Positions 1 through 49,368 of a stretch of DNA of 49,368 nt are shown here, piece after piece. Below the pieces are notes generated by a model. That model was not told where the DNA came from, did no database searches, and saw only the letters and a list, made by a program, of their open reading frames with translations. Both the position numbers and the translations under genes were made by a program. The DNA is from Gloeomargaritaceae cyanobacterium C42_A2020_066 (GTDB lineage: Bacteria > Cyanobacteriota > Cyanobacteriia > Gloeomargaritales > Gloeomargaritaceae). The stretch spans positions 1-49,368 of the forward strand of contig JACYLR010000167.1 of the NCBI GenBank assembly GCA_015272465.1, written 5' to 3'. How positions within the stretch are numbered: position 1 is the stretch's first letter; every line of letters begins with the position of its first letter.

Positions 1-1455
1 CCCGTGTTGCTGGACAATGCTGCGGCAGATCGCCAGTCCCAACCCGGTGCCACCCCGCCGCCGACTATCCGAGGCATCGACTTGGTGGAACCGATCAAAC
101 ACCGCTTCTAATTGGTCAGCCGGAATACCCGGCCCCGTATCTGCCACATCAAACTGCACCGTGTCTCCCTGGGAGGAGATACTCACCCACACTTCGCCGC
201 CCGACTCGGAAAACTTGATGGCGTTACTCAATAAGTTAATAAGAACCTGGATGATCCGGTCGGGATGCGCTTCGAGAGAGACGGGCATTACCTGGGAGTT
301 CAGGTGAACGCTGCTGGCTTCCGCCAGGGTCAGGACACTCTCGATGGCCTGGGTGACCAGGTCGGCGGCATTGCAGGTTTGGAGACTGATCATCGCCCGC
401 CCCGAATCTAGACGATCCACCTCCAGGAGGTCTCGCACCAACCGCACCAATCGATCGGTATTTTTGTTGGCAATTTCCACGAGGCGCTGCCCCCGCTCGG
501 TGAGGGTGCCGAGTTGGCCCGTGGCGAGCAGCCCCAGGGCACCGTGAATAGCCGTGAGGGGGGTACGTAATTCGTGGCTGACTACGGCGATGAATTCATC
601 CTTCATCCGCTCCATCATCAGCCATTCTGTGATATCCCGCATGAAACAAACTCGGCCATAAATATCACCGTTGATGTTGCGAATCGGTGTGGAGTAGCAA
701 TCAAATGTTCGACCGTCCCCCAGGATGACGCGATCGGTATGGGTGGCCTCTGGTTCTGCATACTTCACCTCCATCCGGCGGGCAAACTCTTCGGGATTTG
801 GCACTTGGCTTGCCGTCTGCTGAATCAGATCCGGGAGAGACATCACTGCCAGGGCCGCCGGCCGAATCTGCCAGAGGTCGCAGAAACGCTGATTGTAGGA
901 GATGATGCGGCGGTGTTCATCCACCACCAGGATGCCATCGAGAGATGCCTCGGCTTGGGCGCGCAGCAGGGCGTTGCTGCGGGCCAGGGATTGCTCGACT
1001 TCCTGGCGCTGCGTAATTTCTTCTTGGAGCTGCTGGTTTTGGATTGCGAGGGCATTTCGCAAACGGGAAAGGGCAAGTTGGTGCTCCACCCGCGCCAGTA
1101 CTTCCTCAACCTGAAAAGGCTTGGTGATGTAGTCCGCGCCCCCAGCTCTGAAGGCTTCGACTTTGTAGGCGGGGGTATCGGCCGCGCTGAGGAAGACGAT
1201 GGGAATGTCTTGGGTGGCCGGATCGGCTTTGAGACGGCGACATACCTGGAACCCATCCATGTCGGGCATCATCACATCCAGCAAGATCAAATCCGGCCGG
1301 CCGGCCTTGATCGCTAAGAGTGCCATTGCCCCACTGAGGGCCTTACGCACCTCAAAGCCTTGCTTGGCGAGGATGGCGGACAATAGGCGCACATTTTGGG
1401 GGGTGTCATCGACAATCAGCAGGTCGCCGGTGCTGGCAGGGTCTGGAGGGGTCAT
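1..1455 (-). CDS. Response-regulator/histidine-kinase hybrid (REC-PAS-HisKA-HATPase_c); 3' end cut by the window edge
   Basis: Absent from the ORF track because it runs off the window. My minus-strand translation from the ATG at 1455 gives MTPPDPASTGDLLIVDDTPQNVRLL...DLILLDVMMPDMDG...ITKPF (receiver). This is followed by a coiled-coil linker, a PAS-like segment, the H-box FIAVVSHELRTPLTAI, and the N/G boxes LINLLSNAIKFS, DTGPGIP and GTGLGLAICRSIVQQHG. It starts 14 nt after the stop of the upstream kinase gene. Confidence 0.85.
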   Translation of the reverse strand, partial: MTPPDPASTGDLLIVDDTPQNVRLLSAILAKQGFEVRKALSGAMALLAIKAGRPDLILLDVMMPDMDGFQVCRRLKADPATQDIPIVFLSAADTPAYKVEAFRAGGADYITKPFQVEEVLARVEHQLALSRLRNALAIQNQQLQEEITQRQEVEQSLARSNALLRAQAEASLDGILVVDEHRRIISYNQRFCDLWQIRPAALAVMSLPDLIQQTASQVPNPEEFARRMEVKYAEPEATHTDRVILGDGRTFDCYSTPIRNINGDIYGRVCFMRDITEWLMMERMKDEFIAVVSHELRTPLTAIHGALGLLATGQLGTLTERGQRLVEIANKNTDRLVRLVRDLLEVDRLDSGRAMISLQTCNAADLVTQAIESVLTLAEASSVHLNSQVMPVSLEAHPDRIIQVLINLLSNAIKFSESGGEVWVSISSQGDTVQFDVADTGPGIPADQLEAVFDRFHQVDASDSRRRGGTGLGLAICRSIVQQHG

Positions 1456-1469
1456 TGGGTGGCGGTGCG

Positions 1470-4400
1470 CTAGGACGGGTGATCACAGAGGGGTGTGGTG
1501 AGGCTGAGAATCCGGTCGAACTGGAAGTTTTGCGTCCAGTCTCGCAGTTGAGCGGTGACCTCGCGGTGCTCCCCACTGCATTGATCCAGCAGGGTCAAAA
1601 TCTGCTGATCGGAACCGCGTTGGGCGGCGTGGTGTAATTCAAGCACCCAGGCTGGGGACAGGTTCTCTAGCGTCAGGGAAGGCCGGGGACTGCTGGAGGG
1701 TGACACCTGGGCAGCGTCGGGCTGGATCGGGTCAGGGGCCGGTTCTGCGATCTGGTAGCAGATTTTCAGGTGGTGGGCGATCTGCTGAAACAGGGCAGCC
1801 GGCCGGTAGGGCTTGAAGACCAAGCCATCAAAGCCAGCCGCGAGGATTTGGCCCTCGGTCTGGTCGAAAATGCTGGCGGTGAGGGCAATAATCACAGGCG
1901 GTTTAAGGCCCTTGTCAGCAGCCAGAGCTTTGATCCGGCCGGCCGCCTGGTAGCCGTCGAGGACGGGCATCTGCAAATCCATCCAGATCAAATCGGGCTG
2001 CCAAGCTTCCCACAGTTCCACTGCCCGTTGACCATTTTCCGCTTCCTGCACTTCAAAGCCGACTTGGGTGTGCATCCGACCCAGAAGTTTGCGATTGGTG
2101 GGTTGGTCATCCACAACCAGGATGCGGGGGATCGGCTCGCCTGGAGCAAGACCCACGATCCGCTGACTCGGGAAGGTGGGGGCGGCGGTGGACGGGTCGC
2201 GAGCCGAGATTTCAACGGGCAAGTACAGTTGGAACTGGCTGCCCTGGCCGGGGGTAGTGGTGACAGTGACCTGGCCCCCCAGCAGTTGAGCGAAGTGTTG
2301 GCTGATGGCCAGGCCCAAGCCCGTTCCCTGCTGGGCAAGGCGGCCGGCCGTGGCTTGGCTGAAGGGGACAAAGAGGGTGGCCAGTTCACCGGCGGTCATG
2401 CCTGGCCCCGTGTCACTGATGGTAAAGATTAAGTCAGTCCGCAGGTCAGAACTCCCTTGGGCACTGACTGTGAGATGAACAGCCCCCTTGGCAGTGAATT
2501 TGAGGGCATTGCCGAGGAGGTTGATCAGGATCTGGCGCAGCTTGGTCTCGTCCGTGCGAATCCAAGTGAGGTCGCTGGCCGGCCGCTGGACACTGAAATG
2601 CAATCCCTTGGTCGCGGCCTTGAGGCGAAACAGGCCCTCCAGACTGTCCAGCAAGCCATGCAGGTCGGTGTTACTTAGATTGACCTTGGTCTGGCCCGCC
2701 TCAATTTTGGCCATGTCGAGGACATCGCTGATCAGGGCCAGGAGATGGTCGCCGCTTTGGCCAATGATCTGAAGGTATTCCCGGGTTTGGGGGTTGAGGC
2801 TGGCATCCTGGCTCATCAGTTGGGCAAACCCCAGGATGGCATTCAGGGGAGTACGGAGTTCGTGGCTCATGCGGGCCAGAAACTCGCCTTTGGCCTGACT
2901 GGCGGCTTCAGCCGCATCGCGAGCTTGGGCAAGGGCGACGGCTTGGGCACGGGTCTGGTGCAGCAGATCCGCCTGTTGCAGGGCGATGCCCAGTTGACTG
3001 GCCAAGTGGGTGAGGAGGTCAATCTCGAGCGGCTGCCACGTCCGTACCTGGGTTTGGTAGACCCCCAAGAGACCCCAGGGCTTGGCTCCCATCCAGATGG
3101 GTACCACCAGGTAGGCGATGGCTTGGAGGCGGCTCATCAGGTCGAGGTATGCGGGGGTGCGCTGGATGGTTGCCAGGTCACCACAGGCGGCGAAGTGGGG
3201 CGCTGCGGTCAAGGTGGGCGGGGGGGCAGCAAACCAGAGATGCATCAAGCAGGTGGGGTCACTGAGCAGATTCTCGGTGATCGGCCGGCCGGCCGTCGAG
3301 CCAATCAGCGCGGGCAGGTCAGGTGCCACCGCCTCGGCAACAAACTCGCCGCCCCAGGTTTCGCTGAACCGGAAGATCAAACAGCGGTCGACCCGCAGCA
3401 GGGTGAGCAGTTCCTGGGTGGTCGTCGCCAGAATTTCCGACAGGTCGAGAGTCTGGCGGATGTTTTCCACCACCCGCAGGGTGGCCGCCTCCCGTTGGGC
3501 CTGCTGGATGAAAAACACCTCCTGTTGTTTGCGGGCCGTAATATCAAACAAAGAACCTCGGCAATTCACCGGCCGGCCGCCGTCGTCCCGCTCGACCACC
3601 ATTTCGTTCTGGAGCCAGCGGTAGGTGCCGTCCCGGTGGCGGAATCGATAGTCCAGTACCCTAGCCCCGCTGTCACAGAGAGCCTCCATCGCTTCAACCA
3701 CCCTGGCTTGATCCTCAGGGTGAATCTGGGAAAACCAGAGTTCTCCGTGGGTCAATAGTTCGGTAGCGGTGTAGCCCACAACTTTGACAATGCCTGGGCT
3801 GACGTAGGTGGGCGCGTAGGGTGGCTGGGGATTGCAGATGTAGAGTGCGCTGGGGCCTTCGGAAAGGAGGTACTGAATCTGCTCCTGGGCTGTTTTTAAG
3901 CTCAGGGCCAAATCACGCACAGGAGAAGCATCCCGCTGAATGCCCAACAGTCCCGTGATCTGGCCTTGGTCGTTGTGGAAGCAGCGATTGTAACTTTCGA
4001 TCCACAGGGGTGTTCTATCAACGCGTACCTTCTGTACGGTCATTTGCAATTCCCCCCGACTGAGCAATTGCCGCCACACCTCGCGGCCCAGTTCAGGGTC
4101 ATGGGCAAAAAAATCCAGGGGCCGAGCCATCAGAATGGGCTGATCGGGAAACCCAAACAACTCGCGGAAGCGGGCGTTGCTTTTAATCTGAAGCGGTTGG
4201 TTGAGAATCTGCGTCAGGGTCGCCTCTGGGTCGGACGCCGCTTCCCAGTCGAGGGGTGTGGGCAGGGCCATGAAAAAGACCCCATCAGGGGAGTGGGCGA
4301 AAAACCCATCCAGTTCCTGTTCGGCCTGTTTGCGGCGGCTGATGTCCTGGGCAAGCTTGATCAGTCCCACCGGCCGGCCGGCCGCGTCGCGCACCAGGGT

Positions 4401-4715
4401 ATTCGTGACCTGTACCCAAAGACTTGCGCCATCGGGCCGTAGATAGCACTTTTCTTGGGTAAAACTGGTGTGTTCCCCCGCCAAAAGTCTGGCCACCTCC
4501 GCCTGGGTCTGGGGCTGATCCTGGGGATGCGTCACCACCAAATAGGGCTGGCCCAACAAATCGGCGGCCGGCCGGCCCACCAGTTGGCAAAACCGGGCAT
4601 TCACCTGCCGCCAACGCCCCTCCAAGTCCACTTCAGCAATGCCCAAGGCATCCTGCTCCAGCAGAGCACGAAAGGCATCGGGCATACCCTCTGGCTGGGA
4701 ACTTAGCGCAACCAC
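1470..4715 (-). CDS. Multi-sensor hybrid histidine kinase (several PAS, one GAF-like, HisKA, HATPase_c, C-terminal receiver plus about 100 aa tail)
   Basis: 1081-aa ORF with the H-box MSHELRTPLNAILGF and boxes LINLLGNALKFT, DTGPGM and GTGLGLAIS. The receiver reads ILVVDDQPTNRKLL...DLIWMDLQMPVLDG...KP. The track start is GTG; an in-frame ATG at 4685 is an alternative start. Confidence 0.9.
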   Translation of the reverse strand: MVALSSQPEGMPDAFRALLEQDALGIAEVDLEGRWRQVNARFCQLVGRPAADLLGQPYLVVTHPQDQPQTQAEVARLLAGEHTSFTQEKCYLRPDGASLWVQVTNTLVRDAAGRPVGLIKLAQDISRRKQAEQELDGFFAHSPDGVFFMALPTPLDWEAASDPEATLTQILNQPLQIKSNARFRELFGFPDQPILMARPLDFFAHDPELGREVWRQLLSRGELQMTVQKVRVDRTPLWIESYNRCFHNDQGQITGLLGIQRDASPVRDLALSLKTAQEQIQYLLSEGPSALYICNPQPPYAPTYVSPGIVKVVGYTATELLTHGELWFSQIHPEDQARVVEAMEALCDSGARVLDYRFRHRDGTYRWLQNEMVVERDDGGRPVNCRGSLFDITARKQQEVFFIQQAQREAATLRVVENIRQTLDLSEILATTTQELLTLLRVDRCLIFRFSETWGGEFVAEAVAPDLPALIGSTAGRPITENLLSDPTCLMHLWFAAPPPTLTAAPHFAACGDLATIQRTPAYLDLMSRLQAIAYLVVPIWMGAKPWGLLGVYQTQVRTWQPLEIDLLTHLASQLGIALQQADLLHQTRAQAVALAQARDAAEAASQAKGEFLARMSHELRTPLNAILGFAQLMSQDASLNPQTREYLQIIGQSGDHLLALISDVLDMAKIEAGQTKVNLSNTDLHGLLDSLEGLFRLKAATKGLHFSVQRPASDLTWIRTDETKLRQILINLLGNALKFTAKGAVHLTVSAQGSSDLRTDLIFTISDTGPGMTAGELATLFVPFSQATAGRLAQQGTGLGLAISQHFAQLLGGQVTVTTTPGQGSQFQLYLPVEISARDPSTAAPTFPSQRIVGLAPGEPIPRILVVDDQPTNRKLLGRMHTQVGFEVQEAENGQRAVELWEAWQPDLIWMDLQMPVLDGYQAAGRIKALAADKGLKPPVIIALTASIFDQTEGQILAAGFDGLVFKPYRPAALFQQIAHHLKICYQIAEPAPDPIQPDAAQVSPSSSPRPSLTLENLSPAWVLELHHAAQRGSDQQILTLLDQCSGEHREVTAQLRDWTQNFQFDRILSLTTPLCDHPS

Positions 4716-4820
4716 AGACTCTTCATCGAACAGGGGTGATCCAATGATGAGAGGACGAAATGCTTCTTTACGCCATACAAGTTTCTATTCTGACCCAGGA
4801 CTTGGCCAGACTGGCGCGAC

Positions 4821-5342
4821 CTAGGAATGGGGCCAGGCCAGCCAGCCTAGAATCGCCGTCAGCAATCCCAGGGTGAGGAGCACGAACCGGACTTCGGGGC
4901 CGGCCGGCCGCGGTGGGGGCGGGTTCAGATCCATCTCTAGCGGTGCCGGAGTTCGTGGCAGCGGCCGGCCGCTGATCGGTGGAGGCGAGGGGCGATCCTC
5001 CAGCCGCGTCAGGTCGGGGATCTGGCTCAGCCATTCTGGGTGTCGCCGCAGTTGGGGAGCTTCCAGGATATAGGCCACCCGCTGACTCTGCTGCCGAATG
5101 TCGCGCTGGGGGTGCTGGGCCAGTTGACGACAGAGAGCCAGGGCCTCGGCCCGCCGGCCGGCCGCCTCATAGGCTGTCACCAACCAGAGCTGCACCTCGC
5201 CCCCAAGCCGAGACCGGCGATCGCCCAAGTCCGCCGCCCGCTCCAGTTCCCGAATCGCCTCGCTATAGCGGCCCTGCTCAAAGGCGCGGCGGCCGGCCTG
5301 GAAATGGTGATCGATGAGATTCGCGACATCCGTACTATCCAT
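4821..5342 (-). CDS. TPR-like protein with a C-terminal hydrophobic anchor
   Basis: 173-aa ORF with an ATG start. It has one or two TPR-like helical pairs (GRYSEAIRELERAADL..., LVTAYEAAGRRAEALALCRQL), a Pro-rich linker, and a terminal LLTLGLLTAILGWLAW segment. Confidence 0.6.
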   Translation of the reverse strand: MDSTDVANLIDHHFQAGRRAFEQGRYSEAIRELERAADLGDRRSRLGGEVQLWLVTAYEAAGRRAEALALCRQLAQHPQRDIRQQSQRVAYILEAPQLRRHPEWLSQIPDLTRLEDRPSPPPISGRPLPRTPAPLEMDLNPPPPRPAGPEVRFVLLTLGLLTAILGWLAWPHS

Positions 5343-5365
5343 AAGGACACCACCCTAATGGGACG

Positions 5366-6136
5366 TTAGGGCCGGCCGATCACCGCCAGCCGCTGGATCT
5401 GGGCCTGACTGAACCCCGCCTCGGTCAGGGTCTGGAGACCGGCACGGGTTTGATAGCGCGCCTGGAGCCGGCCGGCCGCCTGGAACGCCGCTTCCGCCTG
5501 GGGTCTTTGGTGCAGGGCCAGGTAACTCACCGCTTGGGCCAGGAGGGGATGGGGATTCCGGGGTTCAAAGCGCTGGGCTTGGCTCTGGGCGGCCACCGCT
5601 TCGGCAAAACGCCCCTGGCGATCCAAACTCAGCCCCAAGTTATAGTAGGCCGTGCCATTCTGGGGATCCAGCCTGAGGGCCTGACGGGTGCTGGCCTCGG
5701 CCGGCCGGGGCCTGTCGGCAAACAGATAGACCACCCCCAGGGCATTGTAGGCTTCCAGGTTTTGGGGATCGAGGTGGGCGGCACGCTGGAGGAACCGGAT
5801 GGCCTCCCCATGCTGCCCCGTTTTGTGAACCGCCCAGCCCCGCATCACCCAGCCCGCCGCATAGTTGGGTTGGAGGGTGGTGGCCTGAGCTTGGGCTTCA
5901 GCGGCCGCAGCCCACTGGCCCTGTCGCCCCAAGGCAATCCCCAAACCTCGCCACGCAGCAGGTAGCTTGGGGTTCAGCCGCAGCGCTTCCCGAAAAGCCT
6001 GGGCAGCCTGGGTGGCATCCCCCACCGTCAGCGCGGCGCTACCTGCTTGAAAGGCTTCCTGGGCCGTGACCGTCCACCCCGCTCCTGCCCAGCCAATCGC
6101 CAGGCCGGCCGTAACCCCCACCACCCAGGCCCTCAC
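5366..6136 (-). CDS. TPR repeat protein with an N-terminal signal/anchor
   Basis: 256-aa ORF containing repeated 34-aa A..A...F..AL.L.P motifs (LRLNPKLPAAW, LQPNYAAGW, LDPQNLEAY, LDPQNGTAYYNLG, FEPRNPHPL). Its GTG start overlaps the upstream stop as GTGA. Confidence 0.75.
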   Translation of the reverse strand: MRAWVVGVTAGLAIGWAGAGWTVTAQEAFQAGSAALTVGDATQAAQAFREALRLNPKLPAAWRGLGIALGRQGQWAAAAEAQAQATTLQPNYAAGWVMRGWAVHKTGQHGEAIRFLQRAAHLDPQNLEAYNALGVVYLFADRPRPAEASTRQALRLDPQNGTAYYNLGLSLDRQGRFAEAVAAQSQAQRFEPRNPHPLLAQAVSYLALHQRPQAEAAFQAAGRLQARYQTRAGLQTLTEAGFSQAQIQRLAVIGRP

Positions 6137-6456
6137 GTCCCCGCGTGCTGATCGAGAAACGCCTGACGATTGCCATAGATCGGAAAAATCTTGTTCAGGC
6201 TGGTGATTTCCAGCAGGGTACGAATCTGATCGCTGGGCGCACAGAGGGAGAGGCTGCCCCCCTGAGTTCGCAGGGTCTTCAGGGCAGAAACCAAGGCCCC
6301 CAGTCCGGCACTATCGATAAAGGTCACCCCTTCTAGATCAACGAGGACATGAACCGGGCCGGCCGCCGCCGCCTCATGAATGTCCTGTTTGAGACTATCC
6401 CGACTGAGAATGTCTAGACGGGTCGCCGGGGTGACGATGGGAAACTTGCTGGCCAT
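6133..6456 (-). CDS. STAS-domain anti-sigma-factor antagonist (SpoIIAA-like)
   Basis: The sequence VLVDLEGVTFIDSAGLGALVSALKTLRTQGGSLSLC...IRTLLEITSLNKIFPIY is a typical STAS domain. I prefer the ATG at 6456 (MASKFPIV). The track ORF extends to a TTG at 6534 through a tandem repeat. Confidence 0.8.
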   Translation of the reverse strand: MASKFPIVTPATRLDILSRDSLKQDIHEAAAAGPVHVLVDLEGVTFIDSAGLGALVSALKTLRTQGGSLSLCAPSDQIRTLLEITSLNKIFPIYGNRQAFLDQHAGT

Positions 6457-6459
6457 AGG

Positions 6460-6499
6460 AGGGGTGAGAGGGGCTAGGGAGGGGTGAGAGGGGCTAGGG
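6460..6499. repeat. Perfect 20-bp tandem duplication (AGGGGTGAGAGGGGCTAGGG x2)
   Basis: Read directly: 6460-6479 equals 6480-6499. It lies immediately upstream of the preferred STAS start codon. Confidence 0.9.
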
Positions 6500-6592
6500 C
6501 TAGCATACCGGCCACTCTGGGGGGAATCAACCAATGGCCAAGCCTTGCCCCCAGTCCCGAATCAGCGATCCCCCCTCACCCCCAGAACGGCA

Positions 6593-6814
6593 TTAGTCGT
6601 CGTAGACCCGGCACTCTACTGCATCGGGGTTGGCATCGCAGTATTGCTCAAAAGAACTTTTGGGCTTTTCAGTCCGCTGGTGAGCGGCCTCGGCCTGCAA
6701 TTCTTCTAGGGCATCGAAGGCAGCAGCGCAAGCCCCGGAATCGACGCCTTCCGCATCGCAGAGTGCCCGGGCCGCAGCCCGCTCAGCAACAATTTGATCG
6801 TGGATGTCACTCAT
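6593..6814 (-). CDS. cp12: CP12 (Calvin-cycle GAPDH/PRK regulatory protein)
   Basis: 73-aa ORF. It has a core AFDALEELQAE (AWD_VEEL-type) motif and a C-terminal Cys pair with an acidic tail, CDANPDAVECRVYDD. An N-terminal Cys pair, CDAEGVDSGAC, is also present. Confidence 0.9.
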   Translation of the reverse strand: MSDIHDQIVAERAAARALCDAEGVDSGACAAAFDALEELQAEAAHQRTEKPKSSFEQYCDANPDAVECRVYDD

Positions 6815-6963
6815 ATGCTTCCCTATGCTCGATAAACGGCCGATCAGCAGAGGTCAAGGGATGTTACTGACCGTAACCTTGGTTAACCTCCGATCCCACC
6901 ATAGCGTAGGGCCATAGCCAGCCGGCCGCGACTAAGGTTTTCTATGGGATTGGTTTAGGCCCC

Positions 6964-7173
6964 TTAACCTAGGGTAATTTCGACCTCGGAGGGTTTGACG
7001 ATAGCGTAGGCAGACTTTCCTTCTTCGAGACCCAGGCGCTCGGCGGTTATCCGGGTGATCACAGCGGTAATTTCAACGCCAGGGACAATTTCCAGGGTTA
7101 CCTCCGCATTGACCCGCCCTAGGGAAATGTGCTTCACCGTGCCTTTGAGCGCATTGCGTGTCAGGACTTGCAT
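6964..7173 (-). CDS. mop: Mop/TOBE-domain molybdate-binding protein
   Basis: 69-aa single TOBE-like domain (RNALKGTVKHISLGRVNAEVTLEI..G.EITAVIT..SAERLGL.EGK.AYAIVK.SEV). It is divergent from modA. Confidence 0.8.
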   Translation of the reverse strand: MQVLTRNALKGTVKHISLGRVNAEVTLEIVPGVEITAVITRITAERLGLEEGKSAYAIVKPSEVEITLG

Positions 7174-7311
7174 TGGTCGTTACTCCCACAACCCTTTGAG
7201 TGGCAGTATGGCACACTCGATTCGGATGGAAAAGCGATCTGGGTTACCAAATGGGGGTGAAATATCCCCTTGACATCTAGAAAAGCAATCAAACTCCCAG
7301 CAGTTGGAACG

Positions 7312-8100
7312 ATGAAACGGCGAGCGGCTCTGTGGGCCACGGTAGGCTTGGGCACTGGACTGATTCTCCCCCAGCGGGTCTGGAGCCAGGGCCGGCCGGC
7401 CGGGGGACGGGTGCTGGTGGGGGCGGCGGCCAGTTTACAGGAGGTGTTGACCAGTTTGACACCCCTGGTGCGGCAAACCTACCCCAAGCTAACGGTGGAC
7501 TATACCTTTGCGGCATCGGGGCCTCTTCAGCGCCAAATCGAGCAGGGGGCACCGATTGATCTATTTGTTTCAGCGGCGATGCGCCAGATGGAGGCCCTGG
7601 CAACCCAGAAGCTGATTGTCCCAAGTAGTCAGCGCATCCTGGCCACCAATCGCTTGGTGCTGGTTGCTCCCAGGTCTGGAACGCTCCGCCTCACCCATTT
7701 CCAGGACTTGGCCCGGCCGGCCGTGGATCGGGTGGCGATGGGCGATCCCCGCACGGTTCCGGCCGGCCAGTACGCCGAGGAGACTCTCCGCAGCCTCAAA
7801 CTCTGGGAGGCGGTGCAACCGAAGCTGATCCTGGGCAACTCGGTGCGGGCCGTGTTGGCGGCCGTGGCCAGTGGCGAAGTATCCGCTGGCCTAGTGTACG
7901 AGACCGACGCGCGCACCTCCAATCGGGTGCGGGTGGTGGCGACCGCTGATCCCAAACTCCACAGCCCGATTGTCTATCCGGCAGCGCTGGTAACGGCTAC
8001 CCGCAACCGTAGTGCAGCCCAGGCTGTGCTGGACTTCTGGGGGAGTTCCGTTGCCCGGCGAACCTTTATACAGTTCGGGTTTGGGTTGCCACCCCAATGA
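7312..8100 (+). CDS. modA: Molybdate ABC transporter substrate-binding protein
   Basis: The signal-like N-terminus MKRRAALWATVGLGTGL is followed by a ModA-type body (VGAAASLQEVL...FAASGPLQRQIEQGAPIDLFVSA...GDPRTVPAGQYAEE...VASGEVSAGLVYETD). The track ORF begins at 7270; the ATG at 7312 is preferred. Confidence 0.85.
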   Translation: MKRRAALWATVGLGTGLILPQRVWSQGRPAGGRVLVGAAASLQEVLTSLTPLVRQTYPKLTVDYTFAASGPLQRQIEQGAPIDLFVSAAMRQMEALATQKLIVPSSQRILATNRLVLVAPRSGTLRLTHFQDLARPAVDRVAMGDPRTVPAGQYAEETLRSLKLWEAVQPKLILGNSVRAVLAAVASGEVSAGLVYETDARTSNRVRVVATADPKLHSPIVYPAALVTATRNRSAAQAVLDFWGSSVARRTFIQFGFGLPPQ

Positions 8101-9899
8101 CCCTGGATCCCCTGTGGATTTCCCTGCGGGCGGCCGGCCTGGCGACGGTGCTGGTGGGGGTCTTGGGCACCGGGGCAGCCTACGCGCTGGCGGGGCGGCG
8201 GGGACGGCTGCGAACCGTTTTGGACAGTGTGTTCTTGGCACCTTTGGTGTTGCCGCCCACGGTGGTGGGTTTTCTGCTGTTGCTGCTCCTGAGTCGGAAT
8301 GGTCTCCTGGGTGGGTGGCTCCAAGCGGCCGGCCTGCGGGTGGTGTTCACCTGGGGCGCGACCGTGATCGCCAGTGCGGTGGTGGCTTTTCCCTTGATGT
8401 ATCGCACGGCCTTGGGGGCTTTTGAACAGGTGGATGGTCAGTTGCTCCAGGTGGCGCGTAGCCTGGGCGCATCCCCTTGGGGGGTGTTGACCCGTGTGGC
8501 CCTACCCCTGGCTGGCCCTGGGTTGCTGGCGGGCCTCACCCTGGCCTTTGCCCGTGCCCTGGGGGAGTTTGGCGCGACCTTGATGCTGGCGGGGAATATA
8601 CCGGGGCAAACCCAGACCTTGCCAGTAGCGATCTACTTTGCGGTGGAGGCGGGGGATTGGGCGGCAGCCTGGGGTTGGAGTGGCCTGATCCTAGGGCTGT
8701 GTCTGGGGGCCGTGGCGCTCGGTCAGGTGCGCTGGGGCCGGCCGGCCGTGACCGGTCACCGCGGTGGCCTGTCCTCCAGTCCATCCCCGTCTCTAGTTCC
8801 ACCGGAACCTGCAATCGGATTGGCATTGGCAATTCACAAGCAACTCGGTGGTTTTCGCTTGGACGTAGCCCTGGCCACCCAGCAGCAAACCCTGGGGATT
8901 CTGGGGGCTTCGGGTGCTGGCAAAAGTTTGCTGCTGCGCTGCCTAGCTGGGTTGGAAACACCGGAACAGGGTTGGATTCGGGTACAGGGCCAGACCTGGC
9001 TGGATCGGCGCGCCCAAGTGAACCGTCCTCCGGCCCAACGACGCGTGGGATGGGTGGTGCAGCAGTATGCCCTATTCCCCCACTTGACGGTTTGGGACAA
9101 CATTGGTTTTGGCCTGCACGGCCGGCCGGCCGAGACCTGTCGCCAGCGCATCGCCGAGCACATTACACGCCTGGGGTTGGGGGGGCTGGAGCACCGTTAT
9201 CCCCACCAGTTATCGGGCGGGCAACAGCAGCGGGTGGCCCTGGCGCGGGCACTGGTTACTGAACCGGATCTTTTACTGTTGGATGAACCCTTTGCCGCCC
9301 TCGATAGTCACCTGCGCCATCGCCTGGAGATGCAGCTCCAGGATCTCTTGGCCACCTTCCCCGGTCAAGTTGTGCTGGTGTCCCACAATTTGGAGGAGTT
9401 GTACCGACTCTGTACCGACTTATTGGTACTGGTGGAAGGCCGCGGCGTCGCTTATGGCCCACGGGCTGAGATTTTCGGCCGGCCGCACCGGCTGGATGTG
9501 GCTCTGCTGACCGGCTGCAAAAATGTCAGTCGCGCCCAGTGGCAGGCCGACGGCTCGGTACTGGCCCTTGATTGGGCGTGTCTATTAAAGGGTTTAGACA
9601 TACCCAGTGATTTGTTAACCCACATCGGCATCCGTGCTCACCATCTGCGTTTCCCGGAGTCGGGCCAGGGGGTTAACACCTTTCCCTGCACCGTCGCTGC
9701 CCATCGGGAGAGTCCCCACCGGGTCAGCCTGTTCCTGACCCTATACGGACGGCCGGCCGGGCCACAGGGCTACCACCTTCAGGCAGAGGTGTGGCGGGAA
9801 ACCTGGCAGCTTTTGCGGGAACGGCCCACACCCTGGTGGGTGCAACTGGCTCCAGCGCAACTTCTTGGGCTAGTCGAGGCACCCAGTTCCCAACCCTAG
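8097..9899 (+). CDS. modBC: Fused molybdate ABC transporter permease-ATPase (ModB-ModC) with a C-terminal TOBE-like domain
   Basis: 600 aa. The N-terminal half is a multi-TM permease (EFGATLMLAGNIPGQTQTLPVAIY). The C-terminal half has Walker A GASGAGKS, signature LSGGQQQRVALARAL and Walker B LLLLDEP. The ATG overlaps the modA stop as ATGA. Confidence 0.85.
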   Translation: MTLDPLWISLRAAGLATVLVGVLGTGAAYALAGRRGRLRTVLDSVFLAPLVLPPTVVGFLLLLLLSRNGLLGGWLQAAGLRVVFTWGATVIASAVVAFPLMYRTALGAFEQVDGQLLQVARSLGASPWGVLTRVALPLAGPGLLAGLTLAFARALGEFGATLMLAGNIPGQTQTLPVAIYFAVEAGDWAAAWGWSGLILGLCLGAVALGQVRWGRPAVTGHRGGLSSSPSPSLVPPEPAIGLALAIHKQLGGFRLDVALATQQQTLGILGASGAGKSLLLRCLAGLETPEQGWIRVQGQTWLDRRAQVNRPPAQRRVGWVVQQYALFPHLTVWDNIGFGLHGRPAETCRQRIAEHITRLGLGGLEHRYPHQLSGGQQQRVALARALVTEPDLLLLDEPFAALDSHLRHRLEMQLQDLLATFPGQVVLVSHNLEELYRLCTDLLVLVEGRGVAYGPRAEIFGRPHRLDVALLTGCKNVSRAQWQADGSVLALDWACLLKGLDIPSDLLTHIGIRAHHLRFPESGQGVNTFPCTVAAHRESPHRVSLFLTLYGRPAGPQGYHLQAEVWRETWQLLRERPTPWWVQLAPAQLLGLVEAPSSQP

Positions 9900-9938
9900 G
9901 TAGTCCAAGACCCTCTATGGCCCTTATCCAATAGGCGT

Positions 9939-12900
9939 TCAGTGGGCGGTTTCGGCAAAACTCAGCCGCCCCTGGGCCAGCAACACATCCACCGCCGCTA
10001 CCCCCATGGGTCGGGAAAACAGATACCCCTGTCCGTAATGGCAGCCGATTTGTTTGAGGTAATCCAACTGTTCCTGGGTCTCGATGCCCTCAGCAATCAC
10101 ATCCAGTTCCAGTTGACTGCTGAGGGCCATGATCATCTCCACAATCCGGTGATGCGGCCGGCCGGCCTGAATCTGACTGACAAAGGAGCGGTCAACCTTG
10201 AGGTAGTCCACAGGCAGACGGTGCAGATAGTTGAGGGAAGAGTAGCCCGTACCAAAGTCATCAATACTGATCTGAAGCCCTTGAGTCTTAATTTGGGTCA
10301 GTAGGTCAATCGTCAACTCCACATCCTCAATCAGCATACTTTCCGTGATCTCTAGTGTCAGACAGTCGCGAGGTATCTTCCATTGACTGAGGGCCTGATT
10401 CAGCACGGTAAGTAAGTCATCTCGCCGGAGATCCTGGGCCGACAAGTTGACAGTTATCTTCAAGCCCTTCAAGCTGGGTGATGCAGATTGCCAGGTCATC
10501 AGTTGTTGACATGCAGCTCCCAAGGCCCAGTAATCGAGGTTCGTAATCAAACCAGTCTCTTCTGCGGCAGTAATAAAGTCTCCAGGAAACCGTAAGCCTA
10601 GATGGGGATGCTGCCAGCGAATCAGTGATTCAAACCCAACGAGTTCTCCAGTCTCAAGATGGACAATGGGTTGGTAGTGGAGGATGAACTCCTCGCGTTC
10701 AATCGCCCCTCGCAGATCATTCTCCAAGTGGAGCCGCGCTAGAGCTTGAGCATGCATCCCAGCGTCAAAGATCTCATAGCGGGATTTCCCCTTACTCTTG
10801 GCCCGATACATGGCAGTGTCGGCATCCCTCAGAAGATGGTCGGTCTTTTGATAGGCGCTTGTGCCAATGACAATGCCCACACTGGCAGTGGTGTAAACCT
10901 CACGGGCTTCGATCAGAAAAGGGTTTTGGAGAGCGGTAAAAATCCGTTCAGTAGCACAAATGACCTCCTGGATATCAGCAACTTCCTCCAGGAGGATCAC
11001 AAATTCATCTCCTCCCAGCCGAGCGACCAGATCTAAACTACGCAACCTTTGCTGGAGACGATGGGCGACAGCGATGAGCAACTCATCTCCAGCGGCATGA
11101 CCCAGGCTATCATTAATAACCTTGAATCGATCGAGGTCAAGAAATAGGACTGCAAATCGATAGTTCTCCAGTCGCTTGGCTCGATTGATGGCCAATTCCA
11201 AGCGCTCCATGAGCAGATGTCGATTGGGTAAGCCAGTTAGGCTATCGTGTAGCGCATCATGGCGTAACTGATGCTGGACGTGAATTCGTTCTGTAACATC
11301 TCGCGAGGTGGTTTGGAGTTTCACCAACTGACCCGTTTCATCGGTAATGGGCTTGGTGAGTGTCTCGAACCAAATATAGGCACCTGACTTTTGCCGAATT
11401 TGATAGGTAATGGGTAGGGACTTACCCTCCACGACTGCGGCATGGGCTTCCTGGCGAATTCGCTCTCGGTCATCAGGATGGAAGAATTCGTAGGGGTCTC
11501 GACCCAGCATTTCGTCATAGGTGTAGCCTAAGAGTTGTTCACAGGATGGGCTGACATAGAGGTATCGGCCATCTAGGTCGTGCAAACAAACTAAGTCATT
11601 CATATTTTCGGCAAGTAGCCGATAGCGGCTCTCACTTTCGTGCAAGGCTGACTTGGCTCGGTTCCGATCACTGAGATCAATATCGACACAATAAAGTTCT
11701 GGATCTCCCTCCGTATTGACCAACATAATATGACTGGAATAGACTTCAACAGCAGAACCATCCTTCCGCATGAGACTAAGTTCACTGGCAGGAGTTGGCT
11801 CTCCTCCGTCCAACCAGCGCTCTATGTCTTCAATTACCTGTTGACGCATGTGGGGGGGAATGATCAAATCCTCGAGTTTTTGGCCAATGGCTTCATCTTG
11901 GCAATAGCCATAGAGCTTCTCGCTCGCCCGATTCCAGTAAATGGCCTGGCGATTTTTGTCATAGCCCTGGACGGCAATCTCAGGAGTGTTTTCAAATAAA
12001 TTGCGAAACCGTTGCTCACTCTGTTTGAGGGCTTGTTCAATGCGAAGGCGCTCCTCAAGCTCCAATTTTGCCTGATGATAGAGATTCGCCTGGTGAATGG
12101 CAACTTCGAGTTGACTGGCAACGGCTTGGGCAAGCTGAACCTGCTCCTCTCGCCACGCAAAGGGGCGCTGGGAAACGCGCAGCGTAAAAGCCCCCCACAA
12201 CGCCCCTTCGATAACCAGAGGGATCAGCAACCAGGCCCCTGGAGTCGTTTGGGCGAATTCCCGGTTAATCTCATCTTGAATTGTAGAGGTGTCCTCAATG
12301 GAGACAGGCCGCAGTTGTTTGAGTTCCTCTGCAAAGGGATTGCCTGCATCTGGAATCTCTAGTCCTAGGGTTATTGTCGCATTGGCACTGCAATGAAACT
12401 CGGCGATGTGTCGCCAAATACCCAGGGTTGAGAAGTACTCAACTACGTAGCAATCTGTTGATCCAAATAACTGAGCTGTCTCACGGGTTGCTGTGGTGAA
12501 AATGGTATCAAGGTCGAGGGAGTTGCGAATGGCCTGGGAAACCTGGTTCAGGGCCTTCTCACGCAGGATACTCTCTTGTAGAGTTGTAATGTCACGGCCG
12601 ACCGACTGAAGTTCAACCAATTGCCCCTGCTCGTCAAAAATACCGCGATTGATCCACTGAGTCCAGCCAATGGCATGATGAGCTCGATAGTCTCGATTCA
12701 GGTTCTCGAAACAGGGCGCAGCCGGGGTGAGTGCAGCGATTTTACGATGGATGGCTTCTACCTCATTGGGTAAAACAAAGTCGCTCCAACGAGAGCCAAT
12801 GACCTCGGCGAGCGGCCGGCCGAGGGCCATGCAAAGGGCTTCATTGGCAAAGGTAATGGTGGTATCGGGTAAGGAGCGGAGGATGAGATCCGTCTGAGCC

Positions 12901-13490
12901 TGGAGGATTTGCCGGTAGCGATGCTCACTAGCAAGCAACGTATTTCTGATAATCTCCTGCTCCATCTCGCGCTGGCGGCGCGCAGTCTCCAGGGTTTTCC
13001 GCTCACTAATATCTTGAAACGTGGCGATGATGTGGGTGACTTGCCCCTGGTCATCACAGACAGGACTTGCCGAGACCTCCAGGGGAATGACCCGTTCCGG
13101 GTGATCAATCTCTAGGTCATCCGCCCAAGCAGAAATGCCTGCCAGAGCGCGAGTACTCGGCAGGTTCTCGATGGGATACAACTCTCGCGTGCCCGCCCGA
13201 TAGACCCTAAATACGGTGGAGAGTGCATCTGTCGATACGTGCCCCACGGTAGTCACTCCGAGTAGAGCTGCCCCACTCTGGTTGATGTAGATCAAATTGC
13301 CCGCAGCATCGTGGACCCCAATGCCAATCGGCGTGGCATTGAGAAACTGCCCTAACCGCCCACTGCTGGCCGAACAGGATTCATCAGCGAGCAGTTGTTC
13401 CACAAACTGCCTGACGGTCTCCGGCGTTCTCTGCCAGTCCTCAGGAGGAAGATGCTCGACAATAGAGCCGTGCCAGTTGGACATAGCCAC
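9939..13490 (-). CDS. PAS/GAF multi-sensor diguanylate cyclase/phosphodiesterase (GGDEF-EAL)
   Basis: 1183-aa ORF. The GGDEF region reads RLGGDEFVILL. The EAL region has EALIRWQHP-type FESLIRWQHPHLG, EITES, DDFGTGYSSL, and QGYLFSRP at the C-terminus. The gene is visibly AT-richer than its neighbours. Confidence 0.9.
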   Translation of the reverse strand: MAMSNWHGSIVEHLPPEDWQRTPETVRQFVEQLLADESCSASSGRLGQFLNATPIGIGVHDAAGNLIYINQSGAALLGVTTVGHVSTDALSTVFRVYRAGTRELYPIENLPSTRALAGISAWADDLEIDHPERVIPLEVSASPVCDDQGQVTHIIATFQDISERKTLETARRQREMEQEIIRNTLLASEHRYRQILQAQTDLILRSLPDTTITFANEALCMALGRPLAEVIGSRWSDFVLPNEVEAIHRKIAALTPAAPCFENLNRDYRAHHAIGWTQWINRGIFDEQGQLVELQSVGRDITTLQESILREKALNQVSQAIRNSLDLDTIFTTATRETAQLFGSTDCYVVEYFSTLGIWRHIAEFHCSANATITLGLEIPDAGNPFAEELKQLRPVSIEDTSTIQDEINREFAQTTPGAWLLIPLVIEGALWGAFTLRVSQRPFAWREEQVQLAQAVASQLEVAIHQANLYHQAKLELEERLRIEQALKQSEQRFRNLFENTPEIAVQGYDKNRQAIYWNRASEKLYGYCQDEAIGQKLEDLIIPPHMRQQVIEDIERWLDGGEPTPASELSLMRKDGSAVEVYSSHIMLVNTEGDPELYCVDIDLSDRNRAKSALHESESRYRLLAENMNDLVCLHDLDGRYLYVSPSCEQLLGYTYDEMLGRDPYEFFHPDDRERIRQEAHAAVVEGKSLPITYQIRQKSGAYIWFETLTKPITDETGQLVKLQTTSRDVTERIHVQHQLRHDALHDSLTGLPNRHLLMERLELAINRAKRLENYRFAVLFLDLDRFKVINDSLGHAAGDELLIAVAHRLQQRLRSLDLVARLGGDEFVILLEEVADIQEVICATERIFTALQNPFLIEAREVYTTASVGIVIGTSAYQKTDHLLRDADTAMYRAKSKGKSRYEIFDAGMHAQALARLHLENDLRGAIEREEFILHYQPIVHLETGELVGFESLIRWQHPHLGLRFPGDFITAAEETGLITNLDYWALGAACQQLMTWQSASPSLKGLKITVNLSAQDLRRDDLLTVLNQALSQWKIPRDCLTLEITESMLIEDVELTIDLLTQIKTQGLQISIDDFGTGYSSLNYLHRLPVDYLKVDRSFVSQIQAGRPHHRIVEMIMALSSQLELDVIAEGIETQEQLDYLKQIGCHYGQGYLFSRPMGVAAVDVLLAQGRLSFAETAH

Positions 13491-13553
13491 AGGAGCGAGA
13501 ACCGGTGAGAGCGTCTAGCCGATGGATGGCTCTAGCTGCTTTCAATCTAAGGT

Positions 13554-15608
13554 TCAACCGATGGCCATGACCACCAGTCCTCCCAGGATGGCCCCCAATG
13601 CCAAAAGCCAATTCCAAAAACGGGGATAACTGGCGACTCGCCGCCCTGGTGTGCGTAGCCCCTCCAGTTCCAGCCAAGCCATCACACTCCGTCGAAACCA
13701 GCCTGTGGATTGGACAGACTGGCCGATCAGTCCCTCAACTTGACTCGCCCCAAAGAGAAAGTTGCCCAGTGGCCCAAATCGAGAGGCGTAGCGCAGAAAC
13801 AACAGACCGGTCTGATCCTGGAGCTTGAGGTCAGAACCAAAGACATAGCCACTATCTCCTCGGCCAATCAAGGTGCCTGTCAGTTGCACCGGCCGGCCGC
13901 GCAGGGGGCTGGCGTAGGGATCGGTCATCAAGTTGAGGACATCCTCCTCGGCCGGCCGGCCGAGCTGGGGATACATCACCAGGGTTTTGAGCAGGAGGCC
14001 CAGCCCCCAACCGATCAGGGCCACCCCGAGGATGCTCCAGTAACGGGCTTGTCCCCCAAAGAGCAGCCAGCCGATCCCGGCCCCTAGGGCCAGTCCCAAC
14101 CACGCAGCCAGGTAGATCACGATATCCAGGGCGAACCCCTGGTACAGCCGCTGCCGGTCGAGGCGCTGGCCGACGGCCACAATCCGCCCCATGTCGAAGG
14201 CTGCTTCCAGTCCTAATTGCTCCGCATAGGTACTCAGGGCGCGAATCCGCTTGCCCGTGAGGGGATGGGTTGAGTTGAGTTCCATCCAGCCGGCCCAGGG
14301 GTTGAACAAATCCCAGAGAAACACGCGGCCCACCTGCTGCGCGTCCTGGCCGATCCGGTACACCGTTCCTGAGGTCGCCGCCGCCTTGGGATCATAAATC
14401 CCCAGGGCACGGGTTCCTTCCAGCAGACGACTGGGTTCTTTCTGGTGCTGGCTCTCCTCAACAATGCCGTAGGCAATCTTGACCAGTGCTTGGGCGAGGC
14501 CGTTGGGATTGCCCGTCACCCCTGCGGCGAAGTGGTCGGCAAAGTACTCCCGTACCCGCGACAGGTAGAGGATGAGGTAGGTGCCAATCACATAAAACAC
14601 GTAGGCAGCCACCGCCGCATTCTGGATGGCGGCCTTGCCCTTGCCGTCCCCGCGGAGCATGGTACGGGCATAGACATAAATCAGGTAGAGGGCCTGCACC
14701 AGGGTTTGGGCCAGGGTCATCAGGGCAAAGTCCCAATGGACAATGTGACCCAATTCGTGGGCATAGACTGCCGCAGCCTCGTCATCCTCCAGATATTTGA
14801 ACAGACCCTGACTCACTACGATGCGGGCCTGGTTCGGGAGGGAGCCGTAGGTAAACGCAGTCGGATTGTCGTCGGCAATGATTCCCAGACGAGGCGTTTG
14901 CAGGCGGTGCTGCTGGCAGACCCACTGGATCACCCGGCCGGCCTCAGGACTGCGCTTGGAAATATCGGCAAGGGGAACCCAGCGGGTGTGGTAGAGCAGG
15001 CTCTGCATCCAATCCATGCCCCAAGGGGCCAGGAAAAACACCAAACCATTCACCAGGAGGGTGATGCCCAAACTGAGGCCGAGGCCCAGCAGGGGATTGG
15101 ACTGATCCACAATCAACAGCACTGCCAGGACGAGGCTAAAGACCATGCCTGCCAGCAGGGTCAGGGTGATCCCAGACGCTCTGGCCAGGTTGCCCGCGTG
15201 AGCCGCCAGCTTCAGGTCTACACCCATGCGGCGGCTACGCTCAGGGCGGGATTTGGCCGATGACGGGGATACCCCAGCGCCGGCCGGCCGGCGGGATTGC
15301 TGGTGCAGAGGGAGGCTGGCATCCAGGGACACAATCTGCGACCAACTGAGCAGATCAGCGCCCGCAGCTTGACCAAAGACCCGCGCCTGCTCCACCCCTG
15401 GTAAGGTCTGGTTCGCCAGTATGCCCAACACCAACGGCATCACAGCGGATTGCTCTGGAGCCTTTGGCCCGGTCAGGGTAATGTCGATTTGCAGGGTGCG
15501 GCGCCGCGCCGTGGCCGTGATGCCGAGGGCGGCTAGGGCGTCGTTCAAGTCGCTGACCAGGGAGGCTAACTGTTCGGGGTCGGGGCCTGGTGGAGGATTT
15601 GCAGCCAT
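13554..15608 (-). CDS. Membrane zinc metalloprotease, M48 (HtpX/Ste24-like) family with long N- and C-terminal extensions
   Basis: It carries the HEXXH motif HELGHIVHWD, several hydrophobic segments and a downstream EYFADHFAA motif. I prefer the ATG at 15608, because the track start at 15725 would overlap the upstream gene by 56 nt. Confidence 0.8.
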   Translation of the reverse strand: MAANPPPGPDPEQLASLVSDLNDALAALGITATARRRTLQIDITLTGPKAPEQSAVMPLVLGILANQTLPGVEQARVFGQAAGADLLSWSQIVSLDASLPLHQQSRRPAGAGVSPSSAKSRPERSRRMGVDLKLAAHAGNLARASGITLTLLAGMVFSLVLAVLLIVDQSNPLLGLGLSLGITLLVNGLVFFLAPWGMDWMQSLLYHTRWVPLADISKRSPEAGRVIQWVCQQHRLQTPRLGIIADDNPTAFTYGSLPNQARIVVSQGLFKYLEDDEAAAVYAHELGHIVHWDFALMTLAQTLVQALYLIYVYARTMLRGDGKGKAAIQNAAVAAYVFYVIGTYLILYLSRVREYFADHFAAGVTGNPNGLAQALVKIAYGIVEESQHQKEPSRLLEGTRALGIYDPKAAATSGTVYRIGQDAQQVGRVFLWDLFNPWAGWMELNSTHPLTGKRIRALSTYAEQLGLEAAFDMGRIVAVGQRLDRQRLYQGFALDIVIYLAAWLGLALGAGIGWLLFGGQARYWSILGVALIGWGLGLLLKTLVMYPQLGRPAEEDVLNLMTDPYASPLRGRPVQLTGTLIGRGDSGYVFGSDLKLQDQTGLLFLRYASRFGPLGNFLFGASQVEGLIGQSVQSTGWFRRSVMAWLELEGLRTPGRRVASYPRFWNWLLALGAILGGLVVMAIG

Positions 15609-15669
15609 GATCCTGCCCTGTACAAACGGCTCTCCCTCCCAGTCTGCCACCTGATCTGAACGCGCTGCC

Positions 15670-16773
15670 CTAGCGCCCCAAGGCCAAGACGCCAATCTGG
15701 CCCCCAAAGCCAAACCCCAGGACAAGGGCTGTCTCCACCTCGGCCGGCCGGCCGCAGGCCGCGTAGTTCAGGGGCACCTCCGGGTCACGCAGACCCACAC
15801 AGGGCACCAGGGTTTGGTGGTGCAGGGCCATCAGGGTCGTTGCCGTAGCTAATCCAGTCGCAGCCCCCAGGCTGTGGCCCGTGGCGCCCTTGGTAGACAA
15901 AATCCAGGGGTCTTGGGGAAACAGGGTGGCGATCAGCCGGGCCTCACGACCATCATTGCGGCGGGTTCCCGTGGCATGGGCGTGGATTAGATCGCAGTCT
16001 GTCGCAGTCAAGTGGGCGTGGTGTAGACAGGTGTGGATGGCGGTCATCGCCGGTTGGGGATTCTCGCCGGGTGTGGTCATCGTCTGGGCATCATTCCCCA
16101 GGCCAAACCCCAACACCTGACCATAGACCCGACCGGCCGGCCGTGAATTAGCCCGCTCCAGCAAGAGAACCACGGCCGCTTCCCCCAGCGCTAGGCCCTG
16201 CCGCGCCCGATCGAAGGGATAGACCCCAGTGGCAGCCAGGGCACCCATCTGGCCAAACCCCGCCAGGTTCATGGGCGTGATGGGCGTCTCCACCAGGGCC
16301 ACCACCACCCGCTCGCACAAGCCCAAGTGCAACCATTCCCAGGCCAGGGCCACACTCCAGATCCCGGTCGTACAGGCCGTGGTCACCGCGGTGACGGGGC
16401 CAGTGATTCCCAGTGCATGGGCAATCCGGCCGGCCGGCCAGTTGGGGAAACCCTGGAGCCAGGCATCGGGCGCGACGGAACCATGGGCCAGCCACGCTTC
16501 CCATTGCGCCTGTTGCCCCCGGCTCGACCCCAGCACCAGTCCACAGTTTTCCAGCGGCGAACACCACCCCCCGTCTGTCAAAGCCAGATGCAGCGCCTCC
16601 TGGAGCAGGACAGCCCACTCGGCCGGCCGGTCACCGACCAACCCCAGAGGGTAGGCCGGTATCTGAGCAAAGGGTTGAGCTACCCGCAGGCCCGGCCGGC
16701 CGGCCAGTAGAGCAGACCACCACTCTGGGCCAAGGCAACTGACGACGCCCAGGCCGGTTACCCAGACGTCCAT
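15670..16773 (-). CDS. Beta-ketoacyl-ACP synthase-like condensing enzyme (short KAS I/II paralogue)
   Basis: 367 aa with a thiolase-fold Cys-His-His triad context: VTTACTTGIWSV, IHAHATGTRRND, KGATGHSLGAATG. The C-terminus reads LGFGFGGQ. Confidence 0.75.
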   Translation of the reverse strand: MDVWVTGLGVVSCLGPEWWSALLAGRPGLRVAQPFAQIPAYPLGLVGDRPAEWAVLLQEALHLALTDGGWCSPLENCGLVLGSSRGQQAQWEAWLAHGSVAPDAWLQGFPNWPAGRIAHALGITGPVTAVTTACTTGIWSVALAWEWLHLGLCERVVVALVETPITPMNLAGFGQMGALAATGVYPFDRARQGLALGEAAVVLLLERANSRPAGRVYGQVLGFGLGNDAQTMTTPGENPQPAMTAIHTCLHHAHLTATDCDLIHAHATGTRRNDGREARLIATLFPQDPWILSTKGATGHSLGAATGLATATTLMALHHQTLVPCVGLRDPEVPLNYAACGRPAEVETALVLGFGFGGQIGVLALGR

Positions 16774-16783
16774 GGTTCTGAGC

Positions 16784-17494
16784 TTAGGGAGTCTTTTTCA
16801 CCGTAGTCAGGTACTCAGCCCCTGAGATGACTTTGGCGGAGGTAATCTTATCCCCTTGCTTAATGCCATCCACCACGTCCATACCAGCCGTCACCTTGCC
16901 AAACACCGCGTAGTTCCCGTCCAGAAAACTCTGCTCTGCCAGGGTGATATAAAACTGCGAGGAGGCTGAGTTGGGGTTCTGGGAGCGGGCCATCGCCAAA
17001 GCCCCGCGCTCGTGAAGCAAAGCCGGCGGTTTCTGAATGCGAGCTTCGGGGAAGGTTTGGCCGTAGTAGGCTTGAGCGTCGCCTTGCGGGGTAATTTCCA
17101 GGGGAATGACCCGTTCTTGCTTGGTTTGCGGATCGATGAAGCCCCCTGTGCCATTACCCTTGGGGTCGCCGCCCTGCACCACAAAGGGTTGGGGCTGCTT
17201 GACCACTCGATGGAAGGAGAGGTTGTTGTAGAAACCCCGCTGCACGAGATCCACAAAATTCCCCGCCGTCAGAGGGGCTTCCTTGCCCATGATCTCCAGG
17301 GTGATCGGCCGGCCGTTGACCACCAATTCCACCACCGCTGTGCCCGTCAGGCAGGGGGCATTCGGGAAATACTCCACCACTTCTGGGGGAACATTGCAGG
17401 CCGATTGGGACATGGGGGCAGCTCCAGTGACACGACAACCCGTCAACAGGGCCCCGGCTAGCACCAGGGCTAACAAACCATAGCGTAGAGTCAT
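16784..17494 (-). CDS. Cyclophilin-type peptidyl-prolyl cis-trans isomerase, lipoprotein/lumenal signal
   Basis: Cyclophilin motifs are present (FHRVVKQPQPFVVQGGDP.GNGTGG, SQFYITL, LDGNYAVFGKV). The N-terminal LLTGC looks like a lipobox. The ATG overlaps the ycf4 stop as ATGA. Confidence 0.9.
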   Translation of the reverse strand: MTLRYGLLALVLAGALLTGCRVTGAAPMSQSACNVPPEVVEYFPNAPCLTGTAVVELVVNGRPITLEIMGKEAPLTAGNFVDLVQRGFYNNLSFHRVVKQPQPFVVQGGDPKGNGTGGFIDPQTKQERVIPLEITPQGDAQAYYGQTFPEARIQKPPALLHERGALAMARSQNPNSASSQFYITLAEQSFLDGNYAVFGKVTAGMDVVDGIKQGDKITSAKVISGAEYLTTVKKTP

Positions 17495-18054
17495 AGCCCT
17501 TCCACCGGGACGTTCAAAAAGCGGGCAAGGCCGGCCGCCTGGTCTTCAAGCGCCGCCAGGCTAATGGGTTGGCCGACACGGGTGAGGGGGATTTCCTTCT
17601 TGCCCTTCAGCCGCAGGTAGAGGACACGCCGGGGATTGAAGCCATCCTTAATATCAACCCGCACCGACTGCACCTCGTCTAGGTTGTAGAGCAGTTCCAC
17701 CTGCCGGTTCTTCCCAGGAAACCCCCGGCGGAGGATGCGGATCTTGCCCGCCGCCCGATCAAACTCATTCACACCGCCCCCCACATCCCAGACCACCATC
17801 AACCAGAGGTAGGTGCTGAGCAGTAGGCCCGCCACCCCATAGAACCCCATGACAATCCCCTGGGGAATGAAGGCCAGGCTGGTGGGGTCGCTGAAAGGCA
17901 GCAAGTTGATATGGGTGTAGCTGGAAATTCCAGCAAGTAGGAAGCCGAGGCCGCCGCCCGCCGTCACGGTCGCCCACCAGAGATTACTGAGTCGCCGGGA
18001 ACCCAGGACGGAATCCCGCTTAACTAGGGAGTTCTCTGCTTCAGTGACAGACAT
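17491..18054 (-). CDS. ycf4: Photosystem I assembly protein Ycf4
   Basis: 187 aa. It has two N-terminal TM helices and conserved Ycf4 strings: GSRRLSNLWWA, FIPQGIVMGFYG, RRGFPGKNR, YLRLKGKKEIPLTRVG. Confidence 0.9.
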   Translation of the reverse strand: MSVTEAENSLVKRDSVLGSRRLSNLWWATVTAGGGLGFLLAGISSYTHINLLPFSDPTSLAFIPQGIVMGFYGVAGLLLSTYLWLMVVWDVGGGVNEFDRAAGKIRILRRGFPGKNRQVELLYNLDEVQSVRVDIKDGFNPRRVLYLRLKGKKEIPLTRVGQPISLAALEDQAAGLARFLNVPVEGL

Positions 18055-18159
18055 AGGCTGTGCGCGCCGCGTTGATCGCCATGTAACAGTGTACTCGTTC
18101 CCGGGATGGGGGCCTGAATCCTAGACCTAGCCCTAGACTGAGGACTATGGAGGTAGACG

Positions 18160-19281
18160 ATGGGGAAACCCACAGGGCTGATACAACTGGGAGGCCAGTG
18201 GGTCGGGGTGATCCTCTGCCTGGGCCTCGTGCTGATTTTAGGGGGCTGCCAACTGCCCCGCCGGCCGGCCGTGGATCGGCTATTCCTCCCCTTGACCCTG
18301 AGCGAAGTCACCTCGGCCGCATGGCCCATGCTGACTGCTGAACCCTCGCCAGTTGCAGGCTTAACCTACGATCCCCAAGTCGATCGCTATGTTTCCCTGA
18401 GCGTCCAAGGCCAGATTGACACCCTAGACCTGACATCCCCGGAAACTGCGGCTTCTCCAGAGGCTCATGGATTACATCCTCCTGGAGTCACCCTGCAGTG
18501 GGCCGGGGCTGAAGCCAACGATCCTGAAGCCATCGCAGTTCAAGGACTGGTTTGGGAGAACGCCCACCAGATTTGGGTGATGGGGGAAGACTCGCCAGGC
18601 ACGCAACTTCTGGTCGGCCGCTTCCAGATGCCGGCCGGCCGTCAGGAAACCGCCCTGCGCCTACCGCCCACCTATGGGGTGCTAGATGACGCCAAGGATG
18701 CGCGCCCCCTGCCACCCTTTGGGGGGATAACCCTCAGTCCCGACCGGGAGCGGCTCTTTGCCCTACTCAGTCGGCCCCTGCCCCAGGATGAACCCCCTAC
18801 TCAACCAGATGCGGTCTCCATCTGTCGCTTGCTGCACTATTACTTAGTCACCCCGGAGCCGACCCTGGTGGCGGAACATGGCTATCCCCTCGACCCAGAA
18901 CTGGTCGCTACCGGCCAGGCCCAAGTGGTCGGTCTGCTGGCGGTGGATGCGGCCGGCCGGTTCCTCACCCTGGAGGTGGGGGGGACACTCGATCACCCCC
19001 AAGCCAAGCTCTTCCAAGTGACGACTGCCGGAGCAACCGATACCCTGGCGATTAAATCCCTAGCCCAGCCGGTATCTGGGGTACGGCTGCTGCGGAAGCG
19101 CCTTGTTGCGGATCTGAGCCACACGGCCCCCTCGGTGGGTCTGCCCCACACCCTGAGCTGGGGGGCGGATCTGACCGATGGCAGTCAGCGGATTCTGGTG
19201 CTGAGCCGCAACTCCGACACGAATGTTGAAACCCTCCTGCAATTCCGGCTGAGTCGGGAGGGCACGCTTGCCCCCACCTGA
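18160..19281 (+). CDS. Hypothetical lipoprotein, possibly phytase-like/esterase-like beta-propeller domain
   Basis: 373-aa ORF with a lipobox LILGGC. AGLTYDPQVDRYVSLS resembles the start of phytase-like (esterase-like activity of phytase) domains. This assignment is weak. Confidence 0.5.
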   Translation: MGKPTGLIQLGGQWVGVILCLGLVLILGGCQLPRRPAVDRLFLPLTLSEVTSAAWPMLTAEPSPVAGLTYDPQVDRYVSLSVQGQIDTLDLTSPETAASPEAHGLHPPGVTLQWAGAEANDPEAIAVQGLVWENAHQIWVMGEDSPGTQLLVGRFQMPAGRQETALRLPPTYGVLDDAKDARPLPPFGGITLSPDRERLFALLSRPLPQDEPPTQPDAVSICRLLHYYLVTPEPTLVAEHGYPLDPELVATGQAQVVGLLAVDAAGRFLTLEVGGTLDHPQAKLFQVTTAGATDTLAIKSLAQPVSGVRLLRKRLVADLSHTAPSVGLPHTLSWGADLTDGSQRILVLSRNSDTNVETLLQFRLSREGTLAPT

Positions 19282-19328
19282 ACAACAGGATAGGCTTACG
19301 CTGTAGGTTTGGCCCCCAATGGACAGTC

Positions 19329-22300
19329 TTGGCCGCCCGCGGGTACCCCGTGTCTGTTCCCGAAACTCCCGGTTCTCAACACTCCCCGCCCCCGTCTTGG
19401 CCCGTTGGCTGGTTGACGGCTGGCCTAGTGATCGGTGGTGGCCTAGCGGGGGCGTACTGGGCTGGCTCAATATTTCTTGAGGAACGGCTAGCCCCCCTGA
19501 TCGCTGAAAAACTGGAAGCGGTGATCGAGCGGCCGGTAGCGTTGGGGCCAGTGGAACAGGTCACCTGGAACAGCCTACGGCTCGGCCCCTCCCGGCTCCC
19601 TGCGACGGCCACCGATCCCACCCAGGTTGCCGCGAAAGCCCTTCAGGTACGGGTGGACTGGTGGCACTTCCTCCAGAACCGGGAACTGCTCCTGGGAGTA
19701 GAGGTAATCGAGCCAGATCTGCGTTTGCAGCAAACGGCCGAGGGTCGCTGGACAAACTTTCGCCTCAAGCCCCAACCCCAGGGCCCCTTCACCGTGCGCC
19801 TGGATCAGGCCCGTCTGCACAAGGGCCGGGTCACCCTAATCCCCCACCGCACCGGCCGGCCGCAGGTGTTTGACCAAATTCAGGCCACTGCTCGCCAACG
19901 CCCCGGCCGGCCGCTGGGGTTCACCTGGACAGCCAGCGCCCAAGGCCCCGACCAAAGCCGTCTTGAGGTGAGGGAGGGTCAATGGACGGCGGTTGATAAT
20001 CAGGTCAGCCTCACCCTCGGCCTCCAGGGCTTGCCCCTGACGACCCTGGCGGCCCTCGCCCCCCAACCCCTACCCCTCACGGCCGGCCGGTTGACGGTGC
20101 CCCAGATGACCGTGGCCTGGGTACCGGGTCAACGACCCCAGGTGGCGGGGGAGGCCCAGGTGGAAGGGGTCACGGCCCAACTGCCTGGCTTGCCCGGCCG
20201 CCTCACCCAGGGCCAAGCCGTCGCCCGCGTTCAGGGGACAGCCCTTGAGATTCAGACCGCCCGCGGGGTCGTGGGTCCCCTCCAGGCCCAGGTGCGGGGA
20301 ACCCTTGACCTGAAGACCGGCTACCAACTCACAGCCCAGTTGGGATCTGCGCCAACTCAGCCGCCTAGCCGCACCCCCTCTCCCCCAGAACTACCGCCCT
20401 TTACCCTGGCCCAGGTGTTTGCCGCGGCCGGCCGCACACCTCCAGCGCTACCGATCCAAGGACAGTTCCAAGCCAGCGCCCGGATTAGCGGACCCCTTAA
20501 CCAGCCGCAGGTGGCAGCCACGGTCACCAGCGCCGGGCCAATTCAGGTGGATCGGGTCAGCCTCCGCCGCCTGGAGGTGCAAACCACCCTCAACCTGGGA
20601 ACCCAGACCGTGGACGTGCGGCGCCTGCGGGCCGAACTGGCGGGGGGCGGCCAACTCACAGGTCAGGGCCAACTCCAGGTGGGGAACCGGCCCCGCCTTA
20701 ACTTCAGCCTGTTTGCCCAGGGGTTACCGGCAGACACCCTGGCCCAGCGCTATGGCCAAAAACTGCCGTTCCCAGTCGGGACCGTCAATCTCCAGGGGCA
20801 AATCCTGGGTGACCTCGGCCGGCCGCAAATCCAAGTCGCCTGGCAAGCACCTCATGCACCGGTGACTGCCTTTGGGGAGGTGGTCATCCAGGGAAACACC
20901 GTGCAACTGTCAGCCCAGGCCGGCCCCGCCACCCTGGTAGGCACCCTGCAAGCCCGCTGGAGCCAGGCAACCCCCATTGAGGCCCTCGACCTCGCCGTCA
21001 CCCTCCAGCCCACGGAGATCGCCACCCTGCCAGTTCCGATCCCGGCCGGCCTCAAGGCCGAGGGTTTGGTGAGCTTTGAGGGGCGGTTGCTAGGCACCCT
21101 CCGGCAGCCCCAACTCCGGGGGGATCTGGCCCTAGACGGCCTCCGTCTCAACCGCTTTGAGTTTGAACCGCTCCTGAGCGGCCCCCTCGCCCTCGCGCCC
21201 GGCGCGCCCCTAGACATTGACTTGGAGGGAGGATCGGATCGGATTCGTGCCCGGCTTTCCCCCCAAGGCCGTTTACAAGCCCTCTTGGTTCAGCGGCAAG
21301 ACACCCGCATCGTCGGCCGGCCGCAGGGAGACTTGCTTGCGCTCACCCTCACCAACCTGCCCCTGAGTGTGCTCGGCCTCTCCGCCCTGGTGGGCCGGGT
21401 GAATGCCACCGCTCTCCTGGATGAACGCCGCCGCCAAGTCCAGGGAGAAGTCCGGGCCGATGGCCTGCGCTGGGGCAACCTCTTGGCCGAGGGCATGACC
21501 AGTGACTTCCGCTGGGCCGGCAACCGCCTCACCTTCAGCAACGGTGAACTCCGTCAGCGCCAGAGCCGCTATCAGTTCCAGGGCTTTTTCCAGCCTGGTG
21601 ACCAGCCCCAGTGGGAGGCCCAGGTACAGGTCGTTGATGCCTCGATCACCGATTTGGCACCCGCTTTCTCACCCCCTTCCACCGCCAGTGCCGCCGATCT
21701 GTTCACCCGGCCGGCCGGCCGGCCCCAGGCCAACCTCTTTACCCAGCTGGCCTACTTCGATCAGCTTCTCGCCCAACTTCAGGCCCAGCTTGCTCAACAA
21801 CAGCAAACCTTCGGTCTGCCCGATCCCCAGGACTTGCGCGGCCAGTGGCGCGGTCAACTTCAGGCCCGCAGCACCACTCCTGGCCAATTCAGCGCCGTAT
21901 TTAATCTGCTGGGCCAGGACTGGGTCTGGGATACCTACAAGGCCGAGCGGGTAGTGGCCCAAGGCACCTACGCCGGGGATTTCAACCGAGGCCAACTCAC
22001 CCTCAGTCCGGTACGGCTCCAGCAGGACGACATGACCATCGTTTTTGCGGGTCAATTGGGGGGCGACCAACAAAGTGGACAGTTGCTGGCCAGTCGTGTC
22101 CCCATTCCCCTGCTCCGCGACCTCCTCCCCCTACCTCCTAAGCTCAAAGGCTTTCTCAACGCTGAAGCCACCTTGGCGGGCAGCCTAGCCAACCCCCAGG
22201 CCAAGGGGGAAATCCAATTGGTTGAGGTGGCCCTCAACGGCACACCTTTGGAAGGGGGGCGCAGTAGCTTTAGTTTTGGGGATAGTCGGCTGCGTTTCGG

Positions 22301-23873
22301 CGCCGAGGTTCGTCTAGCTGAAGCCACCACAGAACCCCTAGAGGCCGTCGGCAGCATCCCCTTCCAGGTGCCCTTCTCCCAGGTCAAGCCCGACAGCGAT
22401 GAAATCCGTCTCGATCTCCAGGTGGAAAACGAGGGACTGACGCTGCTCAACCTCCTAACCCCCCAGGCCCAGTGGTTAGGCGGAGAAGGACGCATCAGCC
22501 TCCAGACACGGGGTACCTTCCGTGACCCAGAGGTGACCGGATTGGCCCAATTCCAAGCGGCCAAGATCGGCACCCGCGCCCTCCCCAAGCCCATCGAAGC
22601 CGTGACCGGCGAGATTCGCTTCCAGGGAGACCGCCTCCGGGTAGAGTCCCTCCAGGGAGAACTCAATGGGGGACTGCTGATCGCCTCTGGTGAACTGCCC
22701 ATTGCGGACACGGCCCAGAAAATCGAGAATCCCCTGACCCTCCGCCTAGACAATCTGAAGCTCGATTTGGAAAACCTCTACCGGGGCCAAGTCAAGGGCG
22801 CGGTCGCCGTGACGGGCAGCCTACTGAAGCCCCGCATTGGGGGGCGCGTCAATGTTACCCAGGGCCAGATTCAGTTTGAGGGCGCGCTCCCGCTACCCAC
22901 CCAGGGTGAGAATGGCAGCAGCGCTGCGAATGCCAATGGAGAAGTTAAACCGCCAGCCGCAACGCCTACGAGTGCCACCGCATCCCTCCCAGCCCAGTTC
23001 CAGGATTTTGAGATTGCCCTCGGCCCGAACCTACGAGTGACCCGCTCCCAAGGTCCCGAAATGAGCATTGAGGCCGAGGGGGTCATCACCCTCAATGGCA
23101 GTCTCAGTCAACCCCAACCCTCAGGAAGGGTGCGGCTGCCCCGCGGCGAGGTCAACCTCTACCTCACTCGTTTTCGCCTGGATCGCAACCATGCCAACCG
23201 GGTGCAGTTTTTCCCGCAGCGGTCGATTACTGACCCCGATCTGGATCTCCGTCTGTTGACGACCGTGACCCAGCCTGGGGGACAGGGGGTGGGGTTCCGT
23301 TTTCCCCGGGGCATTTTGGATAACGAAATCCCAATTACTGTCACAGAGCGGGTAGCGGGCCTAGAAACGGTACGGATTCAAGCCGCTATTAAGGGGCCAG
23401 TGGCGCGGGTACCTGGCAACCTGGAATTGACGAGCGTCCCCAGTCGGGGCCGGGATGAGATCCTCGCCCTGATTGGTGGATTCTCCCGTCCCTATGATCC
23501 GCAGGGTGGGGCCGAACTCTTCCTCGCCAACTTGGCAGGCAGTGCCTTGCTCAACAGCATTTCCCGCGCCTACGACACGGATTTTGGCGGCATCTCGTGG
23601 CGGTTCTTCCCTACCCTCTTGCCCGTGTTGTCTTCCGAAAACCGGGACATTCAGCAGTCAGCGCTGGCCTTGGGTGGAGAGGTGCGTTTGGATGTAGGTG
23701 CGTTTTCTGCATCCTTCCTGCAAATCCTCACCAGTTTCGGCTCCGAGGTGGCCAATCCAGGACTCTCCCAGTTGGCGCTCAGCTACCGCTTTAGCGATAG
23801 TTGGCGACTGCGGGTGGTGGGAGCCTCGGATGGAGATAACCGAGTTGTGTTGGAATACCAGTCCCGATTTTAG
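19329..23873 (+). CDS. TamB / translocation-and-assembly-module (DUF490, AsmA-like) giant envelope protein, Tic236-type
   Basis: 1514 aa. It has an N-terminal TM anchor (WLTAGLVIGGGLAGAYWAG), a long beta-rich repetitive body, and a typical TamB C-terminus (GGEVRLDVG...LSYRFSDSWRLRVVG...LEYQSRF). The track start is TTG, so the exact start is uncertain. Confidence 0.85.
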   Translation: MAARGYPVSVPETPGSQHSPPPSWPVGWLTAGLVIGGGLAGAYWAGSIFLEERLAPLIAEKLEAVIERPVALGPVEQVTWNSLRLGPSRLPATATDPTQVAAKALQVRVDWWHFLQNRELLLGVEVIEPDLRLQQTAEGRWTNFRLKPQPQGPFTVRLDQARLHKGRVTLIPHRTGRPQVFDQIQATARQRPGRPLGFTWTASAQGPDQSRLEVREGQWTAVDNQVSLTLGLQGLPLTTLAALAPQPLPLTAGRLTVPQMTVAWVPGQRPQVAGEAQVEGVTAQLPGLPGRLTQGQAVARVQGTALEIQTARGVVGPLQAQVRGTLDLKTGYQLTAQLGSAPTQPPSRTPSPPELPPFTLAQVFAAAGRTPPALPIQGQFQASARISGPLNQPQVAATVTSAGPIQVDRVSLRRLEVQTTLNLGTQTVDVRRLRAELAGGGQLTGQGQLQVGNRPRLNFSLFAQGLPADTLAQRYGQKLPFPVGTVNLQGQILGDLGRPQIQVAWQAPHAPVTAFGEVVIQGNTVQLSAQAGPATLVGTLQARWSQATPIEALDLAVTLQPTEIATLPVPIPAGLKAEGLVSFEGRLLGTLRQPQLRGDLALDGLRLNRFEFEPLLSGPLALAPGAPLDIDLEGGSDRIRARLSPQGRLQALLVQRQDTRIVGRPQGDLLALTLTNLPLSVLGLSALVGRVNATALLDERRRQVQGEVRADGLRWGNLLAEGMTSDFRWAGNRLTFSNGELRQRQSRYQFQGFFQPGDQPQWEAQVQVVDASITDLAPAFSPPSTASAADLFTRPAGRPQANLFTQLAYFDQLLAQLQAQLAQQQQTFGLPDPQDLRGQWRGQLQARSTTPGQFSAVFNLLGQDWVWDTYKAERVVAQGTYAGDFNRGQLTLSPVRLQQDDMTIVFAGQLGGDQQSGQLLASRVPIPLLRDLLPLPPKLKGFLNAEATLAGSLANPQAKGEIQLVEVALNGTPLEGGRSSFSFGDSRLRFGAEVRLAEATTEPLEAVGSIPFQVPFSQVKPDSDEIRLDLQVENEGLTLLNLLTPQAQWLGGEGRISLQTRGTFRDPEVTGLAQFQAAKIGTRALPKPIEAVTGEIRFQGDRLRVESLQGELNGGLLIASGELPIADTAQKIENPLTLRLDNLKLDLENLYRGQVKGAVAVTGSLLKPRIGGRVNVTQGQIQFEGALPLPTQGENGSSAANANGEVKPPAATPTSATASLPAQFQDFEIALGPNLRVTRSQGPEMSIEAEGVITLNGSLSQPQPSGRVRLPRGEVNLYLTRFRLDRNHANRVQFFPQRSITDPDLDLRLLTTVTQPGGQGVGFRFPRGILDNEIPITVTERVAGLETVRIQAAIKGPVARVPGNLELTSVPSRGRDEILALIGGFSRPYDPQGGAELFLANLAGSALLNSISRAYDTDFGGISWRFFPTLLPVLSSENRDIQQSALALGGEVRLDVGAFSASFLQILTSFGSEVANPGLSQLALSYRFSDSWRLRVVGASDGDNRVVLEYQSRF
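21709..21724. repeat. (GGCC)4 run, the longest local form of the iterated palindrome GGCCGGCC
   Basis: Read directly. It encodes TRPAGRPQ inside tamB. It is one example of about 100 GGCCGGCC loci in the window; others include 1295-1306, 1937-1944 and 3283-3294. Confidence 0.95.
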
Positions 23874-23877
23874 GCGG

Positions 23878-24393
23878 ATGACTGCCGCTTCCTGGATCAC
23901 CCTCAGTCGCTTGCTGGTGTTGCCAGTGGTTCTGGTGCTGATCCCTGGGGATGCCAGGGCCAATGGCTGGGCGGCCGGCCTGTTTGGGGTGGCCTGTGCG
24001 ACGGATGCTCTGGATGGTTGGGTGGCCCGGCGCTGGGGGCAGGTGACTGAACTGGGTAAATGGCTCGATCCTCTGGTGGATAAGGGACTGGTGCTGGGGA
24101 TTTTGATTGCCCTGGTGGAGCAGCAGCGGATACCGGCCTGGGGGGTGGTGTTGATCCTGATCCGGGAGTTGGGCATTACAGCCTGGCGGGCCGGCCGGCC
24201 GCAGGTACCGGGGGCGGATTGGGGAGGCAAGCTCAAAACCCTTACACAGATGGTGGCGGTCATACTCCTCCTCGCCCCCCTGCCCCGGCCCTGGCTAAGG
24301 TTAGGCCAATGGTGCTTCTGGTTGGCCGTGGTTCTCACCTGGATCTCAGCCTGGGGGTACCTCAGGGGGCCAGCCAAGTCGGTGCAGGGATAG
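23878..24393 (+). CDS. pgsA: CDP-diacylglycerol--glycerol-3-phosphate 3-phosphatidyltransferase
   Basis: The CDP-alcohol phosphatidyltransferase motif DALDGWVARRWGQVTELGKWLDPLVDK is present. I prefer the ATG at 23878, 4 nt after the tamB stop. The track ORF start at 23698 lies inside tamB. Confidence 0.85.
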   Translation: MTAASWITLSRLLVLPVVLVLIPGDARANGWAAGLFGVACATDALDGWVARRWGQVTELGKWLDPLVDKGLVLGILIALVEQQRIPAWGVVLILIRELGITAWRAGRPQVPGADWGGKLKTLTQMVAVILLLAPLPRPWLRLGQWCFWLAVVLTWISAWGYLRGPAKSVQG

Positions 24394-24502
24394 ATTCCGG
24401 ACAGGACTAGGCTGGGCAGCACCACCGATTTGGCCCTGGATCAGCGGCCGGCCGCGCCCCGATGCAGAACCCAGTAGAATGTAGTTCTCTACTGCCAGAG
24501 TC

Positions 24503-25573
24503 ATGGGCATGGTTCCCCCTCCCCAGCCACCGGAACTGAACGCCCTCCGCACTGAACTTCTCGATCTCCTGGCCGGATTACCGGAGCACTCCCACGCTCA
24601 CTTAGTGACGCAAGCCTTAAGTGCCCTGCTGCGTCTAGCCCGTAGTCCCCAGGTGGATCGGCTGGACTGGAAGATTTTTAGCGGGGCGGTACAGGACATG
24701 GAGAAGGGGTTTCAGACCTTCTGCCCCTATCGCCATGTGCGCAAGGTCGCCATTTTTGGTTCGGCCCGGCTGCCAGAAGACTCGCCTGAATATCAGATGG
24801 CGCTGAAGTTTGCCCAGGTCATGACGCATCAAGGCTTTATGGTGTTGACCGGCGCTGGGGGAGGGATCATGGCTGCGGGTAATGCAGGAGCCGGCTCGGA
24901 GCACTCCTTCGGCCTGAATATCCAACTTCCCTTTGAACAGGACAGCAACCCCTACATTGCTGGGGATCACAAGCTGATTGACTTTAAGTACTTTTTCACC
25001 CGCAAGCTCTTTTTCCTCCGGGAAACGGATGCCCTAGCCCTATTCCCAGGGGGGTTTGGTACCCAGGACGAGGCCTTTGAGTCTCTTACCCTCTGTCAGA
25101 ACGGTAAATCGCCCCCCATACCCATTGTCCTGGTTGATACACCGGGTGGGGACTATTGGCGGGCCTGGCAAGCCTATATCCACCGCTATTTGGAGCAGCG
25201 GCAGTTAATCAGCCCGGAGGATGTACAGCTCTACACCTGGACGGACTCGATTGAGGGGGCGGTGGCGGCGATCCGGGACTTTTATCGGGTCTATCACTCC
25301 TGCCGGTATGTGGGCGAGCGGTTGGTGGTGCGCCTCACCCATGCGGTCAGTGACCAGGCTGTGGCCCAACTCAACAACGAGTTTCAGGACATGATTGCGG
25401 CCGGCCGGCTGGAGAAAACGGTCACGCTGCCTGAAGAGCAGGGGGATGACACGGTGGATTTGCCGCGCCTAGTCATGACCTTTGACCCCCGCTGCTATGG
25501 CCGCCTCTACCAGTTCATCCGTGCCCTCAACCGCCTAGGGGCGACCCGCGACGACCGCCCGGAACGGAAATAG
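24503..25573 (+). CDS. LOG / TIGR00730-family nucleotide 5'-monophosphate nucleosidase-like protein (PpnN-like, extended)
   Basis: Motifs GAGGGIMAAGNAGA and PGGFGTQDEAFE (PGGxGTxxE) are present. At 356 aa it has extra N- and C-terminal regions. A TAGAAT -10-like hexamer sits at 24475-24480. Confidence 0.75.
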   Translation: MGMVPPPQPPELNALRTELLDLLAGLPEHSHAHLVTQALSALLRLARSPQVDRLDWKIFSGAVQDMEKGFQTFCPYRHVRKVAIFGSARLPEDSPEYQMALKFAQVMTHQGFMVLTGAGGGIMAAGNAGAGSEHSFGLNIQLPFEQDSNPYIAGDHKLIDFKYFFTRKLFFLRETDALALFPGGFGTQDEAFESLTLCQNGKSPPIPIVLVDTPGGDYWRAWQAYIHRYLEQRQLISPEDVQLYTWTDSIEGAVAAIRDFYRVYHSCRYVGERLVVRLTHAVSDQAVAQLNNEFQDMIAAGRLEKTVTLPEEQGDDTVDLPRLVMTFDPRCYGRLYQFIRALNRLGATRDDRPERK

Positions 25574-25630
25574 GCCAGCGAGGGTCATTCCTACAATAGG
25601 GGCGTGCCTTTCCCCTATGAGGAACTGACG

Positions 25631-26164
25631 ATGCATTGGCGTGCTGTAGTGATCGTGGGTGTTGGGTTGGCGGGACTGGCCGGCCGGCCGCTGCTGGCTC
25701 AAGCTGCTGACCCGGCAGATATCCAGAAACTGAAGCAAACCCGTGTCTGTCCGGGGTGCCAGCTTGCCGGGGCGGATTTGCGGGGGTTCAACCTCTCCCG
25801 GGCCAACCTGCAAGGGGCCAATCTCCAGAATGCCCAACTGGGGAGTGCTGGTTTCAACCGCACTGACCTCAGCCGAGCCAACCTCCAAGGGGCGAACCTT
25901 GCTGGAGCTGACCTGTCAGGCGCGTTTCTGTTCAAGGCCGATTTACAAGGGGCACTCCTCCAGGGAACCAATCTCAGTCAGACCAGTATGCTGGGGGTCA
26001 ACCTGACGGGGGCGGACTTGACGGGGGCCAATCTCGCCCAGTCGGTACTGGTCAACGCCAATCTGACGAACGCCAACTTTACCAATGCCCAGTTGATTGG
26101 CACCTACATGGTGCAAAACCAGATGCAAGGGGCGCGCCTGCCCGACGGCATCCTACAACCGTGA
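25631..26164 (+). CDS. Pentapeptide-repeat protein with signal peptide (lumenal/periplasmic type)
   Basis: The signal MHWRAVVIVGVGLAGLAGRPLLAQA is followed by continuous A(D/N)LxG-type pentapeptides (ADLRGFNLSRANLQGANLQNAQL...). I prefer the ATG at 25631, downstream of a TACAAT hexamer at 25592-25597. Confidence 0.85.
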   Translation: MHWRAVVIVGVGLAGLAGRPLLAQAADPADIQKLKQTRVCPGCQLAGADLRGFNLSRANLQGANLQNAQLGSAGFNRTDLSRANLQGANLAGADLSGAFLFKADLQGALLQGTNLSQTSMLGVNLTGADLTGANLAQSVLVNANLTNANFTNAQLIGTYMVQNQMQGARLPDGILQP

Positions 26165-27429
26165 ACCCTTCCAAGCGACGACCGATAAAGCCCCTTTCCC
26201 TGGCGACCTGTCTGGCCCTGGCCATTGGTGGTTGTCAGGCGAGCGGGACGGTTTCTGCTCCGGCTCCCGGCCGGCCGGCCGAAGACTTGCCCGTGGCGGT
26301 GGAGGTGGGCACTGCCCAGTGGGGTCAGTTGGAGACTCCCCGCACCTACTCTGGCACAACCCTGGCGGATCGGGAGGTGCTGTTGCGGCCCCAGGTAGAG
26401 GGGGTAGTGCAACAACTGACGGTGGAAGCAGGGGATCGGGTGACGGCCGGCCAGGTCTTGGGCAGACTTCAGTCAGATCTACTGGCCGCAGACCTGCGGG
26501 CCGCCCAGGCCGATCTGACCAGTCGCCAGGCGGAGCGTAACCAGGCCGAAGCCCAGGTACGGCGGGCACGCACCCAAAAAAACCAGGCGGAACTGCAACT
26601 ACGCCAGGCGCGGCTGGATGCGGCCCGGTTTGCTGAACTGGCTGAGGCCGGGGCCGTTGCCGTGCAGCAGGCAGAATCAGCCCAGACCGCGGCGGACGTG
26701 GCAGCAGAAGCTCTGCGGGCGGCCGAGGAGGATGTACGCATTGCCCAACTGGCGGTGGAGACGGCCACGGCCCGCTACCAAACCCAACTGGCCTTGGTGC
26801 GCCAAGCGGAAGAACGCCTCACCCAAACCCAACTAACTTCGCCCCTGACGGGTGTCGTTTTAGAGCGCCTCACCCAGGTCGGCAACCTCGCCCGTCCTGG
26901 CGAATCCCTATTGCGACTGGGGGAACTGACCCACCTACGGATACGGGTGCCCGTGCCGGAGGGCGTGCGCCAACCCTTTCGATTTGGTAATCCTGTGACT
27001 GTGAGCTTGGATGGATTCCCAGGGGAACCCCTACGGGGAGAAGTATTGCGGGTACCCCCGGCCGCTGATCCGGCTTCGCGATTAATCCCCGTGGAAATCC
27101 GCATCCCCAATCCCCAGCAACGCTATGGGGCTGGCCTACTGGCCAAGGTGACCCCTGTGATCCCGGCCGGCCGCCAGATTGCCATTCCAGAGGCAGCCTT
27201 GGTGACCAACCGCCGCGAGCCGAGCCAGGCCCCTAGGGTCTTCATTCTCCAAGGGCCGGCCGAGGCCCCTCAGGTGGTCGCCCGTGCGGTTCAGGTGGGG
27301 GAGGTCATCGATGGCCAGGTGGTGATCACGGCGGGCCTTGCCCCCGGTGACCGCTATGTGCGCCGCAGTGATCGACCCCTCCAGCCCGGGGAGCCGGTGC
27401 GGGTCAGCGTTCTGTCCGATTCCCCCTAG
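26161..27429 (+). CDS. RND efflux periplasmic adaptor (membrane fusion protein, HlyD family)
   Basis: 422 aa. It has a lipobox LAIGGC, a long coiled-coil hairpin (AAQADLTSRQAERNQAEAQ...) and barrel domains. The GTG start overlaps the upstream stop as GTGA. Confidence 0.85.
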   Translation: MNPSKRRPIKPLSLATCLALAIGGCQASGTVSAPAPGRPAEDLPVAVEVGTAQWGQLETPRTYSGTTLADREVLLRPQVEGVVQQLTVEAGDRVTAGQVLGRLQSDLLAADLRAAQADLTSRQAERNQAEAQVRRARTQKNQAELQLRQARLDAARFAELAEAGAVAVQQAESAQTAADVAAEALRAAEEDVRIAQLAVETATARYQTQLALVRQAEERLTQTQLTSPLTGVVLERLTQVGNLARPGESLLRLGELTHLRIRVPVPEGVRQPFRFGNPVTVSLDGFPGEPLRGEVLRVPPAADPASRLIPVEIRIPNPQQRYGAGLLAKVTPVIPAGRQIAIPEAALVTNRREPSQAPRVFILQGPAEAPQVVARAVQVGEVIDGQVVITAGLAPGDRYVRRSDRPLQPGEPVRVSVLSDSP

Positions 27430-27437
27430 GACTCGTC

Positions 27438-30400
27438 ATGGCTTGGAGTGTGAGCACGCTGGCGGTGCGGCGACGGGTGGGAACCCTGATGCTGACCCTG
27501 GCCGCGGTGGTGCTGGGTGTAGTGGCCATCCTCGGCCTAGAGGTGGATCTGCTGCCCGCGGTGATCTATCCGCGCATTGCTGTGCGTCTGACCCTGCCGG
27601 GGGTAGCTCCCGATGCGGTGGTAGAGACGGTGACCCGGCCCTTAGAGGAGGCACTGCTGGCGACAGAAGGGGTCGAGCAAATTTTTTCGACGACCCGGCC
27701 CGATGGGTTGTCAGTGGATCTGTACTTCCCCGCCGGCAGCAACCTGGATCGGGCGTTGACCGACACCACCGCGTCCTTCAACCGGGTGCGTGCCCGCTTA
27801 CCCGACTGGCTAGAGCCGCCGCGCATCTTCCGATTTGATCCCTCCCAGTCCCCTATCTATGAATTCGCCCTCACCAGTGGTGATCTCCCTAGTCGGGACT
27901 TGCGTACCTATGCCGATCAGGAATTGGTGCGGGTACTCAGTTTGGTGCCGGGGGTGGCGGCGGTGCAGGTGGCGGGGGGGCAACGGGAGGAAGTGCAGGT
28001 CTATCTCGACTTAAATCGGCTCCAAGCCTCAGGGCTGGGAATCAACACCATCCTGACAGCCCTGGCTGCCCAAAACCAGGATGTGGGGGGAGGACGTTTG
28101 GAGAACCCAGCCCAGGATGTGCCCACTCGTGTTCTAGGACGGTGGGCGTCAGCGGATCAGATTCGCGACGTGCGGCTAGAGGTACCCGGCACCAGTCCCC
28201 CCCAAACCCTGAGCTTGGGGGATGTGGCCCAGGTGATTGATGGCGAGGAACGCCCCCGCCTCTGGGTAGCCCTCGATGGCCGGCCGGCCGTGCGGGTCAG
28301 CATTCTCAAACAGCCCCAAGCCAACACAGTAGCGGTCGTGACAGGGGTACAACGGGCGCTGGCAGAGCTGACGGCGGCCGGCCGTCTGCCGCCCCAGACT
28401 ACGCTGGTCACCACCCTTGACGAAGCTCGTTTCATCCGCAGCGCCCTGGCCAACGTGATCTCCTCTGGGATCAGCGGGGCTATCCTAGCCGCCCTCGTGG
28501 TGTTTGTCTTCCTGGGCAGTCTGCGGCAGGCGCTGGTGGTGGTGATTGCCATTCCCCTGTCCACCCTGGTGACGCTGGCCCTCATGGATCGGTTTGGCCT
28601 CTCCCTCAACCTGTTTAGCCTAGGGGGGTTGGCCCTGGGGGTGGGGATTGTGGTGGACAACACCATTGTCATGGTCGAGGTGATTGCGGCCGGCCAGCGG
28701 GCGTTCCCTGGGCTACCCCCAGAACGGCAAGTGATCAGGGCTGCCCGGCCCGTGGAATCGGCGCTGGTGGCTTCCACCTTCACCAACTTGGCGTCAGTGG
28801 TGCCGTTTCTCGGTCTGGCGGGCTTGTTGGCCCTGTTGTTTAGTCCCCTGATCCTGACAGTTAGCCTGGCGGTGACGGCTTCCCTGGTCGTGGCCCTAAC
28901 CGTGGTTCCCGTCATGATGGTGATACTGGGCGTAGACGAACCCCCCGATCGCGGCTGGGCTGTGGCTGTCCAACGGTGGCTCGACCGACTGGAAATTCAG
29001 TACCAGCGGGCATTGGTGTGGAGCTTGAACCATGCCTGGCTGGTGGTGGGGCTGATTGTAGTCACATTTGGGGCCAGTGCCTGGTTTGCCGTCGGTGGGT
29101 TGGGGCAAACCCTGATTCCTCGGATTAATACCGGCCTTGCCCAGGTCTCGGCCCGCTTCCCACCGGGGATTCCCCTGGCCGTCAACCGACGCGTCATGAC
29201 CCTGGTGGGCGAAACCCTGGGTCAGTTCCCGGAAACCCAGCATCACTTTACGGTGGCGGGCGGCAATCTTTTCGGAGCCACGGCTGCCACCAATCCCCAA
29301 AACGGCAATGCCACCCTGACCCTCAAGCCCCAAACCCCCCTGGAGGACTACGTGGAGCGGGCCACGACCGCCCTCAATGCCCTCAATCTGGCCGGCATTC
29401 GGCTGACGGTGATTCCTGAGGGGGTGCGGGGGATCATTCTCACCAATAGTCCCGTCCAGGGGGGGGATCTGGATGTGGTGCTTCAGGGGGATGACGCCGA
29501 CAGTCTGCAAGCGGCCGGCCGGCAGGTACTGGCCCGGCTCAGCGAGCAAGTACCCGATGCCCGCTTCCGCACCACAGGCGAAGACGAAGACCAGGAAGTG
29601 CAGATCAAACCCGACAGTGAGCGCCTCGCTACCCTGGGCCTCAGCGTTGAAGCTGTGGGGCAGGTCGTCAGTACAGCCCTCCAGGGTACGGTGCCCACCC
29701 AGTTGCAGCGGGGCGATCGCCTGGTGGATGTGCGAGTTCAGGTTGATCCCAGTCAATTGACCCGCAGTGCGGACTTGGCGCTCCTGCCCGTCACCGTCCC
29801 CAATCAGCAACCTGTGCGAATTGGCGACTTGGCCACCCTCAGCCCTGGGCGCGCCCCCACCACGATCCAGCGCCTTAACCAAAAGCGGATTTTCTTGATC
29901 AATGGCAGTCTGGCCAAGGGGGTCACTGTGAATCAGGGGCTGCGCCAGGTGGATGCCGCTCTTGCTGGACTGAAGCTGCCGCAGGGGGTCACCCTACTGC
30001 CCAGCCAAACCGCGGCGGTGCTCCGGCAATTGCAGGGGAACTTTTGGGTGTTGGGGGGCCTGGGCACCTTCCTGGTCTTTGTGGTGATGGCTGTCCAGTA
30101 CAACACCCTCCTTGACCCCCTGATCATTCTGGTTACCGTACCCCTCGCGTTGGCAGGGGGTATCCTGGGGCTGGCCATGACCGAGACACCCTTGAGCGCT
30201 ACGGTGATCGTTGGGGCTGTTCTCTTGGTAGGCATCGTGGTCAACAACGCTATTTTATTGGTGGAAATCGCCAACCAGACCCATACGGCCTTGGGGGTGG
30301 ACTGGCGTACAGCTATGGCCAAAGCAGCTCCTCAGCGGTTGCGGCCGATTTTGATGACCACCCTCACCACCGTGATCGGCCTATCGCCCTTGGCCTTGGG

Positions 30401-30572
30401 AGGGGGTGAGGGTTTGGAACTCCTCCGTCCGATTGGCCTAGTGATTTTCAGTGGTCTCTCCTTGGCAACCCTCCTCACTCTGTTTTTAATTCCCTGCCTG
30501 TATACCCTGGCCCATGAGAAACTCAGCCCCCGGCCGGCCGCCATGCCGACAGGAACCCGGCATCGTGACTAG
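27438..30572 (+). CDS. RND efflux transporter permease (AcrB/AcrD/AcrF family)
   Basis: 1044 aa with 12-TM RND topology and two large periplasmic loops. Conserved strings include LGGLALGVGIVVDNTIVMVE and GAVLLVGIVVNNAILLVE. Confidence 0.9.
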   Translation: MAWSVSTLAVRRRVGTLMLTLAAVVLGVVAILGLEVDLLPAVIYPRIAVRLTLPGVAPDAVVETVTRPLEEALLATEGVEQIFSTTRPDGLSVDLYFPAGSNLDRALTDTTASFNRVRARLPDWLEPPRIFRFDPSQSPIYEFALTSGDLPSRDLRTYADQELVRVLSLVPGVAAVQVAGGQREEVQVYLDLNRLQASGLGINTILTALAAQNQDVGGGRLENPAQDVPTRVLGRWASADQIRDVRLEVPGTSPPQTLSLGDVAQVIDGEERPRLWVALDGRPAVRVSILKQPQANTVAVVTGVQRALAELTAAGRLPPQTTLVTTLDEARFIRSALANVISSGISGAILAALVVFVFLGSLRQALVVVIAIPLSTLVTLALMDRFGLSLNLFSLGGLALGVGIVVDNTIVMVEVIAAGQRAFPGLPPERQVIRAARPVESALVASTFTNLASVVPFLGLAGLLALLFSPLILTVSLAVTASLVVALTVVPVMMVILGVDEPPDRGWAVAVQRWLDRLEIQYQRALVWSLNHAWLVVGLIVVTFGASAWFAVGGLGQTLIPRINTGLAQVSARFPPGIPLAVNRRVMTLVGETLGQFPETQHHFTVAGGNLFGATAATNPQNGNATLTLKPQTPLEDYVERATTALNALNLAGIRLTVIPEGVRGIILTNSPVQGGDLDVVLQGDDADSLQAAGRQVLARLSEQVPDARFRTTGEDEDQEVQIKPDSERLATLGLSVEAVGQVVSTALQGTVPTQLQRGDRLVDVRVQVDPSQLTRSADLALLPVTVPNQQPVRIGDLATLSPGRAPTTIQRLNQKRIFLINGSLAKGVTVNQGLRQVDAALAGLKLPQGVTLLPSQTAAVLRQLQGNFWVLGGLGTFLVFVVMAVQYNTLLDPLIILVTVPLALAGGILGLAMTETPLSATVIVGAVLLVGIVVNNAILLVEIANQTHTALGVDWRTAMAKAAPQRLRPILMTTLTTVIGLSPLALGGGEGLELLRPIGLVIFSGLSLATLLTLFLIPCLYTLAHEKLSPRPAAMPTGTRHRD

Positions 30573-30624
30573 CAACAGTTGCTGTTAGGATGTGCTAAGG
30601 GTGCTTCCATTAGGCGTGTGAGCC

Positions 30625-30897
30625 ATGCAGTCTCCCGAACCTGTGACCTTAGAGCAAGTCGGTGCCACTCTCAAGGAGGCGGTCGCCCAATTACGGTCGA
30701 TCGCGACCCGCCTCGATAACCTGGAGCAGGATCAACGGGAGATGACGATTAGACTAGAAGCCTTGCAGAAGGGCAGCGAGGGGGTGACGGAGATGGCGAA
30801 GACGATCATTATCACGGCTGGAGTCGCGGTGATTTTCGCCCCATTGCTCAAGGAACTGGCCCCCGCCCTTAGTGCGCTGCTCACCGGAAATCCCTAG
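30625..30897 (+). CDS. Hypothetical small protein (coiled-coil plus a C-terminal hydrophobic helix)
   Basis: 90-aa ORF with an ATG start and G/C-rich third codon positions consistent with host coding bias. I recognise no family. Confidence 0.4.
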   Translation: MQSPEPVTLEQVGATLKEAVAQLRSIATRLDNLEQDQREMTIRLEALQKGSEGVTEMAKTIIITAGVAVIFAPLLKELAPALSALLTGNP

Positions 30898-30929
30898 CCT
30901 CTTCGCCGCCCAGGTTGGGGTGTCCCGAC

Positions 30930-32453
30930 CTAAAGTGGCTCAGGTCTGGGAGCGGAGGCAAAGTGTTCGACGAGGGCTATTGTCAGCCCTTCGAGGGTGT
31001 AGGTTTGGGCCTGGACATCCACCCGGCCGAAGTATTCCTCACAGGTTTGGGCTGTTTGCGGGCCAATCGCGGCCACCGCCAGCGACTGAATCCACAGCTG
31101 CCACTCGGGATTGGTCTGGCTCAGCAGGCGACAGAAGTGACGCACGGTTTTGGAACTGGTAAAGGTGACCGCATCCACCCGGCCGGCCGCCAGTTGCTCT
31201 AGGACTTGGGGGGGGGCCTGATCCGGACAGCGGGTTTCGTAGGCGGCCACTTCAGTCACGAGTGCCCCTAGGGCGCGCAACCCCTGGGTGAGGATCTCCC
31301 GTCCACCACTGGCCACTCGCGGAAACAAAATCGGCCGGCCGGCCAGCGTGTCCCGGTTGGGAAAGTGGGTGAGCAGGGCATCAGCGACAAACTCCGGAGG
31401 GATAAAGTCGGGTTGTAAGCCCCACCGCCGCAAGTGCTGAGCGGTTTTCTCGCCCACCACGCCGATACGGACACCGTGAAGATGGCGGGTATCGTAGCCC
31501 AGAGCCAACAGCCGCTCCAGGACGGCATCGACGGCTTGGGCGGAGGTCAGCAACAACCAGTCAAAGCTGGGTAACTGGGCCAGGGCTGCATCTAGGGGCT
31601 GAAGGTCGGGCGGCGGGGTCACCTCTAGGACAGGCATCTCTAGGACTTGGGCACCCAGGTCGCGCAACTGGGTTTGGAACTGACCGCCGCTGTCCACGGC
31701 GCGGGTCACCAGGATGGTACGGCCGGCCAGGGGCAGGGTTGGCAGGCACTGGCTTCGTAACGTCACCACCTCACCCACCACAATCACCGCTGGGGCCAGG
31801 GATTCTCCCTCAGTCTGGCGGAGGATGTCGGTCAGGGTGCCCACCCACACCCGCTGGGTCGGCCGGCCGGCCGCATGGATCACCGCGATGGGGGTGTCGG
31901 CCGGCCGATGAACACCGAGACGGGCCACAATTGTCTGAAGTTGCTGCCCACCCATCAGGATCACCAGAGTGTCCAGGCACGCCAGCGTCGGCCAGTCGAG
32001 GGCCTCCGGGCGGTGGCCAGTCACAACGGCAAAAGCCTGGCTGTAACGAGCGTCCGTCAGCGGAATCCCGGCGAGCACTGGGGCCGCTAGGGCCGTGGAT
32101 AGACCAGGCACCACGCCAAATGAACAGCCCTGGGCGCGGAGGGCCGCCAGTTCCGGTTGGGCCTTGCCGAAAATGAACGGATCGCCACTTTTGAGCCGCA
32201 CCACCCGCCGGCCGGCCTGGCACTGCGCCACCAAGAGCTGATTGATGTCTGCCTGGCTCAGGTGTTGGGCTCCCTGGGCGGTCGGGAGGCAGAGGCAGTC
32301 ACGCGGCACCAGACTCAGCACCTGGGGATCGACCAGGGTGTCGTAGACCACAACTTCCGCTAGGGCCAGGGTTTGACGGGCCTGCTCGGTCAAGTATTCG
32401 GGCGCGCCAAGGCCAGCCCCCACCAGGTCAACCCGCCCCTGGGGCAGGGACAC
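30930..32453 (-). CDS. cobA/hemD: Fused uroporphyrinogen-III C-methyltransferase / uroporphyrinogen-III synthase
   Basis: The N-terminal SUMT part reads VDLVGAGLGAPEYLT...VVYDTLV...RLKSGDPFIFG...VPGLSTALA. The C-terminal HemD-like half reads ILVTRAVDSG...LLLTSAQAV...VTFTSSKTV. The GTG start lies 2 nt after the upstream stop. Confidence 0.85.
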   Translation of the reverse strand: MSLPQGRVDLVGAGLGAPEYLTEQARQTLALAEVVVYDTLVDPQVLSLVPRDCLCLPTAQGAQHLSQADINQLLVAQCQAGRRVVRLKSGDPFIFGKAQPELAALRAQGCSFGVVPGLSTALAAPVLAGIPLTDARYSQAFAVVTGHRPEALDWPTLACLDTLVILMGGQQLQTIVARLGVHRPADTPIAVIHAAGRPTQRVWVGTLTDILRQTEGESLAPAVIVVGEVVTLRSQCLPTLPLAGRTILVTRAVDSGGQFQTQLRDLGAQVLEMPVLEVTPPPDLQPLDAALAQLPSFDWLLLTSAQAVDAVLERLLALGYDTRHLHGVRIGVVGEKTAQHLRRWGLQPDFIPPEFVADALLTHFPNRDTLAGRPILFPRVASGGREILTQGLRALGALVTEVAAYETRCPDQAPPQVLEQLAAGRVDAVTFTSSKTVRHFCRLLSQTNPEWQLWIQSLAVAAIGPQTAQTCEEYFGRVDVQAQTYTLEGLTIALVEHFASAPRPEPL

Positions 32454-32455
32454 CC

Positions 32456-32923
32456 CTAGAGTCCCGTGACAGGCATTGAGTACCAGCCCGCCGCCGGATC
32501 GCCCACATAACCACCATCGCCACCCATCAGGATCACCGTGTCGATCACATGAATGATGCCATTGTCGGCTTCAATGTCGGCGGCCAGCACCGTAGCGTTC
32601 TTGACCTCAAAGTAGTCAGACCCACACTGGATGGGAATGGGTGACCCTTCCAGGGAAATAGCCCGGCCCATCTGACACAGATCCGCCTGGGTGTAGCGGC
32701 CGGCCGCTACGTGATAGGTGAGGATGCGGGCCAGTTGGGGAATATTTTGCAGCAGGGTGGTAATCGTGCGGGGGGGCAGCTTGGCAAAGGCCGCGTCGTT
32801 GGGGGCAAATACGGTGAACGGCCCTGGACTTTTGAGGGCCTCTACCAGACTGGCCGCCTGCACCGCCGCCACCAGCGTATTGAAGGAGCCAGCCCCGACC
32901 GCAATATCCACAATGTCGGCCAT
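32456..32923 (-). CDS. Fasciclin (FAS1) domain protein, no obvious signal peptide
   Basis: [50 protein letters not shown]...YHV...[14 protein letters not shown] is a canonical FAS1 domain. Confidence 0.85.
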
Positions 32924-33153
32924 AGGTCACTCGAATGCTGCACAGTTCCCGAATCGCCACCCCATTGTAATCGAGGGGCTTCGCTTGCAATACACCTGCG
33001 ACTGGGTGGATCGATGACATCTTGTTTGGGGAGCTATCAGGTCAACTCATCCATCGGTTTTCGCTAAGCCTGGGGTGCCCAGAGGAGCCAGTCCACCTGC
33101 GCCATTCGCTAGCATGGTCAGCAGTTTTAGTGATTGCCCAACCCTGGGATTGC

Positions 33154-33333
33154 ATGATGACGGAAGCAACGCCCCAGCCCCGCGGTAGCCTGATGCCTGT
33201 GGCCTCTGTCCCCGAACCCTCCATCGAGAAATTGCAGTTGCGCCCGACCCCTAAACCCGAAGGCCCCCTCGGCCGGCCGGTGGCTAGCAACGAACGGGAA
33301 ACCATTGACCAGATGATCGGTTACCTGGATTAG
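33154..33333 (+). CDS. Hypothetical small protein (59 aa)
   Basis: It starts with an ATG-ATG pair inside track ORF 33022-33333. Third codon positions are strongly G/C, as in the host genes. I recognise no family. Confidence 0.35.
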   Translation: MMTEATPQPRGSLMPVASVPEPSIEKLQLRPTPKPEGPLGRPVASNERETIDQMIGYLD

Positions 33334-33380
33334 TCGGGCCGGCCGCGCTATAACAGAGCCAGTTGCGGCGCGGGGGCGCA

Positions 33381-33968
33381 ATGCCCTACACCACCGATCA
33401 GTTAATCCAGATCCTGGAGCAGGAACTCCATGCCCACTGGCGCGGCGAGCGGGTTCTGCTCTCGGCGACCCAGCGGCTGGACAACCCGGTGATTGCCCGT
33501 GCCCTAGAACCGGAACGCCTGAGCATGGTGTTTGGCTACCAGGAGTTTCGCGCCCAGATTCACGCGTATCAGCGGCAGCATGGGGTTTCGGGGCTGGTCT
33601 GGCGGGCCTGCCGGTTTGGGTCCCACTGGGTGACGGTTCCTGAAGTCCATCCCCATCTGGTGCCGGTGGCCGGCGATAAGGAAATGCTGATGGCCCATAA
33701 GCCCGCCATTCTGGCCTTCTGGCAGCAGTGTACCCAAGCCCTCTCCCTGTGGGTTGCCGGATCACTCCCAGAACCCTTGACTGGGGCGGCGGCGGCCGGC
33801 CGGATTGACCAGGCCGAGTGGTTGGAGGTGGATGCCACGGCCACAGAACTGTACCTGGGCCTGTGCTGGGGCGATCCACGGGAGTGTCACTATGCCTGGG
33901 CGGCCCCCACATCGGGCTGCGAACGGCTGGTGGCAGCCCCCGGCTGGCCGAGTGCCCTGAAGATTTAA
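33381..33968 (+). CDS. Hypothetical protein, co-transcribed with cbiA
   Basis: 195 aa from the ATG at 33381 (MPYTTDQLIQILEQE...). Its stop lies 3 nt before the cbiA start. I recognise no domain. Confidence 0.55.
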   Translation: MPYTTDQLIQILEQELHAHWRGERVLLSATQRLDNPVIARALEPERLSMVFGYQEFRAQIHAYQRQHGVSGLVWRACRFGSHWVTVPEVHPHLVPVAGDKEMLMAHKPAILAFWQQCTQALSLWVAGSLPEPLTGAAAAGRIDQAEWLEVDATATELYLGLCWGDPRECHYAWAAPTSGCERLVAAPGWPSALKI

Positions 33969-33971
33969 CCC

Positions 33972-35342
33972 ATGCCCCTGGTGATCGCCGGTGAACGCAG
34001 CGGTGTGGGCAAGACCACCCTCACCCTAATGATCCTGGCCTGTCTGCGGCGCTGGGGTCACACCGTCCAAGCCTTCAAGGTGGGGCCAGACTACATCGAT
34101 CCCCAGTTTCACACCCAGGTCACCGGCCGGCCGTGCCGCAACCTCGACCCGATTCTTACCTCCGAAACCTACGTCCAGACCTGCTTTGGCCGCCATGCCC
34201 AGGGTGTCAGCCATGTGCTGGTCGAGGGCGTCATGGGGCTGTTCGATGGCACTGGGGAACCGGAATACCGGGGCAGTACAGCCCACGTGGCCCGGCTGCT
34301 GAACCTCCCTGTTCTCTTGGTCATCGATTGCAGCCGTCTCTCCAGTTCTGTGGCGGCCCTAGTTCAGGGGTATCGCACCCTGGATGCGCGGCTCACCTTG
34401 GCCGGTGTAATCCTGAATCGGGTCGCCAGTGACCGCCATCGGGAACTGCTGCTGGAGGCGTTAGCGCCGTTAGGCATACCCGTCCTGGGCCTGATTCCCC
34501 GCCAAGATGACCTCGGCCGGCCGGCCCGCCATTTGGGCCTTGTCCCACCGGGGGAACTGGGGGATTTTGCTCCCTGGTTAGACCGCCTCGTGGGGTTGGG
34601 GCAACGGGCCTTGGCCTGGGAACACCTCCTGCCCCTGCTGTCGGCCGGCCGCCCTAGCTTAGCCCCTGAGGTGCCCCGGCCGGCCGCGACGGTGCGTTTG
34701 GGCATCGCCCAGGATGCCGCCTTCAACTTCTACTACGCCGACAACCTCGACCTGTTAGGCCAGTGGGGGGCTGAACTGGTGCCTTGGAGTCCGCTCCAGG
34801 ATACCCAGGGACTGCCGGATGTCCACGGCCTCGTCATCGGTGGGGGCTTCCCAGAAACCTTTGCGGCTATCTTGAGTAGCCAGTCCCAACTCCACCGCGC
34901 CCTGCGCCACGCGGCCGGCCGGGGGATGCCCATGTACGCCGAATGCGGGGGCCTGATGTTCCTCAGCCAGTCGATCACTGCCCAGACCGGGGAAACCTGG
35001 CCGATGGTGGGCCTGCTGCCAACCGCAACCCAGATGGCCGGCCGACTGACCCTGGGCTACCGCCGGGGTGTGGTGCAGGCTCCGAGTCCCTTCCTCCACC
35101 CAGGGGAGTTGGTCTGGGGCCACGAGTTCCACCACTCGGTTACGACTATCCCCCCCCCTATGCCTCTGTACAGTCTGCGGGGCCTCGGTGCGGCCGCTGT
35201 CTCAACACCAGAAGGATGGGTGAGCAATCGGGTACAGGCATCCTATCTCCATCTGCACTGGGGGGAAATCCCTGGCATTCCCCAGCGCCTCGTTGCCCGC
35301 GCCCGCGCCTATGCCCAAACCGTGTCTAAAGGTCAGCGCTAG
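33972..35342 (+). CDS. cbiA: Cobyrinate a,c-diamide synthase
   Basis: The N-terminal P-loop is AGERSGVGKTTLTLMIL, followed by KVGPDYIDPQFH. A C-terminal glutamine amidotransferase-like part reads YAECGGLMFL ... GHEFHHS. Confidence 0.9.
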   Translation: MPLVIAGERSGVGKTTLTLMILACLRRWGHTVQAFKVGPDYIDPQFHTQVTGRPCRNLDPILTSETYVQTCFGRHAQGVSHVLVEGVMGLFDGTGEPEYRGSTAHVARLLNLPVLLVIDCSRLSSSVAALVQGYRTLDARLTLAGVILNRVASDRHRELLLEALAPLGIPVLGLIPRQDDLGRPARHLGLVPPGELGDFAPWLDRLVGLGQRALAWEHLLPLLSAGRPSLAPEVPRPAATVRLGIAQDAAFNFYYADNLDLLGQWGAELVPWSPLQDTQGLPDVHGLVIGGGFPETFAAILSSQSQLHRALRHAAGRGMPMYAECGGLMFLSQSITAQTGETWPMVGLLPTATQMAGRLTLGYRRGVVQAPSPFLHPGELVWGHEFHHSVTTIPPPMPLYSLRGLGAAAVSTPEGWVSNRVQASYLHLHWGEIPGIPQRLVARARAYAQTVSKGQR

Positions 35343-36097
35343 ACAAAATTGCTGCCCAGGAAGTTTTGGCGCACCGCCTCATCCTGGTAGAGCGTCTGGG
35401 CCGGGCCGGCCGCCAGAATGCGACCCTGGTGGAGAATGTAGGACCGATCGGTGATCGCCAGGGTTTCGCGCACACTGTGGTCGGTGATCAAAATCCCCAG
35501 TTGGCTTTGCTGGAGACCGCGGATAATCCCCTGCAATTCAGCTACCGCAATGGGATCGACCCCGGCAAAGGGTTCATCCAAAAAGAGAAACTTGGGGCCG
35601 GCCGCGAGGGCGCGGGCGATTTCAGCCCGGCGGCGCTCTCCCCCCGACACCTGGACGCCAGTTTGGTAGGCAACGGCGTCGAGGCGCAGGTTTTTGAGCA
35701 AATGGCGAACGCGGGGGAGCCATTCCCGCCGGGGCACCTGGGTTTCCTGGAGAACCAACAGCAGATTGTCACGAATGCTCAGGTTGCGGAAAATGCTGGG
35801 TTCTTGGGCCAGGTAGCCAATACCCAGGCGTGCCCGTTGGTGGAGGGGAATCTGGGTGATGTCCCGGCCTTCTAGCCATACGGTACCCAGGTCGGGTTTC
35901 TCCAGCCCCACCGCAATCGAGAAGGTCGTTGTCTTGCCAGCACCGTTAGGGCCTAGGAGACCGACGATCTCGCCCTGGCGAATGGTGAGGCTGACATCCT
36001 GGACGACGCAGCGCCGGCCGTAGGACTTGTAGATGTTCTCCAGTACAATCTGCACAGGCTTGACTACGGTAGCGGCCGGCCGGGTGCCAGAGTTCAC
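35339..36097 (-). CDS. lptB: LPS export ABC transporter ATP-binding protein
   Basis: The sequence has Walker A GPNGAGKTT, the LptB-typical string RARLGIGYLAQEPSIFRNLSIRDNL, the signature SGGERRR and Walker B FLFLDEPFAG. The track start is GTG; an internal GTG near 36055 is also possible. Confidence 0.85.
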   Translation of the reverse strand: MNSGTRPAATVVKPVQIVLENIYKSYGRRCVVQDVSLTIRQGEIVGLLGPNGAGKTTTFSIAVGLEKPDLGTVWLEGRDITQIPLHQRARLGIGYLAQEPSIFRNLSIRDNLLLVLQETQVPRREWLPRVRHLLKNLRLDAVAYQTGVQVSGGERRRAEIARALAAGPKFLFLDEPFAGVDPIAVAELQGIIRGLQQSQLGILITDHSVRETLAITDRSYILHQGRILAAGPAQTLYQDEAVRQNFLGSNFV

Positions 36098-36138
36098 CTA
36101 TCCTAACAGGCTGTTTCAGTTTCCCCTGAGGACGATCT

Positions 36139-36849
36139 ATGACACGGGAGGTGTGTCCCGATCGGGACAGCGTGACACAACGGGCGTTGGATCGGGTGGT
36201 GGCTACTGTGCGCGCCCATGCGGCCGGCCGGGGCCGGTGCAGCCTAGTGCTGGCGGGTGGCAGTACCCCCAAGGCCCTCTACACTCGGCTAGCGCAGGTG
36301 GACTTGCCCTGGGAAGCGCTCCACATTTTCTGGGGTGATGAACGCTATGTGCCGCAGGATCATCCCGACAGTAACTACCGGATGGCACAGGAGGCCTGGT
36401 TGAGCCATGTGCCCATTCCCCGTAACCAGATTTATCCGATGCCCACGGATGACCCCGATCCGCGCACCGCGGCCGGCCGCTACGAAGCGGTGATCCACCG
36501 GTTCTTTGGCTCGCAGCCGGGGGACTGGCCTCGTTTCGATCTGGTTTTGCTGGGGCTGGGGGATGATGGCCATACGGCCTCTCTCTTTCCCCACACTGCT
36601 GCCTTGCAGGTGTGTGACCGGCTGGTCACTGTTGGCGAACGCCAAGGGCAGCCCCGTTTGACCCTCTCAATTCCGGTGTTGAACCGGGCCGAGCAGGTCA
36701 TTTTCCTGGTAACTGGAGCCAGCAAGCGGCCGGCCGTGACCAAGGTGTGGGCTGAAGTGGGCAACCCGGAGGCTTATCCGGCGCGCTTTATTCAACCCGA
36801 GGGGGAATTGATCTGGCTCCTCGATCAGGAGGCTGCTCCCACTGGGTGA
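36139..36849 (+). CDS. pgl: 6-phosphogluconolactonase
   Basis: LVLAGGSTPKALY..., WEALHIFWGDERYVP.DHPDSNY and LLGLGDDGHTASLFP are classical Pgl motifs. Confidence 0.9.
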   Translation: MTREVCPDRDSVTQRALDRVVATVRAHAAGRGRCSLVLAGGSTPKALYTRLAQVDLPWEALHIFWGDERYVPQDHPDSNYRMAQEAWLSHVPIPRNQIYPMPTDDPDPRTAAGRYEAVIHRFFGSQPGDWPRFDLVLLGLGDDGHTASLFPHTAALQVCDRLVTVGERQGQPRLTLSIPVLNRAEQVIFLVTGASKRPAVTKVWAEVGNPEAYPARFIQPEGELIWLLDQEAAPTG

Positions 36850-36888
36850 GGATCAGGGGAGATGCGGAAAAGCACTTGGAGGATGGGC

Positions 36889-37314
36889 ATGACTTCTTTA
36901 ATCCCTAAGTCAGACCCTAGCGTTGTCGATGTCAACTTCACCGACGAAATGTTCTTGGTCACGCTGGACGACAATCGAGTACTACAGATTCCCTTGGCAT
37001 GGTACCCCCGTTTACTGCATGGATCATCCTCGGAACGCCAAAACTGGCAGCTTTTGGGAGATGGAGACGGCATTGAATGGACAGACTTAGACGAGCATAT
37101 TAGCGTGGAAGGCTTGATTGCTAAACGCCGTAGTGGCGAGAGCAATCGCTCCCTGAATCGGTGGTTAGCAAACCGCCCTGCCCATACCCCGACTGAGCAT
37201 ACTGGGAACCCGGTCGATTCCACAGCAGCCGACCAGGAGCAGCAGTTCCAGCATGTCAAGGCGGAACTTGCCTTAGAGGTTACGGACTTTCGCAAGCGGC
37301 CCATTACACCCTAG
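36889..37314 (+). CDS. DUF2442-family protein with a C-terminal extension
   Basis: VVDVNFTDEMFLVTLDDNRVLQIPLAWYPRLLHGSSSERQNWQLLGDGDGIEWTDLDEHISVEGLI matches the DUF2442 pattern. I prefer the ATG at 36889, which has GGAGG about 6 nt upstream. The gene is AT-richer than its flanks. Confidence 0.7.
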   Translation: MTSLIPKSDPSVVDVNFTDEMFLVTLDDNRVLQIPLAWYPRLLHGSSSERQNWQLLGDGDGIEWTDLDEHISVEGLIAKRRSGESNRSLNRWLANRPAHTPTEHTGNPVDSTAADQEQQFQHVKAELALEVTDFRKRPITP

Positions 37315-37344
37315 GGTTGGTGCGCCTGAGACCTATCGCCTCCC

Positions 37345-39141
37345 ATGATTGACTCTGCTGGCCCCGGACAACTCCAACCCCGCCAAGTCTTGGCCCAGTA
37401 CTGGGGTTACCACACTTTCCGCCCCCATCAGGAATCCATCATCACCGATATCCTGGCCGGCCGGGATGTTTTGGCGCTGTTACCGACCGGGGCAGGTAAA
37501 TCCCTCTGCTACCAACTGCCCGCCCTGATTCAGGGCAAAACCATTCTAGTGATTTCGCCCCTGATCGCCCTGATGGAAGATCAGGTGTTACAACTGGAAG
37601 CCTTGGGCATTCCCGCTACGTTTATTAACTCGACCCTCCGCCCGGCCGACCAGCGGCTGCGGCTCCAGCAGGCCATTGAGGGTCACTTTCGCCTACTCTA
37701 CGTAGCCCCAGAACGGGCTGTTCTGCCAGAGTTCATGGCTCAATTGCGCCGCATACCCCTGGGAGGATTCGTGGTCGATGAGGCGCATTGTGTGAGCGAA
37801 TGGGGTCACGACTTCCGCCCTGAATACCGGCAGATTGCGACCCTGCGCGCCCAGTTTTCCCAGCTTCCCCTCGCCGCCTTTACCGCCACAGCCACCGAGC
37901 GGGTTCGCCAAGACATTATCACTAACCTGGGTCTGTCTCAGCCTGCCATCCATGTGGCCAGTTTTGCCCGACCCAACCTAGCCTACGAGGTGCGGCCTAA
38001 AGCTCGACCACGGGATGCTTTCCCAGATTTGTGTGCACTGCTCCAGGAACTGGATGGGCCAGGAATTCTCTACTGCGGCACCCGCAAGCAGGTGGATGAA
38101 CTAACCGAGCAATTGAACCGCCACCGCCAGACCTGCCTGGCCTACCACGCCGGGATGACTGATGAAGAACGCCGCAGCAATCAAAGGGCTTGGCTCCAGG
38201 ACGAGGCCCGCATTATGGTTGCTACCGTTGCCTTTGGTATGGGCATCAACAAACCAGATGTCCGCTGGGTAATCCACTGGACAATTCCCAAAAACCTAGA
38301 AGCCTATTACCAAGAGTCAGGTCGGGCCGGCCGGGACGGCGATCCGGCACGTTGCATTCTATACTACTCGACATCCGACCTAGCTCTGCTGCGCCGCTTC
38401 ATGGCTGATAAACCCGAAGACCAGCAGGCCATTGCCAAGCGCCAACTCAATCACATGGTCTATTACACCCAAAGCCATGAGTGTCGGCGGGTCTTACAGT
38501 TAGCCTATTTTGGGGAACAGGGGGTACCTTGTGGGCTTTGTGACAATTGCCTACACCCACCCAGGCTAGAGGACTGGACGATTGAGGCACAGAAGTTTCT
38601 CTCCTGTGTGTATCGCACGGGTCAGGCATGGGGTGCCCGACATGTGATTAACGTTCTGGTCGGTCATCTCACACAGCCAATCACAAACTTGGGTCACGAC
38701 CGTCTATCTACCTGGGGCATAGGTCGGGACAAAACTGTTGAGCAGTGGAAAGCTCTGGCAGGTCATTTGGTTGGTCTGGGGATGCTCGACATGGACATCC
38801 CGATTCCCAAGTTGCGGCTGTGCGAGGGGTCTTGGCCAGTGCTGCGCGGACAACGGCAGGTGATGTTAGCCATGTCTGCTCGAACTGGGAGTCGTCGGAC
38901 ACAAGCCCCTCAGACCGCAGTCGATCCAGAACTCTGGCAGCGGTTGAGAACCTGGCGTAAACAGGTTGCTACAGACCAGGGTGTCCCTCCCTACGCCATT
39001 TTCCCCGACGCCACACTCCGGGCCATTGTCAACCGCCGGCCCCGCACGCTTGCCGATTTGGGGCAGATCACCGGAGTCGGGCGGTATAAATTAACCCGGT
39101 ATGGTTCAGGCTTACTCGCAGAGATCAATCGCCAGGCTTAG
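37345..39141 (+). CDS. recQ: ATP-dependent DNA helicase RecQ
   Basis: The N-terminus reads FRPHQESII...LLPTGAGKSLCYQLPAL. It has a DEAH box (VVDEAHCVSEWGHDFRPEY), a Zn-binding Cys cluster (C..C..C.NC) and a C-terminal HRDC-like part (LRTWRKQVATDQGVPPYAIFPDATL). Confidence 0.9.
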   Translation: MIDSAGPGQLQPRQVLAQYWGYHTFRPHQESIITDILAGRDVLALLPTGAGKSLCYQLPALIQGKTILVISPLIALMEDQVLQLEALGIPATFINSTLRPADQRLRLQQAIEGHFRLLYVAPERAVLPEFMAQLRRIPLGGFVVDEAHCVSEWGHDFRPEYRQIATLRAQFSQLPLAAFTATATERVRQDIITNLGLSQPAIHVASFARPNLAYEVRPKARPRDAFPDLCALLQELDGPGILYCGTRKQVDELTEQLNRHRQTCLAYHAGMTDEERRSNQRAWLQDEARIMVATVAFGMGINKPDVRWVIHWTIPKNLEAYYQESGRAGRDGDPARCILYYSTSDLALLRRFMADKPEDQQAIAKRQLNHMVYYTQSHECRRVLQLAYFGEQGVPCGLCDNCLHPPRLEDWTIEAQKFLSCVYRTGQAWGARHVINVLVGHLTQPITNLGHDRLSTWGIGRDKTVEQWKALAGHLVGLGMLDMDIPIPKLRLCEGSWPVLRGQRQVMLAMSARTGSRRTQAPQTAVDPELWQRLRTWRKQVATDQGVPPYAIFPDATLRAIVNRRPRTLADLGQITGVGRYKLTRYGSGLLAEINRQA

Positions 39142-39189
39142 CTAGGAGATCGGGAAGACTCTTGTCCGCTACGGACGACCCTCTAACCA

Positions 39190-40245
39190 CTAAAGCAGAG
39201 ATGCCAAGTCCGGCCTCGTTCGCACCTCAGCTAGGAGCTTCTTGATGTCTTGTACCCGATCCTTCGCCACCACCAGCGTCACGGCTCCATCCCGGACAAT
39301 CACCAGGTTTTCTACGCCTAGGGTAGCGATCACCTCCTGCGGATCACTGGCATAAACAATCGCACCATTTGTGTCTAGCGCTACGTGGCAGCCGTGGGCC
39401 ACATTCACCGCGCCCGGTGGGGCTAGTCGCTCTAGGGCCGTCCAGTCTCCCAGGTCATCCCAGGGGAAAGTGGCAGGCAGCACGTAGGCCCGTTGGGTTT
39501 TTTCCATCACGGCGTAATCAAAGCTAATTTTGGGAAGCGCGGCATACCCGGTCACGCCCTCGCGCAGCAGCGGCTCAATCACAGTCGGTGCATGGTGTTG
39601 CAACTCCTCCAGCACTGCCCCCACCGGGAAGATAAACATGCCACTGTTCCAGCTATAGCAACCACTCGCCACAAAAGCTTCGGCGGTAGCTCGGTCAGGT
39701 TTTTCGGTGAAGCGGGCTACTCGATAGGCCATCAGGCCCCTCACCGAACCCCAGGGTTCCCCCCGTTCGATGTAGCCATAGCCTGTGGCTGGGTAGGCAG
39801 GCTGAATGCCTAGGGTGACAATACCCTGAGTTTGCTGGGCTGCCTCGGCTGCGGCCGCCAGGGTCTGATGCAGGGCACTATCATCCCCAATCCAGGGATC
39901 GGCAGGGAAAATACCGATCACGGCGTCTGATCCATAGCGCTGCTGCACGGCCCAAGCTGCCCAGGCCACGGCCGGCCCTGTATCCCGCCCCTGGGGTTCC
40001 AACAGCAGGTTTTCCCGGTGCAGGTTGGGAAGTTGGGCTTGAACCGCATCGCCCTGGGCTGTGATCACCCAGAGATGATCCCATCCCCCTGCCAAGGGCA
40101 AGAGCCGGCCGGCCGTGCGCTGCAACAGACTCTCGCCGCTGTCATCTAAGCAGAGGAACTGTTTGGGGCGACCCTGGCGACTGAGGGGCCAGAACCGCTC
40201 GCCCTTGCCACCAGCCAAGATCACCGGAATCAGCGCTGGGGTCAT
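39190..40245 (-). CDS. manC: Mannose-1-phosphate guanylyltransferase (nucleotidyltransferase domain only)
   Basis: The N-terminal sequence IPVILAGGKGERFWPLSRQGRPKQFL is the sugar-nucleotidyltransferase signature. At 351 aa there is no C-terminal cupin/isomerase domain. Confidence 0.8.
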   Translation of the reverse strand: MTPALIPVILAGGKGERFWPLSRQGRPKQFLCLDDSGESLLQRTAGRLLPLAGGWDHLWVITAQGDAVQAQLPNLHRENLLLEPQGRDTGPAVAWAAWAVQQRYGSDAVIGIFPADPWIGDDSALHQTLAAAAEAAQQTQGIVTLGIQPAYPATGYGYIERGEPWGSVRGLMAYRVARFTEKPDRATAEAFVASGCYSWNSGMFIFPVGAVLEELQHHAPTVIEPLLREGVTGYAALPKISFDYAVMEKTQRAYVLPATFPWDDLGDWTALERLAPPGAVNVAHGCHVALDTNGAIVYASDPQEVIATLGVENLVIVRDGAVTLVVAKDRVQDIKKLLAEVRTRPDLASLL

Positions 40246-40308
40246 GCGATACCCTCATTTGCCCGCGCCATCATCCCATGTTTGGGGGAGACCGGGATGA
40301 ACCCCAGG

Positions 40309-41871
40309 TTACTCCTTGGCAAAGCCACTGTAGGCTTCCATCCCATGTTCACCCAAGTCCAAGCCCCGGAGTTCTTCCTCAGGAGGAACTCGCAGACCCA
40401 CAAAGGGAATCGCCCGGATAATACCCCAGGCAATGGCACTGAAAACCAACATGTAAACGCCCACCGCTAAGACGCCGATAAACTGGGCGGTTAGTTGGGT
40501 GGCATCTCCAGACAGCAGAAACCCCTTCCCCAACTCAACACTTTCGAGCCAGGCGTATCCGCCCTTGCCTACACTAAACAACCCCAAGGAGAGCGTCCCC
40601 CACACCCCATTCACCAGGTGTACTGAGACAGCCCCCACCGGGTCATCGATCCGCATATTGTCGATAAAGCTGACCGAGAAGACAACAATGATGCCCCCAA
40701 TAAAGCCAATGATCACGGCACTGGTGAAACTGACGTAATCACAGGGGCAGGTAATTGCCACAAGACCTGCCAGAATGCCGTTGATGATCATCGACAGGTC
40801 AGGTTTACCAAAGTACAGCCAAGAGGTCAGTGTCGCCCCAATCCCCCCCATCGCCGCAGCAATGTTCGTGGTCAGGGTGACATGGGCGATCTGAGTCGGA
40901 TCAGCGGCCATGGTGGAGCCAGGGTTAAAGCCAAACCATCCTAGCCAGAGGATGAAGCACCCCAAAGTAGAAATGGCCAGGTTGTGCCCCGGCATGGCAA
41001 TACTCTTGCCGTACTGATAGCGCCCTAGTCTCGGCCCCAGCACCATCGCCCCCACCAGCGCCGCCCAACCCCCGACGGAATGAACGACGGTTGAACCTGC
41101 AAAATCCAGGAAACCAATCTGCGCCAGCCAGCCCCCACCCCAGATCCAGTGGCCTGCGACTGGGTAAGCGACCGCCACCAAGAGCAAGCTGAACACGAAA
41201 AAGGCGCCGAATTTGATCCGCTCGGCTACAGCACCAGACACAATCGTGGCCGCAGTACCGGCGAACACCAGTTGGAAAAAGAACTTAACCATCAGGGGTA
41301 CTCCCGCCCAACTCAGGGAGGAGAAGACACCCTCATAGGCATCGCCGACGGCAGGACTGTTGTCCTGGGCCTCATGGACGAACCAACCACTCTGGCCAAA
41401 GAAGGGGGTGCCATCGCCAAACATGATCCCGAAGCCCACAATCCAAAAGGACATGGTGGAGAGGGCAAAGACAATCAGGTTTTTGGCCAGCAGGTTCACG
41501 GCATTTTTCTGGCGGCAGAACCCGGTTTCCAACATACAAAAACCGGCATTCATGAAGAAGACCAGTGCCCCTGTGTACAACACCCAAATGGTGTCGGCTG
41601 TAACCTTGGCCGTGACCCGATCCTGCTCGACTTGGGCTTGGAGGCTTTCCAGGGTCAGGGGAACCTCAGGTGCCTCAGCTTCCGCTGGAGCAGGCGGTTC
41701 CGATTGGGCTTCAGCAGCCGGCGCCGGGGTGGGTTGGGGAGTCTGAGCCGGGGTGGGACTGAGGGTACCCACGCCCCAAACGACCAAAACCGCCATCAGA
41801 GTCACGAGGGCAAGACGCCAGGGGGCAGCCAATCGGCCCAGTACAGGTTTAGAACGCTTGAGGGTAGGCAT
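40309..41871 (-). CDS. amt1: Ammonium transporter (Amt family) with a long N-terminal signal/Pro-Ala-rich leader
   Basis: ALVFFMNAGFCMLETGFCRQKNAVNLLAKN, DFAGSTVVHSVGGWAALVGA and VHLVNGVWGTL are Amt signatures. Confidence 0.9.
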   Translation of the reverse strand: MPTLKRSKPVLGRLAAPWRLALVTLMAVLVVWGVGTLSPTPAQTPQPTPAPAAEAQSEPPAPAEAEAPEVPLTLESLQAQVEQDRVTAKVTADTIWVLYTGALVFFMNAGFCMLETGFCRQKNAVNLLAKNLIVFALSTMSFWIVGFGIMFGDGTPFFGQSGWFVHEAQDNSPAVGDAYEGVFSSLSWAGVPLMVKFFFQLVFAGTAATIVSGAVAERIKFGAFFVFSLLLVAVAYPVAGHWIWGGGWLAQIGFLDFAGSTVVHSVGGWAALVGAMVLGPRLGRYQYGKSIAMPGHNLAISTLGCFILWLGWFGFNPGSTMAADPTQIAHVTLTTNIAAAMGGIGATLTSWLYFGKPDLSMIINGILAGLVAITCPCDYVSFTSAVIIGFIGGIIVVFSVSFIDNMRIDDPVGAVSVHLVNGVWGTLSLGLFSVGKGGYAWLESVELGKGFLLSGDATQLTAQFIGVLAVGVYMLVFSAIAWGIIRAIPFVGLRVPPEEELRGLDLGEHGMEAYSGFAKE

Positions 41872-42009
41872 AGGGTGCAGGTGGGGCGCTAGCGGCCGGC
41901 CGGGGATACAGGTGCAGCGGTATCAGGTCAAGGACGGGTGCCTGGGATCACAGACAACGCCTCATTCTGAACTACCGCCCATCTTCTGGGAATTGTAAAG
42001 GGCCAGGAT

Positions 42010-42023
42010 GTATCTGAAGTTAC
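42010..42023 (-). promoter_or_regulatory. Candidate NtcA-type box GTA-N8-TAC upstream of amt1
   Basis: GTATCTGAAGTTAC was read directly, 139-152 nt upstream of the amt1 ATG and just after the cobW stop. A TACAAT hexamer (minus strand, 41997-41992) follows after only 12 nt rather than the canonical 22 nt or so, so the promoter geometry is not textbook. Confidence 0.4.
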
Positions 42024-42025
42024 GG

Positions 42026-43081
42026 CTAGGCCACCGGAGTCCCCGCCACCGCCTGCAAACCCTGGGTGATCCGAGCCGCATCCAACTGGCGACCAATGAA
42101 AACCAAGCGGGTTTGACGGGATTCTTGGGGATGCCAGGGCCGATCGAAGTGGGTGGTGAGTCGCTGGCCCACCCCCTGCACCACCAGACGTAGAGGCTTG
42201 TGGGGCACTGCCACAAAGCCCTTGACTCGCAGGATATCCCAGGCTTCCAGGATTTGGCGCAGGGCTGTGGTCAAGCCTGGCAGCTCAAAAGCCTGATCCA
42301 ACACCACCGGGACTGCCATGATTTGGTCATCGTGGTCGTGATCTTCCTCTTCGTCGTGGTGGCTCGGCCGGCCGGCCAGGTTCGCCTCCACCGCAGCATT
42401 GAAGCCGATCAGCACGTCGGGCACCACCTGGCCTTGGATCGCCGCGATCAACCGCACGCCGGGCCGCAGTTGGCTGGCTAGCCAGGCTTCAACTCGCTGG
42501 CGCGCCGCCGCATCCACCAGATCTGTCTTGGTGAGGACAACCAGATCGGCACAGGCCAGTTGGTCTTCAAACAGTTCTTCCAGGGGTGTCTCGTGATCCA
42601 AATTGGGATCGGCCTGCTGCTGACGTTCGAGGGCTGCCCTATCGGCCACCGGACTGCCCTCGGCCAAGGCGGCACAATCCACCACGGTGACGACCCCGTC
42701 TACACTGGCCGCATGGCCCACGGCCGGCCACTGAAAGGCTTGGATCAGGGGTTTGGGCAGGGCGAGGCCGGAGGTTTCGATGACGATGCCATCCAGGCGA
42801 TCCCGATAGGCGAGCAGGCTTTCCATCGCCGGCAGAAACTCTTCCTGGACGGTGCAACAGAGGCAGCCATTGGTCAACTCAATCACCCGGCCGGCCGCCG
42901 TCTCCTCCTCGTCACACACCTGGCAATCCCGGAGCAAGTCGCCATCAATGCCCACCTCACCAAACTCATTGACCAGCACGGCCAGGCGTCGGCCACCATT
43001 GTTGACCAGCAGATGGCGAATCAGGGTGGTTTTACCGGCCCCCAAGAACCCGGTGAGGACAGTCACAGGTAATTTATGCAT
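42026..43081 (-). CDS. cobW: CobW/COG0523-family G3E GTPase metallochaperone
   Basis: It has the P-loop VLTGFLGAGKTTLIRHLL, a CxCC motif (GCLCCTV) and a His/acidic stretch HHDEEEDHDHDD. I prefer the ATG at 43081, 4 nt after the hupE stop. The track TTG start at 43111 would overlap hupE. Confidence 0.85.
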   Translation of the reverse strand: MHKLPVTVLTGFLGAGKTTLIRHLLVNNGGRRLAVLVNEFGEVGIDGDLLRDCQVCDEEETAAGRVIELTNGCLCCTVQEEFLPAMESLLAYRDRLDGIVIETSGLALPKPLIQAFQWPAVGHAASVDGVVTVVDCAALAEGSPVADRAALERQQQADPNLDHETPLEELFEDQLACADLVVLTKTDLVDAAARQRVEAWLASQLRPGVRLIAAIQGQVVPDVLIGFNAAVEANLAGRPSHHDEEEDHDHDDQIMAVPVVLDQAFELPGLTTALRQILEAWDILRVKGFVAVPHKPLRLVVQGVGQRLTTHFDRPWHPQESRQTRLVFIGRQLDAARITQGLQAVAGTPVA

Positions 43082-43085
43082 AGAT

Positions 43086-43712
43086 TCAGGCCCCGAAGAC
43101 GCCACTGACAAAAACCAGGCCCGCGCCGACTAGCAGCCACCCCAGGTTCCGCCGCCACCCCGGCCGGCCGAGGGCCACAAACAGGCTGTAGACGCCCACG
43201 CTAAGGGCCAGTTGGGTCAGGGTAAACCCCGCCAGGTAGGCCCCCAAGGGTGCGGGTTCAGCCCCAATAATGGACTCGCCGTAGGCATAGCCGTGACCCA
43301 CCCCCGCCAACAGCACCAAGGCCAACAGCAGAGCCGGCCGGCCGTGGGTCTCCCAGGCCAACACCAGCCCGGCCAGCACCACCGAGGCCGTCACCAACAG
43401 TTCACTGCCAGGAAAGTCATAACCGCCCAAGTGAATCCCTGTGCCCAAGGCCGCACTCACCCCAAACCCCAGGATCAGCAGCACCGCCCAGGGACGCGCC
43501 ACCAGGGTTGCCAGCAGGCCAACCCCTACCACAAAGGCCAGGTGATCTAAACCAATCACCGGGTGGGCGAGGCCAGAGAGCAGCCCCTCCCAACCCGTGG
43601 CCGGTAATCGTCCCCCCAAGCCGTGGTGGGCCAAGGCAGGTTCCGCCCCGACCCCGGCCAAAACAGCCCCAGCCCCGATTAATCCCCAACCCCGCTGTTG
43701 CTTGATTGCCAT
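43086..43712 (-). CDS. hupE: HupE/UreJ-family metal (Ni/Co) transporter
   Basis: The signal peptide ends ...EPALAHHGLGG, the processed N-terminal His motif typical of HupE/UreJ. Six hydrophobic segments rich in G/A/L follow. The ATG at 43712 has GGAGA about 7 nt upstream. Confidence 0.8.
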   Translation of the reverse strand: MAIKQQRGWGLIGAGAVLAGVGAEPALAHHGLGGRLPATGWEGLLSGLAHPVIGLDHLAFVVGVGLLATLVARPWAVLLILGFGVSAALGTGIHLGGYDFPGSELLVTASVVLAGLVLAWETHGRPALLLALVLLAGVGHGYAYGESIIGAEPAPLGAYLAGFTLTQLALSVGVYSLFVALGRPGWRRNLGWLLVGAGLVFVSGVFGA

Positions 43713-43800
43713 GCTCATTCTCCACACAGTGCTCATTAGGTATTCTGCCGACGAACCAGGGTTTACCAGACGCCGGCCCTGTAGTTACAATCGAAGATCT

Positions 43801-43872
43801 GGGTGACTGGCGCAACGGCAGCGCATCGGACTCTTAATCCGCTGGTTCTGGGTTCGAATCCCAGGTCACCCA
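43801..43872 (+). tRNA. tRNA-Lys (anticodon CUU)
   Basis: Hand-folded cloverleaf. The acceptor stem GGGTGAC/GTCACCC is perfect. The D arm is GCGC-AACGGCA-GCGC. The anticodon arm is TCGGA-CTCTTAA-TCCGC, with one 27:43 mismatch. The variable loop is TGGTT, the T arm is CTGGG-TTCGAAT-CCCAG, and the discriminator is A. CCA is not encoded. Confidence 0.9.
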
Positions 43873-44261
43873 TACACGGTCACAGGTGGAATCTTCGCCA
43901 GCAGGGTTTTACGCAGGGGTGCGGGCCGCTCCGCCCAGGACAGGCTGCCATCCGGCCGGCCGTGGTAAAGGGCCGCGCAGTCTAACAGCGCCGTCACCGC
44001 CTCAGCCGCCGCGACGCCCCCACCGGGGAGTTGGCCAAACAAGTAGCTGGGTTTACCCGGCGCTGCCAGGCAGACGGAGCACGCCTGACTACAGACATTC
44101 ATGCAGGCCACGGGCTGGAGTCGCACCGCTGAGCCAAGGGGCCAGTCCTGCACCGCAGCTTCCAGAGAGGCTAGCAACCGCTCACCACCGCTGGTGCCTA
44201 CCCGCTGGCTACCCTGCCAGGTACTGGCACAGGTGGTACAGACAAAGAGACAGTGGCTCAT
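43866..44261 (-). CDS. DUF1636-family predicted metal-binding (thioredoxin-like ferredoxin fold) protein
   Basis: MSHCLFVCTTCAS...ACMNVCSQACSV is a Cys pattern typical of DUF1636 proteins, which are found next to cobW in B12/cobalt clusters. I prefer the ATG at 44261. The last 7 nt overlap the 3' end of the convergent tRNA-Lys. Confidence 0.7.
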   Translation of the reverse strand: MSHCLFVCTTCASTWQGSQRVGTSGGERLLASLEAAVQDWPLGSAVRLQPVACMNVCSQACSVCLAAPGKPSYLFGQLPGGGVAAAEAVTALLDCAALYHGRPDGSLSWAERPAPLRKTLLAKIPPVTVYG

Positions 44262-44318
44262 GGCTGGGAACCTTCCCAGGTGGACACCCACCGTCGATGC
44301 CCTATCGCCACCCCAATT

Positions 44319-44348
44319 CCAAAAAGCCTGTCAGCCGGCCGCAACAGG
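44319..44348 (-). terminator. Putative riboswitch expression-platform terminator
   Basis: The minus strand reads CCUGUUG-CGGCCGGC-UGACAGG followed by CUUUUUGG. This is about a 7-bp stem including two G-U pairs, located 58 nt upstream of the DUF1636 start codon. Confidence 0.5.
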
Positions 44349-44394
44349 ACGGCCTCATAACTTCGCAACGAATCCATCTGTGCCTCGCAGATGT

Positions 44395-44535
44395 CACCTA
44401 GGGAACCGAGGGGCGGGCATTCTGACTCCAGGGCCAACACCCTGTCACAGCTGCGGGACAGCGCCGGACTTGCACCGGACTTTCCCCCTTACCTCCTGCG
44501 GCTGTTCCCCGCAGGAACCCACTCAATGTAGGGCA
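44395..44535 (-). promoter_or_regulatory. Cobalamin (B12) riboswitch aptamer; boundaries approximate
   Basis: The minus strand reads GGGUUCCUGCGGGGAACAGCCGCAGGAGGUAAGGGGGAAAGUCCGGUGCAAGUCCGGCGCUGUCCCGCAGCUGUGACAGGG...CCCUGGAGUCAGAAUGCCCGCC. This matches the conserved core (AGGGAA..CGGUG.AA.UCCG.GCUG.CCCGCA.CUGU.A) and carries a B12-box-like AGUCAG.A..CC.GCC. Confidence 0.8.
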
Positions 44536-44834
44536 GCATAACACCACCGGCCGGCCGGTGGGTCCATTGATGCGCTGGGAGGTGATTCCCGCTGCGGGGT
44601 ACTACGAGTGGTAAAGCCTGGGCAAGGGGAAGCCACCTCTCTGCATCCCTATCCAGGACACAAGCTGTTTGCACTGCTCACCAACTAGGCCCGCCTCGGC
44701 ATTGGTATACCTAGCTCACCAAGAACCTATTCTGGTCAAGGCTTACACACTGTATGCGGCCTCTAGTGCTGCAAACAGGGACGTGGTGCTTCAAAACTAT
44801 CGATGCCAGATAGAGAATCGCTACCATTAGAGTG

Positions 44835-45188
44835 ATGACATTGAAGGTGCTTATGCCATTGGCAATTGTGGCTGAATCTGCTCCTCTGCAAGCCAATCAA
44901 GACGGCGTGGTTCTTGTTGGGAAAACCCGTGTCACGTTGGATACTGTAGTGTATGTGTTTAATCAGGGTGCGACAGCAGAGGAAATCGTTTATCGGTATC
45001 CATCACTAAACCTGGCTGACATTTACGCCACAATTGCCTTCTATCTCAAACATCAATCGGAAGTAGAAGCTTATCTGCAACAGCGACAGCAGCAATCGCA
45101 AGAGATTCGTGCAATGAACCAAGCAAGGTTTGACCCGCAGAACTTGCGAGATCGCCTGCTTACCCGTAAAGCAGAACAGGAAGCATGA
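44835..45188 (+). CDS. DUF433-family protein (antitoxin-like, HTH)
   Basis: VLVGKTRVTLDTVVYVFNQGATAEEIVYRYPSLNLADIYATIAFYL matches the DUF433 pattern (G.TR..v..v......G.s.eEI...YP.L...dI.aal.Y). It lies in an AT-rich islet. The start is ambiguous among 44832 (GTG), 44835 and 44853 (ATG). Confidence 0.75.
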   Translation: MTLKVLMPLAIVAESAPLQANQDGVVLVGKTRVTLDTVVYVFNQGATAEEIVYRYPSLNLADIYATIAFYLKHQSEVEAYLQQRQQQSQEIRAMNQARFDPQNLRDRLLTRKAEQEA

Positions 45189-45232
45189 TAAGGCTTCTGG
45201 TTGATGAGAACTTCGATAACACAATCCGGTAG
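45185..45232 (+). pseudogene. Truncated remnant of a DUF5615 (PIN/Mut7-C-like) toxin gene
   Basis: The ATG overlaps the DUF433 stop as ATGA, the classic TA coupling. The reading frame encodes MIRLLVDENFDNTIR and then TAG. M.R.L.DENl is the characteristic DUF5615 N-terminus. No continuation is recognisable in any frame. Confidence 0.55.
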
Positions 45233-45356
45233 CAATAAGCAAGTAGTGAAATCATGGCTATGCTAAGTCTAAAGATGCATCATAAGGTATCTCTATTAAC
45301 TGACTGACTGCCGTACCTTTGAGAACAAAGTGACTTAGATCGCCCATTCCAGGGGC

Positions 45357-45722
45357 CTAAAACTCATCTGGTGGTGTTGTTACAGCTTCTGAACCCTGAC
45401 CCTCTCGACGGCTCCCCAACAAGTCCAGCCGCTCAACGCGAATCAGAGGCTTCTGGCGATCCTCACCGGTGTTCCGATCCTTCCAGTGATCAAAGCGCAG
45501 GGCACCCGTAATGCCAATTAAACTGCCTTTCTTTACATAATTGGCTGCCACCTCGGCCGTCTTACCCCAAATCTCTAATTCAAACCAGTCGGGTGGGTCA
45601 TCGCGCTTGCTGCGCCGATCTACCGCCAGGGTGACACTGCACTTTACACTTCCCGACTCAAAGTATTTGACCTCCGGATCCCGGCCGGCCCGACCCACCA
45701 AGTGGACAATGTTGACACTCAT
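45357..45722 (-). CDS. ssb: Single-stranded DNA-binding protein
   Basis: The OB-fold sequence is VNIVHLVGRAGRDPEVKYFESGSVKCSVTLAV...WFELEIWGKTAEVAANYVKKGSLIGITGAL, with an acidic tail ending PPDEF. I prefer the ATG at 45722. Confidence 0.9.
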   Translation of the reverse strand: MSVNIVHLVGRAGRDPEVKYFESGSVKCSVTLAVDRRSKRDDPPDWFELEIWGKTAEVAANYVKKGSLIGITGALRFDHWKDRNTGEDRQKPLIRVERLDLLGSRREGQGSEAVTTPPDEF

Positions 45723-45769
45723 GGCTGTAGGAGAACTACGCTTCACTGGTCATTATAGGCAGTCACGCG

Positions 45770-45792
45770 AAAAACCCCCTCCGCAGAGGGGG
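45770..45792 (-). terminator. Rho-independent terminator after the DUF928 gene
   Basis: The minus strand reads CCCCCUC-UGCG-GAGGGGG followed by UUUUU. It is a perfect 7-bp GC-rich stem with a 4-nt loop, 37 nt downstream of the DUF928 stop. Confidence 0.7.
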
Positions 45793-45828
45793 CAAACTCG
45801 TCACAAGTCGTTGGGTTCGGAGCGAGGT

Positions 45829-46635
45829 CTAGCGAACTAGGGGTTCTTCCGCCACCTTGGTCAGGTCAGCAGACTGGAGCAGATTGACCCAATCCTGCTT
45901 CAGCGTCTCACTAGTGGGATTAGCTTGGCGCAGTTCCGCAAGGCTCGAGAGGGTCTCGTACCACAATCCAGCACTGGCGTAGATGTAGGGCCGATCACCA
46001 GCCTCAATCCGAGACAGACTGCTGCGCAACTCGGCGGAGGGAGCAACCCGCTGCACCCAACCGGCGGCGTACAGGTCACCGGAAGGGTCGTTGGGGTTGC
46101 AGCGCACCACGATAGACCAAGCGTAGTTTTTGCCGACCTCCAGCCCACTCAGGTTCTGGGGCATATCCACCCGCATCACGCCCACCCCACTCGGGGTCAG
46201 GCTTTTCTCGAAGATTTCAACTCCCCGGCTGTCGGTGAGCGTGAAGATCATCTCCTGACTTTGGGTGGGAGGCACGTAGAACATGAAGGATGGGCGAGCA
46301 GCAATCGTCAACCCGAGATTGGACTTAGGCACGAGAGCAGTCAGCCGCTTGGAACCCACGGGGCAGAGGCCACCGCGAGAGGCCCCGCCTTCCCGGTTAG
46401 CCGGGAGCGTCCCGGCGGGGGGCACAAAACTGACTAGGCTACTGCTTGGCCGAGCCGCGGTGGTGTTTTTCTGGGTTTTACGCTGCACCCAATTCAGCAA
46501 CTCCGACCAAGGGGCTGGCGAAGCAGTTTGGGCGACGGCCGGCCGGGCGAGGAGCACGGCCCCAACACCACCCAAGATGAGCATAGAAGCCGCAAGGGGG
46601 GCGAGCAGTAAAGTGGGTTTCTTGAACGTAGTCAT
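45829..46635 (-). CDS. DUF928-domain secreted protein
   Basis: The signal peptide is MTTFKKPTLLLAPLAASMLILGG.... The family-typical body reads FVPP..G.P....GGASRG..C...LTALVP...LGLT....PSFMFYVP...EVGKNYAWSIVVRCNP.DPSGD...GWVQR...YASAGLWYETLSSLAELR. Confidence 0.85.
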   Translation of the reverse strand: MTTFKKPTLLLAPLAASMLILGGVGAVLLARPAVAQTASPAPWSELLNWVQRKTQKNTTAARPSSSLVSFVPPAGTLPANREGGASRGGLCPVGSKRLTALVPKSNLGLTIAARPSFMFYVPPTQSQEMIFTLTDSRGVEIFEKSLTPSGVGVMRVDMPQNLSGLEVGKNYAWSIVVRCNPNDPSGDLYAAGWVQRVAPSAELRSSLSRIEAGDRPYIYASAGLWYETLSSLAELRQANPTSETLKQDWVNLLQSADLTKVAEEPLVR

Positions 46636-46960
46636 GGCAGTGATCTCCTGACGTTATGAGCATTACTGGTGAAGGTCAGCGGGGATTCCCATGTCGGGGA
46701 AAAGCTTATGGACATTCCAGTGAAGGAATGGGTTACCGCCAGGCGTGACATGGGTTGTGACTGGAGTCCGCTCGAGTTCTGTTCCCAGTTCCACTCCTTT
46801 AATCTAAACCTATCCCCACAACTGCCTTGTGATGGCCATGGGATGGGGGCAGTGATGTGAATCACAGGGAGCCGCCCTCTGGTTGGGAGCCGTGCCGATC
46901 ACCCTACTTCCGGTTTGGGTGTGGGTGTTACTATCAAAGGCGCTGGTGAACGGCACCGCC

Positions 46961-49174
46961 ATGTCCTTCCTCTCGGCCCTGAGTCAACGCTGGCAAGCGT
47001 TTCTGGAGCAGCAACCCTGGTTACAGCAGGGGTTGGCTCGGGTGGGTGCCCCTGCTGTGGCTGCCAGTCTGGTGATGGGCGGTGGCCTGACAGGTCTCTG
47101 GTGGCTGGGTGCCCTCCAGCAATTGGAATTGGGGGCTTACGATCAACTGGTACGGTTACGCCCCGATGAAGGCCCTGACCCGCGCTTTCTGGTGGTCGCG
47201 GTGACCGAGTCGGATATTCAAGCCCAAGCTCGTTGGCCCCTATCCGACCAGACTATTGCCACGCTGATTGATCGCCTGACTCGCCTCCAGCCCCGTGTAA
47301 TTGGCCTGGATATTTATCGGGATATTAAACACGAGCCGGGTCACGCCCGGCTGGCGGCGCAATTCCGCGCCAACCCGCGCCTGGTAGCCGTCTGCAAGCG
47401 GGAGGACAAACAGGATCGGGGAGTCCCACCGCCGCCTTCTATACCCAGGGAACGGTGGGCGGAGCGAGTAGGCTTTGCGGATTTGGTGGTGGATCCGGGG
47501 GGGATTGTCCGCCGTAGCTTACTCTCTGGGCAGCCTCAGGCCCAGGGACTGTGCCAGACGCCCTTTTCTCTGGGCTTTCAGGCCGCACTCCATTACCTGA
47601 AGGCTGATGGAATTACACCTCAAATGCTGCAACCCCAGGGGTATCTGGTGCTGGGGCCGCAGATTATCCCCCCCCTTACTCAGAATTGGGGGGCCTACCA
47701 CCGGGTGGATACGGGGGGCTACCAGATTGTCCTGAACTACCGTTCGGCCAGGGACTCGGTGCGCCAAGTGACCTTGACTGAGGCGCTCAAGGGCACCCTG
47801 AAACCAGAATGGGTACGTGACAAGATTGTTCTGATTGGGGTAACGGCAGACAGCACCAAGGATACGTTCTATACCCCCTACAGTGCGGGCCTGCGGGAAA
47901 ACCAGAAGATGCCGGGGGTGGTGATCCATGCCCAGACCGCTAGTCAACTGCTCAGTGCAGTGCTGAACGGCCGGCCGTTGGTGTGGGCGTGGCCAGGGTG
48001 GGCAGAGGGCCTCTGGATCTGGATTTGGGGTTTGGTGGGGGGGGTGATTGCCTGGCGGATTCGCCATCCAGGTGCGTTGGGTGCGGCCCTGCTGGGGGGC
48101 AGCTTGGTGGTGAGCGGCATTGTCTACACCCTATTTCTCCAGGGGGGGTGGTTGCCCTGGGTGACACCTGTGTTTGCCCTGGTGCTCTCCGGGGGAACGG
48201 TGGTGGCGTTTATTGCCTATCGGGAGCGCCAAGAGAAGGAGCAAATTGCCGGGCGGGTGCGGGTTCAGGAGGAGCAAATTACGGTTCTCCGGAAAATGCT
48301 GGTGGAAACCCAGGCGGCGGCCGAGCGCACGGAAGCCGCGGGTCTGGCCGCCCCGGCTGCCCGGGATGGGTCAACCCTGGCCGGCCGCTATCGAGTCCGC
48401 AAGGTATTGGGGGAAGGGGGGTTCGGTCGCACCTATCTGGCCCAGGATGTGCAGCGACCGGGGCAACCGGAGTGTGTGGTCAAGCAATTGCGGCCGGCCC
48501 GCAGTGATCCCAAGTTTTTACTGCTAGCTCGGCGGCTATTCAACACTGAGGCGGAAATTCTGGAGATCTTAGGGAAGCACAAGCAAATTCCCCAACTACT
48601 GGCCTACTTTGAGGAAGATCAGGAGTTTTACCTGGTGCAGGAGTACATCAAGGGCACCGGCCTAGAGAAGGAGCTGGTGGAGGGCCGGCCGCAATCGGAA
48701 ACCTATACGGTTGCCCTACTGCGGGGGGTGCTGGAAGTCCTAGCCTTTGTCCACGAACACAAGGTGATCCATCGCGATCTGAAGCCAGCCAACATCATTC
48801 GCCGGGTGACGGACAACCGGCCGGTGTTGATCGACTTCGGGGCGGTGAAACAGATGCAGCCCCAGGAACGGGAGGAGGAGGAGGCCCAAACCATTGCCAT
48901 TGGCACCCGTGGCTATTCCCCTCCAGAACAGATGGACGGCCGGCCGCAATTGAGCAGTGACATTTATGCCCTAGGGATGATCGGGATTCAAGCCCTGACT
49001 GGGGTGCCGCCCCGCCAACTGGAACTGGATCGCCACACCTTGACCCCCCTCTGGCATAACCGGGCCCAAGTGCGGCCTCAACTGGCCAAAATCCTTGACA
49101 AAATGGTGCAGTACTTTCCCTCGGAACGCTATCAATCAGCGCAGGAGGTCATTCGCGACTTGAAACAACTGTGA
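46961..49174 (+). CDS. CHASE2-sensor transmembrane Ser/Thr protein kinase
   Basis: The CHASE2 region reads LELGAYDQLVRLRP...FLVVAVTESDI...WPLSD...VIGLDIYRD...GVVIHAQ, followed by 3 TM segments. The Hanks kinase part has GEGGFGRTY, VVKQL, HRDLKPANI, DFG and GTRGYSPPEQ. I prefer the ATG at 46961; the track start is 46883. Confidence 0.85.
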   Translation: MSFLSALSQRWQAFLEQQPWLQQGLARVGAPAVAASLVMGGGLTGLWWLGALQQLELGAYDQLVRLRPDEGPDPRFLVVAVTESDIQAQARWPLSDQTIATLIDRLTRLQPRVIGLDIYRDIKHEPGHARLAAQFRANPRLVAVCKREDKQDRGVPPPPSIPRERWAERVGFADLVVDPGGIVRRSLLSGQPQAQGLCQTPFSLGFQAALHYLKADGITPQMLQPQGYLVLGPQIIPPLTQNWGAYHRVDTGGYQIVLNYRSARDSVRQVTLTEALKGTLKPEWVRDKIVLIGVTADSTKDTFYTPYSAGLRENQKMPGVVIHAQTASQLLSAVLNGRPLVWAWPGWAEGLWIWIWGLVGGVIAWRIRHPGALGAALLGGSLVVSGIVYTLFLQGGWLPWVTPVFALVLSGGTVVAFIAYRERQEKEQIAGRVRVQEEQITVLRKMLVETQAAAERTEAAGLAAPAARDGSTLAGRYRVRKVLGEGGFGRTYLAQDVQRPGQPECVVKQLRPARSDPKFLLLARRLFNTEAEILEILGKHKQIPQLLAYFEEDQEFYLVQEYIKGTGLEKELVEGRPQSETYTVALLRGVLEVLAFVHEHKVIHRDLKPANIIRRVTDNRPVLIDFGAVKQMQPQEREEEEAQTIAIGTRGYSPPEQMDGRPQLSSDIYALGMIGIQALTGVPPRQLELDRHTLTPLWHNRAQVRPQLAKILDKMVQYFPSERYQSAQEVIRDLKQL

Positions 49175-49184
49175 GGAGGGGACG

Positions 49185-49368
49185 ATGGCGGAGCCGATTA
49201 CCCATGTCCAATTGCGCTGGGAAGACCCGCTAACTGGGGAACTCCAGCAACCAATTTTGGTTCTGCCCGTGGCGCTGGGGCGGGAGTTTAGCCAGATGCC
49301 CGCGCTGATCAAGAACCAGTCTGTGACCCGTGTGGTTCTCAACGACAAGCAGGTTTCCCGTTACCATG
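49185..49368 (+). CDS. FHA-domain protein, N-terminal fragment (continues beyond the window)
   Basis: It begins at an ATG 11 nt after the kinase stop, preceded by GAGGAGGGG. The sequence LVLPVALGREFSQMP...VTRVVLNDKQVSRYH fits the FHA GR...SR.H core. It is not in the ORF track because it runs off the edge. Confidence 0.65.
   Translation, partial: MAEPITHVQLRWEDPLTGELQQPILVLPVALGREFSQMPALIKNQSVTRVVLNDKQVSRYH

Follow-up and report, generated by a model that had tools for sequence, protein, structure and literature searches.

The octameric palindrome GGCCGGCC is a lineage-specific 'alternate HIP', that is, a cyanobacterial iterated palindrome. We analyzed a stretch of DNA of 49,368 bp (hereafter, the window), which is one whole 49-kb contig, and the counts given below apply to this contig and are not genome-wide. 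Counted with overlaps, GGCCGGCC is matched 129 times in the window, and merging of the overlapping matches leaves 106 separate loci (84 of the form (GGCC)2, 21 of the form (GGCC)3 and one (GGCC)4); this corresponds to 2,613 occurrences and 2,147 loci per Mb, or about two per kb. A previous reading of the sequence alone had arrived by hand at 106 loci, which the machine count reproduces exactly, and had claimed that a specific, hyper-abundant HIP-like palindrome stands here in place of HIP1. The claim holds: GGCCGGCC is the top-ranked octamer of the window by a wide margin, with the next ranks taken by words that overlap it, and it is found in all reading frames as well as in non-coding DNA and is conserved in relatives.

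The abundance of the word was compared with several null models. Markov models of orders 0, 2 and 3 predicted 3.7, 8.7 and 16.5 copies per strand, respectively. Dinucleotide shuffles of the window gave 4.83±2.23 copies with a maximum of 11, and shuffling of synonymous codons within genes gave 17.5±4, against the 129 observed. About 4 were predicted when the loci had been masked in the window sequence used for training the model. Overall, GGCCGGCC surpassed the codon-aware null models 7- to 20-fold.

The loci are given below with coordinates, repeat size, 5'/3' flanking bases and context; no strand is assigned to any of them, and A and B denote two relatives.

1295..1306: (GGCC)3, C/T, CDS frame 2 (AGR)
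1937..1944: (GGCC)2, C/G, CDS frame 2
2342..2349: (GGCC)2, C/G, CDS frame 2
2577..2584: (GGCC)2, T/G, CDS frame 1 (RPA)
3283..3294: (GGCC)3, C/G, CDS frame 2
3571..3578: (GGCC)2, C/G, CDS frame 0 (GRP)
4372..4383: (GGCC)3, C/G, CDS frame 2
4566..4577: (GGCC)3, C/C, CDS frame 0
4898..4909: (GGCC)3, G/G, CDS frame 1
4963..4970: (GGCC)2, C/G, CDS frame 0; in 16-bp palindrome 4959-4974
5156..5163: (GGCC)2, C/G, CDS frame 2
5291..5298: (GGCC)2, C/T, CDS frame 2
5370..5377: (GGCC)2, G/G, CDS frame 0
5470..5477: (GGCC)2, C/G, CDS frame 2
5699..5706: (GGCC)2, C/G, CDS frame 1
6103..6110: (GGCC)2, A/G, CDS frame 2
6357..6364: (GGCC)2, G/G, CDS frame 2; A has GGCAGGCC
7390..7401: (GGCC)3, G/G, CDS frame 0
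7715..7722: (GGCC)2, C/G, CDS frame 1
7761..7768: (GGCC)2, C/A, CDS frame 2; A has AGCCGGCC
8132..8139: (GGCC)2, C/T, CDS frame 2; A without site
8327..8334: (GGCC)2, C/T, CDS frame 2
8736..8747: (GGCC)3, G/G, CDS frame 0
9120..9131: (GGCC)3, C/G, CDS frame 0
9477..9484: (GGCC)2, C/G, CDS frame 0
9751..9758: (GGCC)2, C/G, CDS frame 1
10156..10167: (GGCC)3, C/T, CDS frame 2
12814..12821: (GGCC)2, C/G, CDS frame 0
13891..13898: (GGCC)2, C/G, CDS frame 0
13950..13961: (GGCC)3, C/G, CDS frame 0; in 18-bp palindrome CTCGGCCGGCCGGCCGAG, 13947-13964
14936..14943: (GGCC)2, C/T, CDS frame 2
15282..15289: (GGCC)2, C/G, CDS frame 1; in 16-bp palindrome 15278-15293
15742..15753: (GGCC)3, C/G, CDS frame 0
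16135..16142: (GGCC)2, C/G, CDS frame 1
16428..16439: (GGCC)3, C/A, CDS frame 1; A has GGCCGGCTGGCC
16621..16628: (GGCC)2, C/G, CDS frame 1
16694..16705: (GGCC)3, C/A, CDS frame 2
17307..17314: (GGCC)2, C/G, PPIase frame 0 (NGRPI; outgroups KG[SA]x); A has AGCCGGCC
17529..17536: (GGCC)2, A/G, Ycf4 frame 2 (QAAGLA; QGAELA in three outgroups)
18263..18270: (GGCC)2, C/G, CDS frame 1
18633..18640: (GGCC)2, C/G, CDS frame 2
18951..18958: (GGCC)2, C/G, CDS frame 2
19854..19861: (GGCC)2, C/G, CDS frame 0
19905..19912: (GGCC)2, C/G, CDS frame 0
20081..20088: (GGCC)2, C/G, CDS frame 2
20426..20433: (GGCC)2, C/G, CDS frame 2
20817..20824: (GGCC)2, C/G, CDS frame 0
20918..20925: (GGCC)2, A/C, CDS frame 2
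21044..21051: (GGCC)2, C/T, CDS frame 2
21315..21322: (GGCC)2, C/G, CDS frame 0
21709..21724: (GGCC)4, C/C, CDS frame 1 (RPAGRP)
23973..23980: (GGCC)2, C/T, frame 2 of CDP-alcohol phosphatidyltransferase gene
24189..24200: (GGCC)3, G/G, frame 2 of CDP-alcohol phosphatidyltransferase gene
24446..24453: (GGCC)2, C/G, intergenic
25399..25406: (GGCC)2, C/G, CDS frame 2
25678..25689: (GGCC)3, T/G, CDS frame 2
26269..26280: (GGCC)3, C/G, CDS frame 0
26445..26452: (GGCC)2, C/A, CDS frame 2
27165..27172: (GGCC)2, C/G, CDS frame 2
27254..27261: (GGCC)2, G/G, CDS frame 1
28278..28289: (GGCC)3, T/G, CDS frame 0
28376..28383: (GGCC)2, C/G, CDS frame 2
28688..28695: (GGCC)2, C/A, CDS frame 2
29513..29520: (GGCC)2, C/G, CDS frame 2
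30532..30539: (GGCC)2, C/G, CDS frame 1
31181..31188: (GGCC)2, C/G, CDS frame 2
31333..31344: (GGCC)3, C/A, CDS frame 2
31721..31728: (GGCC)2, C/A, CDS frame 2
31861..31872: (GGCC)3, C/G, CDS frame 2
31899..31906: (GGCC)2, C/G, CDS frame 1
32210..32217: (GGCC)2, C/T, CDS frame 2
32698..32705: (GGCC)2, C/G, CDS frame 2; in 18-bp palindrome 32693-32710
33271..33278: (GGCC)2, C/G, intergenic
33337..33344: (GGCC)2, G/G, intergenic; A without site
33794..33801: (GGCC)2, C/G, CDS frame 2
34125..34132: (GGCC)2, C/G, CDS frame 0
34515..34526: (GGCC)3, C/C, CDS frame 0
34643..34650: (GGCC)2, C/G, CDS frame 2
34678..34685: (GGCC)2, C/G, CDS frame 1; A without site
34913..34920: (GGCC)2, C/G, CDS frame 2; common to all three genomes
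35036..35043: (GGCC)2, T/G, CDS frame 2; B has GGCCGGTC
35404..35411: (GGCC)2, G/G, CDS frame 2; B has GGCCGGCG
35596..35603: (GGCC)2, G/G, CDS frame 2; common to all three genomes
36074..36081: (GGCC)2, C/G, CDS frame 1
36222..36229: (GGCC)2, C/G, CDS frame 2; common to all three genomes
36471..36478: (GGCC)2, C/G, CDS frame 2; common to all three genomes
36728..36735: (GGCC)2, C/G, CDS frame 1; common to all three genomes
37455..37462: (GGCC)2, T/G, CDS frame 2
38325..38332: (GGCC)2, G/G, CDS frame 2
39970..39977: (GGCC)2, C/C, CDS frame 1
40107..40114: (GGCC)2, C/G, CDS frame 2
41894..41901: (GGCC)2, C/G, intergenic
42366..42377: (GGCC)3, C/A, CDS frame 2
42722..42729: (GGCC)2, C/A, CDS frame 1
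42889..42896: (GGCC)2, C/G, CDS frame 2
43162..43169: (GGCC)2, C/G, CDS frame 0
43336..43343: (GGCC)2, C/G, CDS frame 0
43954..43961: (GGCC)2, C/G, CDS frame 0
44549..44556: (GGCC)2, C/G, intergenic; centre of 18-bp palindrome CCACCGGCCGGCCGGTGG, 44544-44561
45683..45690: (GGCC)2, C/C, CDS frame 2
46537..46544: (GGCC)2, C/G, CDS frame 1
47969..47976: (GGCC)2, C/G, CDS frame 0
48379..48386: (GGCC)2, T/G, CDS frame 2
48492..48499: (GGCC)2, C/C, CDS frame 1
48683..48690: (GGCC)2, G/G, CDS frame 0
48938..48945: (GGCC)2, C/G, CDS frame 0

HIP1 (GCGATCGC) occurs only twice, at the level expected by chance and likewise without an assigned strand:

5217..5224: HIP1, first copy
29713..29720: HIP1, second copy

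The coordinates quoted in the sequence-only reading were all right, including this HIP1 pair, which it had named as the only copies, the (GGCC)3 runs at 1295-1306 and 3283-3294, the (GGCC)4 run at 21709-21724 and the two longer palindromes that it had described. Its statement that the word lies in both coding and non-coding DNA also agrees with the list, where 101 of the 106 loci lie in coding sequence (53, 27 and 21 in the three reading frames) and five are intergenic. Because of these sites, the tripeptides AGR, GRP and RPA are over-used in the proteins encoded in the window.

We also determined the consensus of the sites, which is C-GGCCGGCC-G: of 212 half-sites, 166 had a G directly 3' of the word, and the flanking positions beyond ±1 carried no information. 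The sequence CGGCCGGCCG was found 84 times in the window. The phase-shifted word CCGGCCGG was found 78 times in total, with 23 copies lying within (GGCC)≥3 runs, 53 overlapping a GGCCGGCC locus by 6 nt and only two, at 1799 and 48817, being independent. It had been described as rare outside extended runs; the two copies named in that description are indeed the sole independent ones, but the statement is true only if the flanks of ordinary sites, where the 53 overlapping copies lie, are counted as runs. The enrichment is confined to the whole word GGCCGGCC. Isolated GGCC, CGGCCG and GCCGGC were at or below expectation in the window, and one-off variants of GGCCGGCC were slightly depleted and lacked the end-bias that would suggest a core of 6 bp.

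The sites were then compared with contigs of the two relatives, which show about 88% nucleotide identity and come from two independent sequencing runs. Both sets of contigs contain GGCCGGCC, at 1.2–2.5 loci/kb. Third-codon-position differences from the relatives amounted to 3–5% inside the sites versus 23–28% outside (p≈1e-10 to 1e-12). The GGCCGGCC sites are conserved far above background in the two related genomes and have been kept intact through evolution. No such conservation was found for isolated GGCC or CGGCCG in this comparison.

How such sites might be generated was also considered. It had been proposed that a drive consisting of methylation plus biased repair may generate them, with three candidate specificities for the methyltransferase. 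No methyltransferase, Vsr or nicking enzyme is encoded in the window or in the contigs of the relatives. Two of the three candidates are disfavoured: GGCC as the core, since isolated GGCC is neither enriched nor conserved, and CGGCCG, since its isolated copies behave in the same way and the one-off variants lack an end-bias. In addition, on our reading of the G-meC ratchet of Elhai, a methylase specific for GGCC would already provide what that model requires at each GGCC. The remaining candidate, a whole-word specificity of the FseI type, is the only one that fits the data, and we infer that, if methylation is involved, the enzyme must recognise the entire 8-mer.

We found no earlier description of this 'alternate HIP' in the literature searched. 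Among the other cyanobacteria sampled, GGCCGGCC was not found in any of twelve lineages, all of which have HIP1, and neither HIP1 nor GGCCGGCC was found in the Gloeomargarita loci sampled. Most of the other sampled lineages carry HIP1 at the density that GGCCGGCC has here. Because an isolated lineage has GGCCGGCC where most have HIP1, and keeps its sites intact, it provides an independent test case for what HIP-like palindromes do. Whereas HIP1 is the palindrome of most cyanobacteria, this isolated lineage carries an unrelated one about twice per kb.

The palindrome GGCCGGCC has 129 overlapping matches in the window (an entire NCBI contig of 49,368 bp, 61.0% G+C), which merge into 106 loci: 84 of (GGCC)2, 21 of (GGCC)3 and one of (GGCC)4. 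This amounts to 2,613/Mb, with about one per 460 bp. The 106 loci counted by hand in the sequence-only reading agreed exactly with the machine count, and all coordinates given there were correct when re-checked. The Markov expectation per strand rises from 3.7 (order 0) through 8.7 (order 2) to 16.5 (order 3), so that the abundance noticed by eye is a real enrichment within the window at orders 0-3, and 100 dinucleotide-preserving shuffles yielded 4.83±2.23 copies with a maximum of 11. The observed/expected ratio is 27 against these shuffles and 35 at order 0. In the octamer ranking of the window GGCCGGCC comes first, followed by 12 octamers that each overlap it; among palindromes it is also at the top, 20-fold above any unrelated one. 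HIP1 (GCGATCGC) has only the two copies previously claimed, which is the chance level, and GGGATCCC was not found in the octamer count of the window. The spacing of the loci is Poisson-like, with a coefficient of variation of 0.97 (0.85-1.15 for random placement). The regular spacing that might be expected from a structural role is therefore not seen in the window, a result that applies to the next-neighbour scale only, given that HIP1-type periodicity (tens of kb) is beyond the reach of a 49-kb window. A genome-wide extent of GGCCGGCC is likewise an extrapolation from one 49-kb region and its orthologues.

One reading of this abundance is that the word is a compositional by-product of 61% G+C, codon usage (GCC, GGC, CGG, CCG) and amino-acid content. 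GGCCGGCC does consist of preferred codons (GCC makes up 52% of Ala, GGC 41% of Gly and CGG 41% of Arg codons in the window), site density rises with local GC, and the word is several-fold in excess in viral contigs of very high GC. However, when synonymous codons were shuffled within genes, keeping both proteins and codon usage, 17.5±4.0 copies arose (maximum 29), and codon-order shuffling gave 5.9±2.5, as compared with 121 observed in coding sequence. Moreover, other all-G/C octamers show no enrichment in the window, and the 8-bp palindromes GGGGCCCC, GCGCGCGC and CGCCGGCG are absent from it. The earlier proposal of a specific word, as opposed to generic GC richness, is borne out by these octamers and by the codon-aware null models. 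In Gloeobacter violaceus (62% G+C), the top palindrome is CCGGCCGG, with an observed/expected ratio of only 1.55 (Elhai supplementary table, PMC4390886), which indicates that high G+C alone does not produce GGCCGGCC.

We also scanned viral contigs for C(GGCC)3G. The matches were mostly of 65-74% GC with a several-fold excess, and none was convincingly alike. The viral contig L133 (IMGVR_UViG_3300031454_000036, 7.8 kb, 74% GC) carries 21 GGCCGGCC loci where about 3 are expected; the overlapping octamers of GGCCGGCC are on top there too, and other all-G/C words are also frequent.

The window is ~94% coding, with genes including those for sensor kinases, ABC and RND transporters, Ycf4, TamB, CobA/HemD, RecQ and Amt. 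As had been noted, the word lies in both coding and non-coding DNA: 101 loci are coding (53/27/21 over the three frames) and five are intergenic, so that 95% are in reading frames. The genes that matter for the comparisons here are as follows.

9939-13490, PAS-GGDEF-EAL gene, common to the window and relative A
16784-17494, PPIase gene, codons aligned to comparison loci L086-L088
17491-18054, Ycf4 (PSI assembly), Pfam E=2e-79
23878-24393, plus strand, CDP-alcohol phosphatidyltransferase gene, Pfam E=2e-37, starting just after the TamB-like ORF and carrying two GGCCGGCC sites

The word has left an imprint on the encoded proteins. The tripeptides AGR, GRP and RPA, which are its three translations, are over-used 4.4- to 6.9-fold relative to amino-acid composition, and AGR is the commonest tripeptide in the proteins of the window, whereas their permutations, ARG, RGP and PRA among them, are used less than expected. 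The codons behind GRP form the 9-mer with the whole word (GGCCGGCCG) in 35 of 40 cases and those behind RPA the corresponding 9-mer (CGGCCGGCC) in 26 of 33, while AGR is encoded by GCCGGCCGN, which includes seven of the eight bases of the word, in 41 of 44. These results show that the signal acts at the DNA level and overrides protein coding, and that it is not a protein-level signal.

Next, we compared the window with two related genomes that were reached through members of 90%-identity protein clusters. Both are short assemblies, relative A from run ERR14788557 (L081, L082, L084 and L085) and relative B from run SRR15359042 (L083), and both are syntenic with the window at 85-92% nucleotide identity. 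They contain GGCCGGCC at 1.2-2.5 loci/kb and a single copy of HIP1 in about 35 kb. Given that the word is found in three independent assemblies, an artefact is ruled out. In about 28 kb aligned with relative A (88-89% identity), 48 of 59 loci are shared, and the remainder differ mostly by one substitution. The third-codon mismatch is 4.8% (8/168) inside sites and 22.8% outside (p=4e-10), and under a stricter control that uses other runs of at least 8 G/C it is 3.1% in sites as compared with 27.8% (p=2e-12), so that synonymous positions in sites are ~9-fold more conserved than those in other all-G/C runs. Likewise, 84% of GGCCGGCC octamers are perfectly conserved, as compared with 32% of other all-G/C octamers and about 44% of octamers in general. 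Relative B showed the same trend at its sites, and in the stretch covered by all three genomes five of seven loci are identical in all. Existing sites are thus held almost invariant, even at synonymous positions. Such conservation may come from selection or from a continuing drive by biased repair, and it cannot separate the two. For the compositional reading, the codon shuffles and this excess of conservation over other all-G/C runs amount to a refutation, and we regard it as very improbable.

Where the genomes differ at a site, they do so by point substitutions, both transitions and transversions, with the exception of one 4-nt alignment gap at 15282. The alignment of orthologous regions that the sequence-only reading had put forward as a check thus gave point substitutions at the sites, and the gains and losses are unpolarised because the three genomes are roughly equidistant (9-11%) with no close outgroup.

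We then asked what the unit of the signal is. Of 212 half-sites, 166 have a G directly 3' of GGCCGGCC or, on the 5' side, a C, which gives the consensus C-GGCCGGCC-G and confirms the flank preference described earlier; positions +2 to +8 carry 0.00-0.04 bit of information. Since the signal is found only at ±1, there is no larger element around GGCCGGCC. The phase-shifted octamer CCGGCCGG has 78 copies in the window, 76 of which overlap a GGCCGGCC locus; the two independent copies are exactly those that had been named. With GGCCGGCC loci masked and both strands counted, isolated GGCC occurs 1,036 times (about 1,010-1,120 expected), CGGCCG 52 times (44-54 expected) and GCCGGC 32 times (60-64 expected). 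Conservation against relative A gave a similar picture, in that isolated GGCC tetramers are 65% conserved, like other G/C tetramers, and only two of 10 isolated CGGCCG hexamers are conserved, both at the background rate. One-off variants of GGCCGGCC are slightly depleted (49 observed, 70-75 expected) and, at 22/13/18/22 by position, show no bias to the ends of the word. These results show that only the complete 8-mer is special, in being enriched or conserved, and not its GGCC, CGGCCG or GCCGGC sub-words. The methylation-plus-biased-repair drive proposed from the sequence had been centred on GGCC, CGGCCG or FseI-type sites. A signal centred on either of the first two is rejected, as their masked counts are unenriched and their isolated copies evolve at the background rate.

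A second reading to be considered is that the loci reflect slippage of a (GGCC)n tetranucleotide, or a dispersed miniature mobile or REP-like element. There are 22 (GGCC)3-4 loci, and a few copies have longer palindromic arms: at least 4 extra complementary pairs are present in four loci, where 1.1 would be expected. The perfect palindromes of 16-18 bp around sites are at the following positions.

4959-4974
13947-13964
15278-15293
32693-32710
44544-44561

However, 95% of the loci are coding and would be thrown out of frame by a slip of 4 nt, the differences between relatives at these loci are nearly all point substitutions, and the number of (GGCC)3 is what overlapping words predict (23 as compared with 23.9). 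A REP or MITE element is at odds with the finding that no sequence is shared beyond ±1 of the core. Slippage, a (GGCC)n microsatellite, REP and MITE are therefore refuted by the point-substitution differences and the empty flanks, and we consider any such origin extremely improbable.

Two side observations concern palindromes. The palindrome at 44544-44561 is intergenic and lies downstream of a DUF1636 gene. In addition, several 6-bp palindromes are avoided in the window relative to the maximal-order Markov expectation: GGGCCC (3 observed, 28 expected), AGGCCT (2 and 15.5), CTGCAG (1 and 20), GGATCC (4 and 21), GGCGCC (6 and 27) and CCATGG (5 and 19). This looks like restriction avoidance and is the opposite of the enrichment of GGCCGGCC.

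Site density follows the GC content of genes (Spearman rho 0.79). Two low-GC stretches of the window (GC 0.47-0.54) have no GGCCGGCC, namely 10167-12814, which lies in the gene at 9939-13490, and 44557-45682. Both were probably acquired more recently from a foreign source, although relative A also has the gene at 9939-13490. We also analyzed strain-specific low-GC segments (GC 0.39-0.53) of the relatives that are absent from the window and carry a P450 gene, a hexapeptide transferase and others.

L081 (relative A), 2702-4596
L083 (relative B), 1410-2346
L084 (relative A), 4168-6067
L085 (relative A), 5306-6519

In these strain-specific inserts only one site was found in 6.2 kb, as compared with about 12 expected. 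This scarcity indicates that insertions do not bring sites with them and that the sites accumulate in resident DNA. In practice, GGCCGGCC can be used to separate resident from recently acquired DNA in these genomes.

To place the lineage, we searched its proteins against 5.8 billion proteins. All best matches of the window are cyanobacterial, which together with the presence of Ycf4 identifies the host as a cyanobacterium, and outside its own clade the best matches reach 67-71% for Ycf4, 54% for the RND pump, 49% for RecQ and 56-58% for the CHASE2 kinase. A RecQ search of the species-representative genome collection also gave 49% as its best match, without the lineage itself, and protein searches showed the lineage to be absent from the JGI data. 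At 90% identity, neither of the two terminal genes of the window clusters with any other protein, and the closest CHASE2 kinase (58%) belongs to Gloeomargarita. These protein matches show that the host lineage is phylogenetically isolated. The nine best matches of the CHASE2 kinase are all from Gloeomargarita, and this single gene, the only one pointing that way, hints that Gloeomargarita may be the nearest named relative. Gloeomargarita is the closest known relative of plastids.

We examined 12 other cyanobacterial loci, including the four nearest Ycf4 relatives that share the Ycf4-PPIase(-KAS) gene order. HIP1 is the top palindrome in all 12, at about 0.4-2.7/kb (1-2.7/kb in 11 of them), and GGCCGGCC was not found in any of the 12. 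Neither HIP1 nor GGCCGGCC was found in four Gloeomargarita loci (L211-L214), which show a general avoidance of palindromes without any HIP. In these four loci, CGGCCG has 0 copies where 8-10 are expected, CGATCG has 0 copies, and GGCC and GATC occur at about half of expectation.

Codon alignments with the outgroups revealed how individual sites came about. The state in the window is derived: in Ycf4, QGAELA, common to three outgroups, became QAAGLA (G GCC GGC C), and the PPIase changed from the outgroup KG[SA]x to NGRP. These alignments show that sites arose by point substitutions, some of which changed amino acids that are conserved in other lineages. Conversely, where three outgroups have a HIP1 site in the PPIase gene (QGDRI, GGC GAT CGC), the window and relative A both read GGG GAT AAG (QGDK); this may represent either decay of HIP1 in the present lineage or a gain in the clade to which the outgroups belong. 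The earlier statement that GGCCGGCC stands in place of HIP1 is accurate as a description, with GGCCGGCC abundant and HIP1 at chance, and is to be read as a description only, not as a demonstrated replacement, because the sister group may have had HIP1 or, like Gloeomargarita, none.

What maintains the word? On balance, we lean towards a lineage-specific alternate HIP with a whole-word reader, for which an orphan 8-bp methyltransferase is the most likely candidate, and that serves a pathway of the methylated-HIP1 type. Given that only the full octamer is special, we infer that GGCCGGCC is read whole by one sequence-specific factor. Proteins that read exactly this sequence exist, since the specificity of the FseI restriction-modification system is the identical 8-bp word. 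Words cut by an active restriction enzyme tend to be avoided, whereas GGCCGGCC is enriched 30-fold, and no FseI-like enzyme or methylase was found in the available DNA. By analogy, an orphan 8-bp (FseI-type) DNA methyltransferase would be the most likely candidate for the reader. Methyltransferases specific for 8 bp are rare, and neither a methyltransferase nor a Vsr or nicking enzyme is encoded in the 49-kb window or in 35 kb of the relatives' contigs. The methylation step is drawn entirely from the analogy with HIP1 and the alternate HIPs. The methylated palindrome would enter the same pathway as that proposed for methylated HIP1, either as a mark of resident DNA for uptake and recombination in natural transformation or as a cue for discriminating strands or self during repair. 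A near-cognate that mutates to the perfect word would be favoured, by selection or by methylation-directed repair, so that new sites would accumulate; perfect sites, once made, would be protected, and recently acquired low-GC DNA would not yet be supplied with them. Methylated HIP1 raises the transformation of PCC 7002 up to >100-fold, and the effect of non-homologous HIP1 sites required methylation (10.1101/2024.09.10.611283). It has also been reported that HIP1 abundance co-varies with the DNA-uptake machinery, and a HIP1 uptake-signal hypothesis has been put forward (10.64898/2026.06.24.733823).

A rather less probable explanation, which we nevertheless take seriously, is a molecular drive without function, in which a methyltransferase together with methylation-directed or very-short-patch repair ratchets near-cognates to the perfect word and repairs its decay, abundance being a by-product. 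In E. coli, very-short-patch repair by Vsr/Dcm provides such a methylase-linked bias, which raises the cognate word, lowers near-cognates and acts only on T:G mismatches. The direction is the same as in our data, although the Vsr/Dcm bias is <2-fold for a 5-mer, whereas that of GGCCGGCC is 30-fold for an 8-mer. Perfect sites that are ~30-fold enriched beside depleted one-off variants are what an efficient one-way conversion would give, and random spacing would also fit. In addition, when 43 one-off variants of the window were compared with relative A, 18 were unchanged and five were perfect sites there. Elhai's model explicitly allows over-representation without function and suggests it for "exceptional" alternate HIPs (PMC4390886 section 3.4). 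However, Elhai's G-meC ratchet, as interpreted here, cannot build GGCCGGCC with a methylase for GGCC or GCCGGC, since G-meC is already present in such sites (PMC4390886), so that an 8-bp enzyme would be needed. Together with the finding that isolated GGCC is neither enriched nor conserved, this limit argues against two of the three cores that had been suggested from the sequence. Making sites also meant replacing amino acids at positions that are otherwise conserved, the occurrence of both transitions and transversions at site differences is a poor fit to a repair bias for T:G only, and no repair or methylase gene is present in the available DNA.

We also considered a methylation-independent protein-binding word, such as a DNA-uptake sequence or the site of a nucleoid or recombination protein, selected directly in the manner of DUS and USS. 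In Neisseria and Pasteurellaceae, DUS and USS are short words at ~1-2/kb of the core genome that occur in all frames, leave a peptide imprint, are conserved and are scarce in foreign DNA. GGCCGGCC parallels them in its density (~2/kb), its use of all frames with a peptide imprint, its conservation and its scarcity in acquired DNA. It differs in being a palindrome; to our knowledge, known uptake sequences are not palindromes, and their readers are a known receptor (ComP) or the uptake machinery. Although the uptake-signal hypothesis for HIP1 (10.64898/2026.06.24.733823) favours such a word, the requirement for methylation in the transformation effect of non-homologous HIP1 (10.1101/2024.09.10.611283) speaks against it, and we consider it unlikely.

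The role of HIP1 has been open for about 30 years. Current ideas are that it results from a ratchet of methylation-directed repair, that it serves chromosome structure, or that it is a methylation-dependent signal for uptake or recombination; with one word and two methylases shared by almost every HIP-bearing genome, it is difficult to tell these ideas apart. The present lineage is an independent replicate, with an unrelated word, the same density, the same conservation signature and a visible imprint on proteins. We tentatively suggest, as a possibility to which we give somewhat less than even weight, that the HIP phenomenon is independent of the sequence of the word and was rebuilt from scratch here; an exchangeable reader (e.g. 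an orphan 8-bp methyltransferase) would then pass its signal to a conserved pathway by which self DNA is recognized during uptake, recombination or repair. If this speculation is true, comparing this lineage with HIP1 genomes and with the HIP-less Gloeomargarita would point to the reader and the pathway. The reading that we favour, an alternate HIP with a whole-word reader, predicts that the lineage has a cognate methylase for the whole 8-mer, that its genomic DNA resists FseI and that DNA carrying the word transforms it better. In practice, GGCCGGCC would also have a bearing on efforts to transform this organism.

Finally, we compared GGCCGGCC with known HIPs. HIP1 is a GC-rich 8-bp palindrome that ranks as the top octamer, with its overlapping words next, and occurs in coding and non-coding DNA; the same is true of GGCCGGCC, whose 2,613/Mb lies in the HIP1 range of 300-2,700/Mb (observed/expected 55-228; Elhai Table 2, PMC4390886). 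Between related genomes, HIP1 is better conserved than control motifs and than codon preference explains (Xu et al. 2018), as is GGCCGGCC, and the inner hexamer of HIP1, CGATCG, is not over-represented outside the full word (Elhai, PMC4390886), which also holds for the inner hexamer of GGCCGGCC. On the other hand, GGCCGGCC contains neither GATC nor a CGATCG core, and therefore the HIP1 methylases DmtA and DmtC cannot be its readers. With no GATC in the word, HIP1 at chance and GGGATCCC absent, HIP1 proper or a GATC-core derivative (GCGATCGC, GGGATCCC, TCGATCGA) is rejected. GGCCGGCC further differs from HIP1 in its partial outer C...G extension and its frequent overlapping (GGCC)3. For HIP1, Xu et al. 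2018 reported a quasi-periodic spacing over tens of kb. An excess of one-off variants with a bias to the first or last base is seen in HIP1 and not in GGCCGGCC; it characterizes HIP1 and is not demanded of HIPs in general.

Several alternate HIPs have been described: GGGATCCC in Synechococcus JA-3-3Ab and JA-2-3B'a, CAGGCCTG in Synechococcus PCC 6312, TCGATCGA, GGCGCC in Calothrix PCC 7103, rCCGGy and GCsGC, and they co-occur with cognate methyltransferases (PMC4390886). In these cases another GC-rich palindrome is hyper-abundant where HIP1 is at chance, as in the window. CAGGCCTG also includes GGCC, of which GGCCGGCC is two tandem units; the conservation of CAGGCCTG was never tested, whereas that of GGGATCCC has been shown, as has that of GGCCGGCC here. 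GGCCGGCC is not among the words in the text and supplementary tables of Elhai 2015 (97 genomes; PMC4390886), nor in Xu et al. 2018, nor in the accessible text and supplements of a 2026 survey of all palindromic octamers in 389 genomes. The other literature sampled mentions it only for cloning-site uses, and not as a palindrome or an over-represented cyanobacterial word. The features of a HIP found in GGCCGGCC are a cyanobacterial host, a GC-rich palindromic octamer that ranks first, its density, its occurrence in all frames and in non-coding DNA, and its conservation beyond controls. We conclude that GGCCGGCC is a lineage-specific alternate HIP, previously unreported in the literature searched and belonging to a class that is already known, and that the HIP-like status first suggested from the sequence holds on every feature that could be tested.
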